From: a virus
Lineage: Duplodnaviria > Caudoviricetes
Length of the DNA stretch: 55,589 nt
Virus record (IMG/VR): IMGVR_UViG_3300021090_000026
Coordinates: 1-55,589 of that record
Strand: one strand, 5' to 3'
The position numbers were made by a program, and so were the translations under genes. Positions 1 to 55,589 of the stretch are shown here, piece after piece; position 1 is the stretch's first letter; every line of letters starts with the position of its first letter. The notes under the pieces are model-generated. The model worked only from the letters and a program-made list of their open reading frames with translations, did not search any database and was not told the origin of the DNA.

Positions 1-1
1 C

Positions 2-484
2 GGAAACACCGAGACTAAGAAGGACGTTACGAACGAAAATGTGGACGAAGGAAACCCTGACCTAGAGTTCGACCTCGGAAGAATCTACATTTCGATGAAG
101 TCCGATGCGGACGAGAATTTCAACGTTCAACTCAAGGGCATTTCGAAAGATCCTGCTGGACCGTACGCGGTCATCAAGGTTGATCACGTCCGTATCATTG
201 CGAGGAAGTCCATCAAGTACTTGCTCCAACCGACGAAAGATACTCCAGAAAGCGACTGTGCAGGTATCGTCATAAAGGATGGTAACATAATCTTCATTCC
301 TTCGACGAGTGGATACGTTAAATTAGGCGGAGAAGACGCCAGCGCCGCTATTCTGTGTACACCGTTGGCAGCTCCCGCAGGCGGGACTGTATCAGCTCCG
401 CCGATCGTAAGTACGATTGGAAGTACAGTGGGCTCTGGTGGGGCAAACGGAACGTTTTCGACGAAAGTACTAATAAAAGCGTGA
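2..484 (+). CDS. 5'-truncated virion/baseplate protein (possible gp5-like spike C-terminus)
   Basis: Frame open from position 2; 'YVKLGG' and Gly/Thr-rich C-terminus; upstream of gp25-like and wedge genes. Confidence 0.5.
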   Translation, partial: GNTETKKDVTNENVDEGNPDLEFDLGRIYISMKSDADENFNVQLKGISKDPAGPYAVIKVDHVRIIARKSIKYLLQPTKDTPESDCAGIVIKDGNIIFIPSTSGYVKLGGEDASAAILCTPLAAPAGGTVSAPPIVSTIGSTVGSGGANGTFSTKVLIKA

Positions 485-1335
485 GCTTCTTGTTCGTCGA
501 AATACATCATTCTTATTGGACAAGAAGCCGGAGATCTACCCAAAGAACGGCTCACCTAGAATGTGATGAATGCTGTCAAAATTACACAAAACCCTTTACA
601 ATAAGCGCTTCTTATAACAAATCTAAAATGACGTTTTGTTCAGTCGCGTGTCAAAATTCATCGCAGCAATTGGGTGGAACGCTTGACGAACTAAAAAGAA
701 AAGTGTTTCAAGAAAACATGGGTGTCGGCAACCCTTCAAAGGTTCCTGAAACATTAGAAAAAATACGAGCAACAACTTTCAAGAACTATGGAGTCGAGTA
801 CTGTTTACAAAGCCCCAAGATCAAAGAAAAACAGATCAAAACGTGTCTCCAAAATCTGGAGGTGACGAATCCTTCCAAATCAGATTTTGTCAAACAAAGA
901 AAAGTTGAAACGTGTTTGACAAGATATGGTGTAGATAATCCTATGAAAATTCCCCATGTGAAAGAAGTATTCCCATGGAAAGAAGTAGCACAAAAAGCCA
1001 GTAAAAGTCGAACTCTGAACGGAGTGCAACGAAGCTCTAGACATGAAGACCGTTTCTACGAACGTTTGGTCGAAGAATTTTCAGAAGAAAATGTTCTTCG
1101 TTGGGTCGCTATCAATGGTTGGACGATTGATTTTTACATCAAAAATCTTGATAGGTTCGTTGAATTTGATGGCGTTTATTGGCATACAATCACAGATTCA
1201 TCATCTGTCCAGTCGAAAGCAATCAATGAACAAGTAGCAAGAGACCGAAGGAAGGATCAATGGTTTAGAGAACGTGGATTTATCCTCGAGAGAATAACTG
1301 ATCTCGAATTTGAGAATTTTGCGAGGAACGACTAA
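481..1335 (+). CDS. Putative homing endonuclease (Zn finger + 'YGVxNP' repeats + Vsr/DUF559-like nuclease)
   Basis: GTG start overlaps upstream TGA; CDEC..FCSVAC; repeats YGVEY/YGVDNP; 'IDFYI..VEFDGVYWH..RD' nuclease motif. Confidence 0.75.
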   Translation: MSFLFVEIHHSYWTRSRRSTQRTAHLECDECCQNYTKPFTISASYNKSKMTFCSVACQNSSQQLGGTLDELKRKVFQENMGVGNPSKVPETLEKIRATTFKNYGVEYCLQSPKIKEKQIKTCLQNLEVTNPSKSDFVKQRKVETCLTRYGVDNPMKIPHVKEVFPWKEVAQKASKSRTLNGVQRSSRHEDRFYERLVEEFSEENVLRWVAINGWTIDFYIKNLDRFVEFDGVYWHTITDSSSVQSKAINEQVARDRRKDQWFRERGFILERITDLEFENFARND

Positions 1336-1337
1336 CA

Positions 1338-2276
1338 ATGTCCTTCAATTCGCCAATCCTCGGACCCAAGGGCATCGGAATGGTCGACGACGACGGGAAG
1401 TTGACTGACGATGCTCGGAATGCATTCACAGCGCAAGTACTTCTCCTTCTCGCCGGAGGAAACAGGGACGGTAAGGGTCCCAAGATATCGTCCCTCCTCG
1501 GATTTCCATTTCCGCCCATGCCAGGACCGAAGCTGGTGGATCCGGACAAGCTGCTGTTGAATCCTCTAGACCCGCTTGGGGACCTATTCTGGTTCGAACC
1601 ATCTCCGTTGGCTCTTATGATGACTCCTGTGATAATCGATCCGGAGAAAGCGTATCAAAAGATCATAGTGACCAATCTTTACGAACCCATAGTAAAAATG
1701 TTGAACATGGACGGGAACCTCAACGCTCCCCCTCTGTTCGATCCAACGGCATTTTTTGACGTGGAGGTCAAGATACCCCAGTTCTTGATAGAACTGAATG
1801 CGGCATTGTTAGACCCTAAACTTCAGACCGCATTCGATATCAAGTACAAGGTTGGAGTTCCGAAACTCGTGGACCTTGCTTTGAAACTTCCGAAGCTCTT
1901 CAAAGCGCCTCCCATTCCTCCCGCTGTTCCTATCCCACCCATCCCAGATTTCAACTTCCTCATATTCCCGGACCTGTTCACGGGAATCCTAAGCATTCCT
2001 CTAGAGGTTCTGAAACCCAGTCTTGTGATCAAGTTGATCAGCATGCCACCGTCACCACCCGATCTCTTTTTGAAGATCGGATCGATCGTGCTGGATCTCT
2101 TTCTCAAGCTTCTAGAAAATCTCGGGCTTTTGGTCATCCTTCCTAAGCTGCTCGTCGCTACGATAATTGTCATTCTGCAGAACATGGTTTCAATGCTGGT
2201 TTGCGACATGATAGGCGTCATATTGGGAACAGGTCAGCTAGTTAAAGCAGCAGGAACAGTTCTAGGACTGTCATGA
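1338..2276 (+). CDS. Pro/Leu-rich hypothetical protein in baseplate module
   Basis: 312-aa ORF tightly packed between neighbours; hydrophobic C-terminus. Confidence 0.75.
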   Translation: MSFNSPILGPKGIGMVDDDGKLTDDARNAFTAQVLLLLAGGNRDGKGPKISSLLGFPFPPMPGPKLVDPDKLLLNPLDPLGDLFWFEPSPLALMMTPVIIDPEKAYQKIIVTNLYEPIVKMLNMDGNLNAPPLFDPTAFFDVEVKIPQFLIELNAALLDPKLQTAFDIKYKVGVPKLVDLALKLPKLFKAPPIPPAVPIPPIPDFNFLIFPDLFTGILSIPLEVLKPSLVIKLISMPPSPPDLFLKIGSIVLDLFLKLLENLGLLVILPKLLVATIIVILQNMVSMLVCDMIGVILGTGQLVKAAGTVLGLS

Positions 2277-2277
2277 C

Positions 2278-2751
2278 ATGGCTGTAATTTCCTTCAAAAG
2301 CGTCGGTAAAACCACGGCAACGATTCAGAATGAAAATCTGGATTCGTCTCCGATCCCTATCGGTATTAGAACTCCCGTTCGAGCAGGTATCGTCGAAGTG
2401 GATGGAGTCTTTGCCATGCATTACGACATCCCAGACCAAGTGAACGACAACATCAGAAATCTCATTGAGACGAACCATGGCGAACGTCTCGGACTGTACG
2501 ATTACGGTGCTAATTTGCGAGAACTAACCTTCGAAATCACGGCTAAAGAGGATTTTGAGTCCGAAGTCATGCTCAGGATCAAACGAGCTATTGAAAAATG
2601 GATGCCGTACGTTTCCCTCAAAGGATTTGAAATGTCAAACGAGTTAGAAGAAATAGACAAAACTGGTGTTGTCAAATTCTCTATAACCTACGATCTTCCC
2701 ATTTTAAACGTTTCTGACCAAGCTGTCGACATAATTCTCTACGTCTCCTGA
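2278..2751 (+). CDS. Baseplate wedge protein, gp25/GPW-like
   Basis: 'NIRNLIETNHGER..DYGANLRELTFE..I.KWMPYV' typical of GPW/gp25 family. Confidence 0.85.
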   Translation: MAVISFKSVGKTTATIQNENLDSSPIPIGIRTPVRAGIVEVDGVFAMHYDIPDQVNDNIRNLIETNHGERLGLYDYGANLRELTFEITAKEDFESEVMLRIKRAIEKWMPYVSLKGFEMSNELEEIDKTGVVKFSITYDLPILNVSDQAVDIILYVS

Positions 2752-3386
2752 TGCTATTTTACGTCTACATAGATTGGACTCTTGAACAGATCCCTAGACG
2801 GTTCTACGTTGGCAAGGGAGATGCTGGGAGGGTGAAGTTTATTCGTCGAAACAAACGGCATCGTGCTATCTCTAAAGCTTACGGGCAACGCAGAGAGGTA
2901 GTATTCTCCACCGATTCTGAAGTTGAAGCTCTACAGATAGAAAAGAAGTTGATCGCAGAATTCAAGACTCGTGGAGATGTCAAAGGTCAGTGGGGAGCGA
3001 ATTTCACCGAGGGTGGGGATGGTGTCTGCGGGAGGCTTCATGACGAGAAGACTAAACGACAGATTAGCCAAAAGATGGCCGGTATACCGAAGTCGGAAGA
3101 AACTCGCATGAAGATGCGAGTTCGTAAAGTCAACAAGCGTGTTGTTCAATATGATTTGAACGGAAAAGAGATCGCAAAGTTTCCTTCTATCAGTGAAACT
3201 ATTCATCAAACAGGAATAAGCTCGATTAGTCTCTGTTGCCGTCGGGTAATTAAGTCTGCTGGAAAATCTGTTTGGAGGTACGAAGGAGATCATTTCGATC
3301 CCAAAACTCCGTATGTCTGTACACCAGAGCATCGACAAAAGCTGAGCAAAGCTAAGTTGAAACAGAAAGAATATCATGGCGTCTAG
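2751..3386 (+). CDS. GIY-YIG homing endonuclease with NUMOD3/NUMOD1 domains
   Basis: 'FYVY..FYVGKG..E..LI..N.TEGGDG'; NUMOD3 'HDEKTKRQIS','KSEETRMKM'; NUMOD1 'VVQYDLNGKEIAKFPSI'. Confidence 0.85.
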   Translation: MLFYVYIDWTLEQIPRRFYVGKGDAGRVKFIRRNKRHRAISKAYGQRREVVFSTDSEVEALQIEKKLIAEFKTRGDVKGQWGANFTEGGDGVCGRLHDEKTKRQISQKMAGIPKSEETRMKMRVRKVNKRVVQYDLNGKEIAKFPSISETIHQTGISSISLCCRRVIKSAGKSVWRYEGDHFDPKTPYVCTPEHRQKLSKAKLKQKEYHGV

Positions 3387-5223
3387 CACAAAAAACGATG
3401 CGCTCAAAGCTGTACGACAAAGGCAATACCTCAATAAGGATTTTGACGGGCTTCGAGCTGATCTGATCGAATACGCTCGGACATTCTACGGAGAGAACGT
3501 GAATAACGACTTCTCTGAATCGAGCCTTGGAGGTCTGATGGTGGATATGGCAGCCTATGTTGGCGACGTCATGTCATTCTACCTAGATCATCAATTCACA
3601 GAGATGGATCCGAATCTCGCTGTGGAAACTGACAACATCGAACGGTTGCTTCGGCGTGCAGGAGTTGAGATCACCGGTGCATCGCCAGCCGTGGTTATGC
3701 AATCGTTCTTCGTGGAAGTTCCTGCTGTATCGGTCAACGGAGTGAGCATTCCAGATTCCTCTGCCATTCCGATCATCGATGCTGGAACGATCGTCACTTC
3801 TGATGGCGGTATCGAATACCTTCTTTTAGACAGGATCGATTACACTCTACAAGATGTCGACGGCAACTTGAAGTGCGATATCCAGGTGGGAGATGCTTCA
3901 ACGGACGGAACTCCCAAAAGCTTCATCCTCAAGGGTACGAGCATCTGTATTTCGGGAAGGCAGACCCAAGAAAGCTTCACGATTGGTTCGTTCGTCGCCT
4001 TTAGGGAAATCACGTTGTCCAGCCCGAATGTCACAGAGATCCAATCGGTCTACGATTCCTTGGGAAACAGTTACTACGAGGTCGGAAGTCTGTCGCAGGA
4101 CACAGTTTACTCCAGACGTCCGAATGTGGGTAATGACTCTGATCTGGTTCCTGAACTGCTCGAACTTAAACCAGCTCCCTACAGATACACGAAGGCCACG
4201 AACCTCGACAACCGAACTACGACTCTTGTATTCGGAGGAGGATCGGCTGAGACGATAGAGGATGATGTCATTCCTGATCCGAGTGAATTCGCTCTACCGT
4301 TGTACGGAAGAACGACATTCTCTAGGATTAGCATCGATCCGCAGCAACTCATCACCACAAGGACCCTGGGTGTAGCTTCGTCCAACGTAACCTTGACCAT
4401 TAGCTACAGGTATGGAGGAGGTCTGAACCACAATGCCGAGCCCGGAACCATAAGAAATGTCAAGGCTATGGCCATGACTTTCCCATCGAACGTAACTTCG
4501 GATGTCGCAGCAAGAGTTCGTTCGTCTGCTGAGACCAAGAATGTCAAGAGAGCTTCCGGCGGAGAAGATCCCCCTGATATCGATGAACTCAAGACCCTCA
4601 TTCCGAATGCCAGAAATTCCCAAAGTCGAATCGTCACCAAACCTGACCTCATCTCTCGTATCTATTTGATGCCCGCGAACTTCGGCAGGGTGTTCAGGGC
4701 TGCTACCAGGCAGAATGCTAACAATCCGTTAGCATCTATCCTGTACATCATCAGCAGAGATGAAAATTCTAACCTGATCGTTGCTCCAGATGCTTTGAAG
4801 GATAACCTTCGCAAGTATCTGAACGACTACAGAATGATCTCCGATGCTATCGACATCGTCGATGCTCAGGTCATCAATGTTCGAGTTATCTTCGAAACTA
4901 CCGTCGATAACTCGATGAACAAGAAGATCGTGCTTCAGAATGTCATCCAGAAGATCCAGAAGTACTTCAACATCAAGAACTTCCAGATTGACCAACCTCT
5001 CATCCTTTCTGACCTGCATAACATCATCTACAACAGCATCGGTGTCCTGTCCGTCAACAAGCTGAAGATTGATAACGTCTTCGGAGCTGTCGGGAACAGG
5101 GTTTACAGCGATGCTTTCTTCGACATAGATTCGAACACCACCCGCGGAATGGTCGTTCCATCTCCGGGAGCCATCTTCGAACTCCGGTTTCCCGAGAACG
5201 ATATTGTGGGAAAAGCAGTTTGA
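3376..5223 (+). CDS. Baseplate wedge subunit (T4 gp6 / baseplate J-like)
   Basis: 'YLNKDFD..NDFSESSLG..AAYVGDVMSFYLDHQF', 'ASGGEDP..SQSRIVT'. Confidence 0.85.
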   Translation: MASSTKNDALKAVRQRQYLNKDFDGLRADLIEYARTFYGENVNNDFSESSLGGLMVDMAAYVGDVMSFYLDHQFTEMDPNLAVETDNIERLLRRAGVEITGASPAVVMQSFFVEVPAVSVNGVSIPDSSAIPIIDAGTIVTSDGGIEYLLLDRIDYTLQDVDGNLKCDIQVGDASTDGTPKSFILKGTSICISGRQTQESFTIGSFVAFREITLSSPNVTEIQSVYDSLGNSYYEVGSLSQDTVYSRRPNVGNDSDLVPELLELKPAPYRYTKATNLDNRTTTLVFGGGSAETIEDDVIPDPSEFALPLYGRTTFSRISIDPQQLITTRTLGVASSNVTLTISYRYGGGLNHNAEPGTIRNVKAMAMTFPSNVTSDVAARVRSSAETKNVKRASGGEDPPDIDELKTLIPNARNSQSRIVTKPDLISRIYLMPANFGRVFRAATRQNANNPLASILYIISRDENSNLIVAPDALKDNLRKYLNDYRMISDAIDIVDAQVINVRVIFETTVDNSMNKKIVLQNVIQKIQKYFNIKNFQIDQPLILSDLHNIIYNSIGVLSVNKLKIDNVFGAVGNRVYSDAFFDIDSNTTRGMVVPSPGAIFELRFPENDIVGKAV

Positions 5224-5242
5224 GCTTCGGTTCAGTATCGGG

Positions 5243-5252
5243 TACTTACTTA
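5243..5252 (+). promoter_or_regulatory. Putative late-promoter motif TACTTA (overlapping double copy TACTTACTTA)
   Basis: In the gap before structural gene 5275; same hexamer precedes leader-bearing genes at 40.5-47.4 kb. Confidence 0.5.
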
Positions 5253-5274
5253 GAGAAGTCCCCGAGGCAGAACA

Positions 5275-6819
5275 TTGTATCGAATCTTCAAACCAAGTAG
5301 CGACACGTACATCACTGACAAGATCGTCAAACGCCTGCACAAAACTACGGCCAACGTAGGATTAGCTGCGAGCATCGATCTGTTCGTTCTCTATGGAATA
5401 ACCTTCTCAGGTTCAGTTCCTAATCACGAACTTTCTCGAGCTCTTATCAAGTTCGACCTGACTGATCTACACGCAGATTACGCTGCGGGCAAGTTTGACA
5501 TCACAAATCCGACTTTCAACTGCACGTTGAAGATGTTCGATGTCTACGGTGGACAGTCCACTCCGGACAATTTTAGCCTGCAAGTGTACCCTTTGTCTCG
5601 ATCCTTTCAAGAAGGTATCGGAAGGGATGTTATCTTCTTTCAAGATTCAGATGCTTCGAACTTCATCACAGCAACTTTTGATGGATCTACACCCAGCGTA
5701 TGGTTTCTTAGCGGAGCGAATGCTAAGGGAGCTCTGGGAAATTCCAGCATCGACGTGATCTCGACCGCTGATCTCGGAGCAGGGACTGTCAGCTTGACAG
5801 TGAGCCAGTCCTTCGTGGTTGGAGATGAAAATTTGAGCGTGGATGTCACAAGAATTGTTTCTGCCACGCTGGCAGGGCTAATTCCCGACAAAGGATTCAG
5901 AGTTTCCTTCAGCGAAACAGACGAAAATGCGTTGGCAACGAAGTTCGTCAAACGTTTCGGGTCTTCGAATGCGAGCAATCCTTACATCAGACCTCAGCTG
6001 ATAATGAGGTACAACGATGCTATCAACAGCCATGAATCTAACTTCTTGTTCGATGTGACTGGAACTCTCGTTCTCTACAACTACGTTAGAGGAGAGTTGA
6101 GAAATTTCGTCTCTGGATCGTCGAATACTGCCCTAACGGGGCAGAATAGTATGCTTGTGAAGTTGACAACGCCCGTTTCTACCAGCAATGGATTCATCCG
6201 GTACGAAACACATGCGTCCGCTTCTCAGCACAGAATTGGATCTAGCAACGTCACTGGCATCTATTCTTCGACTTTCGCGCTGTCGTCAAACGATCCATTT
6301 CTTCGCACAAAACTTCAGCAATCTGGATCGATAATGTTTCAGCAGGTTTGGACGTCAACGGATAGACAAGTTCCGTACTTCAGTGGATCTCTCACGGTCT
6401 ATCCGAATTTCGGAACAACGGGTCCGGCCACGCCCAAACGTTACAATATCAACATCACGAACATGGCAGAAGAGTACACAATCACTGACATTGCTCGCAT
6501 GCGATTGTTTATATTTGACTATTCATCTCCGATGTTTAAATTGGTCAAAACACCTCTCGAAACACCTTCGGTGGTTCTAGAAAATGTCTTCTACTCAGTT
6601 AGAGATGCGATCACCAATACCGTTCTTGTACCTTTCGATCGAATCTACTCGTCTACCAAGTTGTCATCGGATAGTGAGGGGATGTACTTCGACATCTGGA
6701 TGACATCTTTACTTGATGGTCGAGCTTACGTTGTAGACATAATGCTTGTGGAAGGTTCTAAAGAAACCATCTACAGGAATGTCGGTCCGGCATTTAGAGT
6801 TCTCACAGCAGGTGCTTGA
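5275..6819 (+). CDS. Virion structural protein (baseplate/tail)
   Basis: 514 aa, S/T/G-rich; 'DTYIT','SRALIKFDL' motifs of large-phage structural proteins; TTG start. Confidence 0.75.
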   Translation: MYRIFKPSSDTYITDKIVKRLHKTTANVGLAASIDLFVLYGITFSGSVPNHELSRALIKFDLTDLHADYAAGKFDITNPTFNCTLKMFDVYGGQSTPDNFSLQVYPLSRSFQEGIGRDVIFFQDSDASNFITATFDGSTPSVWFLSGANAKGALGNSSIDVISTADLGAGTVSLTVSQSFVVGDENLSVDVTRIVSATLAGLIPDKGFRVSFSETDENALATKFVKRFGSSNASNPYIRPQLIMRYNDAINSHESNFLFDVTGTLVLYNYVRGELRNFVSGSSNTALTGQNSMLVKLTTPVSTSNGFIRYETHASASQHRIGSSNVTGIYSSTFALSSNDPFLRTKLQQSGSIMFQQVWTSTDRQVPYFSGSLTVYPNFGTTGPATPKRYNINITNMAEEYTITDIARMRLFIFDYSSPMFKLVKTPLETPSVVLENVFYSVRDAITNTVLVPFDRIYSSTKLSSDSEGMYFDIWMTSLLDGRAYVVDIMLVEGSKETIYRNVGPAFRVLTAGA

Positions 6820-6829
6820 AAGTTAGCCA

Positions 6830-9800
6830 ATGACGTTTCGCAATCCACTCATCCCGACAAATGTCGATCAGGGAGACTTGATCGACATCGTTAAAAACGG
6901 TCGAAGCGTTACCATGCGTGGATCGGATTTCTCTGACACGAATTCGAATTCGACCTCATCATTCGCATACGACCCGCCTTCCCAAGGTCTCAAATCGACG
7001 CAGCAGCTGAATGTCGATTGGAGTCGCTTCGAAAACCACACGTTCTTTAACTCTGCAGAAGTCAATACCAACGTTGCATTCGACAAGATGATCAATTTCT
7101 TTCCGTTCGACGGAACAAGAAGCGAAGTTGAGAGTTTCTTCGAAAAGATGACTGGTTTCGAAAAGTACATCTACGATCGTTTTCCCAAGAACAACGGATT
7201 TCTCTTCTTCAGCAGCAGCTACATCGTCGTCAAAGACTACACCGGAGGATTGTTTCCAGAAATTTCAAAAACGAGAAGCGGACAATCGGTCCTAGCTCCT
7301 GACAGTTCTTTCACAGTCGAGTTCCAGCTCTACATTCCAACAGTCACGAATGATGTCCAAGTTGTCTTTCAAAAGATAGTTGGAAGCGACGGCATAACGT
7401 CATTCCTGACCCAGTCTACGAACGTGACGTCCGCTCTCGTCGGGATGTGTGTTACTTCAGGTTCAGCGACAACATCCACCAGCGCATCGTTCGAAAAAGG
7501 TAGATTCCATCACGTTGCTTTCGTCTATAACAAGAACGACGGAACAAACTACCTGACTCTTTACAAGAACGGAAGCCCAATTTCTGTATCTTCTGCGAAT
7601 GACATAAATAGGATCGCCATGGATTCTGCTCCGCTAACTATCGGAAGCGGATCACAATTCAGAATTGGAACTCAAACATTCCTTCCAAAAGAAATTCTCT
7701 CAGGAGCGATGGACGAATTTCGCTTTTTTCATTCTGCAAGAACGTCAGAACAACTTACAAAGAACGCCTACAAGAGCATCTTCCCAACAGACGATCTGAA
7801 GTTGTACTACAAATTCAACGAGCCCACCGGTTCGTTCGGTGCCAGCGAAGCCGACTCTATCAATGGAATCGTTCTCGATAGCTCTGGTAAATCCCTTCAT
7901 TCTTTTGTGACGAACTTTACTCAAGGGCTTCGATCGACAGGCAGTCTTTCCGTACCGATGACTTACGAGAAAATTACTCTCTGCCCAATTCTCTTTCCAG
8001 GGCATCCCGACGTCGTGAATTTGAACACGAGCTTACTCAACTCTGCGAGCATCTACGATTCTATCAATCCAAATCTCATAACCAAACTGCTGCCAGCTCA
8101 CTACATCATGCAAGGTCGAGAGCACGCAGGGTTGGATAGCGACATGGGTCCAATTTCCAACGCGTACGGAGGAACTAACATCCCTGGAAAGGGTAAGCTC
8201 GGCCAGACCCAACTGCTTCTTTCTATGCTCTACGTTTGGGGTAAGTTCTTCGATGAGATGAAACTCTACATCGATGCATTCGCTAAATCAGAAGATGTCG
8301 ATTACGATCCGAACAAGAGTGCAGCCGACCATTTTCTCCCGTTGTTATTTCAAAAGTGGGGAGTCAAAATCCCGTCGTTCTTCGTAGATTCTACGATAGA
8401 ACAGTTCATCGATGCAGAAAATCTGAGACCGGCGATTAGCACAGATAGGAACTCTCTCCAGTACATTCAGAATCAAATCCTTCGTCGTGTCCTTGTCAAC
8501 TTGAACGAGATCATCAAGTCAAAAGGAACGCAACACAGCGTTCGTTCGTTCCTTCGATCCATGGGATTCGATCCAGACAACAGCTTCAGAATCAAAGAGT
8601 ATGGAGGACCGACACGTCGTAACCTTTCATTCTCTAGAGAATCAAAAAGCGAAATCGGAAAAATGCTTGACTTCGTATCTGGAGGATACGTGCAAACCCA
8701 GGGATTCTTCAGTTCTTCTAAGTTAGAAACTGGATTTCCAGAGTCGCGAGTGACGCATACGTTCAAATCTGTTTTCCCTCCCCATGGTATTTCTGCCAAC
8801 GTGAACGATGGTCTTTGGACATCTGGGTCATGGTCTTACGAAGGACTCTATCGTTTTCCGCAAGGTAGACCGACCCCCGCGACCCAGAGCTTAGTTCGTC
8901 TTCAGACGACAGGTGCATTGGCCTCTGCACTCCCTGGCGTCATCTTCAATTTGCTAGCTATCAGCGGAACGACCGCAGCGAACACTCGCATCGTCCTGTA
9001 CGGTCGCACTGGATTCCAACCCAGCATTACAGGTGTGCCTCTTCTAACGATGCAACTAACAGGGTCTAATATCTTCGATGGAGAAAACTGGAACGTGTCA
9101 TTCGGAATGAGCCGAAACGATGAAGCCCAGTCGTTGTCATCTTCGTATTACCTTCGAGCTGCCAAACACAACGTCGGGCAAATAACATCTTACGTTACTC
9201 AAACGTACTTCAAAGAACTACAAGGAGGATTTAATCCTGCTGCGAGTGCTCTTTGCACAATCACAGGTTCGTATAACGCATCGGGAACATTCCTCGCAAT
9301 CGGATCAGCTTCTCTTCCTTTGGGAACTAACGCCGCAGCATACGTTTATCTCAACACATCCGACGCTACGATACCATCAGAAGTTAGATCGACACACTTC
9401 AACGGGCAAGTAGCTCAGATGAGATTTTGGTCTAAGAATGTGTCCAACGTTGAATGGAATGAGCACATCAAAAATCCGAAATCATTTGGAGTCCAAGATC
9501 CCTCAGCAAACTTTAATTTCGCAATCACTCCTACGGGTTCGTTCAGTCGATTGAGAAATGACATCTCGATGGACCAGCAGGGTCGAACGACTAATGCAAC
9601 TGGAGAAATACTTCTGCAAGACTATTCTCAGAATAATCGTCACATGACAGCAACAAGTTTTCCGGTGAATAAACAAATTTTCTCTCCAGTCATCTGGAAC
9701 TACGACTTTATTTCTCCGAACTTCGATGATGGAATCACGAATGAAAAGATTCGAATCAGAGGATACCAGTCGTACAACAAAGTTCTAGAAACGCCCTGGG

Positions 9801-10276
9801 CGCAAGTTTCACCCGTTTACCAAATAGATCCAAGCGAAGCTCCCATGGACGATTCAAGATTTTCTATAGAATTCTCTCTGATAGATTCTCTGAACAAGGA
9901 TATCATCAATATCTTTTCCACTTTGGATGCTATCGACAACGCTCTAGGGTCACCAAACCTTGCTTTCGGTACCGACTATCCTGACCTCGAAGCGATCAGA
10001 ACGGTCTATTTCAATAGGTTGACTGAAAAGATCAATCTGAACAAATTCTTCGATATGTACAGATGGTTCGATGCATCTATCAGTTCATTTATCGAAAACA
10101 TCGTTCCTCGTAAGACAAAATACCTGGGAAGTAACTTCATCATCGAATCTCACATGCTAGAACGTCACAAAAAAGAATACTTTCACTCTGACATCTACGT
10201 GGGAGCGAACGACAGACATTCGATTACAAATGTCTTATTGCTACAGGAGATTTTCGGAACAATCGTGAAACACTAA
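6830..10276 (+). CDS. Large virion structural protein with LamG/concanavalin-like domains
   Basis: 1148 aa; 'SFTVEFQL..FHHVAF..LYKNG..LTIG..GAMDEFRFF' LamG pattern; 'KSKGT..SVRSFLR..G' tail-protein motif. Confidence 0.8.
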   Translation: MTFRNPLIPTNVDQGDLIDIVKNGRSVTMRGSDFSDTNSNSTSSFAYDPPSQGLKSTQQLNVDWSRFENHTFFNSAEVNTNVAFDKMINFFPFDGTRSEVESFFEKMTGFEKYIYDRFPKNNGFLFFSSSYIVVKDYTGGLFPEISKTRSGQSVLAPDSSFTVEFQLYIPTVTNDVQVVFQKIVGSDGITSFLTQSTNVTSALVGMCVTSGSATTSTSASFEKGRFHHVAFVYNKNDGTNYLTLYKNGSPISVSSANDINRIAMDSAPLTIGSGSQFRIGTQTFLPKEILSGAMDEFRFFHSARTSEQLTKNAYKSIFPTDDLKLYYKFNEPTGSFGASEADSINGIVLDSSGKSLHSFVTNFTQGLRSTGSLSVPMTYEKITLCPILFPGHPDVVNLNTSLLNSASIYDSINPNLITKLLPAHYIMQGREHAGLDSDMGPISNAYGGTNIPGKGKLGQTQLLLSMLYVWGKFFDEMKLYIDAFAKSEDVDYDPNKSAADHFLPLLFQKWGVKIPSFFVDSTIEQFIDAENLRPAISTDRNSLQYIQNQILRRVLVNLNEIIKSKGTQHSVRSFLRSMGFDPDNSFRIKEYGGPTRRNLSFSRESKSEIGKMLDFVSGGYVQTQGFFSSSKLETGFPESRVTHTFKSVFPPHGISANVNDGLWTSGSWSYEGLYRFPQGRPTPATQSLVRLQTTGALASALPGVIFNLLAISGTTAANTRIVLYGRTGFQPSITGVPLLTMQLTGSNIFDGENWNVSFGMSRNDEAQSLSSSYYLRAAKHNVGQITSYVTQTYFKELQGGFNPAASALCTITGSYNASGTFLAIGSASLPLGTNAAAYVYLNTSDATIPSEVRSTHFNGQVAQMRFWSKNVSNVEWNEHIKNPKSFGVQDPSANFNFAITPTGSFSRLRNDISMDQQGRTTNATGEILLQDYSQNNRHMTATSFPVNKQIFSPVIWNYDFISPNFDDGITNEKIRIRGYQSYNKVLETPWAQVSPVYQIDPSEAPMDDSRFSIEFSLIDSLNKDIINIFSTLDAIDNALGSPNLAFGTDYPDLEAIRTVYFNRLTEKINLNKFFDMYRWFDASISSFIENIVPRKTKYLGSNFIIESHMLERHKKEYFHSDIYVGANDRHSITNVLLLQEIFGTIVKH

Positions 10277-10277
10277 C

Positions 10278-11066
10278 ATGACTACTATTCCGTTTCTAGA
10301 AGGAAAAAATCCTCTCGACACTCCTGTTAGGACATATGTTTCTAACAGCATGAACACGTCAGCAGTCGATCCTTTTCGTCAAGGAATCGAACTGACGCAG
10401 GACAAACATTTTCAACAGGGAATCGCAAAAATCTGGTCGGGTATGCCAGGGCATGTTGTTGACTTGAACCAATACGGGCAAAGAGACGATGAGATTTTTC
10501 CGAATCAGAGATACTTCGAAGAGATCGCTAAGTTCAATCCTGTGCTCTATTTGACGGACTATTACTCTAACCAGCCCGTCGTCATAGATTCTGCTGTCAA
10601 TACAAACGAACATGGGTTCGACGGAATTATAGAACCCCTGACGATCAGAAAGGTAATAGCGTTCACATCTATCGATGCACCGTTCGAACCACATGGTACG
10701 AAAGCCAACCTAGAAAGTGGAAATTTCAACCTATTCAGAAATGCTGACCAGATCATCAGCAAATACAACTTCAAAGAAGTCTCTCTTGGTGATCATTGGT
10801 ACGAAGACAATGTCGACATGGTCGGTAGTATTCCAACGAACTTGGGATTCTGGCCCACGATTACGACGAGATTGTTAGGATTTGACGACTCTCAAATAAG
10901 GGATGGAGTTATACTTCCTATCTCTGCTAGTTTGGATATGCAGGAAGCTTTGAAAGGCATGCGACCACCGACAGAAAACTATTTGCCCACAAATATTTTC
11001 AGCACCGCGGCTTCCTTATATGATTATCGAGACTGGATCTACCCTGATCCCGTGAAGGTTACGTGA
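10278..11066 (+). CDS. Hypothetical virion-module protein
   Basis: 262-aa ORF coupled within structural operon. Confidence 0.75.
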   Translation: MTTIPFLEGKNPLDTPVRTYVSNSMNTSAVDPFRQGIELTQDKHFQQGIAKIWSGMPGHVVDLNQYGQRDDEIFPNQRYFEEIAKFNPVLYLTDYYSNQPVVIDSAVNTNEHGFDGIIEPLTIRKVIAFTSIDAPFEPHGTKANLESGNFNLFRNADQIISKYNFKEVSLGDHWYEDNVDMVGSIPTNLGFWPTITTRLLGFDDSQIRDGVILPISASLDMQEALKGMRPPTENYLPTNIFSTAASLYDYRDWIYPDPVKVT

Positions 11067-11072
11067 GACTAA

Positions 11073-14006
11073 ATGACGCTTAGGGACATTCGTACTAGAA
11101 AGAGATTACATGAACTCGATCGCACGAAAGCGAGCTATCCCACAGTAGCACGTACAGGAGACAAGAACAGAAATGGGAAATTTCCTCTCGTCTTCGACGA
11201 TACCAACACGGTCATTTTCAAATCAAATGCTTCGATCAGCTATCCCACCACATTCGAAACAGGAAGCAAATACCTTACAAGCGACCTACGAAGCGATATC
11301 ACAATTTTACGAACAGGAACTGTCAATCCATCTGCGGTCGATCCGTGGTTGGTAAGATCGTACACGTCAGAACCGCATGCCGCATTCAACGAAAACAAGA
11401 TTTTCGAATATGATATGCAAAATTCTAAGTTCTTTCTTACGGGATCTAAGAATGAAGATGTGGGGATGGGATTTACATCAAATCTTTCTAGCAAAACTAT
11501 AATTCGTTTTGATCTACCCATGGCATCGAGATATACATTGCTAGACACAACGGCTAGTGCGTACTACTACGACGTCTCTAGCCGAACGTTTGTCAGGATT
11601 CCCAATACGAACCAATATTCACCGGGTGGGGGACTCGGATTTAATGGCGACACTGTGAACCACCCACGAAATATTCCGCAACCTAGAGAAGAACTTCTTT
11701 TTGGACCTTTGGGGAAATATAGTTCGAATGTATTGAACATAGGAACGGTGTTGTCGCAAGCGCCTCCACCCCTGCGAGTTACAGAAGTATTCTTCAACAA
11801 TCTTGCTACAACAAATCTGAATCTAAGCACTACAACACCTAGCGCAAGTCACCAAATTTCTCTCAATACGATGATTAACCAACCATTTCTTCTTGAGAAA
11901 TGTGTTATTGAACTTCCTTTTGAAGCGGGACCTGGATGGTTCAACGACAGGACGATGGTTTCTTGTATCGACGAAAATGTCATTGATCCAGACTACTATA
12001 CAGATATCGGAGGTCCTGCGATCACTGTCGGATTATTCAATTCTTTCGGTACGACAAAAGATCTAATCTTGTCAGCGACTATCGTACCGTCTCCGGACAA
12101 CGTAAAAAGTCTAACTCTAAACAACGTCCACAATCCTCCTTTTTCGTCTTCTATCAGTAGAGTCATTAGAACTCCAAGCGGATTTGCTACCTTTTCGACG
12201 CCTGGTGTTGTTGTTAATCGTCCAAATACAACCACCCAGCAATTCAGCGGATCAGTCAAAATAGAAATTGAACCGTTCGCTTCTACGGGAATTAGCACGT
12301 TATTCCATCGATTAGCACCAGGGTTCGTAGAACAACTGTACTTTAATTCTTCGTTTGAAAGAAGCAGCATCTTCATCCAAACAGTATGTGGAAGAAGTAA
12401 AGTGGGTGGACTAGAAAACCTCACTGGAAGAACAATCTTTGGAAGAACAACCTCTACTCCCTCTTTTGTAGAAATTCCAAATCCAAGCCTTAGCCTTCAC
12501 GTCGCTTCAGGAACATCTGGAGTGAATGAAGACATCGTTTATTACACAACAGAAAAACACTCAAAAGCTCCGTACTTGCTATTTCCGCAAGACAAGTTGT
12601 TTCTGACCTTGTCGAAATATCGATCTGCGTTCGTCAGCTCATCCAATTTTTCTAATCCTCCATCTAGATCCCAAGCGACAAATGAACCAAACGCTTTGTA
12701 TTGGTTCTATCATTCGTCATCTCACGATGTCTCAATTCCCACCGGTACCATTCGGCTTACGCTTTACGGCAGCCTTGTACGAGAGAATTCAGAATTCCAT
12801 GACACGTTGAATTCTCGTCTTGATACCGAACAGATCCATGAGATGATTGGATCAGAACCGATAGTAGACGTGTTCGACGTATTCTATTCTACGGAACTTT
12901 CGGGTTCGACAATCGATCGATTCATGACGGGAAGTATTTTAACTAAAACTAGCCTCGCCCGACAAAGGGTGTTTAGTCTTTCTGGTATCGACGATACCAG
13001 AAAGACCTTGGTGAATGGAGAGAAGGGAGTTCCATTCGACGATGTTTCTTTAAGCAAGATGCTTACTCCTCGTGCTGAAATTGCCACAAATTTCAGAAAT
13101 ATCCAGTGTTCATCTTCCGAAGAAAGATTCTGGGATTCCATGGTCCCTAATATCATTGACATTACACGGATCAACAATGGCACGATTCAAGTGAACAGTT
13201 CTTTCGCTTCCACGCAGGTTTCGAACGAGATCAGCCTAGACACAGAATCAGCATCATGCGACAAAGTTTGGACGAAGTCCTTTCCTTTCGAATCGAAGTA
13301 TTCAACCGTTGCCCGAGTTAATCAGGACAAACTTAGATTCAAAATTTCGAATGATACAGTGTTCAGAAGTGTGGAAAACCAATTCACAATTGGTTTGCGT
13401 CCTGGAGTGGTCGGCGGAAGTCCAGCGGGAACTAACTTTTCTGACACATCACCGGCGAATTTTAGGGACCATAAAGACACGACGGGATATTCCACTCTTC
13501 AAACTGGATTGTTGACAACAGATCTGTTCAAAATCTACTTTGGTATTGGTGATCTCAATACAATGTATTCGTCATCGCTAGGGGCAGGATACATCGGCTC
13601 TACTCAACTCGCGTCATATCGAGTGAAAGCTCACGATCAAACTCAAAACTGGGACTATCTCCACAAACCCCTGATCAGAGGATGGAAATATGGTCTTGCT
13701 TCAGGTTTACCCTTATTCACGAAGGCAGTTTTCGCAAGAAACAGATACGGATTCATGAGAGACATGCTTGAACAAAGAATTGATACGAAATTCTTAGCTC
13801 AAGGAATGAACATTAGAGCAACTGACTCTGTCATTAGGGTCCGCTTCGTAAATTCTAGCGGGGACTCCGTTCGTCCAGAAGAAACATTCTCTTCCAATCT
13901 CAGTTTGGAAGTGACTTCATCTTTGCCGTATTTCGACGACGAAGTTAGAAACAGAGAAGAACCCATTGCATTCGCAAGGGCTAACCAAAGCATCGTGGTG
14001 ATCTGA
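11073..14006 (+). CDS. Large virion structural protein
   Basis: 977 aa, S/T-rich, 'IRGWKYGL..YGFMRDMLEQR' C-terminus; operon context. Confidence 0.75.
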   Translation: MTLRDIRTRKRLHELDRTKASYPTVARTGDKNRNGKFPLVFDDTNTVIFKSNASISYPTTFETGSKYLTSDLRSDITILRTGTVNPSAVDPWLVRSYTSEPHAAFNENKIFEYDMQNSKFFLTGSKNEDVGMGFTSNLSSKTIIRFDLPMASRYTLLDTTASAYYYDVSSRTFVRIPNTNQYSPGGGLGFNGDTVNHPRNIPQPREELLFGPLGKYSSNVLNIGTVLSQAPPPLRVTEVFFNNLATTNLNLSTTTPSASHQISLNTMINQPFLLEKCVIELPFEAGPGWFNDRTMVSCIDENVIDPDYYTDIGGPAITVGLFNSFGTTKDLILSATIVPSPDNVKSLTLNNVHNPPFSSSISRVIRTPSGFATFSTPGVVVNRPNTTTQQFSGSVKIEIEPFASTGISTLFHRLAPGFVEQLYFNSSFERSSIFIQTVCGRSKVGGLENLTGRTIFGRTTSTPSFVEIPNPSLSLHVASGTSGVNEDIVYYTTEKHSKAPYLLFPQDKLFLTLSKYRSAFVSSSNFSNPPSRSQATNEPNALYWFYHSSSHDVSIPTGTIRLTLYGSLVRENSEFHDTLNSRLDTEQIHEMIGSEPIVDVFDVFYSTELSGSTIDRFMTGSILTKTSLARQRVFSLSGIDDTRKTLVNGEKGVPFDDVSLSKMLTPRAEIATNFRNIQCSSSEERFWDSMVPNIIDITRINNGTIQVNSSFASTQVSNEISLDTESASCDKVWTKSFPFESKYSTVARVNQDKLRFKISNDTVFRSVENQFTIGLRPGVVGGSPAGTNFSDTSPANFRDHKDTTGYSTLQTGLLTTDLFKIYFGIGDLNTMYSSSLGAGYIGSTQLASYRVKAHDQTQNWDYLHKPLIRGWKYGLASGLPLFTKAVFARNRYGFMRDMLEQRIDTKFLAQGMNIRATDSVIRVRFVNSSGDSVRPEETFSSNLSLEVTSSLPYFDDEVRNREEPIAFARANQSIVVI

Positions 14007-15058
14007 TGGTTCTTCGAGTTGAAGATATCAAGAAAAATCTCTGGATCATTGTCAAAGATAATCGTAGCGGCGAAGTCCAAACTGTTGTACATCTTAATGA
14101 TACAAAAATCGGAACGACATCTAGTTCTAGGGATTTTGAAGTCACAGGAGAACTAACTTCTAGAGATGTCACAGTTGCAAGAGACATATCTGTCGCCGGT
14201 AGGAGCATGGGGTCTTTAGACTTCGTTCCCATCGTTTCCACAGGAAGGCTGACTCTAACATCTGCTGTTCCCATCACGACTACCGACGTTGTTTCAGGCA
14301 GTACGTTGTACTACACCCCGTCTGCCGGAGCTCAGATCACATTATGGGATGGTTCTGCGTGGAGATTGATTTCTTTCGAAGAAAAATCTCTTCCGGTCAA
14401 CACGTTAGCAGCTAACACCAATGTCGATATCTTCGGATACTTCAACGACACTACACTTAGTTTAGAATACGGAAGTGCTTGGACTAGTAATACATTAAGA
14501 TCAGAGGAAATTAGTCTTTTCAATGGGGTTATGTGTAAAACAACAAACCCAACACGTAGATACATTGGATCTATCAGAACTACCGCATCTGGATTTTTTG
14601 AAGATTCAATCTCTAAGAGATTTGTTTGGAATGCCTACAATCAAGTTCCAAGGATTCTTCAAATTTTTGAATCGACAGATTCATGGACTTATAACACAGC
14701 AGCATTCAGACCCTCGCGCGGCACGACAAATAATTGTTTTGAATACATTGCTGGTGATGTTGCGACCGCTCTTCGTGCGCAAGCTTTTTCGCTGGCGTCA
14801 TGTACAGCTGGGCTTTCGTACGCAGCTTCTGGCATCGGAATAGATTCTACCACAGTGAACAGCGCACAAACGTGGGGAGCAAACGTAACGACCGTAGCAT
14901 TCGTACTAATTTCAACGTATAAAGGATATCTGTCTGCCGGCTATCATACTATTACATGGCTCGAATGTGGTGGTGGTGTTGCCACCCTGTCTTTCTATGG
15001 AGATGTTGGGCAACCTACGTTATACCAGTTTGGGATGTACGGCGAAATTATGGGTTGA
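14006..15058 (+). CDS. Tail fibre/receptor-binding-like protein
   Basis: 'GRLTLTSAVP..TLYYTP..ITLWDG..W', 'RRYIGSIRT' seen in phage fibre proteins; end of tail module. Confidence 0.6.
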   Translation: MVLRVEDIKKNLWIIVKDNRSGEVQTVVHLNDTKIGTTSSSRDFEVTGELTSRDVTVARDISVAGRSMGSLDFVPIVSTGRLTLTSAVPITTTDVVSGSTLYYTPSAGAQITLWDGSAWRLISFEEKSLPVNTLAANTNVDIFGYFNDTTLSLEYGSAWTSNTLRSEEISLFNGVMCKTTNPTRRYIGSIRTTASGFFEDSISKRFVWNAYNQVPRILQIFESTDSWTYNTAAFRPSRGTTNNCFEYIAGDVATALRAQAFSLASCTAGLSYAASGIGIDSTTVNSAQTWGANVTTVAFVLISTYKGYLSAGYHTITWLECGGGVATLSFYGDVGQPTLYQFGMYGEIMG

Positions 15059-15136
15059 AAAAACCCATAAAAATGCCCTCTGGCGTCTGATACATCATAT
15101 CGCGCCATAGCTATTATCTAATAGAGGGACTTCTAA

Positions 15137-15931
15137 ATGAATCGATACGTTACATTGCTTCTGCTTGCCTGGGTTTCTGTCGTCGGAGGGTGCATGCACC
15201 ATACCGAAGTCCGGGTCCCTCTCCCCACCCAGACGAAATCTCAGACAGTGGCCTTGGTAGAAACCATCGAAGGCCACGTTCAGGTGGGTTGCACCGGAGT
15301 GTGGGTCAACGAAGATACGATCCTCACAGCTCGCCACTGCATTGAAGGTTCAGCCAAATTGCACTGGTTGCTCAAGATTGAAGACCCTGTCGACCGATTC
15401 ATCGCGATGTTGACACATCAAGTTCCGGAGTTCGAAGACAAGCAACTCGTTGGAGAAAACGCTTACTACATTGTCGAGAGCGAAGTTACCAACGTGGGAG
15501 AGAATCCGAAGACCACGCATGCTGGGAAGGTCATAGCGGTCAGCAAAGAAAAAGATCTTGCCATCATCAAGACGGTTGGACCTCATCCTGTCCATCTCTC
15601 TGCGGCAATAGTGACATCCGTTCCCGAAACGGGAGCAGATGTTGTAGTCGTCGGCCATACTAGGGGGCTGTACTACACGTACATGAAGGGAACCGTCTCC
15701 AATGTGAGGCAGTCTCTGTCAGATGAGGAAGAGATTTTGGGACCGTACGTCCAGATCATCGCTCCGATCTGGTACGGCAATTCTGGTGGTGGAGCATTTA
15801 CCACGTCGGGGGATCTGATTGGCATCGCATCGTTCATGGTCGAGGCGCCGAACCAAGGATTCTTCATTCACCCAGAAACCATCAGGAAGTTCCTCGAGGC
15901 GAGTAAGATCACGTACAAAGTTTCCCGGTGA
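15137..15931 (+). CDS. Secreted/lipoprotein trypsin-like (S1) serine protease
   Basis: Signal peptide ending 'VGGC'; triad motifs TARHC, DLAII, GNSGG. Confidence 0.9.
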   Translation: MNRYVTLLLLAWVSVVGGCMHHTEVRVPLPTQTKSQTVALVETIEGHVQVGCTGVWVNEDTILTARHCIEGSAKLHWLLKIEDPVDRFIAMLTHQVPEFEDKQLVGENAYYIVESEVTNVGENPKTTHAGKVIAVSKEKDLAIIKTVGPHPVHLSAAIVTSVPETGADVVVVGHTRGLYYTYMKGTVSNVRQSLSDEEEILGPYVQIIAPIWYGNSGGGAFTTSGDLIGIASFMVEAPNQGFFIHPETIRKFLEASKITYKVSR

Positions 15932-16019
15932 ATGACATCAGATCACCTCAAATTCATACCATGTAAAAACCAATGTTTCATGGTATGGAAGGGCCTGGAA
16001 GGCCTTCAGGGTGGCATGG

Positions 16020-16050
16020 TTGACAATCAAAACCTAATTCCTGGTATACT
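16020..16050 (+). promoter_or_regulatory. Possible sigma-70-type promoter TTGACA-N19-TATACT with extended -10 TG
   Basis: Consensus -35, TGG-TATACT; spacer longer than optimal. Confidence 0.4.
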
Positions 16051-16104
16051 CAGATAACCCAAAAATATTTCCGTAGATACAGAAGGTTTGGTAGGTTAAA
16101 GTAC

Positions 16105-16146
16105 AAACGTCCGAGCAGGAGAACCCTGCTCGGACGTTTCGTTTTT
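16105..16146 (+). terminator. Intrinsic terminator between convergent blocks
   Basis: Perfect 15-bp stem aaacgtccgagcagg/cctgctcggacgttt, 5-nt loop, T-rich tail. Confidence 0.8.
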
Positions 16147-16156
16147 CTTGGTGCAG

Positions 16157-16785
16157 CTACTTGATGATGACTCTGTTTCTTCTTTGTTTGTTCATCGTAG
16201 TCATACGTTCACTAAGAGTTTTTCTATGTTCTGGAGACATGCCTCTCGCAAGATGTGTTGTTCTAATAGCTTCTTTAGATTTTTCTGAATGTTTCCAGCC
16301 CTTTCGGGCTCTATTTGCCGCGCGGATTTTTTCTTTACCTTCTGGACTTTGTTCTTTACCAAACCGAGGATTGTTTTCTCCACTAAGCAATTTAGACAAT
16401 AGCATTTTATGTTCAACACTTAGTGCCCCGCGAACGCATCTCAATTTATTTTTTGATTCTTCTGTGTGGTAGTGCCCTTTAAATCCTAAAGAAATCCGAC
16501 CGCCGGGTTCTTGGTTGTATCCTACAGAATAATTTTGACTGTTCAACAGTTTGATCAATACAGTTTCTGTATCGTTAGCTGTTTGTACATTATCACAAAC
16601 AGCAAGTAATTCTATTCGAAGTTGAAATTTTTGTATTTTCGAATTGCGCAGTAAAATCGTCGCTTAAGATCTCTACGAGCAGAATAGAAATGTTCCTGTA
16701 GACGCTTGCGAATTGTTTTCTTTGTTGCGCCAACGTATATTTTTCCATTAGCGACGTTCGTGATCAGGTAAATCGAATAGATCAT
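16157..16785 (-). pseudogene. GIY-YIG/NUMOD3 homing endonuclease split by a -1 frame change
   Basis: 16785-16612 gives 'MIYSIYLITNVANGKIYVG..AIRKYK'; -1 frame continues 'RIELL..GYNQEPGG' plus NUMOD3 repeats to 16157. Confidence 0.75.
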
Positions 16786-17170
16786 TCTTGACAGCCTTTA
16801 TAACTTCAAAAATGACCTCCGGTAAACTATCAGCTAACGTTTTATATACTGGCCATGATTTTCCAATCAATCGAAAACATGTCCCGTACGAAAGACGTCC
16901 TAGTTCTTCGACAACAGAATAGTTCATAGAAGAATAAAAAATCGAACAGTAAAAAAGAGACCAATCACCGATTTTGAGGAACTCAAAAAAATCTCCAGAC
17001 TGGATTGCGTTCGCGTAAGTTAGCACAATAGAGTCTTTCGAAAGATCTTTTGCAGAGGGCTTGTGCATTTCGTAAAGCACATTCGCCACGTACGCACGCA
17101 GCGTCTCGTCGAACGGTGTCGTTCTCAGTACGTGGTAAACCCAATCTTTCGAAGGACAAAAAACCGTCAT
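16748..17170 (-). CDS. Hypothetical protein
   Basis: Helical ORF 'AYVANVL..KIGDWSLF..GRLSY'; start uncertain. Confidence 0.65.
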   Translation of the reverse strand: MTVFCPSKDWVYHVLRTTPFDETLRAYVANVLYEMHKPSAKDLSKDSIVLTYANAIQSGDFFEFLKIGDWSLFYCSIFYSSMNYSVVEELGRLSYGTCFRLIGKSWPVYKTLADSLPEVIFEVIKAVKNDLFDLPDHERR

Positions 17171-17323
17171 GGGGTAGGTCTGCTTGCGCACGAGCACGCG
17201 TATGCGAGAACAGTCGAATTAATCTGAAATTCTTGCGAACGCAATAAAGAAACGAACACGCCCACAACGTAGGCCTTTGTCGTTTCTCGAATCGAAAGTG
17301 GATTTACTATCTGGACGAACCAG

Positions 17324-17653
17324 TCAGTGGATTCCCGAAGAAGGATCACTTTCCTCTTTCTTCGAGTACTGCTTGGTCTTTTTCTCCACGGGTTTTTCTT
17401 CTACTGCTGCCGTGCCCATCGTATTGTCAGGCACGTTTGGTACTACCGTCGCTGGATCGATGCGAACTTGGGTGGGAGCATCGGCCCGTGTATGAGCTTT
17501 CGGTAGAGGGATATCAACCACTCCATCGTTCTTCTCACACCACGCGTGAATTTCATTCAGAGATGTCATTCCCATCTGGGACATCCACTCCTGCAGCGTT
17601 TGCTTTCTCCTTCTCAGGAGCTCTGCCAGTGATGTTTTTGCTTTCCAAACCAT
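17324..17653 (-). CDS. Hypothetical protein
   Basis: 'SLAELLRRRKQTLQEWM' N-terminus, low-complexity C-terminus. Confidence 0.6.
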   Translation of the reverse strand: MVWKAKTSLAELLRRRKQTLQEWMSQMGMTSLNEIHAWCEKNDGVVDIPLPKAHTRADAPTQVRIDPATVVPNVPDNTMGTAAVEEKPVEKKTKQYSKKEESDPSSGIH

Positions 17654-17927
17654 CTTTATACCTATGCGCCTTTTCTAAGAGATCACCCACCGCCGACTGG
17701 AACAGCGAACTCCGAGCCATCTCTTCGATCTGGGACTCTGTCAGATTTGCCCCTGTCGCCTGAGAGAGCTCTCGGGCCATCTTTCTCATGCCCCGCAAGA
17801 GCCAGTTCCTCGCTGAGGAATAGTTCATTTTCCAACCCCGGAGAGCTACTGTCTCCGTAATCCTCTTGAACTCCATCCCATCTCGGTCCGTCACAGTCGA
17901 ATAAGTCTGTCTCTTCTTCACTTTCAT
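17553..17927 (-). CDS. Small HTH protein resembling sigma region 4.2
   Basis: RBS GGAG before ATG; 'GMEFKRITETV..MNYSSARNWLLRGMRKMAREL'. Confidence 0.65.
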   Translation of the reverse strand: MKVKKRQTYSTVTDRDGMEFKRITETVALRGWKMNYSSARNWLLRGMRKMARELSQATGANLTESQIEEMARSSLFQSAVGDLLEKAHRYKDGLESKNITGRAPEKEKANAAGVDVPDGNDISE

Positions 17928-18702
17928 CCACGTCTCCAAGTAAGTTATCATCTGTCATTGGATAAGATGCTGAATCGCTGGGGTCATCGGAAAGACCATA
18001 TCGCAACCTCAGAACGACGCTCTCCTTCGGAGAAAGCTCTTCTTCCATGACCTTCCGAACGATACCCACCAGCTGTTTCTCAGAGATGCAATCGATGGGG
18101 TTCGATCCGAGTGACATGTCCGCAAGCACATCCATCCATCGTTGCTCGTACTCTCCTCCCGATGAAGAACCTGACTTTCTGGGAGCATCGAGAGAAACGA
18201 TGGTTCCACTGGCGTCGTTTGCCGCCTTGACAAGGCGGGTAGAAGCACCGGTGGCGCTGGACAGTTCATCCAGGGTCATGCTATCGTCCTTATCCATCGC
18301 ATTCTTCATCTTCTTGCAAAGACCGACGATGTGAGCGGGCATTCTGACGATTCTCTTGTTCTTCGTAAGATGCTGTCCGATGGCCTGCCTGATCCACCAG
18401 ATAGCGTAGGTGCTGAACCGGAATCCTTTCTTCCAGTCGAAGCGTTCCACGGCTCTCATGAGGCCGATGTTACCTTCTTGGATGATGTCGTCCATGGGGA
18501 TTCCGCGTGTTGCGTACCCCTTGGCGACCGAAATGACCAATCGAAGGTTAGAGTTGATAATCTTCTTGCGTGCGGTGGAAGAACCTTCTTCCATCTCTTG
18601 AAATAGCTTTGTGCTGTCCGCATGAGCGAGAACAGGCCATTTCTTGAGCTCACGCATATACTTCGAGAGAAGGCTCTCGCTTTCAGCGTCTAAGAAACCC
18701 AT
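17683..18702 (-). CDS. RNA polymerase sigma-70 family factor (RpoD/RpoS-like), lacking region 4.2 HTH
   Basis: 'NLRLVISVAK..DIIQEGNIGLMRAVERFD..GFRFSTYAIWWIRQAI..RIVRMP'; 'LSPKESVVLRLRYGL' followed by acidic tail. Confidence 0.92.
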   Translation of the reverse strand: MGFLDAESESLLSKYMRELKKWPVLAHADSTKLFQEMEEGSSTARKKIINSNLRLVISVAKGYATRGIPMDDIIQEGNIGLMRAVERFDWKKGFRFSTYAIWWIRQAIGQHLTKNKRIVRMPAHIVGLCKKMKNAMDKDDSMTLDELSSATGASTRLVKAANDASGTIVSLDAPRKSGSSSGGEYEQRWMDVLADMSLGSNPIDCISEKQLVGIVRKVMEEELSPKESVVLRLRYGLSDDPSDSASYPMTDDNLLGDVDESEEETDLFDCDGPRWDGVQEDYGDSSSPGLENELFLSEELALAGHEKDGPRALSGDRGKSDRVPDRRDGSEFAVPVGGG

Positions 18703-18760
18703 AAGTTACCGATCTAAGTTAAGGTTAGAAACAGATAATCACTCTTGCGAGTGAAGTACA

Positions 18761-18925
18761 CTACTGTGATCGTTGTTTACGATCTACAATGATTAGCAAT
18801 ATTCCTGCAACGAAGGCAAGAGTCGAGAACACGATCCATGAAACTACATTCGAAGTCGTAAGCGCAACAATCCCAGATAGAACAACGAGTACAGCTAACG
18901 CGTTCATCCACCTGGGATTGGGCAT
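18761..18925 (-). CDS. Small two-TM membrane protein
   Basis: Two hydrophobic segments, basic C-terminus. Confidence 0.55.
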   Translation of the reverse strand: MPNPRWMNALAVLVVLSGIVALTTSNVVSWIVFSTLAFVAGILLIIVDRKQRSQ

Positions 18926-19035
18926 GATTAAGAACCTTTTAGAACACGTGCACTGATGACGACCACAAACATGAGAAGTGCTCCGATTGTCAAGCCTGCA
19001 AAAAACCACTCTCTCACGATAGCAGTTTCACACAT

Positions 19036-19365
19036 TTAGTTCCACCAGCGCTTAGGCGGAGGTTCGGGTTTGTACTCTGGAAGATGGTGTTCTCTCAAGT
19101 ACTCTTGCCGATCCTCTTCGGTGCAACGCTGTTGATACGCGTAATGGGCGTACCCTCTCGCATCTCTCACCTGGTACTCGCGCTGCAAGTAGCAGAAATC
19201 CATCTCAAGATGGAGGGCATAGTCTCCTCGAGACCTAATCCGTTCGATTTCTGAATGAAGACGATCTAACCTCATGCGAAGGTCATCGTCCGACATCATG
19301 ATGATTTCGTCGACAGTGATGCAGTCCGTCTTCGTGATCGGTCTGCGAAGCTTCTTCTTGTCCAT
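19036..19365 (-). CDS. Hypothetical coiled-coil protein
   Basis: 109-aa ORF downstream of a predicted promoter. Confidence 0.7.
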   Translation of the reverse strand: MDKKKLRRPITKTDCITVDEIIMMSDDDLRMRLDRLHSEIERIRSRGDYALHLEMDFCYLQREYQVRDARGYAHYAYQQRCTEEDRQEYLREHHLPEYKPEPPPKRWWN

Positions 19366-19421
19366 GGACTAAGAACCGTTGCGCTAAGTGGTCAGGGGAA
19401 ATCCCCAACCTTCTAAGTTAG

Positions 19422-19450
19422 AATGTACATTTTTTTGCGTACTATTGCAA
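19422..19450 (-). promoter_or_regulatory. Promoter TTGCAA-N17-TACATT
   Basis: 17-nt spacer; twin at 26785-26813. Confidence 0.6.
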
Positions 19451-19552
19451 ATTTTTGAAATCAATAAGATGTTAATGTTGGTGAAAATCGATCTTAGCAA
19501 ACATCATAATGATATCGTACGTTTATACATCGATGAAAATCTATCTCTTCAA

Positions 19553-20350
19553 TCAAGCTGCTGAACCAATCTCGTTGATCGACTCTCTCACAGTGTGAGG
19601 AATTGCAAGCGCGAGGAGACGTTCCGTTGTCACGCGAATCGCATCAGGATTTTCGTCGCCGACGATGAACTTTCTACCCGCGAGAGTGGCGGCGACAGCA
19701 GTCGTGCCAGATCCAACGAATGGATCTAAGATGATGCCCCCGACTGGAGAAGAAGCGACGATGGTCCTCTGCACGAGTTTGACAGGTTTTTGCGTTGGAT
19801 ACGCAGTTCTCTCGCGTGACTGAGTGCCTACGATGGACATCCACCAGACATCTGTAGGAACTTTACCCCTAGCTGCTTTGACCTTGTCCTTCTGAAGACC
19901 GGGAGCCATGTAAGGAATTCTGTCGATATCATCCCAATTGAAGACGTGTGATTTCATCTGTTTAGCGTATGAAAGTACGACCTCATGTTTTTTGGGGAAT
20001 ATTTTTTTCCCCCGCCCTCCGTAGTCGAAACTCCAGATGATCGTGTTGAGGTGGTTCTTCTCTCCGAAGATAGGATCCATCACGAGGACGCGCGCGTAGG
20101 CTGCAGCTTTCTCGTTGAGATGCAAGTAGATCGTGCCGGTCTTTTTCAGAACTCGATGGCACTCTTGCATGTGTTCCTTGAGCCACTCGTAGTAGTCTTC
20201 TCTGTTGTCGATGTACGATAGACCCTTCGAACTCTTACGAACACGACGTGTATTGAAGGGAGGATCCGTGAAGATCATATCGACGCTCTCGTCGGGCAAG
20301 CTCTTCAAGAGTTCGAGCGCCTTCGCGAGATAAACAACGTTCTCTTCCAT
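19553..20350 (-). CDS. Site-specific DNA methyltransferase (N6-A/N4-C, beta class)
   Basis: 'VDMIFTDPPF', 'YPTQKP', 'LDPFVGSGTT'; no cognate restriction gene visible. Confidence 0.92.
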   Translation of the reverse strand: MEENVVYLAKALELLKSLPDESVDMIFTDPPFNTRRVRKSSKGLSYIDNREDYYEWLKEHMQECHRVLKKTGTIYLHLNEKAAAYARVLVMDPIFGEKNHLNTIIWSFDYGGRGKKIFPKKHEVVLSYAKQMKSHVFNWDDIDRIPYMAPGLQKDKVKAARGKVPTDVWWMSIVGTQSRERTAYPTQKPVKLVQRTIVASSPVGGIILDPFVGSGTTAVAATLAGRKFIVGDENPDAIRVTTERLLALAIPHTVRESINEIGSAA

Positions 20351-20389
20351 GGGAGTAAAATACATCGCAACCCAGAGAATGTTTAACAA

Positions 20390-20602
20390 CTAAAGGATTT
20401 CCCATCCAACATCTATCCATCTACTTCTAAGATGTGAATGGGAGAAAGTCTCGATAGTCGACGTAGTCTTACCATCAACAATCATTGTTCTAAGCATGAT
20501 AGCATTATGCCCCGATAACCCAAGAACAACGTACACGTAGGTAGGTGGAGATAGTCTCTGCATAGACAGAACATCACCAACTTTGATCCAGTCTTCGACC
20601 AT
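20390..20602 (-). CDS. Small beta-rich hypothetical protein
   Basis: 'IKVGDVL..YVVLG'. Confidence 0.55.
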   Translation of the reverse strand: MVEDWIKVGDVLSMQRLSPPTYVYVVLGLSGHNAIMLRTMIVDGKTTSTIETFSHSHLRSRWIDVGWEIL

Positions 20603-20733
20603 TAGAACGTCAAAAAGCCCCCAGAATCACTTCTGGAAGCCCTCGTAGGAGTGTAAGACTCGGTTATTTCTTTTGGATGATCCGTTTGTAGCTGACTTCT
20701 TCGACCGCGGCAAAAATGAAAACGACGTCTGGT

Positions 20734-20761
20734 ACCTTTCTCCCTTGGTGGGGAGAAAGGT
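20734..20761 (-). terminator. Hairpin (possible terminator)
   Basis: 11-bp stem acctttctccc/gggagaaaggt just after stop at 20772. Confidence 0.5.
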
Positions 20762-20771
20762 CATAGAACTT

Positions 20772-21131
20772 CTACAAAGTGTTTCTGGGGCAGTCTGGTG
20801 ACTCCTCTTCCATGAGAGCGATCATCATCTTGAGGTACATACCCATTGCACGGTAGAATTGATTCCCGAAGTGTTGGGACATCGATTTTCCAACATAGAC
20901 GAGATCTTTCATCGCCGGAGCCTCTCCGGGAGATCGAAACTTGTTCACGTACTCGATGAACAATTTACACGACTTCTTCAATTCAGCCTGCTGGCTGGGA
21001 TCGTTTCCAACCTTCTCAGCGTACTCGATAGCTTTGTGAGGATATGTCGCGCATGCGAGCATCAAAAATCCGGCCTTCGTCATGTATTTGTCGCACGAAG
21101 AATCATCGTCCAAAAACTTACGGCCTTCCAT
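20772..21131 (-). CDS. Hypothetical protein
   Basis: TAATG overlap with upstream gene. Confidence 0.6.
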   Translation of the reverse strand: MEGRKFLDDDSSCDKYMTKAGFLMLACATYPHKAIEYAEKVGNDPSQQAELKKSCKLFIEYVNKFRSPGEAPAMKDLVYVGKSMSQHFGNQFYRAMGMYLKMMIALMEEESPDCPRNTL

Positions 21132-21334
21132 TAAGATGACCTCTTGTTGTCGGTTCCTCGAATGTTGTCTTTGACCAATTCCCAGTACAACATGGGTACG
21201 ATGGCAGGAGAGATCACGAAGCACATGATCCGAAATGGGAGAGCGTCAGAACCAAGATGGTTTCTCTTCAGGAAGAAGAAGTACGCTCCCGAGATATAGA
21301 AAAAAGATACGATGATGAAAAAAATTGTTGACAC
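21131..21334 (-). CDS. Small membrane protein
   Basis: Two hydrophobic segments. Confidence 0.55.
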   Translation of the reverse strand: MSTIFFIIVSFFYISGAYFFFLKRNHLGSDALPFRIMCFVISPAIVPMLYWELVKDNIRGTDNKRSS

Positions 21335-21380
21335 GTTACCTCATTACTTTCGTAGTTGTTTCACTTCTGAGCGGGCGCAG

Positions 21381-21461
21381 AGCGAGAGATGGGGGTCGAA
21401 CCCACGATGGATTTCTCCGCTAGCTTGGAAGGCTAGTGCCATACCACTTGGCGACTCTCGC
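21381..21461 (-). tRNA. tRNA-Gly(UCC) with 14-nt variable region; no encoded CCA
   Basis: Acceptor GCGAGAG/CTCTCGC, U73; D arm GCC-AAGTGGTAT-GGC; anticodon CTAGC-CTTCCAA-GCTAG; V region CGGAGAAATCCATC; T arm GTGGG-TTCGACC-CCCAT. Confidence 0.88.
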
Positions 21462-21467
21462 AGTATA

Positions 21468-22250
21468 ATGAATCTTGTGAATACTTGTCCTCATTGTTTG
21501 TTTTCTTTTCCCTACGGAAGATCTTTTGGAGCTCATAAAACGAATTGCAGATCCAATCCGAACTACGAACGCAGACAAGAGCTCATTCGGCAAAAGAGGA
21601 AAGTAGAAAAAATCTCTTACAAACTTTGTTGTCATACTTGTTGTTCTTCTTTTGAAGAAGAGATGACGCTGACAACGTTTTCTAAGAAAACGAATTTCTT
21701 CTGTTCTAGATCTTGCGCAAATACTAGAGCACATTCGCTTGCTACAAGAGCAAAAACATCTCGAAGTCTTGCAGGAAGAAAAATTGCTCCCGAATTTGTC
21801 ACCACGCAATGCGTAGTTTGCAGTAAAACTTTCCAGAAAAAACGCAAATCAGCCGCGGCTACCTGTTCGTTAGCTTGTAGAGGTACTTTGATTTCTACAA
21901 AAGTGACTGGCAAAACTGGTGGATATCGAACTAGGTCCGGAAAGAGCAAATTTCATGGAGCTGACTACAATGGAACGTGGTTGGACAGTGGTTGGGAAGT
22001 CCGACTCGCACGACATCTTGATAAACTCAACATCAAATGGTCACGAGGAAATTTCATCCCTTACAGATTGGGAGAGAAACAGAGAAAATACTACCCTGAT
22101 TTCTATCTAAATGACTTTGACTCGTACATCGAGGTGAAAGGATACTGGACTGACGAGTCGAGAACAAAGATCTCTGCTGTCATTTCACAAAACCCTATCA
22201 CTTTGATCATTCTCAACTCTATTGAGGAGATAGACAATTTCTCTATCTGA
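21468..22250 (+). CDS. Putative homing endonuclease (Zn fingers + PD-(D/E)XK)
   Basis: CPHC, CSRSCAN, CVVC..CSLAC; 'DSGWE..YYPDFYL..YIEVKG'; opposite strand to neighbours. Confidence 0.8.
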   Translation: MNLVNTCPHCLFSFPYGRSFGAHKTNCRSNPNYERRQELIRQKRKVEKISYKLCCHTCCSSFEEEMTLTTFSKKTNFFCSRSCANTRAHSLATRAKTSRSLAGRKIAPEFVTTQCVVCSKTFQKKRKSAAATCSLACRGTLISTKVTGKTGGYRTRSGKSKFHGADYNGTWLDSGWEVRLARHLDKLNIKWSRGNFIPYRLGEKQRKYYPDFYLNDFDSYIEVKGYWTDESRTKISAVISQNPITLIILNSIEEIDNFSI

Positions 22251-22255
22251 GAACT

Positions 22256-22723
22256 TCATTCGATGAACTTCTCCTCGAGCTCAGGAATTTCGATTTCGAC
22301 AGAATTGGCCGCACTCATTCGTCCTCGAAGGGTCGATGCCTCGGTTGCTGACTTTTTCGCCTTCTCGATGGCAAGAGCTGAATCGAACTTTCCCTGCATC
22401 ACACTCGCAGTCTCTATGCTCGATTGGCTCATGAGACTACGCCAGTGGGCGGAGACCCTTTCGATTCCACCGATCCGTTTGACAGCCTCGGCCATCGAAA
22501 TTTTCTCGACTCCCACGGCGACCACAACCTCGAGGTTGTAGCGCGACTGGAACGCCTGGAGGCTTGCGATGTTCTTTTCGCAAGTTTCGATCTTCACCAT
22601 GAGCTCCTCGGTGGAGAATCCTCCCTGCCCTCGAAGGGATTGCGAAAGCAACGCGATCGCACCATCACGTTCGGTCTCACGGTTGCGGATGGCGGTGCGA
22701 AGCGTGTATCCATTGATCTTCAT
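22256..22723 (-). CDS. Hypothetical coiled-coil protein
   Basis: Helical 155 aa, 'SRYNLEV..ISMAEAVK..AANSVEIEI'. Confidence 0.7.
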   Translation of the reverse strand: MKINGYTLRTAIRNRETERDGAIALLSQSLRGQGGFSTEELMVKIETCEKNIASLQAFQSRYNLEVVVAVGVEKISMAEAVKRIGGIERVSAHWRSLMSQSSIETASVMQGKFDSALAIEKAKKSATEASTLRGRMSAANSVEIEIPELEEKFIE

Positions 22724-23262
22724 GGTGATACCTCAGATAGTAGGGGTTGAGATTCCTGACGAAGCATATTCTTTAGTCTCCATGCTTCGACGAGCCACTT
22801 GACCGCACCTGCGCTGGTCGGATGGACACCGTCGGAAAGGGAAATGTTCAGAGCTTGCGTGTCGAGGTAGACGCAGGGAGCGACTCTCGTTTTGAGGTAA
22901 TCGTTGGTCACCGACTTTTGTCCTCGAACAAGAGGGGGACCGACCCAGACGCAACCCGCTCCGGTGGACTTGATCTGAGAAACGATCTTCGTGGGATCTG
23001 GTTTGATACCGTAGTCGTTGGTACCGAGAAACACGATCACCGAATCGTACTTGCCGGTCGAGAGAGCAGTTTCCATCTTCTCCCCCTCCCAATATGCGGT
23101 CCGAGTGCCGCTTTTGCAGATCGTGTTTACCATCTCACCCGGCTGCCTCACAGCAGAGATCGCACCGTAGTTCATGGAGCATGCTTCCGAATCTCCTACG
23201 ATAAGGATATTCTGGGAGAGCAGCAAAAAATAAATGATCTTCAACAAAGTAAGAGCGTTCAT
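22720..23262 (-). CDS. SGNH/GDSL hydrolase
   Basis: 'LIVGDS','FLGTND','DGVHP'; hydrophobic N-terminus. Confidence 0.85.
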   Translation of the reverse strand: MNALTLLKIIYFLLLSQNILIVGDSEACSMNYGAISAVRQPGEMVNTICKSGTRTAYWEGEKMETALSTGKYDSVIVFLGTNDYGIKPDPTKIVSQIKSTGAGCVWVGPPLVRGQKSVTNDYLKTRVAPCVYLDTQALNISLSDGVHPTSAGAVKWLVEAWRLKNMLRQESQPLLSEVSP

Positions 23263-23529
23263 TCACTTCATCCTGTAGAATTGGTCTCCGGGGAGCATGT
23301 TGTCCCGTGTGCCCTTCATGGGTTCTAGCAGAACCATTCCCCGCGTATCCCATCCAACAACTAACCAACATCCCAGATTGGTTCCGTGCTCGGTCGGTCT
23401 CGCCTGCAAAAGCACTGTCTGTACGGAGAGCTCCCATTCTTGAGCTGAGAGATTGACCACCCACGCTCGTTTCAACCTATGATGTGGGAAGCACTGTAGA
23501 ACGTTGTACGTTCTCGTCGCCGGCGACAA
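23263..23529 (-). CDS. Hypothetical protein
   Basis: Fills gap in operon; start uncertain. Confidence 0.4.
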   Translation of the reverse strand: MSPATRTYNVLQCFPHHRLKRAWVVNLSAQEWELSVQTVLLQARPTEHGTNLGCWLVVGWDTRGMVLLEPMKGTRDNMLPGDQFYRMK

Positions 23530-24343
23530 TTTTCTCTAAAGACCTCATCCTCTCACGGAAGAAATTTCGGGGAAGATCTCCGAGGAAATCATCGCCGAGG
23601 CCCGGAAACTGGTTAGTCTCCAGGAAGTGGAAAGAACCATCATCGCAGAGGATGTAGTCGTTTCCACACACGTCCAACCCGAAGTGGGTTGCGACCTTAC
23701 GAGAATGCTCGATCATTTCGATCGGAACATTCTTCGCGTTCATTTGCACGTTCTCTCCTCCCGGAGAGTTCTTGATCCACGACTCTTCGTGGACAGTTTC
23801 GATGAAGAAAACTTCCTCCTCGATGTGGAGGATTCGGACCGATCGACCCACGAAGAAGGGTTGGATAGTCGCTTGGCCGGCCCACTCCATGAATCCAATT
23901 CCTGGCCGGAAGAGAACTTTACCCTCGCCCGAATGTTCGTTACCGAACTTGACGACGGTTCCGTTCTTTGGGCTCCACCCGAAATAGTCTTCGTTCTTCA
24001 TGAGATCCTGCCAGGTTGCCACCACGCAAGAATCGTTTCCGAAGAATCCTTGATCTATACACTCCTGAGCGACGACATGCCGATCGACCATTCGAAGGAG
24101 CGTCTTGGGATCGGGCCAACATGGCAGGGAAGAGAGAATTTTGAGTAAGCTGACAGTCCGGTCGGTGTCAGGATCCGCAGCGTAATAGATTCCGCCCTTC
24201 CACTCCTGGTACATTCCCTCGAGCTTGAATCCTCCCTCGATAGCACTTGCCCGTCGAGGGTTCCGAGAGAATCCCCAGTCCGACGTGATGGCAAGCTGAC
24301 CCACCACCGAGAGCTGACCTGACATGAAGATTAGTGGTTTCAA
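23477..24343 (-). CDS. ATP-grasp (RimK-like) ligase
   Basis: 'VVKFG..HSGEGKVL','IQPF','FGLDVCGNDY..FLETNQFPG'. Confidence 0.8.
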   Translation of the reverse strand: MKPLIFMSGQLSVVGQLAITSDWGFSRNPRRASAIEGGFKLEGMYQEWKGGIYYAADPDTDRTVSLLKILSSLPCWPDPKTLLRMVDRHVVAQECIDQGFFGNDSCVVATWQDLMKNEDYFGWSPKNGTVVKFGNEHSGEGKVLFRPGIGFMEWAGQATIQPFFVGRSVRILHIEEEVFFIETVHEESWIKNSPGGENVQMNAKNVPIEMIEHSRKVATHFGLDVCGNDYILCDDGSFHFLETNQFPGLGDDFLGDLPRNFFRERMRSLEKIVAGDENVQRSTVLPTS

Positions 24344-24594
24344 AATTCTGCTCCAAGAAAGCTAACGTGCTCCATCTTGAGCAGGACGCGGGCTATGTAG
24401 TAGACCCATCCTTTCTTTCCGCAGGTTGTCATGACCTTGATTGACGCTGATGTTTCATCGTCTATCACAATGAGAATATCACCGTGGACGACTCGAGCGA
24501 TCTCTTTTCCGAGCTCCCTGTCCCAAATGACTAGAGAATAGTCACGGTTGGTATATTGAAGGACCTCACCACGTTTCAGATACGTTTCGAGCAT
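24340..24594 (-). CDS. SH3-like miniprotein
   Basis: 'VVHGDILIVID..VMTTCGKKGWV'. Confidence 0.65.
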   Translation of the reverse strand: MLETYLKRGEVLQYTNRDYSLVIWDRELGKEIARVVHGDILIVIDDETSASIKVMTTCGKKGWVYYIARVLLKMEHVSFLGAEF

Positions 24595-24620
24595 TTAGCC
24601 CTTTCAATAGATATGAAGTT

Positions 24621-24857
24621 TCAGATTAGATGGATAGAACGAAGTCGTGAACTTAGAACCCATCCGAGTCCTGTTTCACCGGTCGACGAATCGACCCAGA
24701 GAACATACGTCATTGGATATCGAGTATCCAATTGTTCGTCTAATTTGATACAGGTAGAATCTTTACGAACGAAGATAGATTCATCGCGAGGGCGAGCTCT
24801 GTTTGGAATTCTGCAGACACGATCTCCGCGAGTCATGATGAAGATGTCATTCTTCAT
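24621..24857 (-). CDS. SH3-like miniprotein
   Basis: 'RGDRVCR..VLWVDSSTGETGLGWV'; ATGA overlap. Confidence 0.6.
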   Translation of the reverse strand: MKNDIFIMTRGDRVCRIPNRARPRDESIFVRKDSTCIKLDEQLDTRYPMTYVLWVDSSTGETGLGWVLSSRLRSIHLI

Positions 24858-25333
24858 CGATGAAACTCCAAAGAGGAAATCATCGATTTGCAGGTTATTT
24901 CGACCTGGGCCGCTGCCTTCGTGTCCCCTTCGCAGACGAAGGTCCAAAAACATTCGTTCTGCGGAATTTTTGCCGTAAAGAACAGGGAAGAACTTCCATC
25001 TGGTCGGCTCTTCAACACCCACGTTGCCTGCAGTTCTCCTAAACGACCACCGATCCACTTCGTGGCAAGACCGACGAGCTCATCATGATGAGCGATTCCA
25101 TCGGATGTCAATTCACGTTCTTCTCCACAAATCTTGTAGACCGAAACTGTCATCGGACGAGATCCAACGTTCATCAAGCTCGTACCAACGATCGTCGAAC
25201 CTTCCGTGAATTGCCAACCAATGCCCGGTGCTTCGAAACTCCAATCGTCTCCCTGGACCGTCTGTGGCATGTACGTGAATCGGGCGCATCCTAGATATAC
25301 GACCATGAGTGCGACGAGCCCAAGTTTTTTCAT
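24854..25333 (-). CDS. Putative lipoprotein
   Basis: 'MKKLGLVALMVVYLGC' lipoprotein-type signal. Confidence 0.65.
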   Translation of the reverse strand: MKKLGLVALMVVYLGCARFTYMPQTVQGDDWSFEAPGIGWQFTEGSTIVGTSLMNVGSRPMTVSVYKICGEERELTSDGIAHHDELVGLATKWIGGRLGELQATWVLKSRPDGSSSLFFTAKIPQNECFWTFVCEGDTKAAAQVEITCKSMISSLEFHR

Positions 25334-26178
25334 CCGTACACCCGAACGCATTCGAACATCGTGTTGTCGTGGATTTCGAGAACTTTCGGAATTGACCCGT
25401 CGGGCTCGACCTGGTATCCCCCGGCAAGGTTCCAGGCGACCGGCATTTCCAGCGCTTTGAGCCCATCGAAGACGATGGCATCCCGCATGCGAAGTTGCTC
25501 AGTCGTCAACCATCCTCCATAGGGATCGTTGATGTGAGGATCGGCACCGGCTTGGTACAGGACGATGTCGCATTCTGACATTCCTGCTACGATCAGCGGT
25601 AGCTCTTGGAAGAACTCGACTACTTGCTCAGCTTCAGTGTACTTTTTCCCGCCCGTGTAGTGTTTGATCCAAGCCTGGGCACCAAGCTTTTGGATGATAT
25701 TATCCGTTCCATTGCCGTAATGCATGTCGAGATCGAGGATCCCGACCCGGCTGACTCCCATTTCTTTCGGAGCGAGGGCGGTCACCATCAATCCGTTGAA
25801 GGTGCAAAATCCCTCTCCCGAATAGTAACCAGCATGATGGAATCCAGAACACGGTGCTGCGACCGCAGATTTCGTTTTGATCGCATACTTGGCTGCTGAA
25901 AGCATCGCTCCCGAAGTATAAGGGAGAGACATCGCAACATCGAGAGAACAGTTTCCAAATCCGTTGGCAGTCGAACCTGTTAGGACGTTATCGACATAAT
26001 CGAGATCATGAGCCCGAGCGAGCTCTTCAAAAGAAACGGGGACGGGTTCGATGATTTCGATTGCGAACTTCTGTTGCCAGGATTCGACCACCTTCACCGG
26101 TTTTGCCGCGCTGGGTGAAGCGCTCTGAGAGTCTGCCACCATCTTGGATGAGTAGAAAACGGGGATGGCGGAAGGCAT
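25330..26178 (-). CDS. Histone deacetylase-family (Zn-dependent) amidohydrolase
   Basis: 'GFHHA','GFCTFN','ILDLDMHYGNGT','YQAGADPHINDP','LAGGY'. Confidence 0.92.
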   Translation of the reverse strand: MPSAIPVFYSSKMVADSQSASPSAAKPVKVVESWQQKFAIEIIEPVPVSFEELARAHDLDYVDNVLTGSTANGFGNCSLDVAMSLPYTSGAMLSAAKYAIKTKSAVAAPCSGFHHAGYYSGEGFCTFNGLMVTALAPKEMGVSRVGILDLDMHYGNGTDNIIQKLGAQAWIKHYTGGKKYTEAEQVVEFFQELPLIVAGMSECDIVLYQAGADPHINDPYGGWLTTEQLRMRDAIVFDGLKALEMPVAWNLAGGYQVEPDGSIPKVLEIHDNTMFECVRVYG

Positions 26179-26204
26179 TAATTTCTAATTCCTGTTACTA
26201 GATT

Positions 26205-26233
26205 ATTATAATACACGCAAACTAAAGTTTCAT
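26205..26233 (-). promoter_or_regulatory. Promoter ATGAAA-N17-TATAAT
   Basis: Member of repeated promoter family; upstream of HDAC operon. Confidence 0.65.
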
Positions 26234-26565
26234 CACGTGACAATTTTTCTGGCCCGTTTGTTTGTTGGGGAGAAAAATCCTCGCATGTCTTCCTTCAACG
26301 CCTTATCAATGTTCTTGGCGTGTTTGTAGGTGATTGTGTGAAGGTAGAACTCTGTCACACTACCGTCAGGTAGCAAAAATGACCACACGTACACCTTACC
26401 GGCGCCGGTAGTCTTGATTGATCTCTTGCTAGTTTCTTCTAAGGGAATTAGAACATTCCCTGCATCGAGCTCTAAAGTTGTCCCTTTCCGAAGGAAGGAA
26501 CAGGGCTTTTGGAGAGTTACTGGCTCTCCTTTATCCCATACACCACCGGAATCTTTTGATTCCAT
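26233..26565 (-). CDS. Hypothetical protein (SH3-like pattern)
   Basis: 'LDAGNVLIPL..FLLPDG'. Confidence 0.6.
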   Translation of the reverse strand: MESKDSGGVWDKGEPVTLQKPCSFLRKGTTLELDAGNVLIPLEETSKRSIKTTGAGKVYVWSFLLPDGSVTEFYLHTITYKHAKNIDKALKEDMRGFFSPTNKRARKIVT

Positions 26566-26650
26566 TCGTCACCGGTCCAATATCGTATGAGTCCTAGCGT
26601 GGGGGAGGCTCACCTCCCCCACCATATCGTGTGGCATTTGCCGGTGCTGA

Positions 26651-26767
26651 CTAGCTTCTGAAGAAGCGATTGCGAACCGTTCGGATCGCCAGGTCGAGTG
26701 AGCGAGAGACGATCACCGTGATGACGGCAACGGTGACGCTACGAGTCAGTTGTTCTTTGAGAGTCAT
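26651..26767 (-). CDS. 38-aa hydrophobic peptide (not in ORF track)
   Basis: MTLKEQLTRSVTVAVITVIVSRSLDLAIRTVRNRFFRS; RBS AGGAG, own promoter, downstream hairpin. Confidence 0.55.
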   Translation of the reverse strand: MTLKEQLTRSVTVAVITVIVSRSLDLAIRTVRNRFFRS

Positions 26768-26784
26768 GATTAGCTCCTGAGTAA

Positions 26785-26813
26785 AAAGTACAATGTTAGA
26801 TGTTACGTTGCAA
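26785..26813 (-). promoter_or_regulatory. Promoter TTGCAA-N17-TACTTT
   Basis: Twin of 19422-19450. Confidence 0.55.
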
Positions 26814-27072
26814 GTTCAGATATCGTTTCGAAACCCTGGGGGTGGTCCTTGTTCCACGCGCAAACCCATCCAAACTTCCCATGGAAGAGAACGAGCCAGC
26901 TGTGCAACACTTCTCCACCGTATCGTTGACTTCTTTCAACCTCTTCTATCCAGACCACGTCGTCGAAAAACAGAACGACATCGCCGACTTCCAATTCTCC
27001 GCAATACGTTCCGCTGTTGTTTTGCGGATACTCGTAGAGCCACTGCGCAAGAACGGTGCAAAGGATCTTCAT
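26803..27072 (-). CDS. SH3-like miniprotein
   Basis: 'LEVGDVVLFFD..LVLFHGKFGWV'. Confidence 0.65.
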   Translation of the reverse strand: MKILCTVLAQWLYEYPQNNSGTYCGELEVGDVVLFFDDVVWIEEVERSQRYGGEVLHSWLVLFHGKFGWVCAWNKDHPQGFETISELAT

Positions 27073-27335
27073 GCGATCCTAGATCGGCGCACTTTTTCGA
27101 GAACTCCGATTCGTCCATCGGGTGACAGGACGATCTCTTCGAAGACTTTCGAAAATGTTCGACCGGCGAACTCTGACTTGACCGTTCGTCCTCGACGAAG
27201 AGCCAGGAAGAGGGACCCGATTGGATAATCGTTTTTCCCGGAGGGAAATGACACTACAAATCGCGGGTACTTCTCGTTGTACTCGTCCTCAACGACGATC
27301 TCCCTCGTCTTCAGCACGTCGACATCGTCCACCAT
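27069..27335 (-). CDS. SH3-like miniprotein
   Basis: 'YPIGSLFLAL..VLSPDGRIGVL'; RBS GGAG. Confidence 0.65.
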   Translation of the reverse strand: MVDDVDVLKTREIVVEDEYNEKYPRFVVSFPSGKNDYPIGSLFLALRRGRTVKSEFAGRTFSKVFEEIVLSPDGRIGVLEKVRRSRIA

Positions 27336-27347
27336 GAAAACTCCTGC

Positions 27348-27599
27348 CTAGATGATCTTTCCCAATTCTGACGCTGCGACACTCGGTATTACAACGCATC
27401 CCGCACCCGGAACGATGATAATTTGGCCCATCATCTGGCCGAATGTCGTCGGCTCTATGAAAATGACGATGGACTCTCGCTCAACCCGACCGGAGTTCTT
27501 GATATCTTCATTGAATCCACGATGGGACACGGAAACAAATAACCACGGAGCTCTCACTCGGATCAAATCTCCTTTTACGGGATCTCGTCGCGAACTCAT
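27348..27599 (-). CDS. SH3-like miniprotein
   Basis: 'VKGDLIRV..IVIFIEP..IIVPGAGCVVI'. Confidence 0.6.
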   Translation of the reverse strand: MSSRRDPVKGDLIRVRAPWLFVSVSHRGFNEDIKNSGRVERESIVIFIEPTTFGQMMGQIIIVPGAGCVVIPSVAASELGKII

Positions 27600-27856
27600 G
27601 ATACGACTTCGTCCACCCAACCCAAGAGTTTGATGTATCCGATCGTGGTATTGTAGAGGACGAAGGCTACCCAAGACGTTCGTGTCCCGAGCATGAAAGG
27701 ATCCGAAAGCACTACTACCTGGTCTCCCACAGAGAGTGCACCCTTTTCGGTAGAACTATTGTGTTCGAACCATCTGGCCCTGCCGAGAATGACGATGTCG
27801 CCCTGCTTGAAGCAATTCTGCTTGGGTTCGTAGGGGTAGCTGATGGGATACATCAT
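27596..27856 (-). CDS. SH3-like miniprotein
   Basis: 'FKQGDIVIL..LSVGDQVVVLSDP..VLYNTTIGYI'. Confidence 0.65.
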   Translation of the reverse strand: MMYPISYPYEPKQNCFKQGDIVILGRARWFEHNSSTEKGALSVGDQVVVLSDPFMLGTRTSWVAFVLYNTTIGYIKLLGWVDEVVS

Positions 27857-28089
27857 TGATGTTCGAGCTTGGGAACGATCTGTTCCTCTAGAACCTTCTT
27901 GAGCTCATCGTGATCGATCGGACAGGAAGCGATAGCGATGCACTTTCCAAAATCGATTCCGAACCGGCGAGTTTCGTCCCACGACTTGACCTCCATCGTT
28001 CCGAGAGACTTTCCCGGACCGTAGATGACGCGGACTCCCGTCCACCCCTCTGAGAATTTCAGGAATGAGATATCGAGTTCTTTATTCAC
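27853..28089 (-). CDS. Hypothetical protein
   Basis: Coupled ORF in array. Confidence 0.55.
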   Translation of the reverse strand: MNKELDISFLKFSEGWTGVRVIYGPGKSLGTMEVKSWDETRRFGIDFGKCIAIASCPIDHDELKKVLEEQIVPKLEHQ

Positions 28090-28092
28090 GAC

Positions 28093-28371
28093 TTACTCTA
28101 CAACTTCGAAGACATTATGCATCGGTTGGAACGTGATGTACATCGCAACTATTCCTTTGGAGATCAAAAATTGACCGAACCCGAATCCTGGAAGCGGACC
28201 TTCGAAGTTCATTTTCGTCAGAACAAGAAGAACACGTCCCTTGGGGATCGTGAACAAGGTCGTACCCGCGCAAAAGGTAGCTTCCACCAATAGACGAACG
28301 ATCTGCCCGGGATAAAGATCGTCAACCATGCATTTTCTGCTCAAATCAATTCCTGGAGGAGAAGGCAACAT
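28093..28371 (-). CDS. SH3-like miniprotein
   Basis: 'LYPGQIVRL..IPKGRVLLVL..FLISKGI'; start uncertain. Confidence 0.6.
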   Translation of the reverse strand: MLPSPPGIDLSRKCMVDDLYPGQIVRLLVEATFCAGTTLFTIPKGRVLLVLTKMNFEGPLPGFGFGQFLISKGIVAMYITFQPMHNVFEVVE

Positions 28372-28616
28372 CCGACTCCTCGGGATGTCAGAAGAATGAT
28401 GATCCTCTCTTCTCCCCGGGGCCCGCTGTATCCGAGAACAGCGAAGTGTTCCTTTTCAGGAACAACGATTCTTTCTCCCGACTTCGTGGTCAGAAGGACC
28501 GTTTTGGTCGTTGCACAAAGTTCGGGAAGTAACTTCAGAAGGGTTTCGAAGACGAGGCAAGCGCTCGGTGCGAGGAATTTATCGAACCGATCGACGATGA
28601 AATCATGAACATTCAT
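28341..28616 (-). CDS. SH3-like miniprotein
   Basis: 'VPEKEHFAVLG..LLTSRGVG'. Confidence 0.55.
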   Translation of the reverse strand: MNVHDFIVDRFDKFLAPSACLVFETLLKLLPELCATTKTVLLTTKSGERIVVPEKEHFAVLGYSGPRGEERIIILLTSRGVGCCLLLQELI

Positions 28617-28863
28617 AGAAGTAATCCGTAATCCTCTTCCTGAGTTCGTAGAGGTAGAAGTACGAGTACCCTTCGTTGGTGAGAACTAACCAAGATCTTT
28701 CTCCGAGCACATCACCGATCGCAGGTTCGAAGACGACCACAATCTCTCCCTCGGAGAGCCTATGGATTCCTTTGCACGGAGACGTGGGAAGATCCCATGT
28801 CCATTGGCTGAAAACGTCGTCCGAGTCGAGAGCTTTCGCCTTGAAAATCCGAACTGTCAACAT
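28603..28863 (-). CDS. SH3-like miniprotein
   Basis: 'LSEGEIVVVFEP..LVLTNEGYSY'. Confidence 0.6.
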   Translation of the reverse strand: MLTVRIFKAKALDSDDVFSQWTWDLPTSPCKGIHRLSEGEIVVVFEPAIGDVLGERSWLVLTNEGYSYFYLYELRKRITDYFYECS

Positions 28864-29138
28864 AGTTCGATGAATCTGCGAGAGGGATTCCATCGACCTC
28901 GGACGGTGAAGAACAACACGCTCATTCTGTTCGAAAGAACGACCGTTCCCATTCCTCGCAAGTTAGGAATCTCGCTGGGAATGTATTCTTTCACGATGAA
29001 AATCAGACCGGGAGATACTCCCGAGTGTTTTCTATAGTGGCCCAACCAGGAGTCGTACTTTGGTTCAAACACCATCGTGTGCCTGATTAATTTCCCTACG
29101 AAGGGTGCAGTCAAAAGATCCCAACGAGACGGAAGCAT
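28857..29138 (-). CDS. Small beta-rich hypothetical protein
   Basis: 'VSPGLIFIVKE'; TGATG overlap. Confidence 0.55.
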   Translation of the reverse strand: MLPSRWDLLTAPFVGKLIRHTMVFEPKYDSWLGHYRKHSGVSPGLIFIVKEYIPSEIPNLRGMGTVVLSNRMSVLFFTVRGRWNPSRRFIELC

Positions 29139-29521
29139 CAGAGCAGCGGAAGTTCGCCCGTGATGGGATCCAACTTCTCAGCCTCGTCTGGACCGAATGC
29201 TGCGCACGTTAAAGTCGCTACACCATGGAATTCTGTCTTTCCAGAATCGATGATGTGACACACTTGTATGCCTGCCTTCCGAGCCTTGTTCATCAGCTCA
29301 CCGAGCTCTTTCTCAGAATTGACGCTCACGGTGATCTTAGCAAATCCCTCTTTGAACCACCGTTGCTCTGCAGCAGTGAGATTGATTTCCATCCTGGACG
29401 GATCATTCGATGTGTTACGATCGGAAAGGAACTTCATGGACGCATGCGAAGCCTGCGCACACATCTTTCCCTTTCGCATCAAAAGATCTTTTCTAATGAC
29501 GATAACTTGCTTAACACTCAT
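29138..29521 (-). CDS. pth2: Peptidyl-tRNA hydrolase, Pth2 type
   Basis: 'KQVIVIRKDL.MRKGKMCAQASHAS','KITV','DSGKTE..TCAAFGP..DPITGELPLL'. Confidence 0.92.
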   Translation of the reverse strand: MSVKQVIVIRKDLLMRKGKMCAQASHASMKFLSDRNTSNDPSRMEINLTAAEQRWFKEGFAKITVSVNSEKELGELMNKARKAGIQVCHIIDSGKTEFHGVATLTCAAFGPDEAEKLDPITGELPLL

Positions 29522-29531
29522 TTTCTATGGC

Positions 29532-29786
29532 TCAATATGAATTTTTCTCTAGACGAATGTTGTCAGCATTTCGCAATTCAGCTCCACGATCGTGGTTCAC
29601 CAATGTCTCAACACAGTCACCACAACAAAGCTGCGTTTTCGCGTAATTGTACGCTCCCCACCCATGGGTCTTAACAAGCTTCCATGTAGAAGGAGCGTCT
29701 ACATGATCATCGAATGTGTAAACTTCGAAACTTGCCGCGTGGCAGTAGTCGCAAGTGAAACGACACATTTTAAAGAAATGGATCAA
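29532..29786 (-). CDS. Zn-ribbon hypothetical protein
   Basis: CDYC..CGDC. Confidence 0.55.
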   Translation of the reverse strand: MIHFFKMCRFTCDYCHAASFEVYTFDDHVDAPSTWKLVKTHGWGAYNYAKTQLCCGDCVETLVNHDRGAELRNADNIRLEKNSY

Positions 29787-29977
29787 AATCTACCACCCGA
29801 GCGACGAGGTTCGTTTCCCAGAGGGAACATTTCCTTCTCGAAAGCGTCCAGCATTTCTGCGAGCTCTTCAAGACGATGACCTTCCGGAGTTCCCATTTCA
29901 GAATCCCATAACGTTTCGAGCTCTGTAAGGAGCACGTAGTACTCCTCAACGGTTTGTATTCGATGCTTCTCTGCCAT
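29783..29977 (-). CDS. HigA-antitoxin-like N-terminal domain without HTH
   Basis: 'IQTVEEY..LETLWDSEMGTPEGHRLEELAEMLDAFEKEMFPL'; TAATG overlap. Confidence 0.65.
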   Translation of the reverse strand: MAEKHRIQTVEEYYVLLTELETLWDSEMGTPEGHRLEELAEMLDAFEKEMFPLGNEPRRSGGRF

Positions 29978-30297
29978 TAGATCTTCTTGAACATGTAGTC
30001 GAAATCCAACGTAATTCTCTTGATATACACCGGTCCGTACTTGAAACTGTACAAGAGCCACGAACTACCGTTGTCACCTGTTCGATGTTGACCGTTCGGT
30101 AGAGGTCCTCTGTAGACGATTACCGACTCTCCAGTATCGAGTCGAACGTACTGCGATAACGAGACGTCGAGTGCATCTTTGTGGTAGCCTGCGATGTGCG
30201 CGTACTGGGTGAAGTTGATTTGACACAGGACGGGTCCGGAATACGCAAATTCCCTGGCCAGCTCGTTGAAATACTGTTTTCGACTCTTTTTCGCCAT
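29977..30297 (-). CDS. SH3-like miniprotein
   Basis: 'LDTGESVIVY..LLYSFKYGPVYI'. Confidence 0.6.
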   Translation of the reverse strand: MAKKSRKQYFNELAREFAYSGPVLCQINFTQYAHIAGYHKDALDVSLSQYVRLDTGESVIVYRGPLPNGQHRTGDNGSSWLLYSFKYGPVYIKRITLDFDYMFKKI

Positions 30298-30381
30298 CTT
30301 CGATCGCACAGTGCCTCCAGACCTACCAATACAGTTATACCATATGATGTCCCACGATTCATCTTCTGGACCTGCCAGGTG

Positions 30382-30783
30382 TCACTCAGAAGCACCGTCG
30401 GGGAAACACATGCTGCACCCTCCTCCACATCGAGTGCCGGTCTCTTGGTTGTAGAGAGCGTGCTTCAAGGGATCCTGCTCGTTATCGGTGATCGCGCTGT
30501 CTAAAAGAGACATGAAGTACTTCTTCACACGCTCGAGGCTCATGCATTCTGTATCGATGAACAGGCCTGCCGGAGTCTGGATAAGTGACACCTCTCCGAA
30601 CCCGAATCCTGGTTCGCTGAATGACAGCACGACGACGGCCTTCTTGGGCACTTCGAGGTCACATCCCAGAACAACTTCCCCTTCGGCCTCGGGAAGCTCG
30701 GATTGCATCTCGCACGAGGCGTGCCGAATTTCTATCTTCGTGGGCAGACCCTGGAGTACCTCGACAAATTTATCATCGTTCAT
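30382..30783 (-). CDS. Hypothetical protein
   Basis: RBS AGGAG; acidic ORF ending in Cys motif. Confidence 0.6.
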   Translation of the reverse strand: MNDDKFVEVLQGLPTKIEIRHASCEMQSELPEAEGEVVLGCDLEVPKKAVVVLSFSEPGFGFGEVSLIQTPAGLFIDTECMSLERVKKYFMSLLDSAITDNEQDPLKHALYNQETGTRCGGGCSMCFPDGASE

Positions 30784-30797
30784 ATCGGTATCGTCTC

Positions 30798-31106
30798 CTA
30801 CAGGTACATTTCGTCCCACTGAGTACCATCCGTCGCCGCGAGCTTATTGATGATGTGAAACATGGTCACAATGCCGGATGGGGTCAGAAGAATCCAGCAA
30901 TTGTATGCATTGTGGATTGATTGTTGAAACGGGTCGGTGAGAAATACGCAGATGGATTGAGCATCGTCTGGGCCTAAGCATCCCACCATGTCGGACAACG
31001 GATTTCCGTTCTCATCGTGGAAGACATCGTCCAAGAGATAGGCGACATCTCCCTTACGACCGGACCCATAAGATTTTCGCTGCGTAGTTTCTAGTCCTGT
31101 TCGCAT
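30798..31106 (-). CDS. SH3-like miniprotein
   Basis: 'RKGDVAYL..VFLTDP..ILLTPSGIV'. Confidence 0.55.
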   Translation of the reverse strand: MRTGLETTQRKSYGSGRKGDVAYLLDDVFHDENGNPLSDMVGCLGPDDAQSICVFLTDPFQQSIHNAYNCWILLTPSGIVTMFHIINKLAATDGTQWDEMYL

Positions 31107-31342
31107 TCTTTGATATCTCTCCCTTCTATCCAGACGATGCCCTTCGAAGAAAGGCAGAGGTGATCTCCGTATTCGGGATTCCTCAAACCTAGATCTATGA
31201 AAAATTCTCCCGGGAGAAGAATCACCGAAAGACCGTCGTGGTAATCTTCCATTACGTAGGTGTGGACAGGATCATCTGAGACCTGAATCACACGTCCGAC
31301 CCTCCACGGGAGGGAGAGCGAATTCACCGGCAAGGGGTACAT
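31091..31342 (-). CDS. SH3-like miniprotein
   Basis: 'LLPGEFFIDLG..LCLSSKGIVWI'; RBS GAGGAG. Confidence 0.6.
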   Translation of the reverse strand: MYPLPVNSLSLPWRVGRVIQVSDDPVHTYVMEDYHDGLSVILLPGEFFIDLGLRNPEYGDHLCLSSKGIVWIEGRDIKECEQD

Positions 31343-31695
31343 TTCTCCTCCCAATCATTCTCAGAAAAGACGAAATATCCCTTACGCATGTACCTCGTCC
31401 AGATCATCGTTTCGCTGGCAGCGTCGACGAATATGAAAAAATCGAGATCCTTCGGGTCGTAGAGGACCTTCTTATTCGCACGGGACTTACGGGTCCTGAA
31501 GACCAATTTTTCATCCTGCGCGCCACGAGTCGTCTTCACCTGGATCTTCACCCAACGTGTTCCTCGTTTCCTGATGGCAACGTCGTAGGGGAGGGTGTTG
31601 TCACGTTTAGTAACATCATCAACTTCCCAACCACGGCCCTTGCAGAAATTCTCTACGAGTTTTTGACCCTTCTCCGCCACAGCATTGTTCCGCAT
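31324..31695 (-). CDS. PD-(D/E)XK endonuclease (group I intron-associated type)
   Basis: 'PYDVAI..KIQVKT..Y...DLDFFIFVD'. Confidence 0.75.
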   Translation of the reverse strand: MRNNAVAEKGQKLVENFCKGRGWEVDDVTKRDNTLPYDVAIRKRGTRWVKIQVKTTRGAQDEKLVFRTRKSRANKKVLYDPKDLDFFIFVDAASETMIWTRYMRKGYFVFSENDWEEKCTPCR

Positions 31696-31731
31696 CGAAA
31701 AAGCTAAGCTCCGTATCTTAAGAATAAGTGA

Positions 31732-31977
31732 TCAGATGATAGAAAATAGTTCGTCGAAAGTTCGATCTTCGTCGTCGCCCCATATCACCATGGGTAGATC
31801 AGTTTTGGAGAAAAGAAGAACGATGTACCACGTGTGATTTCTGCCGCGCACCGGCCTCGTCGCAGAACTGAGTATGATCATTTTCGTCCCGGCGGGAAGG
31901 TACTTCGCCAGGACACGGTGGGACTGTTCGTCCAACGTGGATGCTGTGAGCAGTGATATTTTGGATTGAACGATCAA
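31732..31977 (-). CDS. SH3-like miniprotein
   Basis: 'LPAGTKMIILS..WYIVLL'. Confidence 0.55.
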   Translation of the reverse strand: MIVQSKISLLTASTLDEQSHRVLAKYLPAGTKMIILSSATRPVRGRNHTWYIVLLFSKTDLPMVIWGDDEDRTFDELFSII

Positions 31978-32336
31978 TGGGAGACGTCCAGCATTCTTTT
32001 GACGCGAGGCAAGATACCCCCGTCACCCGGACACGTTTGAAACGTGATCCATCCCGTCCCACGAGACGTGTGAAGGATGAACTTCGTTATCGATCTGAAG
32101 TTGTCGATTCCGATTTCTATCACTCCTGGGATGATGTCCAGCAGGATCACGTGTTCACCTCGTGAAACCAACCCTCGAGCAGCGTAGTTGTTGACTGGCA
32201 ACCCCCACAGTGCAAACAACTCGCTGGTCTTGTACACTCCAGGGCAGTCGTTGAGTTTGAGAAACTCTTCAATGTCTCTCTGGGATTCTTGGAGCTTCCA
32301 GCCGTAGTGTTTCCACTGTCTCTTCTTGCTATTCAT
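31974..32336 (-). CDS. SH3-like protein
   Basis: 'VSRGEHVILLD..ILHTSRGTGWI'. Confidence 0.6.
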   Translation of the reverse strand: MNSKKRQWKHYGWKLQESQRDIEEFLKLNDCPGVYKTSELFALWGLPVNNYAARGLVSRGEHVILLDIIPGVIEIGIDNFRSITKFILHTSRGTGWITFQTCPGDGGILPRVKRMLDVSH

Positions 32337-32803
32337 TACATCGACGGCATCGTCGTGCTCTGATCCCTGACGAGGAGAGACGTCATTGTATTTCTCAAAT
32401 CATTGAGAACTTCAGGATGAGTCTTTTCCAGATATTCGAAGACCTGGGAGTTGAATTCGGGATATCCGCTGCGAGTTCTGGTGATCTCATCGAGGTTCAA
32501 CCATTCCAGCTCGCCCTCATCCGAAGCTCTAGGATCGCCCTCCCATTCAGTGGCGAACCAGCAGCGAGTGAAGAAGGGCTCTCCGCCCTTCACCCTGATC
32601 GGTTCCTCACGTTCGTAAACGTGGATCATCTTCTTCACGATTAATCCGGTCTCTTCGAGCACTTCACGAATCGCTCCCTCTTCGGGAGTTTCACCGGGTT
32701 CTCTCTTGCCTCCAGGAATTCCGAACTTCGTTCTGTCTTCTTTGCGCTCAACAGCAAGGATCTTTCCATCCTTGATGATAATAACGACGCCAGCTTCCCT
32801 CAT
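32336..32803 (-). CDS. NUDIX hydrolase
   Basis: Nudix box 'GGKREPGETPEEGAIREVLEETG'. Confidence 0.9.
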   Translation of the reverse strand: MREAGVVIIIKDGKILAVERKEDRTKFGIPGGKREPGETPEEGAIREVLEETGLIVKKMIHVYEREEPIRVKGGEPFFTRCWFATEWEGDPRASDEGELEWLNLDEITRTRSGYPEFNSQVFEYLEKTHPEVLNDLRNTMTSLLVRDQSTTMPSM

Positions 32804-32991
32804 TTTACTTCGATCACAGTGAGTTCACCGCACCTCAGTCTATAATTCGCTTCATCGACGATCGCGCTCGCAGGACCCAAAATTTGTCCGCTGGTGCAGA
32901 GCAAATGTTGACCATCTAAGACAACGTAGAAGAATCGTCTTTCATTTTTAACTTCGGTGAGAATCGTTCCGAGCTTGAGTTGGCCTAACAT
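32800..32991 (-). CDS. Small hypothetical protein
   Basis: 'LKLGTIL..YVVLD'. Confidence 0.5.
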   Translation of the reverse strand: MLGQLKLGTILTEVKNERRFFYVVLDGQHLLCTSGQILGPASAIVDEANYRLRCGELTVIEVK

Positions 32992-33731
32992 AGACGTTGG
33001 GTTTCTGCGTCGTAGAACACGGCATCTTCTGGTAAGCCAACGAGTCCGTGGGAGGTCAGGTAGAGCATGTCTCCGTCAGAATGACGGGTGCCCATCGACA
33101 TCACTATTTCACCCGGATGGAGCCAAATTCCCCATCCGTCGTTTTCTGCAATCCAACTCATCGAATGAACTTCTTCGAGTATTACGAAGATGTCTCCTAT
33201 CACAGACGGGGTGAATTCTCTTCCTCTCTCGTCCTTCATTCGTCCTGCAATACTCTGAGTTTCTGGGAATTGATCTCTATTTCTAGACGGTACGCCGGGG
33301 CCATTACGACGAGTCCTGTTCGATTGAAGAGGAACACCATCGGTTTGCGAGAACCCACCAAGATGTATGCCATCTCCCAACGACCTGTACGAGTGTTCTT
33401 GCGTTGTAGCACGCTTCCAATTTTGGGCAATGGCAACGTCGTTCTTCTCCGAGTCGAACGGTTTCAAAGCTACGTTTATGTCGTGTTTATACACTCCGAT
33501 TATGCCAATTCCGAACTTCGAAAATCCGAACAACCAAATCATGTTGTATTCGTCGTCGGGTTTTTCCCATCGAAAGAATTCCATGAAAAGATCTCCGCAA
33601 TCTAACCACACACCACCCTTACCGGAGGGAGAGAACCAGGTCCCTACTTCGAACCATGTTCTTCCGTCGAAGCGAGGCGAGATCGTCCAAATCTTGCTAG
33701 CAAAGTCATCCTTGTATTTGTATTCTACCAT
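32985..33731 (-). CDS. ORF with two SH3-like units (possibly two genes, second starting near MKDERG)
   Basis: 'LDCGDLF..SKFGIGII' and 'LHPGEIV..YLTSHGLVGL' joined by low-complexity linker. Confidence 0.5.
   Translation of the reverse strand: MVEYKYKDDFASKIWTISPRFDGRTWFEVGTWFSPSGKGGVWLDCGDLFMEFFRWEKPDDEYNMIWLFGFSKFGIGIIGVYKHDINVALKPFDSEKNDVAIAQNWKRATTQEHSYRSLGDGIHLGGFSQTDGVPLQSNRTRRNGPGVPSRNRDQFPETQSIAGRMKDERGREFTPSVIGDIFVILEEVHSMSWIAENDGWGIWLHPGEIVMSMGTRHSDGDMLYLTSHGLVGLPEDAVFYDAETQRLC
33236..33436 (-). CDS. Small hypothetical protein nested in another frame
   Basis: 'LPKIGSVL..YILVG' resembles 32800 and 35582 products. Confidence 0.45.
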   Translation of the reverse strand: MPLPKIGSVLQRKNTRTGRWEMAYILVGSRKPMVFLFNRTGLVVMAPAYRLEIEINSQKLRVLQDE

Positions 33732-33735
33732 AGGA

Positions 33736-33972
33736 TCACCGCGGGTTCATCGGAGAAAATTCCACAGATGCTTCAAGTCCTTCGAACACCCACACCACGA
33801 TTCCACCGATGAAGAAAAGGTCGAAGCTCCCATCTTCACCATCCGGGCCAAGCAAGACAGATTCATTCATGAAGATACCGATATCACCGTAGCGGATCAG
33901 GTAGACGATCTTTTCGAAGACTTCGGGTTTGGCACACCCCACTCGCTGTCGCATCATTCTGCGTAAGCTCAT
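33736..33972 (-). CDS. SH3-like miniprotein
   Basis: 'IRYGDIGIFMN..FFIGGIVVWV'. Confidence 0.55.
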   Translation of the reverse strand: MSLRRMMRQRVGCAKPEVFEKIVYLIRYGDIGIFMNESVLLGPDGEDGSFDLFFIGGIVVWVFEGLEASVEFSPMNPR

Positions 33973-34244
33973 CAGAGCTCTTCGATCCAAGGATGCCATC
34001 CACCTGGAGCGCAGACAGCCCATGCTCCCGTTCCATCTTCCATGATGAGAGCAACGACATCTTTCGGACCGTTATCGCCGGGGTCGAGCACATTTTCGAA
34101 AATGTCTCCCACAGGAGGTCTGTGAACAACATCACCCACTTGTAGTGCGATGGTACCCGGCTCGATCCAAAATCTGTTGGAAAAGTAGTCGAGATAGGGT
34201 ACTCTCGACAAACTGCCCATCTGTTTGAAGCGAATAATCTTCAT
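33972..34244 (-). CDS. SH3-like miniprotein
   Basis: 'IEPGTIALQVG..LIMEDGTGAW'. Confidence 0.55.
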   Translation of the reverse strand: MKIIRFKQMGSLSRVPYLDYFSNRFWIEPGTIALQVGDVVHRPPVGDIFENVLDPGDNGPKDVVALIMEDGTGAWAVCAPGGWHPWIEEL

Positions 34245-34265
34245 CGTACTTGAACTATTCTATCT

Positions 34266-34541
34266 TCACTCGACGAGGGTTAGGTAACCGCTGATCAGTT
34301 GTTGGCTAGAAGCTTTCGCGATTCGTATCCATCCAACACCAGCACACGAAAGAACGAGAAACGATAGGATGTCATCGAAAAGACACGTTTGAAACAGAGG
34401 ATCACTCAAAATTACCATCGTGCTCCCTTTTGGAATTATGAACGTTCCACCGCCGCGCATAAGAGTTTTGTCGTAATTGGAAACTACGATATCCTGCTTT
34501 TTGATCTTGTGTTGGAAGCCCCACACTTCGTCAAGGTTCAT
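34266..34541 (-). CDS. SH3-like miniprotein
   Basis: 'IPKGSTMVILSDP..LVLSCAGVGWI'. Confidence 0.65.
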   Translation of the reverse strand: MNLDEVWGFQHKIKKQDIVVSNYDKTLMRGGGTFIIPKGSTMVILSDPLFQTCLFDDILSFLVLSCAGVGWIRIAKASSQQLISGYLTLVE

Positions 34542-34583
34542 CGTAGACTTCTTCCATTGCTTACGAGCAAGAGAATAATTTAT

Positions 34584-34847
34584 TCAGTTGCTCGATTGAA
34601 GTGCAGCCTCTCTTTTCATTTCGTGCAAAAAGTTGAGGAGATACTCGGCGTATCCTTTGTCTGTGCTTCCGTCCTTTTCTATCTCTTCCATACAGGTCTT
34701 TTCGACCAACTTGTAGACGGCCTCGGTACCGAATGTTTTCTCGTAGTCTTCGAGCGCTCGGGCAGCCACTCGAACCACGTCAGGGATCTCTTCTCCCTTT
34801 TCGGTCAGCTTTTTCTTGGCGAAATCTGCGAACTTCTTGACGGACAT
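34584..34847 (-). CDS. Hypothetical helical protein
   Basis: Charged 87-aa ORF. Confidence 0.6.
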   Translation of the reverse strand: MSVKKFADFAKKKLTEKGEEIPDVVRVAARALEDYEKTFGTEAVYKLVEKTCMEEIEKDGSTDKGYAEYLLNFLHEMKREAALQSSN

Positions 34848-34850
34848 TTG

Positions 34851-35336
34851 CTAAGCAACTTTCTTTCGAACTACGTGAAACGTGCAATTTCTTGCGTTAT
34901 GACCCACACCTATAACGAGCTCTCCGTCCTTGCGCATCTCGAATCGACCCGTGGCAACAGCGTCGGTTAAACATTGGGAGAACGCTGCTCGGGAGATGGG
35001 TTTATCGAGAGGTCCGAAGTTTTCGTCCTCTGCGATGGAAAATAGCTCTTCCAGATCGAACCCGTCAGCATGACGAAGAATTTCAGAGACGTACTGGGCT
35101 CGAGTGACGGTTCCTTGAAACGGGTTGAATGATCCCCTTTTGTCGAAGTACCAATCCCACCTGCTCGAGACATGATTCGTGATGTCATGGACGTTTCCTG
35201 TGACGATGTCAACGAGCCTACGATCCTCTCCGGTTTTGAATGTATCCCCCTTGTTGATGAGGATGAGGAAGTCGTTCGTATCGAATGTTGTGAATGTTCT
35301 GCGTGCTACAAAGGTATCGTTTTTACTGAAAGTCAT
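34851..35336 (-). CDS. Hypothetical protein
   Basis: 161-aa ORF in array. Confidence 0.65.
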   Translation of the reverse strand: MTFSKNDTFVARRTFTTFDTNDFLILINKGDTFKTGEDRRLVDIVTGNVHDITNHVSSRWDWYFDKRGSFNPFQGTVTRAQYVSEILRHADGFDLEELFSIAEDENFGPLDKPISRAAFSQCLTDAVATGRFEMRKDGELVIGVGHNARNCTFHVVRKKVA

Positions 35337-35363
35337 CTAAGATGAGCCTCGGACGAAGAAAGG

Positions 35364-35585
35364 TTAGAAGATCGAAGAAACGCAAATCACGGAGGAACTA
35401 GCGTACGTGTAGTGTTCGATCTTTCCTTCGGAATCGAGCCAAAAGACCCGCACCCTATTCGTCTCTAAGTGTTCAACAGATACCACTATGTGAAACACTA
35501 GAGGGGGAAGAAAGGGACCCGCGAACACATCTCCCGCCTTCATCGTCTCGGCCAGAAACTCCCTCCTCGCGGCGGGCATCGTCAT
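35364..35585 (-). CDS. Small beta-rich protein
   Basis: 'MKAGDVF..IVVSV..WLDSEGKI'. Confidence 0.55.
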   Translation of the reverse strand: MTMPAARREFLAETMKAGDVFAGPFLPPLVFHIVVSVEHLETNRVRVFWLDSEGKIEHYTYASSSVICVSSIF

Positions 35586-35800
35586 AGAACGACTTGCCAC
35601 CATTTACGCTTGATGTAAAGCAGGACTAGACGATGGAAATTTTGACTACTCGTCACACGACCAGAGGGTTCGAACCATTTGTTTTTACCGAGGTACAGGT
35701 GAGGACCAACGACTAAATAGTTTTGTCCCAGCGACGCTGGGACACCTCCGTCAATCGGAATTACAACGTCCCCTCTCGAGACGATTTTTTTGCTGACCAT
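35582..35800 (-). CDS. Small hypothetical protein
   Basis: 'VSRGDVVIP..YLVVG'. Confidence 0.5.
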   Translation of the reverse strand: MVSKKIVSRGDVVIPIDGGVPASLGQNYLVVGPHLYLGKNKWFEPSGRVTSSQNFHRLVLLYIKRKWWQVVL

Positions 35801-35803
35801 TTA

Positions 35804-36034
35804 TCAGTCCATCACTCCGACCTTGCGGGCGAAGTCTCGGAACCCTCTCTTCGCGGCGGCGGCGATGTTCTTTTCCACGTGTCTCTCGTACTGCCACCAG
35901 TCGAAGAAATCGCAGCGTTCCTCCTCGGACATCTTCACCACGATTTTTGCGATTTTGACGTAGTCCCGAGCGTGGTCGATCATATCTCCGACGGACCGAG
36001 ACTTCTTCAGCGAGACCGGTTTCTTTTCATCCAT
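35804..36034 (-). CDS. Hypothetical protein
   Basis: Coupled ORF. Confidence 0.55.
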   Translation of the reverse strand: MDEKKPVSLKKSRSVGDMIDHARDYVKIAKIVVKMSEEERCDFFDWWQYERHVEKNIAAAAKRGFRDFARKVGVMD

Positions 36035-36252
36035 TGTTCGTAATCCTCCAGAGCATCATTTGATGCGTGGGAAATCCATCCCACACCGAGACTACACAAG
36101 ACAAGAGTCTTCGCACCCCGCGAGGTGCTGCAGGATATTGGTTCGCAAAGGACAATCACTATCATTCCTCTCATCGCAGAATATTTCATATACATTCCGC
36201 TAGAAAAGAACAAGTCACGGGTGATTCTGTAGATCGAATCGACTACGATCAA
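36007..36252 (-). CDS. SH3-like miniprotein
   Basis: 'AMRGMIVIVLCEP..LVLCSLGVGWI'. Confidence 0.65.
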   Translation of the reverse strand: MIVVDSIYRITRDLFFSSGMYMKYSAMRGMIVIVLCEPISCSTSRGAKTLVLCSLGVGWISHASNDALEDYEQWMKRNRSR

Positions 36253-36563
36253 AGTGCCTGCTCTTCAGAGTGATGGCAATGAATACCACCTTCAGGGCAA
36301 GTTTTCACAGAAACCCTGTGCCCGTGGCGACAGCAGTCAGGACATGGAATGTACCCAACCAAAGCCATTCCCCAACGGGTCATCATCTTCTGATGTCTTC
36401 GTCTGAAATCGCGTCCCTCTTCAGCGAACATCCAATCCATGACGTAAAAACGGATGCAACACCGTGGAATTCCTGAGTGGAGCCCACAGTCGATCGTTTG
36501 CGGTAGATGACGCATACGTCGAAGCATGCCATCGTAAGATATTTTCATGAGATCACAATCCAA
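36249..36563 (-). CDS. Cys-rich hypothetical protein
   Basis: 'GIPRCCIRFY..GYIPCPDC'. Confidence 0.6.
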   Translation of the reverse strand: MDCDLMKISYDGMLRRMRHLPQTIDCGLHSGIPRCCIRFYVMDWMFAEEGRDFRRRHQKMMTRWGMALVGYIPCPDCCRHGHRVSVKTCPEGGIHCHHSEEQAL

Positions 36564-36777
36564 GCTTCGATGATCGTCGTCTAGTTAGCTCGGCAGTGTA
36601 GACGTTCGCTGTCGTTTTGACCTCCTCAGCGAAGCACTTCTCCTCGTAGGAGGCATCGCCGCGTGTAAGGTACTCGATCACCTCCCTGATATCGCTGACC
36701 GCATTCTCAAGCTCTTTTTCCGTCATCTCAACGGATTTTTTCACTCCGGCAGTCGAAACAATCTGCATTCTACCCAT
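36553..36777 (-). CDS. Hypothetical protein
   Basis: RBS GAGG; first gene after promoter. Confidence 0.6.
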   Translation of the reverse strand: MGRMQIVSTAGVKKSVEMTEKELENAVSDIREVIEYLTRGDASYEEKCFAEEVKTTANVYTAELTRRRSSKLGL

Positions 36778-36794
36778 ACAACACCTCTATCTTA

Positions 36795-36823
36795 ATTTTA
36801 CCACAAGATCCACACACGTTCAT
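36795..36823 (-). promoter_or_regulatory. Promoter ATGAAC-N17-TAAAAT (TGG extended -10)
   Basis: Repeated promoter family. Confidence 0.7.
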
Positions 36824-36831
36824 CGAATGAA

Positions 36832-37026
36832 TTAGAGAAGGATCCAACCAGATTTGGTCCAAATTTTTCTCTCCGCAAGAAAGTGGCTGGGACCATTGTA
36901 ACGCTTACTCCAGCATATGACGACAGGATCATGTTCAGGGTCAAACATGTCAGTTAATACGATTCGTATTTCGTAGTTTGCGTGATACCAAATCTCTCCC
37001 TTCTGGAGAAACTCTGGATCAGACAT
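36832..37026 (-). CDS. Small hypothetical protein
   Basis: 'LQKGEIWYH'. Confidence 0.5.
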   Translation of the reverse strand: MSDPEFLQKGEIWYHANYEIRIVLTDMFDPEHDPVVICWSKRYNGPSHFLAERKIWTKSGWILL

Positions 37027-37270
37027 CGGGCTGTTCCATGATGGGAAGATCCTCGAATTCAAGGTGTAGTCTGCCGAGTGCTGTCAATCGAAATATTCTC
37101 GGGTAATCTCCGTCGTAATCAAGTTCTTCCGCGATGCCGTACTTGCATATATCGCGTACCACGTCATGTTGCAGTTGGTAGATTCCGTAGGACGTCGTGG
37201 CGGGCCTCCACGATTCGCAGGCTCCTAACATTTGAACGATCTTTCGTTCGAACACTCCCAGCAATTTCAT
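37019..37270 (-). CDS. Possible winged-helix protein
   Basis: 'FRLTALGR' C-terminal wing-like motif. Confidence 0.5.
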   Translation of the reverse strand: MKLLGVFERKIVQMLGACESWRPATTSYGIYQLQHDVVRDICKYGIAEELDYDGDYPRIFRLTALGRLHLEFEDLPIMEQPDV

Positions 37271-37524
37271 GAGGGATCCTCGATGAGGTCGTAGAATGAA
37301 TTGAACACGAGACCCACACCGTTCGTCGTCCAGCACATCGCGGACGTAAACGATCCATTCGCCTCACCACAAAATGATACTATTGGCAAAGCCGGGTTAA
37401 CGATTTCGAGAACGATGACAACACCGGGAGAAATTTTGTAGAGCTCGTTGTCACCAGAATCAACGGCGCACTGAGTGGGATACACGCAGAAAGAGTGAAG
37501 AATCTTTACTACAAAGGGTGTCAT
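37267..37524 (-). CDS. SH3-like miniprotein
   Basis: 'ISPGVVIVLE..CWTTNGVGLV'. Confidence 0.6.
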   Translation of the reverse strand: MTPFVVKILHSFCVYPTQCAVDSGDNELYKISPGVVIVLEIVNPALPIVSFCGEANGSFTSAMCWTTNGVGLVFNSFYDLIEDPS

Positions 37525-37602
37525 TAGACTACGCTACGGAGGTCTGGATTATCGATCCACAGGACCCGTCTACGGGTGAGACGAAAGACCATCATGTCAC
37601 CA

Positions 37603-37875
37603 TTATTTTTCGATCTTCAAAGAGAAGACGTGTTCGGGAAAATCCACGACCCCAACACCGAGGCGGGTGATCACGATCGCACGATGCGTGAACGGCCCAT
37701 ATGACATAAGGTTCGTAGGAATGACATTCATAACGACGACGAATTCTCCGGCAGCGAGATACCCAAGCATGTTGGGAGTGTTTGGACCGAATCCCGCATG
37801 GTCGTTCACCCGGCGAAGGGGATCGTACACCGGAACGAGCCAATCAACTTTTGTTTGGCAAAGATAAGGAATCAC
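37603..37875 (-). CDS. SH3-like miniprotein
   Basis: 'LAAGEFVVVMN..VITRLGVGVV'. Confidence 0.65.
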   Translation of the reverse strand: MIPYLCQTKVDWLVPVYDPLRRVNDHAGFGPNTPNMLGYLAAGEFVVVMNVIPTNLMSYGPFTHRAIVITRLGVGVVDFPEHVFSLKIEK

Positions 37876-38147
37876 ACCGATGTTCCGATAAAGTATTTGG
37901 TCGTGAACACGATCTTTCCTTCAGGGGAGATGACCATGTAGACCATTCCTCCCTTGATATCCCACGAACGACCGCCAGCGATCCGCTCGAAGAAAGTGCC
38001 ATCGTTACGAAATTCATCCATGATGATGACGAAGTCGGACGCATTCCGAGAGATCCAGAAATCGTGGGTATGATATCCGACACGGCGGATGTTAGACACG
38101 CTGTATCCACCCCATGGACTGACAGTTCTGACAAGATCGTAGATCAT
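37872..38147 (-). CDS. SH3-like miniprotein
   Basis: 'DFVIIMD..MVISPEGKIVF'; start chosen at MIYDL. Confidence 0.55.
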   Translation of the reverse strand: MIYDLVRTVSPWGGYSVSNIRRVGYHTHDFWISRNASDFVIIMDEFRNDGTFFERIAGGRSWDIKGGMVYMVISPEGKIVFTTKYFIGTSV

Positions 38148-38376
38148 TTCACCATCTCGAACATGTCGGAGGCTGACACGAACACCTCTCCCGCAGGAGA
38201 AGGAGGCTGTTCCAAATGACGTCACCGTCGAAGCAGATTCCACGCCACACGCCGAGTCAGAAAAATGGTGCCCTTGGGATATCCGTTTCCCACGTGGAAT
38301 CCGTAGTGGAAGAACTTTCCTGCGATTTCAACGTCTTCGTGATGGATATCGATTGAGACTCTAGAATAAGCGAGCG

Positions 38377-38562
38377 TCATTTGTAGATCTGATCAAAGAG
38401 TTTGAACATGTCGAAGAAGTAAATCTGCCCCGCCGGGGTGAACCCGTAGAACTTCAACTCGTGATAATTTTGAGCGTAGACGGGTTCATCTATGATGAGA
38501 ACGGCACCGAAAAAAGCATGTTGGATGAAATCTCCCCTTTTGTACCTCAAAATTCGTTCCAC
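38377..38562 (-). CDS. Small beta protein, paralogue of 39224
   Basis: 'KRGDFIQHAFFGAVLIIDEP'. Confidence 0.6.
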   Translation of the reverse strand: MERILRYKRGDFIQHAFFGAVLIIDEPVYAQNYHELKFYGFTPAGQIYFFDMFKLFDQIYK

Positions 38563-38798
38563 CAGTCGCTCTCATGCCATCCGCCCAGAATCCAACCAGT
38601 TCTACCGTCACAAAAGAGAAGAAATGCGCAGAATTCCTCTCCATCGATGGAGCGCACCAGAGTTTCCTTCGCCAGAACCAAGACCGGTTCCCCGCAGACA
38701 GCATTGTACGAGTGCTTCAGATTTCTTCCCACGATGCAAAAAACGTTCCAAAATCCCCTTCCGGGAAGGGGATACACTCCGCCGACCATGGGTATCAC
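38547..38798 (-). CDS. SH3-like miniprotein
   Basis: 'VGGVY..AVCGEPVLVLA..LLFCDGRTGWI'. Confidence 0.65.
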   Translation of the reverse strand: MIPMVGGVYPLPGRGFWNVFCIVGRNLKHSYNAVCGEPVLVLAKETLVRSIDGEEFCAFLLFCDGRTGWILGGWHESDWWNEF

Positions 38799-39043
38799 AA
38801 GATCTCCTCGAAACGAACGGGTTCATAGCGACGCAACCACCCGATATCACCGTTCACCATGACGAGAAACATGCGTTCGCTCTGCCTCCAACCGACAGCG
38901 AGGACGACACAACGATCCGGGCTTTCCAATTCGTAGACCTTCGGCCAGACGGTCTGATCATCGTTACTGAAGCTCTTCCACAAGAGCCACGGGTAACCAT
39001 GACCGAGGAGCTTGTAGATCCCACCGACCTTCAGATTGGGCAT
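38795..39043 (-). CDS. SH3-like miniprotein
   Basis: 'LKVGGIY..CVVLA..LVMVNGDIGWL'. Confidence 0.65.
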   Translation of the reverse strand: MPNLKVGGIYKLLGHGYPWLLWKSFSNDDQTVWPKVYELESPDRCVVLAVGWRQSERMFLVMVNGDIGWLRRYEPVRFEEIL

Positions 39044-39044
39044 G

Positions 39045-39236
39045 TCAATCTCCTACCCTCACTCGAACGACACGCGATATCCCCCATCGCAAGACCTCTC
39101 CCTTTTCGGACATGACCCAACACGTCGAATTGAAAGAGTCTTCCAAGATCAGGGCCACGTTGGGTGCCCGTTCTTTGTAGGATATTCCGGATGTATAGAC
39201 CCAAACTTCACCTTGCAAGAACATCAATCTATCCAT
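39045..39236 (-). CDS. Small beta protein (WVxSEKG subfamily)
   Basis: 'ALILED..WVMSEKGEVLRW'. Confidence 0.6.
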   Translation of the reverse strand: MDRLMFLQGEVWVYTSGISYKERAPNVALILEDSFNSTCWVMSEKGEVLRWGISRVVRVRVGD

Positions 39237-39457
39237 CTGATCCTGTTGATCTTCAACCAAAGAATGGTACCAGTTCTCTCGGCCAAACAGTGGAACTCAT
39301 GGTACACGATCACTTCTCTATCGTAGAGAGCACGTTCGATGATGATCGGTTCATCGAGCACGAGGAGAGTGCCAAAGAACTTGTGTTCGATCCGATCACC
39401 AATGCAGAGAGCTCGGGTCGACCTACGCAGGACGGGCTTGCGAAAGAACGAAAGCAC
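39224..39457 (-). CDS. Small beta protein, paralogue of 38377
   Basis: 'IGDRIEHKFFGTLLVLDEP'. Confidence 0.6.
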   Translation of the reverse strand: MLSFFRKPVLRRSTRALCIGDRIEHKFFGTLLVLDEPIIIERALYDREVIVYHEFHCLAERTGTILWLKINRIRWID

Positions 39458-39655
39458 CTATGTTTCGTCCCCGAGTGGAGTGCGCTTCTTATAATCTAGA
39501 CACCATTGCATGATCCTTCCCTTTTCGGAGAGAACCCAGTACCACCCTTCATGGTTGGGCGTATCATCCAGCACCAGCGCGAAGATGGGTCGCTCGCGGT
39601 TGATGTAATTTCCGTTCACGTGCCGATAAACGACACCCTTTCTAAAATAGTTCAT
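39458..39655 (-). CDS. Small beta protein (WVxSEKG subfamily)
   Basis: 'ALVLDD..WVLSEKGRIMQW'. Confidence 0.6.
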   Translation of the reverse strand: MNYFRKGVVYRHVNGNYINRERPIFALVLDDTPNHEGWYWVLSEKGRIMQWCLDYKKRTPLGDET

Positions 39656-39852
39656 TCGACTAACTTCCGGCAACCCTCTATGAGAAACCACGACTTGATC
39701 TCTCCCATATCGGTCAGAACCCACCAGCGCTTGTCGTGAGTCCGGTCCCTTCCAAGCACGAGGACGTACAGAGACGCGTTGTCATCTTCGGGGCGAAGAT
39801 GCTTATAGACGAAACCGGTGAAAACATTTCCGGGACAGAATCTCACGGGCAT
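39652..39852 (-). CDS. Small beta protein (WVxSEKG subfamily)
   Basis: 'VLVLG..WVLTDMGEIKSW'. Confidence 0.6.
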   Translation of the reverse strand: MPVRFCPGNVFTGFVYKHLRPEDDNASLYVLVLGRDRTHDKRWWVLTDMGEIKSWFLIEGCRKLVE

Positions 39853-40070
39853 TTCACAGCTCCACCGAAGACGACACCCACACCGAACCGGCTCATGACG
39901 AGCGCCACTCCCGATGGATTCAACCACGGGCTCGAAGATTCGAATCGTCCAAGGACGAGCACAGGTTCACCAACATTTAGAACCCCAACATGTGCACCGC
40001 AGGACAAGTAGTCCCTCGGCGAATATTGGTAATGAGAGCTTTCCAAGATAAGAGACATGTAAGGTACCAC
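39843..40070 (-). CDS. SH3-like miniprotein
   Basis: 'LNVGEPVLVLG..LVMSRFGVGVV'. Confidence 0.65.
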   Translation of the reverse strand: MVPYMSLILESSHYQYSPRDYLSCGAHVGVLNVGEPVLVLGRFESSSPWLNPSGVALVMSRFGVGVVFGGAVKCP

Positions 40071-40076
40071 GATATT

Positions 40077-40105
40077 ATTTTACCATGGGATCCACACAGG
40101 TTCAA
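40077..40105 (-). promoter_or_regulatory. Promoter TTGAAC-N17-TAAAAT (TGG extended -10)
   Basis: Repeated promoter family. Confidence 0.7.
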
Positions 40106-40207
40106 CGAAAGGAACGTCAGAGAATTTCTTTGGGTGGCGGAAGAGCGTCCGCGATCTTATCGATCGTCATGACGGTTCAACTTACGAGAGAGAAAAGTTA
40201 GTTCGCT

Positions 40208-40531
40208 TCAGATCTTCGGGAGCTGTGCTTTGGCACTCGTGGCGAAGTGGATCACTTTGTCCAACCAACGAAGAGCTTCTGGAGTGTTTGCGTTAGCGAC
40301 GGCTGCCTGGACCTTCTGCGCAGCATCGGCCGCCATGTTGATATCGGCCTTGAATTTATTCAGGGCGCCCGGAGCAGGGAGCCCGGCGGAAGCTGGAGGA
40401 GGGGTGCGCCCGGAAGCTCCGGGTGGAAGCGGCGGAGGACCGCCCATTCCCTGCGAAATCTCTTCTTCGAGGAGCTCGATGACGAGCCTGCGGAGGTCGG
40501 AGATACCCAATTCACTCTTCTTCGTCTTCAT
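40208..40531 (-). CDS. Hypothetical protein with 'xxDLRRLVxE' leader
   Basis: 'ISDLRRLVIELLEEE', Pro-rich linker; TACTTA at 40543-40548. Confidence 0.7.
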   Translation of the reverse strand: MKTKKSELGISDLRRLVIELLEEEISQGMGGPPPLPPGASGRTPPPASAGLPAPGALNKFKADINMAADAAQKVQAAVANANTPEALRWLDKVIHFATSAKAQLPKI

Positions 40532-40582
40532 GGTGCTACGGATAAGTAGTAGTTCTCATCTCGATGCTAAACGAAAAATCAG

Positions 40583-41500
40583 TCATTCGAATAAGCCGGG
40601 ATCGACAACGACAAAGTCGCCGGTTGCCCGTCGGACCATGAAATTACCGGTGTGGAGATCGTCCCACATCATGCCCGCCTCGTCAAGAGCATGCAAAAAC
40701 TCAACGAACTCCCGAACCTTGCGAGACGGATGTTTACCAGCAAGGCTCTTACGACCAAGAGTCATGGGAACGATCTCCCGTCGAATGGCTTGGGTGATCT
40801 CGTTTTCGAGATACGATCCAATGCCTCTCATGTTCGTGAGAGCTCTATCGAGAAGGGACTTGAGAGCCATGAGCGTGAGCTTTTCGGCAGCAGCTTTCTC
40901 TAGAATAGGCACAACGACACCAGTGTAGACCTTACGAATTTGGTCGTCTGAGATTGATCCCATCCGAGAAGCGGAGGCGATGATGCTCTCCTGCGCATCG
41001 AAGTCCTGCAAAAACATATCGATTCGACCTGGTGGAAGTTTCCACTCGTATTTGGTGTATTGGAGATCGTGTTCGAGTGCCGCGGGCATCGGGTCTAAGA
41101 GCTCCATCAGAGTTCCGTAGATCATGCTCAAACCTTCGTGGAATTGAACTTCGGTTTCGAAGGTGTCAATGAGCTCCGGAAAGTGTTTAGCGTACTTTGG
41201 GTCCATCATGCGGGCGAAGTCGACGAAATCGATCATGGCTTTCTGTTCGTTTTGTTCGACAGAGTACCGGGCGACGCAATGGCGATCCTTGTACAGGACT
41301 TCCTTGACCGTGTTATATGATCCCGATCCCACAGTTGAGTTGCCACGTTCGCCGCTAGGGATCGGAAATATTCCGATGTGAGCCAAGGCAACCTCGACAG
41401 CGTCTTTAGAACCGGTACCCCAACGGTGGAGGGTAGACTCCTCTCCCTGCTCAAGGAGTGATCGAACTAGAACCTTCAGTTCGGTGAGATGTAACTTCAC
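40583..41500 (-). CDS. Protein kinase-like protein with N-terminal leader
   Basis: 'VGSGSYNTV','LMELL','DLHTGNFM','VVDPG'; TATTTA at 41505-41510. Confidence 0.75.
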   Translation of the reverse strand: MKLHLTELKVLVRSLLEQGEESTLHRWGTGSKDAVEVALAHIGIFPIPSGERGNSTVGSGSYNTVKEVLYKDRHCVARYSVEQNEQKAMIDFVDFARMMDPKYAKHFPELIDTFETEVQFHEGLSMIYGTLMELLDPMPAALEHDLQYTKYEWKLPPGRIDMFLQDFDAQESIIASASRMGSISDDQIRKVYTGVVVPILEKAAAEKLTLMALKSLLDRALTNMRGIGSYLENEITQAIRREIVPMTLGRKSLAGKHPSRKVREFVEFLHALDEAGMMWDDLHTGNFMVRRATGDFVVVDPGLFE

Positions 41501-41536
41501 GAGTTAAATAGGGGCGGGGCGGGCCCCGTTCTTCCG

Positions 41537-41842
41537 TTACAACGCTTCTACCCCATCGAACGGGGCCAGGGCCGGGGCCTGAAGTATCTGACAGCCGGAA
41601 CAGTCCATTGAACAGAGTCCGAGAGAGCTGATGACCAAGACCTCCCGGTACGGCTCGTTCTTCACGGGAAATTCGATCTCTGGCTCCCAAGGATCGGACA
41701 CCACCACAGCGACACCACTGGGAACAATTTCTATGCACCGGTGATTGCACCGGAGATGAACCTCTAGGATGTGAGCCATTGTGTAAGGTTTGAAGCGAAC
41801 GACGTCACCGGGTCTAAGGTCTTTCAACACATCTCCTGACAC
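41537..41842 (-). CDS. SH3-like miniprotein
   Basis: 'LRPGDVVRF..AVVVSDP..LVISSLGL'. Confidence 0.65.
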   Translation of the reverse strand: MSGDVLKDLRPGDVVRFKPYTMAHILEVHLRCNHRCIEIVPSGVAVVVSDPWEPEIEFPVKNEPYREVLVISSLGLCSMDCSGCQILQAPALAPFDGVEAL

Positions 41843-42038
41843 AAGTAGAACGCAACCATCCGATTCCCAGATGCGTCAGAACGAGGACGTAGGGATCGGA
41901 GACCCACAGCTCCTCACCGGTTACCAGGATGATCATCGCACCGTCCCTGGGAAACAATCGACCGAGGTACTTTCCGCCGAACCACAACGACACGGACTCT
42001 TGCAGAAAAACAACGTCGCCCTTTACAAGATCTTTCAC
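41814..42038 (-). CDS. SH3-like miniprotein
   Basis: 'LVKGDVVFL..LVLTHLGIGWL'. Confidence 0.65.
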   Translation of the reverse strand: MKDLVKGDVVFLQESVSLWFGGKYLGRLFPRDGAMIILVTGEELWVSDPYVLVLTHLGIGWLRSTCVRRCVERP

Positions 42039-42238
42039 TTCAGTTCCTCGAAACGATCATCCATCCATGTGGAGGGCAACGATCCGCAGCCATGTTTAGA
42101 AGAGAGCATAGTGTAATACTTTTCCGACGACAGGATCACCAACACCGAACCCACCGCCTGCCGGATCCAGCAACCTTGAAACTCGATGAACACGCTTGAC
42201 TTCGTTCGAACGATGTCCCCCGAGAAGAATTTTTTCAT
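42035..42238 (-). CDS. SH3-like miniprotein
   Basis: 'FSGDIVRT..VGSVLVILS..MLSSKHGCG'. Confidence 0.65.
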   Translation of the reverse strand: MKKFFSGDIVRTKSSVFIEFQGCWIRQAVGSVLVILSSEKYYTMLSSKHGCGSLPSTWMDDRFEELK

Positions 42239-42435
42239 AGCCTTTTGAAACGATGAAACCGCCCACCCTTGCCTTTGGCAAGTTCAACGGCGATCTTGTG
42301 GAGCTTCTTCCGGTTGCGGAAGACCTTACCTTCTCGGAAGTAAAATCCATCCCCCAGGCAGACCATGTAGCAAGATCTTTCCGGATCGTTGGAGTCGTAC
42401 CTGATGATGTCACCGACCTTAAGTTCTATCCTCAC
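42235..42435 (-). CDS. Small beta protein
   Basis: 'LKVGDIIRY'; GTGA overlap. Confidence 0.5.
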   Translation of the reverse strand: MRIELKVGDIIRYDSNDPERSCYMVCLGDGFYFREGKVFRNRKKLHKIAVELAKGKGGRFHRFKRL

Positions 42436-42671
42436 CGCAGGATCCGAATCGGTGTGACGTTGCGCATGTTTTTCGTTTCGAACGTGCTTCGAATGACGCG
42501 GCAATTCTCCATGAGGGTGAAGACGATCTTGGTGTCAACATCGACAACTTCGACCTGCAGGCACGTGAGAATGAAGTTCCTTCGAGCGTGGGCAGGAAGA
42601 TGGCTGAACATCTCGTGGGTGTAATCGGGCCCGTAGCTGTCTCCCGGTTCGAGATCCATGTAAGTGCTCAT
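42432..42671 (-). CDS. Small beta protein
   Basis: 'DLEPGD'; coupled ORF. Confidence 0.5.
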   Translation of the reverse strand: MSTYMDLEPGDSYGPDYTHEMFSHLPAHARRNFILTCLQVEVVDVDTKIVFTLMENCRVIRSTFETKNMRNVTPIRILR

Positions 42672-42904
42672 AGAACAGTGACCCCACGTCCAAGGGAGAC
42701 GGAAAGCCGACAGACTCCCACGCCGGAGAGCACGTGGTAGAAGGTGACGTCGCAGAGATCTTCGGCCAGGATTACTACTATCGCACCGATGGGCAGAACG
42801 ACCCATCCATCATCGTTCGATGGGTCGAGAAAAAGCTCATTTTTTACGTTCACGGCCCGAACGGTGTTCAAGCACAGGACGGTGCCGGGGGTAAGATCCA
42901 TCAT
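42668..42904 (-). CDS. SH3-like miniprotein
   Basis: 'LTPGTVL..LPIGAIVVILA..VLSGVGVC'. Confidence 0.65.
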   Translation of the reverse strand: MMDLTPGTVLCLNTVRAVNVKNELFLDPSNDDGWVVLPIGAIVVILAEDLCDVTFYHVLSGVGVCRLSVSLGRGVTVL

Positions 42905-43110
42905 AAGAGCGTCGCTCCCTCTAGGTTGTCCACGATCCCGACGAGGCACTTTCCGATGGAAGGAGCGAGGGCCTCGTAGACATTCCCAAAACCCTGTCTT
43001 TCTCCCAGGATCAGCACGACGCTTCCGACCGGGATCACGGTCCAGCCCCGCTCGCTCCACCCTGTGAGATTGGTCTCCAGGCGGACGACATCTCCGGAGA
43101 CCAATCTCAC
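42901..43110 (-). CDS. SH3-like miniprotein
   Basis: 'LVSGDVVRL..IPVGSVVLILG..ALAPSIGKC'. Confidence 0.65.
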   Translation of the reverse strand: MRLVSGDVVRLETNLTGWSERGWTVIPVGSVVLILGERQGFGNVYEALAPSIGKCLVGIVDNLEGATLL

Positions 43111-43418
43111 AGGTACGTGTATCTGACAGCCGCGACTCCGATCATGAGCACGAGAAGGCCCAGTCCGACGAGGGGCAGGGGGACGACGACCGGTTCCGGA
43201 GCGGGGTGCTTGGCGACGAACGCTGCGAAGATGATCTCGACCATCCCACGCGCCGGGAAGATCGATCCGTTGTCCAGATCTTCCAGCTCCTCCCGGGTGA
43301 AATCCGCGCGCATGAGGCAGGCAGTCTCCTCCTTCGTGAGCTCTCGTCCGAGCTTACGTTCCAGGACGAAGCACATCCCACCACGGTACATCTGGAAGCT
43401 CATCATCTTTCTATGCAT
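43107..43418 (-). CDS. C-terminally membrane-anchored protein
   Basis: C-terminal TM 'LPLVGLGLLVLMIGVAAV'. Confidence 0.6.
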   Translation of the reverse strand: MHRKMMSFQMYRGGMCFVLERKLGRELTKEETACLMRADFTREELEDLDNGSIFPARGMVEIIFAAFVAKHPAPEPVVVPLPLVGLGLLVLMIGVAAVRYTYL

Positions 43419-43423
43419 GATGT

Positions 43424-43804
43424 TTACCAGCTCACCTTGAGCACGCCGGTGGGGGTGTACTCGACAGTGTACTTGGAGCCCAAGATTTTTTGAATGACTC
43501 TCATAATGCACTCGAACGCCAGCTTCTGGTGGGTCGGATCGTTGTTGATCCACGGGCTGATGTACTTCGAAGGATCCATCGTGAACGATGTCTGCTTCGC
43601 ACCGATCGCGACCGCGGTGGGGATCACGTCGTGCTTCAGGTACAGAACCTGAGCCTCCACCACCTTCGCGCACATCAACGAGTGTTCGAAGTCTTCGACG
43701 AAGGTTTCGTGCTTCACACTTTCCAAAATGTCCTGCTTTTCCTTGCAACGCAGCTGGTGATCGGCGATGGCCTCGGGAGTCGTCATTGTGATCTTCATCT
43801 TCAT
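43424..43804 (-). CDS. Hypothetical protein
   Basis: RBS AAGGA; first gene after promoter; ends 'LKVSW'. Confidence 0.65.
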   Translation of the reverse strand: MKMKITMTTPEAIADHQLRCKEKQDILESVKHETFVEDFEHSLMCAKVVEAQVLYLKHDVIPTAVAIGAKQTSFTMDPSKYISPWINNDPTHQKLAFECIMRVIQKILGSKYTVEYTPTGVLKVSW

Positions 43805-43831
43805 TCCTTTCGATAACACGTTACCATTTTA

Positions 43832-43860
43832 ATTCTACCATCCGACCCATAAGGGTTCAA
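43832..43860 (-). promoter_or_regulatory. Promoter TTGAAC-N17-TAGAAT (TGG extended -10)
   Basis: Repeated promoter family. Confidence 0.7.
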
Positions 43861-44132
43861 CGCACTGAAGGGAGCTTCTGAATTCCAGCTTCGATGAGAG
43901 CGACACGCGAAGGTGCGGCGAGCACCTCCAGATCGGTCCCGACGTGGAGGCACCCGCGACAGAGCTGTCCGTCGTCTCCAATGAAGGAGATCGTAATCAA
44001 ATCACGGTGGAACTCTTCCATCTTCGAATAGAGGAAGATCTTCCAACCGATGCTGAAGGGAGTGATTCCACCGTGGCGCCTGTAGATCATACCAAACTTG
44101 AGATCCGTCGGTTTGATGAGTTGCAAAGTCAA
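43857..44132 (-). CDS. Small beta protein
   Basis: 'DLKFGMIY..FIGDDGQL'. Confidence 0.55.
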   Translation of the reverse strand: MTLQLIKPTDLKFGMIYRRHGGITPFSIGWKIFLYSKMEEFHRDLITISFIGDDGQLCRGCLHVGTDLEVLAAPSRVALIEAGIQKLPSVR

Positions 44133-44143
44133 ATCCTATTTTC

Positions 44144-44172
44144 ATTTTACCACATGGGAAACGTGGGTTCAA
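44144..44172 (-). promoter_or_regulatory. Promoter TTGAAC-N17-TAAAAT (TGG extended -10)
   Basis: Repeated promoter family. Confidence 0.7.
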
Positions 44173-44357
44173 CGATGGAGTTTTGATTTTTGCCCCCGCT
44201 TCGCGTGACGGAGCTAAGAGCGTTCTGAACGCTGCGGCGAGCTCGAAGTCGTCGTATCGACGATGAGCTCGATGACGAGGTACACCTTCAATTCTCGGCA
44301 CCCAGAGATTCGATCCGGTCGGCCAGGTTGTGGAAGTCGCTCACCCAATCGAGAAAA

Positions 44358-44666
44358 TCAAGACCCATCGATCACACTTTCGGGTCCTTTCACCTGCTCG
44401 CACAACCCCCACTCGGCGTTCTCCTCCAGGAGGTCCTTGAAGGCGGTTTTGGACTCGCCGAGGATCTTATGCATGGAGCGGGCGACGTTCACGTCCTTGA
44501 AAAGGTAGCTGGGATGGGTCGGTGCGAACATCATGATGTTGCCCTTCCTGTCCTCGATGGAGATTCCGATGGCGGCCTTGCCGCGGGCTTCGAGCAGTTC
44601 GAACTGCCAGTTTGCGAAGTTCTCCTTGGCCAACTCTGCGAATCGATATTTTTTCTGGGGTGTCAT
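44358..44666 (-). CDS. Hypothetical protein
   Basis: ATGA overlap at MTPQKK. Confidence 0.55.
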   Translation of the reverse strand: MTPQKKYRFAELAKENFANWQFELLEARGKAAIGISIEDRKGNIMMFAPTHPSYLFKDVNVARSMHKILGESKTAFKDLLEENAEWGLCEQVKGPESVIDGS

Positions 44667-44941
44667 TCGAAATTCTTTAGAAGTTCTCTCGCCTGGTCCA
44701 GACGTCCCTGGACCTCGCAGTCCTGATCGTCGGCTTCGCTGAGCTCCATGATCGCCGGCCTTATCTTTCTCAGAAGCTCCTTGAGTCCATCTATTTCTTG
44801 ACCGCAATATCGAAGGGCGGCATCGTAGACGTCATTGCAAGTGGGGCAGATCCTCCGCAGGAACCCGTCGAACTTGCGGTGCTTCAGCTCTTCCAGGGTG
44901 ACCCTGCTGCAGCGATCGCAGTGCTGGTACATGGGACTCAC
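44663..44941 (-). CDS. Zn-finger hypothetical protein
   Basis: CDRC..CPTC. Confidence 0.55.
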   Translation of the reverse strand: MSPMYQHCDRCSRVTLEELKHRKFDGFLRRICPTCNDVYDAALRYCGQEIDGLKELLRKIRPAIMELSEADDQDCEVQGRLDQARELLKNFE

Positions 44942-45150
44942 GGTCTGCCCATGATCTCCAGCACCTTGATCTCCGACATTCCCGCCGCTTCCAGCAGAGC
45001 CTTCACGCGGTAGAACTCCGCCAGGCTTCCTCGGTTGATCCCGTCGTGGAAGCAATCCCGACAGTTCTTGCACGCCTCTTCCACGGCTCCGTTCGCCAGA
45101 TGGACCTGTCCCACCGTCCGATTGCTCTTGCACCTGTAGCATGTACTCAT
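44938..45150 (-). CDS. Zn-finger hypothetical protein
   Basis: CYRC..CKNCRDC. Confidence 0.55.
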   Translation of the reverse strand: MSTCYRCKSNRTVGQVHLANGAVEEACKNCRDCFHDGINRGSLAEFYRVKALLEAAGMSEIKVLEIMGRP

Positions 45151-45208
45151 GGTACATCGTACAATATTCCTTGGCTGGGATGCACTGGAAGTGGTTCTAA
45201 AGGTGCGC

Positions 45209-45634
45209 TTAGAGCTCTTCCCACCACCATCGTAGCGAACCAGCGCTACGATCCAAAAGGAAGTTGACAGTGTAGTAGCCACCTTCGGTGGATTGGGACC
45301 AGCACAGTGAACCGGGTCCTGGCCGCGGTTCGATCATTGGATGGTCGTCCGTGACGAATTTCTCCGCGACGGTCCAGTCCTTGTTTGGATCTTCGACGGA
45401 GCTGCTGGTCACTTCACGGTCGAGGATTCTTTCGACGGCATCGAGTTCACTCGGAGACAGATGGACCTCGTTTTTTGGCACCAGCTCATCCAAGAGATTC
45501 ATCCGGATCGGGAGGAGCCCGACGATCCTTTTCACGATCATCCTAACCTCCCTTTCGTCGTCTTCTAGTCTAACACCCTCGTCCAACAAAGCGATTCGGA
45601 CGAGTCGTCTAAGTTCCGTCAGTGCTAACTTCAT
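45209..45634 (-). CDS. Hypothetical protein with 'MKLALTELRRLVR' leader
   Basis: Leader motif; TACTTA at 45644-45649. Confidence 0.7.
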   Translation of the reverse strand: MKLALTELRRLVRIALLDEGVRLEDDEREVRMIVKRIVGLLPIRMNLLDELVPKNEVHLSPSELDAVERILDREVTSSSVEDPNKDWTVAEKFVTDDHPMIEPRPGPGSLCWSQSTEGGYYTVNFLLDRSAGSLRWWWEEL

Positions 45635-45754
45635 TACGGAACATAAGTAGGACTCGAAACACAGAAAATTTCCCGAGAGATTTTTAAAAAGAGGCCGGAG
45701 GTCCATCGTTCCATGGTACTCGGAATCACTTTGTATTCGAATTTGTTGCTGACG

Positions 45755-46279
45755 TCATTCGAAGTCCATCAGGACGAAACGACCATCATGCGTCCAACCC
45801 CATTCTTGATGGGTTTCCAGGGAGTGGGTGTCAAGTCTGTTTGCACGCACGAAAACCTTGAGGTCCTCTATGAAGCTTTTCTGTTCGGGCGTGATATCGA
45901 ATTCTCCCACCGTCTCGTACCAGTCGCGTCCGTCCAAGAACTCTCCGAGGGCTCTCTCGCTCACACCCACGATTCGAAAAGCTTCTTCGGGCAAGACAGC
46001 TTTCAATCTCTCCACGAGGATCCACCAGAATTCTGGATGGTGGTCCAGCACTCTCGGAACGAATCGTCCATTCGCGGGATTCGAACCCACCCTCCACTCC
46101 GTCCTGTTGGGTTGGACGTCGTCCGTGACTATCTTAATCACTGTCGAATTGGAGACCGCGAACGCCGCCCGGGAGTTTCCTTCTCCAAGGTAGACGAAGC
46201 TACGTTCGCAGTAGTCCCATACCTCATCCAAAGTTGATAAGTTCTTGAGCGTTGCGACGATCTTGTGTTCGATCTTCAT
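45755..46279 (-). CDS. Minimal protein kinase-like protein
   Basis: 'YLGEGNSRAAF..VIKI..N..EW..ILVERL..H..WG..GRFVLMDF'; TACTTA at 46287-46292. Confidence 0.65.
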   Translation of the reverse strand: MKIEHKIVATLKNLSTLDEVWDYCERSFVYLGEGNSRAAFAVSNSTVIKIVTDDVQPNRTEWRVGSNPANGRFVPRVLDHHPEFWWILVERLKAVLPEEAFRIVGVSERALGEFLDGRDWYETVGEFDITPEQKSFIEDLKVFVRANRLDTHSLETHQEWGWTHDGRFVLMDFE

Positions 46280-46526
46280 CTTCGGATAAGTAGGGTGAAA
46301 CGGCCCGAAAAAATTCCCGAGAGATTCTAGAAACCCAACGGGTTGTAGCCCACGAGCCCGCACCGGGAACATGCCTTGATCGTTGGTCTCCCTTCGATAC
46401 CAATGTCATGCTCGTCGTAGAAAAGGATCCAATCGTGCTTGCAGAGGCCGAAACAGGCCCGAATTTTTTCGGAGAGAATCGGGACGAGGGCCTTTGGCAA
46501 GGATAATTGTCAGGTTTGGGAGAGAA

Positions 46527-47342
46527 TCAATCCACCACCAGCACGCAGATCATCTTGCCACGAACGAAGGATTCAAAAGCCGTGCGAGCTCCCGAGACGG
46601 CTTTTTCAATCTCCGCGAGAACCGCGTCGAACCTCCCAAATTCGGAATGAACGAAGCGAAACCCTCGAGAATCAAGAATCGCCTGCGTCATGATTTCCGC
46701 CACGGTGTCTCTCCCGAATTCATCGTGTGGCAACGCACCGGTCCGCGCGCTCTTGAACGTGAACGATTTCGAGAAATCGGGCGCGAGCTCCATGAGACTG
46801 CCAAGCCCGTCCATGGCGGCGACCTTGAGGTCGTGCATGAGACTCGTCACTCTTTCAAAGATCTCCGCGACCTGGTTCGCACCGCGAACATTCCCGATCG
46901 GAGAATCGAAGATCGCATGGACGAACATCCAAGGTGTCGGTAGAAGACCTTTTTCCATCCGGAATGCGTACGGACAAAAGATCGTTCCACCTGAAGACAA
47001 AAAGTGAGAAAGCTCGGAGGTGAGCGGGGACGGCAGGCCCAGGTCTTCGAGCGATGCTCCGGCGGTCTCCGGGTCGTACGACCCGACGCGCGCTCCGGGA
47101 CTTCCGAGGCTAGGAGATCCCCAGATAGGAACGATCCGAATGGGGACGGACAGATTGCCGTACAACCGCGTAGCTTGCTTGAAAAATTCGGGAGAAGCGA
47201 AGAAGCGCTCGGCCTGCTTCTGGTGCTTCGGTCGAGTGGTATCCTGAACAACGATGTCAGAAACTCCGTGTTCGGGTGTCATGGGAGACTCTGCCAAGCA
47301 TTTCCTGACGATGGACCTGAGTTCGAGTATACGCAGTTTCAT
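46527..47342 (-). CDS. Hypothetical protein with 'MKLRILELRSIVR' leader
   Basis: Leader motif; 'TPWMFVHAIFD..E' possible metal site; TACTTA at 47359-47364. Confidence 0.7.
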   Translation of the reverse strand: MKLRILELRSIVRKCLAESPMTPEHGVSDIVVQDTTRPKHQKQAERFFASPEFFKQATRLYGNLSVPIRIVPIWGSPSLGSPGARVGSYDPETAGASLEDLGLPSPLTSELSHFLSSGGTIFCPYAFRMEKGLLPTPWMFVHAIFDSPIGNVRGANQVAEIFERVTSLMHDLKVAAMDGLGSLMELAPDFSKSFTFKSARTGALPHDEFGRDTVAEIMTQAILDSRGFRFVHSEFGRFDAVLAEIEKAVSGARTAFESFVRGKMICVLVVD

Positions 47343-47616
47343 TTTTGGGGGCCGAATCTAAGTAGAAAAATTCCCGAGAGATTTTTGGGTTTTGGTCCGT
47401 GCAACCTTAATTGTAAGCTCCGGGAAACGCGAATTCAACGGTGTGAATCAGACGAGCAAACGAAAAGTGATCGAATTTTTCTCGAGAATTCACCGCGGGG
47501 CGTTGCGCCCGTGAACCCCCCGAAAAGGGCCCCATAAAGTAGCCTAGGCGGCCCCACCCATTTTTCAGGGGCCCTTTTTTAGGCCCCACTTTGAATCGAA
47601 CTTCGTTTTTGCCGGG

Positions 47617-47645
47617 CGGAACCGGTTTCGCCACGGGGTTATAAT
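47617..47645 (+). promoter_or_regulatory. Promoter CGGAAC-N17-TATAAT
   Basis: Perfect -10, family-like -35, start of rightward block. Confidence 0.55.
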
Positions 47646-47717
47646 TGGTTTTACAAGGTGGGGAGGGGACGAAAAACCCCAACCCCAAACCACCCACCAA
47701 CCCGGAGTTTCACCACC

Positions 47718-48182
47718 ATGCGTAAGTCCGTCCTCAAGGTCCTCGTCGGTTTCTCCTGCCTCCCGACCGCGACCAAGTTCCAGCCCCTGTCGCCCACCAC
47801 CTCGAACGCCTTCACGCCGAACCAGTACCAGTACATCCTCGAGTCCACCAGCGAGCTCGACCTGAAAGGTGGACCGGTCAGGGTGGTGCTCACGACCTTC
47901 GAACCCCTCATGGTCGGGGAAGGGGACGACGCGGAGATCGTCGATGTCGGATTCAACATCGCGACGAAGCACTTCTCCGAGAAGAAGAATCTCCCCTCTC
48001 GAAAGGTCATCACCATCATCGACCTCGCGGGAACGGTCCACGGTGAGCCGGTGGTCAAGGGGACCTCTCTTCCCCACTGGGAACTCATGGTCGAGGGGAT
48101 GACCAAGGAGTCGGTCCAGGCCCGAATCGAGGCGAATCGGTCGGGCAAGATGGCTCCCAAGCAGCTCGCGCTCTCCCTCTAA
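47718..48182 (+). CDS. Hypothetical protein, paralogue of 52448
   Basis: RBS GGAG; strong C-ending codon bias; shares 'KNLP.R','IID..G.V.G','KG..LPHWE'. Confidence 0.75.
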   Translation: MRKSVLKVLVGFSCLPTATKFQPLSPTTSNAFTPNQYQYILESTSELDLKGGPVRVVLTTFEPLMVGEGDDAEIVDVGFNIATKHFSEKKNLPSRKVITIIDLAGTVHGEPVVKGTSLPHWELMVEGMTKESVQARIEANRSGKMAPKQLALSL

Positions 48183-48191
48183 GGTTAGGGG

Positions 48192-48234
48192 TCATCGGAT
48201 CGGGAGGGATTCATCTCCCTCTCGGTCCCGATGA
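48192..48234 (+). terminator. GC-rich hairpin after 47718 gene
   Basis: tcatcgg..gggaggga/tccctctc..ccgatga; no clear U-tract. Confidence 0.4.
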
Positions 48235-48279
48235 GACATCTTAAGTTGGCTCTCGTCGAAGAGACGAACGTCGCTCGAG

Positions 48280-48576
48280 ATGTCTCATCGGGATCGAATC
48301 ATCGATCTCGTCTTCACGGAGAAAACGAACATGGCGGACGTCATCACGGTCTCTGCACCCGAGCTCAGCCTCTACAAGGGCAACCCCGTCCTCACCCTCA
48401 ACCCGGCCGGCCGGGTGAACATGGGCTTCGGCCTGGCGAAGGGAATGATCATCGTCGAGAATCTGGCCCCCCTGCTGGTCTTCCTCACCTCCCACGGGAA
48501 GGAGATCGGGGCGGGCGAGACCCTCCGGGCCCATGCCGCGGAGTTCCTGAAGATGGCCGGTTACCCGGCGAAGTGA
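48280..48576 (+). CDS. Hypothetical protein
   Basis: 'YKGNPVLTL..FGLAKGMIIVEN'; start may be 48331. Confidence 0.65.
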   Translation: MSHRDRIIDLVFTEKTNMADVITVSAPELSLYKGNPVLTLNPAGRVNMGFGLAKGMIIVENLAPLLVFLTSHGKEIGAGETLRAHAAEFLKMAGYPAK

Positions 48577-48658
48577 GGGGTTAGCTCCCCTGCTCCCCGG
48601 CTTTCCGAAAGGAGAGCTCGGGGGCGGGCGATCCAGCCCGACGGAGACGAATCGAATC

Positions 48659-48859
48659 ATGGGCCTGCTGGACCTCATCTTCAACCTCGGAGGATCGCGC
48701 GACTCGGGAGAGGGCTTCGACGAAGAAGAGCCCTCCCCTCCCTCTTACAGGCCGGCTCCCACCGTGTGCCAGTGCAACGGCTGCGGACGGACCTTCCACG
48801 AGACCTGGCTCCACTGCTACTGCCCCGCCCGATGCGGCGGAAGGATCTATCGCTCCTAG
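48659..48859 (+). CDS. Zn-ribbon protein
   Basis: 'MGLLDLIF', CNGC..CPARCG. Confidence 0.6.
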   Translation: MGLLDLIFNLGGSRDSGEGFDEEEPSPPSYRPAPTVCQCNGCGRTFHETWLHCYCPARCGGRIYRS

Positions 48860-48883
48860 AGCGGTAGCGAAAGGACACATCAA

Positions 48884-49207
48884 ATGAAAATCGTCGACAC
48901 GGCCGCCCTGGCCTTCATCGTCACCGGGCTCTTGCTCTCCGGGATCTACGTCGAGGAAAAGAAGGTCATCCGACCCGAGCCCCGCACGGTGGCTCCCCAG
49001 CGCACTGACATGAACGTCCCCCTCCCCAGGGACAAGGAGATCACGATCACCCTGGGCGATACCGTCATCTCGGTGAAGCGCCCGGCTCGCCATGACGGGG
49101 AGACGATCATCGAGCTGGACGAGGAAGCTCCCCAGGCGAAGTGGGTCTGCTCGGCCTGGATGGAGAGCCAGGTGGGCGGAGCGTACCGGAAGTGCGGTCT
49201 CCAGTGA
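48884..49207 (+). CDS. Membrane-anchored hypothetical protein
   Basis: RBS AAGGA; N-terminal TM. Confidence 0.65.
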   Translation: MKIVDTAALAFIVTGLLLSGIYVEEKKVIRPEPRTVAPQRTDMNVPLPRDKEITITLGDTVISVKRPARHDGETIIELDEEAPQAKWVCSAWMESQVGGAYRKCGLQ

Positions 49208-49332
49208 ACACCATCAGGACCCTCTGGCTGCAATTCGGCGCGCCTGGGCAGAGCATGAAGGCATTCGCCAAGAGCCGCCCCGGGTGTGAGGTGTGTCAGG
49301 CCTGGCTCCTGAACAAGCGTGGCGTCCAGTGA
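49204..49332 (+). CDS. Small hypothetical peptide
   Basis: GTGA overlap; codon bias fits block. Confidence 0.45.
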   Translation: MNTIRTLWLQFGAPGQSMKAFAKSRPGCEVCQAWLLNKRGVQ

Positions 49333-49506
49333 GAACGTTCCTCCGCCGGCTGGCCTGGCTCTTCGAGAGAGACACCCACCCGCTTCACGATTGGTAGTCT
49401 CCAGCATTGGTGTCCCCGCCCGGGCCGGAAGGTTCAGGCGGGGGAACGAACGCTCGAGAAAGCTCTATGGACAGTGAGCCCTCGATGGCCCAGGCGGGTC
49501 AGAGAG

Positions 49507-49535
49507 ATGAAACCTCGATGAGCGTGTGGTACAAT
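49507..49535 (+). promoter_or_regulatory. Promoter ATGAAA-N17-TACAAT (TGG extended -10)
   Basis: Repeated family; ATG follows 5 nt after -10. Confidence 0.7.
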
Positions 49536-49540
49536 AAACC

Positions 49541-49828
49541 ATGAAAATGGACTCCCGCCTCCTCGCCCGCGCTCTCCTCGGCTCCTCTCTGAACGAGGCC
49601 CGGCTCCCCCAAGGGGTTCGAGCGCAGGTCTCGGCGAAGGCATACCTCGCGGGAGGACCCTCCTTCGTGGACCTCGAACCGGGAGAATTCATCCTCCTGG
49701 GCTACAGGGTGGAAGGGACCGAGGTGGTTGTCGACATGATGACCAACGACGGGACGAAGCTCCCTCCCCTCGTCGCCGGCTCCGCCGCGGGCGCGACAGA
49801 TCTCGGGTCTGCCCTCGAAGCGAAGTGA
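49541..49828 (+). CDS. Hypothetical protein (probably leaderless)
   Basis: Starts at expected transcription start. Confidence 0.6.
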   Translation: MKMDSRLLARALLGSSLNEARLPQGVRAQVSAKAYLAGGPSFVDLEPGEFILLGYRVEGTEVVVDMMTNDGTKLPPLVAGSAAGATDLGSALEAK

Positions 49829-49886
49829 GCGGCAATACCTCTATGCACAAGCTCTCTCCGATCCACCCTCTGACGCAGGAGATCAC

Positions 49887-50066
49887 TTGATCCGAAAACT
49901 CGTCTGGTTCTGCAGGGCCTGCAATCACCTCGAGGACGTCGGTTGCGACGACGAGGGCCCCATGGCCGAGATCGGAGAGCAGGACAATTGCGTCCACTGC
50001 CCCTCCGGCGTGGCGATCGTCATCGAGATCGAAGCCCTCTCCCCGCCCGACAAGACGGCGAACTAG
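49887..50066 (+). CDS. 59-aa Zn-ribbon protein (not in ORF track)
   Basis: RBS AGGAG, TTG start; CRAC..CVHC. Confidence 0.55.
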   Translation: MIRKLVWFCRACNHLEDVGCDDEGPMAEIGEQDNCVHCPSGVAIVIEIEALSPPDKTAN

Positions 50067-50390
50067 AAGATGAGCCCGGGCCGGGAGGAAAGAATCATTT
50101 CCCATAGGGGAGTACCGTCCCCAGCCCAGGATTTCGCCTTCATGCCCTCCCCGTCCCCCAACGCGCAGACGAAGACGGCGCAAGTGATTGGTCGATTGTG
50201 CATGACCCCTCAGAACCCTCGGATTGCTCACCTGGACCGGGACATAAAGATTCCTTGCTACGAGGCCTGGGCTTCAACCCGTGTGTTCTGGAGCAATCCA
50301 GCGTGGTTCTCCGGCACCCTTGACATTTGCTGTTTAGGCTGGATGTAAACCAACCGAGTGTTTCTCCGACACGTTGAAAGGACCACCGAC

Positions 50391-50633
50391 ATGTTCGTCT
50401 GCTGCGATTGCAAGAAGGAGATTCCCGAGGCTCTGGCCTCCACCCACACGCTGCCGAACTCGGACGGGAGCGCCACGATCCAGTGCGTTCCCTGCCATGT
50501 GAATGGGCACGAGACGTCGAACGGCAAGCACGAACCCCTCTTCTCCGCGTTGAAAAAGAACAGGGCGGCCTGCTGGGCTTGCTCGGTTCCCCTGGAGAGA
50601 GGGAGGTCCGAAGACCTCTGGGACGATCTCTAG
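50391..50633 (+). CDS. Zn-finger protein, paralogue of 51653
   Basis: 'MFVCCDC..IPE..PNSDGSATIQCVPCH'. Confidence 0.65.
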   Translation: MFVCCDCKKEIPEALASTHTLPNSDGSATIQCVPCHVNGHETSNGKHEPLFSALKKNRAACWACSVPLERGRSEDLWDDL

Positions 50634-50653
50634 CCTTACCGACTTCTCTACTA

Positions 50654-50686
50654 GAAGCGTGAGAGGAGTCGAACCTCTCACGCTTC
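50654..50686 (-). other. tRNA-minihelix-like hairpin with T-loop
   Basis: 13-bp perfect stem, 7-nt loop TTCGACT on minus strand closed by G-C. Confidence 0.5.
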
Positions 50687-50727
50687 CCGAGATTGTTTTC
50701 TGCTTGGCGCGGATCGAATCTCTCCGG

Positions 50728-50756
50728 ATGAACCGATGGGGTCACCGTGGTACAAT
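50728..50756 (+). promoter_or_regulatory. Promoter ATGAAC-N17-TACAAT (TGG extended -10)
   Basis: Repeated family; 18-nt copy at 52025-52042. Confidence 0.7.
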
Positions 50757-50779
50757 GAATTTCACTGGAGGCATCCACA

Positions 50780-51019
50780 ATGACGAGAACGGAATTCTCG
50801 AAGCGCCCGGGCATGACGTACACCTGCTTTGGCACTCTCTCCCAGGAGAAGGTGACCGATCTCATTTCTCGCTGGGAGGCTCTCGCTTTGGGCAACGTTG
50901 CCGTGAAGGTCAATGACTACTACGTCTTCCTTGACAAGGAGGAAGGGGACTCGGTTGGGTACGAGTTCATCAACGCCTTCCTCTCCACCATTCTCACGGT
51001 CGATGGAGAACTCCTGTAA
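50780..51019 (+). CDS. Hypothetical protein
   Basis: RBS GGAGG. Confidence 0.65.
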   Translation: MTRTEFSKRPGMTYTCFGTLSQEKVTDLISRWEALALGNVAVKVNDYYVFLDKEEGDSVGYEFINAFLSTILTVDGELL

Positions 51020-51550
51020 ATGCGACACGTGATCCTCACCTGCAAGAATCATCCCGACCTGCGCTGGAGCTGCAAGTCCATCGCCATGGACGAGAATGCC
51101 AAACCCGGCAGTCCCGCCCGATACAACGGCTCGCGCTCCATCTTCTTCAACGGTACACCCACCGGCAAGGGGATGTACTCCGATGGAAGCGGTCTCGACT
51201 GCACCGAGGTCGACGAGCTGTCCGGAAGGCTTGTCAAAGAGTGCTCATGCCCCAACGGGGAGCTCATCATCGCAGAAGAAGATGCCCTGGTTCGTCGAGA
51301 GCCCGTCCTGCCGGTCAACGCAGAGGAGCAGGAGGAGGTGGATCCCGCTGACCCCACCATTGTTGTCGAACTCATGGGAATGCTGAGCTCGCCGGGTCAT
51401 AGCATCCTGGAAGTGGTCAGGCATCTCCGCCGGCGCACGGGACTGAGTCTGTTCGAGGCGTACCGAATGGTCACTAAACTCAGGCCCATAAAGGACAACC
51501 ATCAGCAAGATCCCAATCCCTGCGTGAACATCTCTATCCTCAAACGGTAA
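51020..51550 (+). CDS. Hypothetical protein with C-terminal ribosomal L7/L12-CTD-like motif
   Basis: 'ILEVVRHLRRRTGLSLFEAYRMV'. Confidence 0.6.
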   Translation: MRHVILTCKNHPDLRWSCKSIAMDENAKPGSPARYNGSRSIFFNGTPTGKGMYSDGSGLDCTEVDELSGRLVKECSCPNGELIIAEEDALVRREPVLPVNAEEQEEVDPADPTIVVELMGMLSSPGHSILEVVRHLRRRTGLSLFEAYRMVTKLRPIKDNHQQDPNPCVNISILKR

Positions 51551-51561
51551 GCTCTCTTCTA

Positions 51562-51616
51562 GAGACGGATCCCTATCGGAGGGATACTTTGGGTTCGAAT
51601 CCCTTTCCGTCTCCCA
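51562..51616 (+). ncRNA. Truncated tRNA-like element ending in CCA
   Basis: GAGACGGA/TCCGTCTC stem + CCA, GGG-TTCGAAT-CCC T-loop, single internal hairpin TCCCT-ATCGG-AGGGA. Confidence 0.45.
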
Positions 51617-51652
51617 AATTTCTGCTTGGCGTCCCACCGAAGGAGATCGATC

Positions 51653-51976
51653 ATGTTCAAGTGCTGCGACTGCTCGACCACAATTCCGGAGAACGAGTCC
51701 GACAAGACCATGCCCAACGCGGACCGGAGCGCCACCATCCAGTGCCTCCCCTGCCACGAGATCGCTCTGGGCACACACTACGTCTACGGTACGAGAGACC
51801 TGCACCTCGTGGCGGCGCTCCTCGACTACCTGAACCAGATCTCCCGAGCGAAGTTCTCCACCCAGCCGAACGGTTCGACGGGTCGTACTGAGATCCTCTG
51901 CGACGAAACGGCCATCGGCCTCTCCATCTCGGCACGGTCATTCGCAGCCGGGTGGATCGCAAAGAGTCGGCAGTGA
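51653..51976 (+). CDS. Zn-finger protein, paralogue of 50391
   Basis: RBS AAGGAG; 'MFKCCDC..IPE..PNADRSATIQCLPCH'. Confidence 0.65.
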   Translation: MFKCCDCSTTIPENESDKTMPNADRSATIQCLPCHEIALGTHYVYGTRDLHLVAALLDYLNQISRAKFSTQPNGSTGRTEILCDETAIGLSISARSFAAGWIAKSRQ

Positions 51977-52067
51977 GACGGCGAAGTGCATCGGCCTGCC
52001 CACCCATCACGAACCCTGACCTGCGGGGTCACCGTGGTACAAAATGGAACCAATGGAGGAATCTGCG

Positions 52068-52289
52068 ATGAATCTCATCCAAGTCAAGGACAAGCGCTGG
52101 CTCGCACTCCGGCGGAGGAAGCCCCATGGCGAGGAGGAGGTCCTGTACTTCCCCGTCGTGGTCGAGGCTCTTCACAACTGCCCGCCCACCCCAGGTACTG
52201 TCCCTTCGATCAGGATCAAGTTGCGCCCGGGCGTCCGAGTCTGGGTCCAGCCTGAGGAACTTTTCATGAACTCTGACGGAAGCAAGTAG
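52068..52289 (+). CDS. Hypothetical protein
   Basis: RBS GGAGGA. Confidence 0.6.
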   Translation: MNLIQVKDKRWLALRRRKPHGEEEVLYFPVVVEALHNCPPTPGTVPSIRIKLRPGVRVWVQPEELFMNSDGSK

Positions 52290-52350
52290 TCCTTCGAAAG
52301 TTCTCGTAAGCTCCATCTAAGCTCAACCGGAAAACAAAGTTCCCTGCAGG

Positions 52351-52379
52351 ATGAAACTGCAGTGGTCACGTGATATAAT
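52351..52379 (+). promoter_or_regulatory. Promoter ATGAAA-N17-TATAAT (TGA extended -10)
   Basis: Repeated family. Confidence 0.7.
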
Positions 52380-52447
52380 GTCTTAAGTGGTAAGGAAGAA
52401 TTTTTCTCCCCGAGCCGGTTTCCCACAACATCTGAAGAGGTTTCATC

Positions 52448-52948
52448 ATGATCCGGAAAAATAAGGCCACGAAGTCTCTCTCCGGCGTCTACGTCCTCCC
52501 CACATCTTCCAAGGCTCACGTCCACGAGCCCAAGCGCGGCACGGCGTTCCAGCCCGGACAGTTCAACTACCTCCTCACGGCGACCCAGTCGATCGACGAG
52601 GGCGGTTACCCCGCGCAGGTGGTGGTCTCCTCGGACGAGGCGATCGAGGGTTGGGAGGTCGACGCCGAGGTCGCAACCCAGCACGCCCAGGTCCGCAAGA
52701 ACCTCCCGCCCCGTGCCGTCGCGGCGATCATTGATCCGGAGGGCAACGTCGACGGTTCCCTCACCTCCGCCCCCAAGGGACTCGGCCTCCCGCACTGGGA
52801 GTTCATCTCCACCAACCCGGACGGTTCAGCCAACGTCGCCGACTGCAACGCCGTCGAGGAGCGCATCAAGCGTAACAAGGCGAACCTCAAGGCTGACAAG
52901 GACGCGGTCCGCGACGCCAAGAAAGGCACGACGGTCAAGACCGCATGA
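52448..52948 (+). CDS. Hypothetical protein, paralogue of 47718
   Basis: RBS GAGG; strong codon bias; shared motifs. Confidence 0.75.
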   Translation: MIRKNKATKSLSGVYVLPTSSKAHVHEPKRGTAFQPGQFNYLLTATQSIDEGGYPAQVVVSSDEAIEGWEVDAEVATQHAQVRKNLPPRAVAAIIDPEGNVDGSLTSAPKGLGLPHWEFISTNPDGSANVADCNAVEERIKRNKANLKADKDAVRDAKKGTTVKTA

Positions 52949-52958
52949 TCTGAGGAGT

Positions 52959-52999
52959 GGGGCGAGGGGAATTCTCTCCGGGGTTCCCTCGCCCCTTTT
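52959..52999 (+). terminator. Intrinsic terminator
   Basis: ggggcgaggg/ccctcgcccc stem followed by TTTT. Confidence 0.7.
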
Positions 53000-53024
53000 C
53001 CCGTAAGCATTTTCGTCTACGTGC

Positions 53025-53570
53025 TTACGGGAAAAGGGGCGATGTATCAAGCACCGTCGTTTTAGCAGCAGCAGACATTTTTGCTCTGGTTTCTGCAGAA
53101 GGAGATCGTCCGGTGAGTGCTGCAGAAACTTTAGCGATAGCTTCGGGAGTTTGCCGCTTGCCCATATGAGCGGCCGACATTTTGGCTCTTGCTTGGGTGG
53201 ATGGAGCAGATGGATTGCGAACAGCAGCAGACATTTTTGCTCGAGCTTCTGGAGTGTGGACGTAGCCGCTACGACTACTTGTTCCCTCTCCTCCGAGAGT
53301 GAAGTTACAGAAGATGTCGCCGTCTCCGTACTCTGTCGTGTAAGTCCCGAAGTGGGAGATGAGTTGGATCTCGTGAGCAAGAGCTGCTTGTTCGTCGTCA
53401 GTCCTCCATACGATCTCGACGATGCAACCATAGCGAGCTGCAACTCTCCGATGTTTGCTTCCTCGATGCTTCAGGTTCCACGCACACCTACGCGATCCCT
53501 TACCGACGTTGAAGACAATTCCGTCGTCTGTGGAGTGAGTGTAAACGTAGAACACAATCAAAAATATCAA
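53025..53570 (-). CDS. GIY-YIG/NUMOD3 homing endonuclease
   Basis: 'FYVYTH..FNVGKG..E..LI..NFTLGGEG'; NUMOD3 repeats 'ARAKMSAA'; related to 2751 gene; opposite strand to neighbours. Confidence 0.8.
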   Translation of the reverse strand: MIFLIVFYVYTHSTDDGIVFNVGKGSRRCAWNLKHRGSKHRRVAARYGCIVEIVWRTDDEQAALAHEIQLISHFGTYTTEYGDGDIFCNFTLGGEGTSSRSGYVHTPEARAKMSAAVRNPSAPSTQARAKMSAAHMGKRQTPEAIAKVSAALTGRSPSAETRAKMSAAAKTTVLDTSPLFP

Positions 53571-53607
53571 ACGTCCACGAAACGTTAAACATCAATCGAG
53601 GTCTTCG

Positions 53608-53781
53608 ATGAACGAGAACAAGCCCAAGTCGACTGCCAAGCCCGACCCCACCGCGATGGAACTCTGCTTCGAAGCGTTCTCCTGGCTCGCCCGAGAGATC
53701 AAGAAGAACAGGCTCCAGGGCACGGCGATCGTCCTCCACACCCTGCCCAACCGTCTTGCTCGCCGCTCGAAGGCAGCGTGA
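53608..53781 (+). CDS. 57-aa hypothetical protein (not in ORF track)
   Basis: RBS GAGG; TGATG overlap with next gene. Confidence 0.55.
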   Translation: MNENKPKSTAKPDPTAMELCFEAFSWLAREIKKNRLQGTAIVLHTLPNRLARRSKAA

Positions 53782-54062
53782 TGAACTGCTCTATCTGCCT
53801 CGGGCCGTGCAAGGTTACATCGGCCCACCGGGTGGGTCACATCCGCCAGGCGCTCTCTCACGAGTGCGACGGTCCCATCACTCCCTTCGTCCTCATCTGC
53901 CGTGCGATGGAGGTCGCGTACAACGAGGGTCTCGGCAATGCCGAGGACTGCAGAGTCCATCCGGTGCCCGACAACGTCGCCAATGCACTCCATGAAGAGC
54001 TCTCTGCTCGAGGTTGGATCGTGCCCGATGAGGATGCGGGAATCATCGAGGTGGACTCGTGA
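53781..54062 (+). CDS. Hypothetical protein
   Basis: Coupled ORF. Confidence 0.6.
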   Translation: MNCSICLGPCKVTSAHRVGHIRQALSHECDGPITPFVLICRAMEVAYNEGLGNAEDCRVHPVPDNVANALHEELSARGWIVPDEDAGIIEVDS

Positions 54063-54271
54063 AAGAACAGAAGAAAGCGCGCCGACTCTTCGATCGCTTA
54101 ACCCGCAAGTTGCGAATCGAACTCCTGCGGTCCGGAGCCTTCAAGGCTCTCAAGCGAAAGTCGCGTCCGAGAGATGGGTCATACAAGATCACGCACATCG
54201 ATGGGATGGAGTTCTTCATCCACGTCATCGGTCGTCACGTTCTCGTCAACTTGACAGCGAAGACTGCGTGA
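54059..54271 (+). CDS. Basic hypothetical protein
   Basis: GTGA overlaps, RBS GAGGTG. Confidence 0.6.
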   Translation: MKEQKKARRLFDRLTRKLRIELLRSGAFKALKRKSRPRDGSYKITHIDGMEFFIHVIGRHVLVNLTAKTA

Positions 54272-54465
54272 AAGCTATCTCCGACAAACGACGTCCTCCT
54301 ACTGAGAGACGAAAGCGAGATTGCGACCCCAACGGGATCATGTTCTTCGCTAATTGTCTCCGTGAGATGCTCGGCTTCGAGAAACTCTACGTCGACGGAC
54401 AGAATCGTGAAATCATTCGAGCAACTCCTCGTCGTCGACGAAGCCCTAAGAAGGAAATCGCATGA
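54268..54465 (+). CDS. Small protein, tandem paralogue of 54462
   Basis: 'NGIMFFANCLREMLGFEKLY'. Confidence 0.6.
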   Translation: MKAISDKRRPPTERRKRDCDPNGIMFFANCLREMLGFEKLYVDGQNREIIRATPRRRRSPKKEIA

Positions 54466-54662
54466 GCGAGGTCAATAAACGTCCGGGAATGAATGGGCTC
54501 AACACATTCGCCAACGCTCTTCGTGAGATGCTTGGTTTCGAGAAGCTCTACCACGAGAACGGAAAAGAACGAACCACGAGCCATCGACCGGAAGGTCCAA
54601 GTTTTCAGATTCATCCCGACTTCAGCACTGGGATGACTCATAAGAGAAAACAATCGTTCTAA
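54462..54662 (+). CDS. Small protein, tandem paralogue of 54268
   Basis: 'NGLNTFANALREMLGFEKLY'. Confidence 0.6.
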   Translation: MSEVNKRPGMNGLNTFANALREMLGFEKLYHENGKERTTSHRPEGPSFQIHPDFSTGMTHKRKQSF

Positions 54663-54693
54663 ACGTTCGTTTAACCGAGCGAAGGAGAAACAC

Positions 54694-54996
54694 GTGATCA
54701 GCCAACGAACTCTCGACATGGTGGATATCGATCCCGTAACCGTTCGCAACCCTCCACCTCTTTTTCGCTACGATGCAGGCGACGGGGTCGTCCAGCCCAT
54801 CCACATCATCACAGATAATGTTCGGGAAATGTGGCCCAAAGCATCATACTCCATCAACGAAGAGGTCTTTGTGCGCCTCGAGTTGGGCGTCTACAGCAGC
54901 GGACCCATCATCCTCATTCTCCCGTCCGAACACGGCGAGACTGTTTATGTCGTCCGCCTCGGTCGCAAGCTTGTCATCCGAACCAAGGAAGCATGA
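54694..54996 (+). CDS. Hypothetical protein
   Basis: RBS AAGGAG. Confidence 0.6.
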   Translation: MISQRTLDMVDIDPVTVRNPPPLFRYDAGDGVVQPIHIITDNVREMWPKASYSINEEVFVRLELGVYSSGPIILILPSEHGETVYVVRLGRKLVIRTKEA

Positions 54997-55223
54997 TCCC
55001 GTACGATCCGACTAACATCGGTGAAGCGAGCAGGTCCATCCCGATTTGCCTTCCCGAGTTCAAGGTCGATCAGCACTTGGATCACAACGTTCCCCACGTC
55101 GTCGCTATCGATCCGTCCACTCCCGAAAAGTTGGAGATGTGGATCGTAGTCGAGGCTGACAGCCTGCTCGGTGCGGTGGTCACGGCGGCGGGCTTGCTCG
55201 CACAGATGAAGAACGAAGGTTGA
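54993..55223 (+). CDS. Hypothetical protein
   Basis: ATGA overlap, RBS AAGGA. Confidence 0.55.
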   Translation: MIPYDPTNIGEASRSIPICLPEFKVDQHLDHNVPHVVAIDPSTPEKLEMWIVVEADSLLGAVVTAAGLLAQMKNEG

Positions 55224-55224
55224 G

Positions 55225-55527
55225 ATGGCAACGTTCAAAGACTTCGAAGCCGCAGCGTCACGCTTACGGAATTTGATCTTGGTTGGACAGAAGAATGCTG
55301 CGCTCCTCGACAAGTACGGTGCGCTGCAACCATTCTTCAGTGAATGGTGTCAACACATGGATGTTGAAGAACGCCTCCTCAGACTAGGGCGTAGAAAGTT
55401 TCGCATCAGAAAAAACATCATCCAATTTCGAGGATCGATCACCGGATGTTGGTTCGAATTCGACAAGACCCGCTCCACCGGTCGTTGGTGGAAAGATGTC
55501 GAAAAAAAGGATGCACGCACCAAATAG
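55225..55527 (+). CDS. Hypothetical protein
   Basis: 100-aa coupled ORF. Confidence 0.6.
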   Translation: MATFKDFEAAASRLRNLILVGQKNAALLDKYGALQPFFSEWCQHMDVEERLLRLGRRKFRIRKNIIQFRGSITGCWFEFDKTRSTGRWWKDVEKKDARTK

Positions 55528-55589
55528 TTCAACCAATCATTTTGATATAACAAAGTTCCCGCCTTGAGGAATCAAGTGGTGTCAAATGA

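Follow-up and report, generated by a model that had tools for sequence, protein, structure and literature searches.

The window analysed here, the whole stretch of 55,589 nucleotides, holds at least 18 neighbouring minus-strand genes (24340-43110) that are deeply diverged copies of one tiny protein, predicted to be an SH3-like β-barrel. The products of these 18 genes (family A) are 67-120 aa long. The ORFs had been described from sequence as small and coupled, and gene packing on this strand is indeed tight, with 4-base overlaps at 12 of 62 gene junctions and 1-base overlaps at 2 of 62. The members are listed below with their E values from leave-one-out (LOO) profile searches; "quoted" marks the five examples given in the sequence-only reading.

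24340-24594, minus strand: 84 aa; LOO E 0.0074, above all 1,425 non-members; profile E 2.7e-17
26803-27072, minus strand: 89 aa, quoted; LOO E 0.055, above all non-members; profile E 7.1e-20
27596-27856, minus strand: 86 aa; LOO E 3e-4; AF2-modelled, with SH3-type neighbours
28093-28371, minus strand: 92 aa; recruited at E 6.4e-4; LOO E 0.051, above all non-members
28341-28616, minus strand: 91 aa, weakest of the 18; recruited at E 0.0083; LOO E 0.37
28603-28893, minus strand: 96 aa; LOO E 0.0018; profile E 3.4e-19
31974-32336, minus strand: 120 aa, N-terminal extension, has an outside ortholog; LOO E 0.029
34266-34541, minus strand: 91 aa, quoted; LOO E 1.2e-7
36007-36252, minus strand: 81 aa, quoted; LOO E 2.2e-6
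37603-37875, minus strand: 90 aa; LOO E 0.0081
38547-38798, minus strand: 83 aa; LOO E 0.0097; nearest paralog is the adjoining 38795-39043
38795-39043, minus strand: 82 aa; LOO E 0.055
39843-40070, minus strand: 75 aa, quoted, first gene after a promoter motif; LOO E 9.1e-4
41537-41842, minus strand: 101 aa; LOO E 5.6e-4
41814-42038, minus strand: 74 aa, quoted; LOO E 1.1e-5
42035-42238, minus strand: 67 aa; LOO E 8.4e-4; BLAST to 42901-43110, E 0.009
42668-43060, minus strand: longest ORF 130 aa (the public gene call, P0006, starts at an internal Met and has 78 aa); LOO E 0.0045; BLAST to 42901-43110, E 0.001
42901-43110, minus strand: 69 aa; LOO E 7.5e-5

Family A membership and weaker candidates

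All five quoted examples were found as minus-strand ORFs (34266-34541, 36007-36252, 26803-27072, 39843-40070 and 41814-42038). An HMM built from them scored four more array ORFs above the best of 962 reversed or shuffled decoys, and iteration on the window ended at 18 members. When each member was left out in turn and scored against 1,425 non-members (other ORFs plus the decoys), 16 of the 18 ranked above every non-member and 17 above every decoy, with E values reaching 1.2e-7 at best. The exceptions were 28341-28616, outscored by two non-members, one of them a decoy, and 38795-39043, outscored by one non-member (another array ORF) and by no decoys. The real seed recruited 11 ORFs, compared to 0-3 for each of 24 random five-sequence seeds put through the same pipeline. 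A six-frame profile search of the contig at E ≤ 1 returned exactly 18 places, all on the minus strand (24352-43104), and every recruit was a tiling minus-strand array ORF, none being off-frame or on the plus strand.

Pairwise BLAST gave only two links within the 18 members, and the best decoys were often reversed copies of members, as might be expected if the skeleton were a chance or compositional likeness among unrelated β-rich ORFs. This explanation was tested and is unsupported: the leave-one-out scores, the random-seed control and the strand and frame of the recruits all speak against it, and we regard it as highly improbable. Profile growth, leave-one-out and the random-seed control place the common skeleton beyond chance, and the 18 genes share a single common ancestor.

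The other small ORFs of the array were compared with family A by BLAST, HMMER and hhalign. With hhalign, 11 of 38 scored above all 94 decoys, at probabilities of 30% or less. Trio B, pairs C and D and the possible distant members are:

39045-39260, minus strand: trio B, 71 aa, AF2-modelled; BLAST to 39458-39724, E 5.9e-8
39458-39724, minus strand: trio B, 88 aa; BLAST links to 39045-39260 and 39652-39927
39652-39927, minus strand: trio B, 91 aa; BLAST to 39458-39724, E 0.001
38377-38562, minus strand: pair C, possible distant member; BLAST to 39224-39457, E 9.4e-6
39224-39457, minus strand: pair C, BLAST partner of 38377-38562
31091-31354, minus strand: pair D, possible distant member; BLAST E 0.001 to the C-terminal part of 32985-33731
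32985-33731, minus strand: pair D, 248 aa; C-terminal third resembles 31091-31354 (BLAST, hhalign)
30798-31106, minus strand: possible distant member, 102 aa; best hhalign result, 30% over 54 columns, above 94 decoys
29977-30309, minus strand: possible distant member; hhalign above all decoys, 6%
37267-37524, minus strand: possible distant member; hhalign above all decoys, 5% over 60 columns
27348-27674, minus strand: possible distant member; hhalign above all decoys, 2%; skeleton by eye only

Neither BLAST nor profile comparison linked trio B to family A (39045-39260, probability 4.8%), and the profiles of pair C (3.4%) and pair D (18% over 48 columns) scored similarly low or modestly. The link of 30798-31106 to family A was not significant by HMMER (E 0.19), while 29977-30309 was the top non-member in 5 of 18 leave-one-out runs. 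No relatives of 32985-33731 were present in the viral and metagenome contigs scanned. The earlier proposal of about 30 skeleton-sharing genes is thus confirmed for fewer genes: 18 are demonstrably one family, and the remainder (trio B and 11 weaker candidates) have no demonstrated link. With trio B (39045-39927) and up to 11 weaker candidates the count could approach 30, but the sequences do not show it.

Predicted fold and charge

The AF2 model of 27596-27856 is all-β, with six strands (pLDDT 81.3, pTM 0.67). It was built from the 18-paralog alignment, and so is not an independent test of each member. In a VIA search of 48,161 PDB representatives, the top 50 matches were nearly all SH3, bacterial SH3b, KOW or EF-P-type barrels (Z 5.2-7.1), led by LytB (7pj3, Z 7.1, rmsd 2.8, 60 aligned), 2evr (Z 6.7), TagH (Z 6.6) and the lysostaphin SH3b (Z 6.3), although these Z values fall in a range that, by the tool's own guidance, may mean no more than a common arrangement. 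Foldseek returned nothing from the PDB at E ≤ 0.001. The ESM Atlas has a separate model of 27596-27856, whose neighbours carry SH3_3 or DUF4926, and the protein's best match in BFVD is titled 'SH3 domain protein' (E 0.018), amid many uncharacterised small phage proteins. For trio B, the AF2 model of 39045-39260 is a small five-stranded barrel (pLDDT 73.3) with KOW (DSIF, NusG) and Tudor (UvrD, PcrA) neighbours at Z 3.7-5.3 as well as YorP and SH3 neighbours, all at Z ≤ 5.3, and the Atlas model of 39458-39724, at a low pLDDT of 0.58, has the SH3-like neighbours DUF1918, TraI_2B and SH3-C_UBE2O (TM 0.55-0.60).

Structure prediction, through the AF2 models and their neighbours, thus supports the SH3-like fold first assigned by eye, and family A is predicted to be an SH3-like small β-barrel. 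In contrast, the motif fails on sequence as the 'SH3 beta-barrel signature' it was taken for. Pfam and PHROG gave no consistent match for family A, no member was matched by the Pfam SH3 families, and the SH3_3 model had zero matches in the whole window even at E ≤ 10.

In the SH3_3 consensus a 'G..V.V' strand comes before a 'G.GW' hairpin, and family A resembles it in this order when the alignment is read by eye. Bacterial SH3b domains (Pfam SH3_3, PF08239) are also its best structural neighbours, and these (SH3b of LytB, NlpC/P60 enzymes, lysostaphin and phage endolysins, Z 6.1-7.1) would suit virion or cell-wall-directed modules that bind peptidoglycan, or that decorate or fill the particle. 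However, unlike SH3_3 domains, family A proteins are stand-alone, with no hydrolase fusion or evident secretion signal, and they matched the SH3_3 HMM at no threshold tried. None has an N-terminal hydrophobic segment, the hydrophobic maximum never being at the N-terminus, and a search for fused longer forms, itself weak evidence, found none. The genes also lie apart from the baseplate/tail module (1-15 kb, plus strand) and on the opposite strand. We consider such a role very unlikely.

Other small barrels offer a second comparison. VCH_CASS4, from a Vibrio integron cassette (3g1j; Z 6.1, 68 aligned to family A), and SPbeta YorP (2heq; Z 4.9 to trio B), on mobile DNA, are each a single small SH3-like barrel; both are single genes, not arrays, and have no sequence match to family A. 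T4-type myoviruses encode small early-region proteins predicted to form a five-stranded barrel of SH3 topology, and the 2025 report describes these as dispensable in the laboratory and of no known function (PMC12152347). Like family A, they are predicted small SH3-type barrels whose paralogy mostly escapes BLAST. In T4 the proteins number three, and all of them carry an extra C-terminal domain (PMC12152347), whereas here there are at least 18 single-domain copies in 19 kb. No sequence link between the two groups was found, PHROG and Pfam included, and the structural neighbours of family A are SH3 and SH3b domains, not Hfq or FeoA.

Could the family act on nucleic acids instead of binding defence proteins, as LSm, KOW or Tudor-like barrels that tune how phage or host mRNAs are transcribed, translated or kept stable? 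The KOW and Tudor neighbours of trio B point this way, as does PSHCP, the Tudor-like picocyanobacterial protein that the family A profile matches best among PDB sequences (6nnb, E 0.029), though neither that E value nor Z ≤ 5.3 is significant. The T4 early barrels of the same type are tied to mRNA stability through GoF(D25Y), but in their wild-type form they did not affect RNA (PMC12152347). Basic products make up 5 of 18 in family A (pI 7.8-9.4) and two of three in trio B. However, pI is below 7 in 13 of 18 family A members (4.5-6.8), which, with a hydrophobic maximum that is never N-terminal, suggests cytoplasmic proteins not typical of nucleic-acid binders, and the domains closest in structure to family A are SH3 and SH3b types that bind peptides or cell walls, not Sm or KOW. 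On balance, we find a nucleic-acid role unlikely, if worth keeping in view.

Sequence divergence and occurrence elsewhere

The conserved part of family A is four core strands plus a pair of glycine turns ('LxxGDhh', 'GxxVVVL' and 'LVLxxxGxGWh'), and column information is higher in predicted strands than elsewhere (1.78 compared to 1.46 bits, one-sided Mann-Whitney p 0.015). The hairpin turn is constant in length. The loops vary as strongly as had been noticed, with 11-34 residues separating the pair of conserved glycines and 7-23 separating the 'VVVL' and 'LVL' strands. Mean pairwise identity is about 19%, and no DNA-level repeats link the paralogs, again in line with the sequence-only reading. 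Paralog similarity declines with genomic distance (Spearman rho -0.20, permutation p 0.017) and the nearest paralog of several members is the neighbouring gene, which together point to local duplication.

In 1.84 billion protein representatives, a profile search matched a single stray relative besides the copies of the phage itself. P0018, on a 2,016-base contig from another data set, is an ortholog of 31974-32336 with 62% identity, and conservation runs along the whole barrel, loop residues included. Ten other records of large phages included one with a copy, and among 78 + 31 fetched loci none had one but the related phage contig L079, which has one member (E 9.3e-5).

Promoters, neighbourhood and possible role

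The DNA that carries the array is part of the genome of an uncultured, very large phage from freshwater sediment. Genes for PTH2 (E 6e-31), NUDIX (E 3e-21) and histone-deacetylase-family (E 6e-28) proteins are interspersed among family A. A sigma-70-like promoter motif, TGAAC-N14-TGGTAAAAT, has 6 matches in the window compared to 0.03 expected from shuffles, and five copies lie within the array region on the same strand as the genes:

44144-44171, minus strand: promoter motif, aligned with the other sites
43832-43859, minus strand: promoter motif, aligned with the other sites
40077-40104, minus strand: promoter motif immediately before the start of 39843-40070; shares 85% identity across 33 nt with the 36795-36827 site
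36795-36822, minus strand: promoter motif upstream of 36553-36777
33722-33749, minus strand: promoter motif overlapping the start codon of 32985-33731

The array might instead be a gene nursery, in which easy duplicates of a stable small fold drift under weak constraint, mostly without specific function. The low mean identity, the near-absence of the family elsewhere and the laboratory dispensability of the T4 analogues (PMC12152347) would all fit, and the loop divergence could reflect relaxed constraint instead of diversifying selection. However, all 18 reading frames are open, core positions are conserved, and the sole ortholog has kept its loops as well as its strands. Tight packing, 4-base overlaps and repeated promoter motifs argue for expressed genes. 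Contigs from a metatranscriptome library (29 at ≥ 99% identity, spanning 21 of 30 array bins) add weak support for expression, because DNA carry-over is not excluded. A nursery of this kind seems to us rather improbable.

The explanation that we favour, tentatively, is a lineage-specific expansion of one stand-alone small domain, within the plastic auxiliary-gene region of an uncultured myovirus of roughly 350 kb. Genes of the array would have duplicated locally and then diverged fast. Family A proteins would be cytoplasmic, non-enzymatic binding modules, the loops of every paralog holding a different host (or phage) macromolecule, and the paralogs may jointly help to take over the host or to counter its defences early in infection. 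We infer this role of diversified binders from fold, context and divergence pattern. It is compatible with a conserved core and variable loops, mostly acidic or neutral products, the lack of an N-terminal hydrophobic segment, and an auxiliary-gene region with sigma-70-like promoters. The phage encodes its own sigma-like factor (17683-18702), which could read the promoter motif, so the motif is no proof of 'early' expression.

Expansions of this kind have a precedent in Bacillus phage G, which has about 35 zinc-ribbon copies in a lineage-specific expansion (Iyer et al. 2021, PMC7824862). Both are cases of a tiny domain at tens of copies in a very large phage, the domain being a zinc ribbon there and an SH3-like barrel here; the text of that paper mentions SH3 once, for a single polymerase-associated gene. 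T4-type hyperplastic regions carry variable ORFan genes between core modules, with repeated promoter (PeSL) motifs (PMC4122927). No conserved stem-loop partner, as in PeSL, was seen beside the promoter copies here, but the array region resembles these hyperplastic regions in its grouped genes, punctuated by a repeated sigma-70-like motif.

Homology among the small array genes

The sequence-only reading had claimed about 30 genes of SH3-like miniproteins at 24340-44132, and the five example ORFs that it quoted are present as written. An all-versus-all BLAST of the 481 ORFs of at least 40 aa gave six weak pairs within the array, two of which join members of the family described here. We therefore turned to profiles, searching the 481 ORFs together with reversed and shuffled copies (1,443 sequences, of which 962 were decoys). 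An HMM built from the five examples ranked four more array ORFs above the first decoy. Iteration, accepting only matches above the first decoy, ended at 18 minus-strand ORFs at 24340-43110 (family A); one early recruit, 35582-35800, was removed after it failed the leave-one-out test (E 5.4).

In this test each of the 18 members was removed, the model rebuilt and the removed member scored. Sixteen of the 18 scored above all 1,425 non-members and 17 above all 962 decoys (E 1.2e-7 to 0.37). The top-scoring non-member was itself a small array ORF on the minus strand in 15 of the 18 runs. To control for drift, we applied a more lenient version of the procedure to 24 random seeds of five sequences each, taken from reversed array ORFs or from ORFs on the plus strand of this region; these seeds drew in 0-3 sequences, compared to 11 for the real seed. 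An independent six-frame profile search (alignment A2) returned the same 18 places and no others at E <= 1. As the leave-one-out test, the random seeds and the six-frame search all agree, the skeleton picked out by eye reflects a real protein family. Adding to the profile the public proteins P0013 and P0018 and the ORF of locus L079, on the related phage contig G002, recruited zero further window ORFs.

The earlier count of about 30 genes was not confirmed: 18 genes are homologous and three more share the predicted fold type, and a number near 30 lacks sequence support. The three (trio B: 39045-39260, 39458-39724 and 39652-39927) are linked by internal BLAST matches (E 5.9e-8 and 1e-3). Profiles of trio B, of pair C (38377-38562 and 39224-39457) and of pair D (31091-31354 and the C-terminal part of 32985-33731) recruited no additional window ORF. 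Profile-profile comparison with family A (hhalign) gave probabilities of 4.8% for B, 3.4% for C, 17.9% for D and 1.2% for a further group, E, so that uniting family A and groups B-E in one superfamily is without sequence support. Two ORFs placed by eye in the trio alignment (A4), 36832-37062 and 35364-35603, are not significantly related to trio B. Among 38 other small tiling ORFs, 11 beat all 94 decoys against the family A profile, with a probability of at most 30% in every case. We can defend a tally of 18 homologous genes and three with a predicted fold of the same type, plus at most some 11-15 in which the skeleton is recognised by eye or through a weak score.

Family A products are 67-130 aa as longest ORFs (the 130-aa ORF is called as 78 aa in public data), with a mean pairwise identity of 19% over 83 match columns. 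An N-terminal 'L..G[DE]hh', a central 'G..VVVL.[ED]' and a following 'LVL...G.Ghh' are conserved. The loops are variable, as first noticed by eye: two of them span 11-34 and 7-23 residues, with a constant final hairpin turn. Mapped onto the model of member 27596-27856, columns in predicted strands carry 1.78 bits compared to 1.46 bits elsewhere (p 0.015), the most informative being G44, G73, V47-L50 and V66. The pI is below 7 for 13 of the 18 products, and in a crude test the hydrophobic maximum was N-terminal in none of the 18. Also in keeping with the earlier observation, we found no DNA-level repeats linking the paralogs. Their similarity drops weakly with genomic distance (rho -0.20, p 0.017) and for several members the nearest paralog is the adjacent gene, so the sequences would fit growth of the array by local duplication. 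Gene junctions in the region include 4-base overlaps (12 of 62) and 1-base overlaps (2 of 62).

Predicted fold and possible function

An SH3-like barrel (SH3, SH3b, KOW, Tudor or LSm) was taken to be five or six bent antiparallel strands in about 60-70 residues. The predicted models of family A, with six strands, and of trio B, with five, have this architecture at modest Z, in agreement with the fold first assigned by eye. The AlphaFold2 model of 27596-27856, made from the 18-paralog alignment, is all-beta with six strands (pLDDT 81.3, pTM 0.67). Foldseek of this model against the PDB gave no match at E <= 0.001, in a list that holds many SH3 and SH3b entries. Exhaustive structure comparison against 48,161 PDB chains (VIA) found 73 chains that reach Z >= 5, with none reaching Z >= 8. 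Of the best 50, almost all were SH3-type barrels, at Z 5.2-7.1, which is middling by VIA's own calibration.

VIA neighbours of the family A model
LytB (7pj3): Z 7.1, rmsd 2.8, 60 aligned
NlpC/P60 N-domain (2evr): Z 6.7
TagH C-domain: Z 6.6
Lysostaphin SH3b: Z 6.3
Integron cassette protein (3g1j): Z 6.1
Also present: many eukaryotic SH3 domains; EF-P domain I

The fold call is drawn from the uniformity of this neighbour list, not from any single match. For the same member, the neighbours of the ESM Atlas model (pTM 0.64) include hypothetical proteins from viruses and Acidobacteriota (TM 0.63-0.73), DUF4926 and SH3_3-carrying proteins. In BFVD the top match is an 'SH3 domain protein' (E 0.018), followed by many uncharacterised phage proteins of 70-90 aa. 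For trio B, the AlphaFold2 model of 39045-39260, from a five-row alignment with two rows added by eye, has five strands (pLDDT 73.3) and KOW, YorP, Tudor and SH3 neighbours at Z <= 5.3; the weak Atlas model of 39458-39724 (pLDDT 0.58) has SH3-like neighbours. As a prediction from these models, family A has good support for an SH3-like small barrel, which is also plausible for trio B. We are highly confident that the array holds a diverged paralog family of at least 18 genes whose products combine a conserved core with variable loops and have a predicted SH3-like barrel, and that these genes are tightly packed on one strand among auxiliary genes.

What these proteins do is a more tentative matter. 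Family A proteins could act in the cytoplasm as binding modules that differ in their targets and serve host takeover or counter-defence, much as the sequence-only reading had proposed in calling them a binder library; we put the chance of this at somewhat less than even. [quoted passage not shown] Set against it is the mostly acidic character of the products, and we regard it as unlikely. Less likely still is that the array is a by-product 'nursery'.

As described in those passages, the T4 proteins have an N-terminal barrel, a linker and a C-terminal domain, whereas alignment and model make family A members single barrels with short tails. In the PHROG search the 18 members gave no consistent match. 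Bacterial SH3b domains resemble family A in fold only. SH3_3 is a targeting module of secreted or cell-wall-acting proteins, in contrast to the family A ORFs, which stand alone at 67-120 aa and whose hydrophobic maximum, by the same crude test, is never N-terminal.

In very large phages the majority of genes are small ORFans without a known function. Here about 18, possibly 25-30, ORFans of one phage are reduced to a single scaffold with a clear split between core and loops, which makes them tractable with one structure, a single pull-down design and a single pooled screen. If the copies are target-specific binders, they would amount to a natural collection of small, stable binding domains from which new factors of host takeover or counter-defence could be drawn.

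Distribution and catalogue searches

The 56 small ORFs of the region gave no meaningful match to Pfam (E <= 0.1; no SH3-clan family) or PHROG (E <= 0.01). The 18 members share no Pfam family even at E <= 10, with no SH3-clan family among the matches, and no PHROG at E <= 5; their PHROG matches fall in six families, each from one member (best E 0.17). In six frames of the window, Pfam SH3_3 (PF08239) had zero matches at E <= 10, with a search control positive in 13 of 14 genomes, and the DUF4926 model likewise gave no match to the window at E <= 10. The top PDB sequence match of the family profile was PSHCP (6nnb), a Tudor-like picocyanobacterial protein (E 0.029 over 38 residues).

Against 1.84 billion representative proteins the profile had 14 matches at E <= 0.001, of which 12 are the window's own products. 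Another, P0012, is a low-complexity repeat protein and was discounted as spurious. P0013 (156 aa) carries two tandem copies of the domain on a 926-base contig, and no further relatives of it were found. A word-indexed search gave P0018, encoded on a contig of 2,016 bases and 62% identical to 31974-32336, of which it is an ortholog. A weak search for fused longer forms of family A found none, and metagenome scans with the P0015/P0018 alignment of public proteins and with 32985-33731 returned nothing.

The HMM count that had been suggested for the genome and its relatives came to 18 places in the window and, among ten other large phage records searched whole, a copy in one. The copy is on the 33-kb contig G002, which additionally encodes a homolog of 40208-40531 at 63% identity; its family A match is a single 96-aa ORF adjoining a chaperonin-like gene. 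There was no match to the profile in LR756508.1 (484 kb), in Microcystis phage Mel-JY01, in Flavobacterium phage immuto_3-5A or in six of the seven IMG/VR records. Other genes of the window were also used to fetch loci: the NUDIX gene fetched 25 distant ones and the baseplate gene two, one of them 90% identical but 11 kb long. Among 31 later-fetched loci only L079 has a member, and the other 108 of all fetched loci have none above decoys. The 78 viral loci bearing a relative of the histone-deacetylase-family gene gave no BLAST match to array ORFs and nothing above decoys with the family HMM (9,617 ORFs), and viral contigs scanned with 40583-41500, 23477-24343 and 32985-33731 yielded no relatives either.

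At the sensitivity of these searches, family A appears close to private to this phage lineage. Leave-one-out scores were at most 20 bits, and paralogs this diverged would not reach significance in searches of a billion sequences, so the family may still exist elsewhere. Our verdict is of a real, uncatalogued, lineage-restricted expansion of SH3-like miniproteins.

We found no paper on a large SH3-like expansion in a phage; supplements might list some. Jumbo-phage expansions of small domains offer a parallel, such as the roughly 35 zinc-ribbon copies of Bacillus phage G reported in an excerpt of PMC7824862: here too one very large phage has 18 paralogs of one domain that is rare elsewhere (1 of 10 large records). 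With the small early barrels of T4, such expansions suggest a general, under-described feature of big phages. A bolder proposal is that arrays of SH3-like miniproteins have arisen again and again in very large phages as a fast-turnover binder repertoire, in which paralogs neutralise or redirect different host proteins, including those of defence, and array make-up helps to set the hosts. Family A would be one independent instance. We consider this proposal improbable as it stands.

On G002, the family A homolog lies beside chaperonin-like and GIY-YIG-like ORFs. Within L079 (1480-2213, minus strand) it is followed by a 148-aa ORF that ends, by eye, in an SH3b-like hairpin of the 'GWVYPYEI' type.

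Genome setting and expression signals

The window is one linear contig of 55,589 bases with a completeness of 16% (CheckV), from source runs labelled as freshwater sediment metagenomes. Because public contigs of up to 350,418 bases encode proteins identical to those of the window, the phage genome is probably about 350 kb. Bases 1-15,000 hold a myovirus baseplate and tail module on the plus strand, including a 615-aa wedge protein with about 31% identity to proteins from an uncultured 484-kb phage, Flavobacterium phage immuto and Microcystis phage Mel-JY01. Between about 16 kb and 47 kb the minus strand carries nearly all of the long ORFs, among them genes for a sigma-70 region-2 protein (17683-18702), a DNA methylase, a histone-deacetylase-family protein, PTH2 and NUDIX. 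The PTH2, NUDIX and PD-(D/E)XK-like genes are scattered among the miniprotein genes.

Recognisable genes of the array region
25330-26178, minus strand: histone-deacetylase-family gene (Pfam E 5.6e-28)
29138-29521, minus strand: PTH2 peptidyl-tRNA hydrolase (E 6e-31)
31324-31695, minus strand: weak PD-(D/E)XK nuclease match (E 3e-4, below cut-off)
32336-32803, minus strand: NUDIX hydrolase (E 3e-21)

Relatives of the deacetylase occur on 78 viral contigs (33-71% identity), of which many are longer than 100 kb and whose flanks are not syntenic; the gene seems to be an auxiliary one that large phages widely share. The 165-aa ORF 24854-25351 (minus strand) has by eye a lipoprotein-like start, a hydrophobic stretch and then Cys, with its KD maximum at residue 10. 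It is the sole obviously exported product of the region and has no Pfam match.

A sigma-70-like motif with an extended -10 element, TGAAC-N14-TG.TA.AAT, occurs six times in the window compared to 0.03 expected from shuffles.

Copies of the promoter motif
33722-33749, minus (gene) strand: within the array
36795-36822, minus (gene) strand: within the array
40077-40104, minus (gene) strand: within the array
43832-43859, minus (gene) strand: within the array
44144-44171, minus (gene) strand: within the array
50729-50756, plus strand: sixth copy

Four copies align well past the hexamers, and the starts of 36553-36777 and 39843-40070 lie at the right distance downstream of two copies. A generic scan was at chance, with 18 promoters compared to 16.4 expected and 20 terminators compared to 18.9. 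The five array copies are consistent with early expression from host-type promoters; as the phage also encodes the sigma-70 region-2 protein, either form of the polymerase may read the motif. T4-type hyperplastic regions carry repeated promoter cassettes, according to passages of PMC4122927. PeSL cassettes place an early promoter and a conserved stem-loop between variable genes; the array has the promoter part, whereas no common stem-loop was seen in the 70 nt upstream of five motif sites. In a metatranscriptome library from the same habitat, 29 contigs at >=99% identity cover 21 of 30 array bins and leave nine uncovered; these contigs, which carry neither strand nor timing, are consistent with transcription of the array.

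Several further features of the window were noted. The ORFs 40583-41500, 46527-47342, 45209-45706 and 40208-40531 (minus strand) have by eye a common N-terminal start, 'MKL.L.EL+.LVR..L', which may mark a second paralog family; where tested, they had no Pfam match. The right end (47600-55589) has a G+C of 0.55-0.63 compared to 0.43-0.51 on the left, and holds the paralog pairs 52448-52948 with 47658-48182 (E 1.8e-21) and 51626-51976 with 50358-50633 (E 4e-12). ORFs 2751-3386 (plus strand) and 53025-53570 (minus strand) are related (E 4e-11) and both match a 495-aa ORF of G002; together with 16157-16785 they appear by eye to resemble homing endonucleases. Finally, a 54-nt imperfect palindrome (43061-43113; 81% self-complementary, E 4e-6) lies at the junction of 42668-43060, 42901-43110 and 43107-43748.
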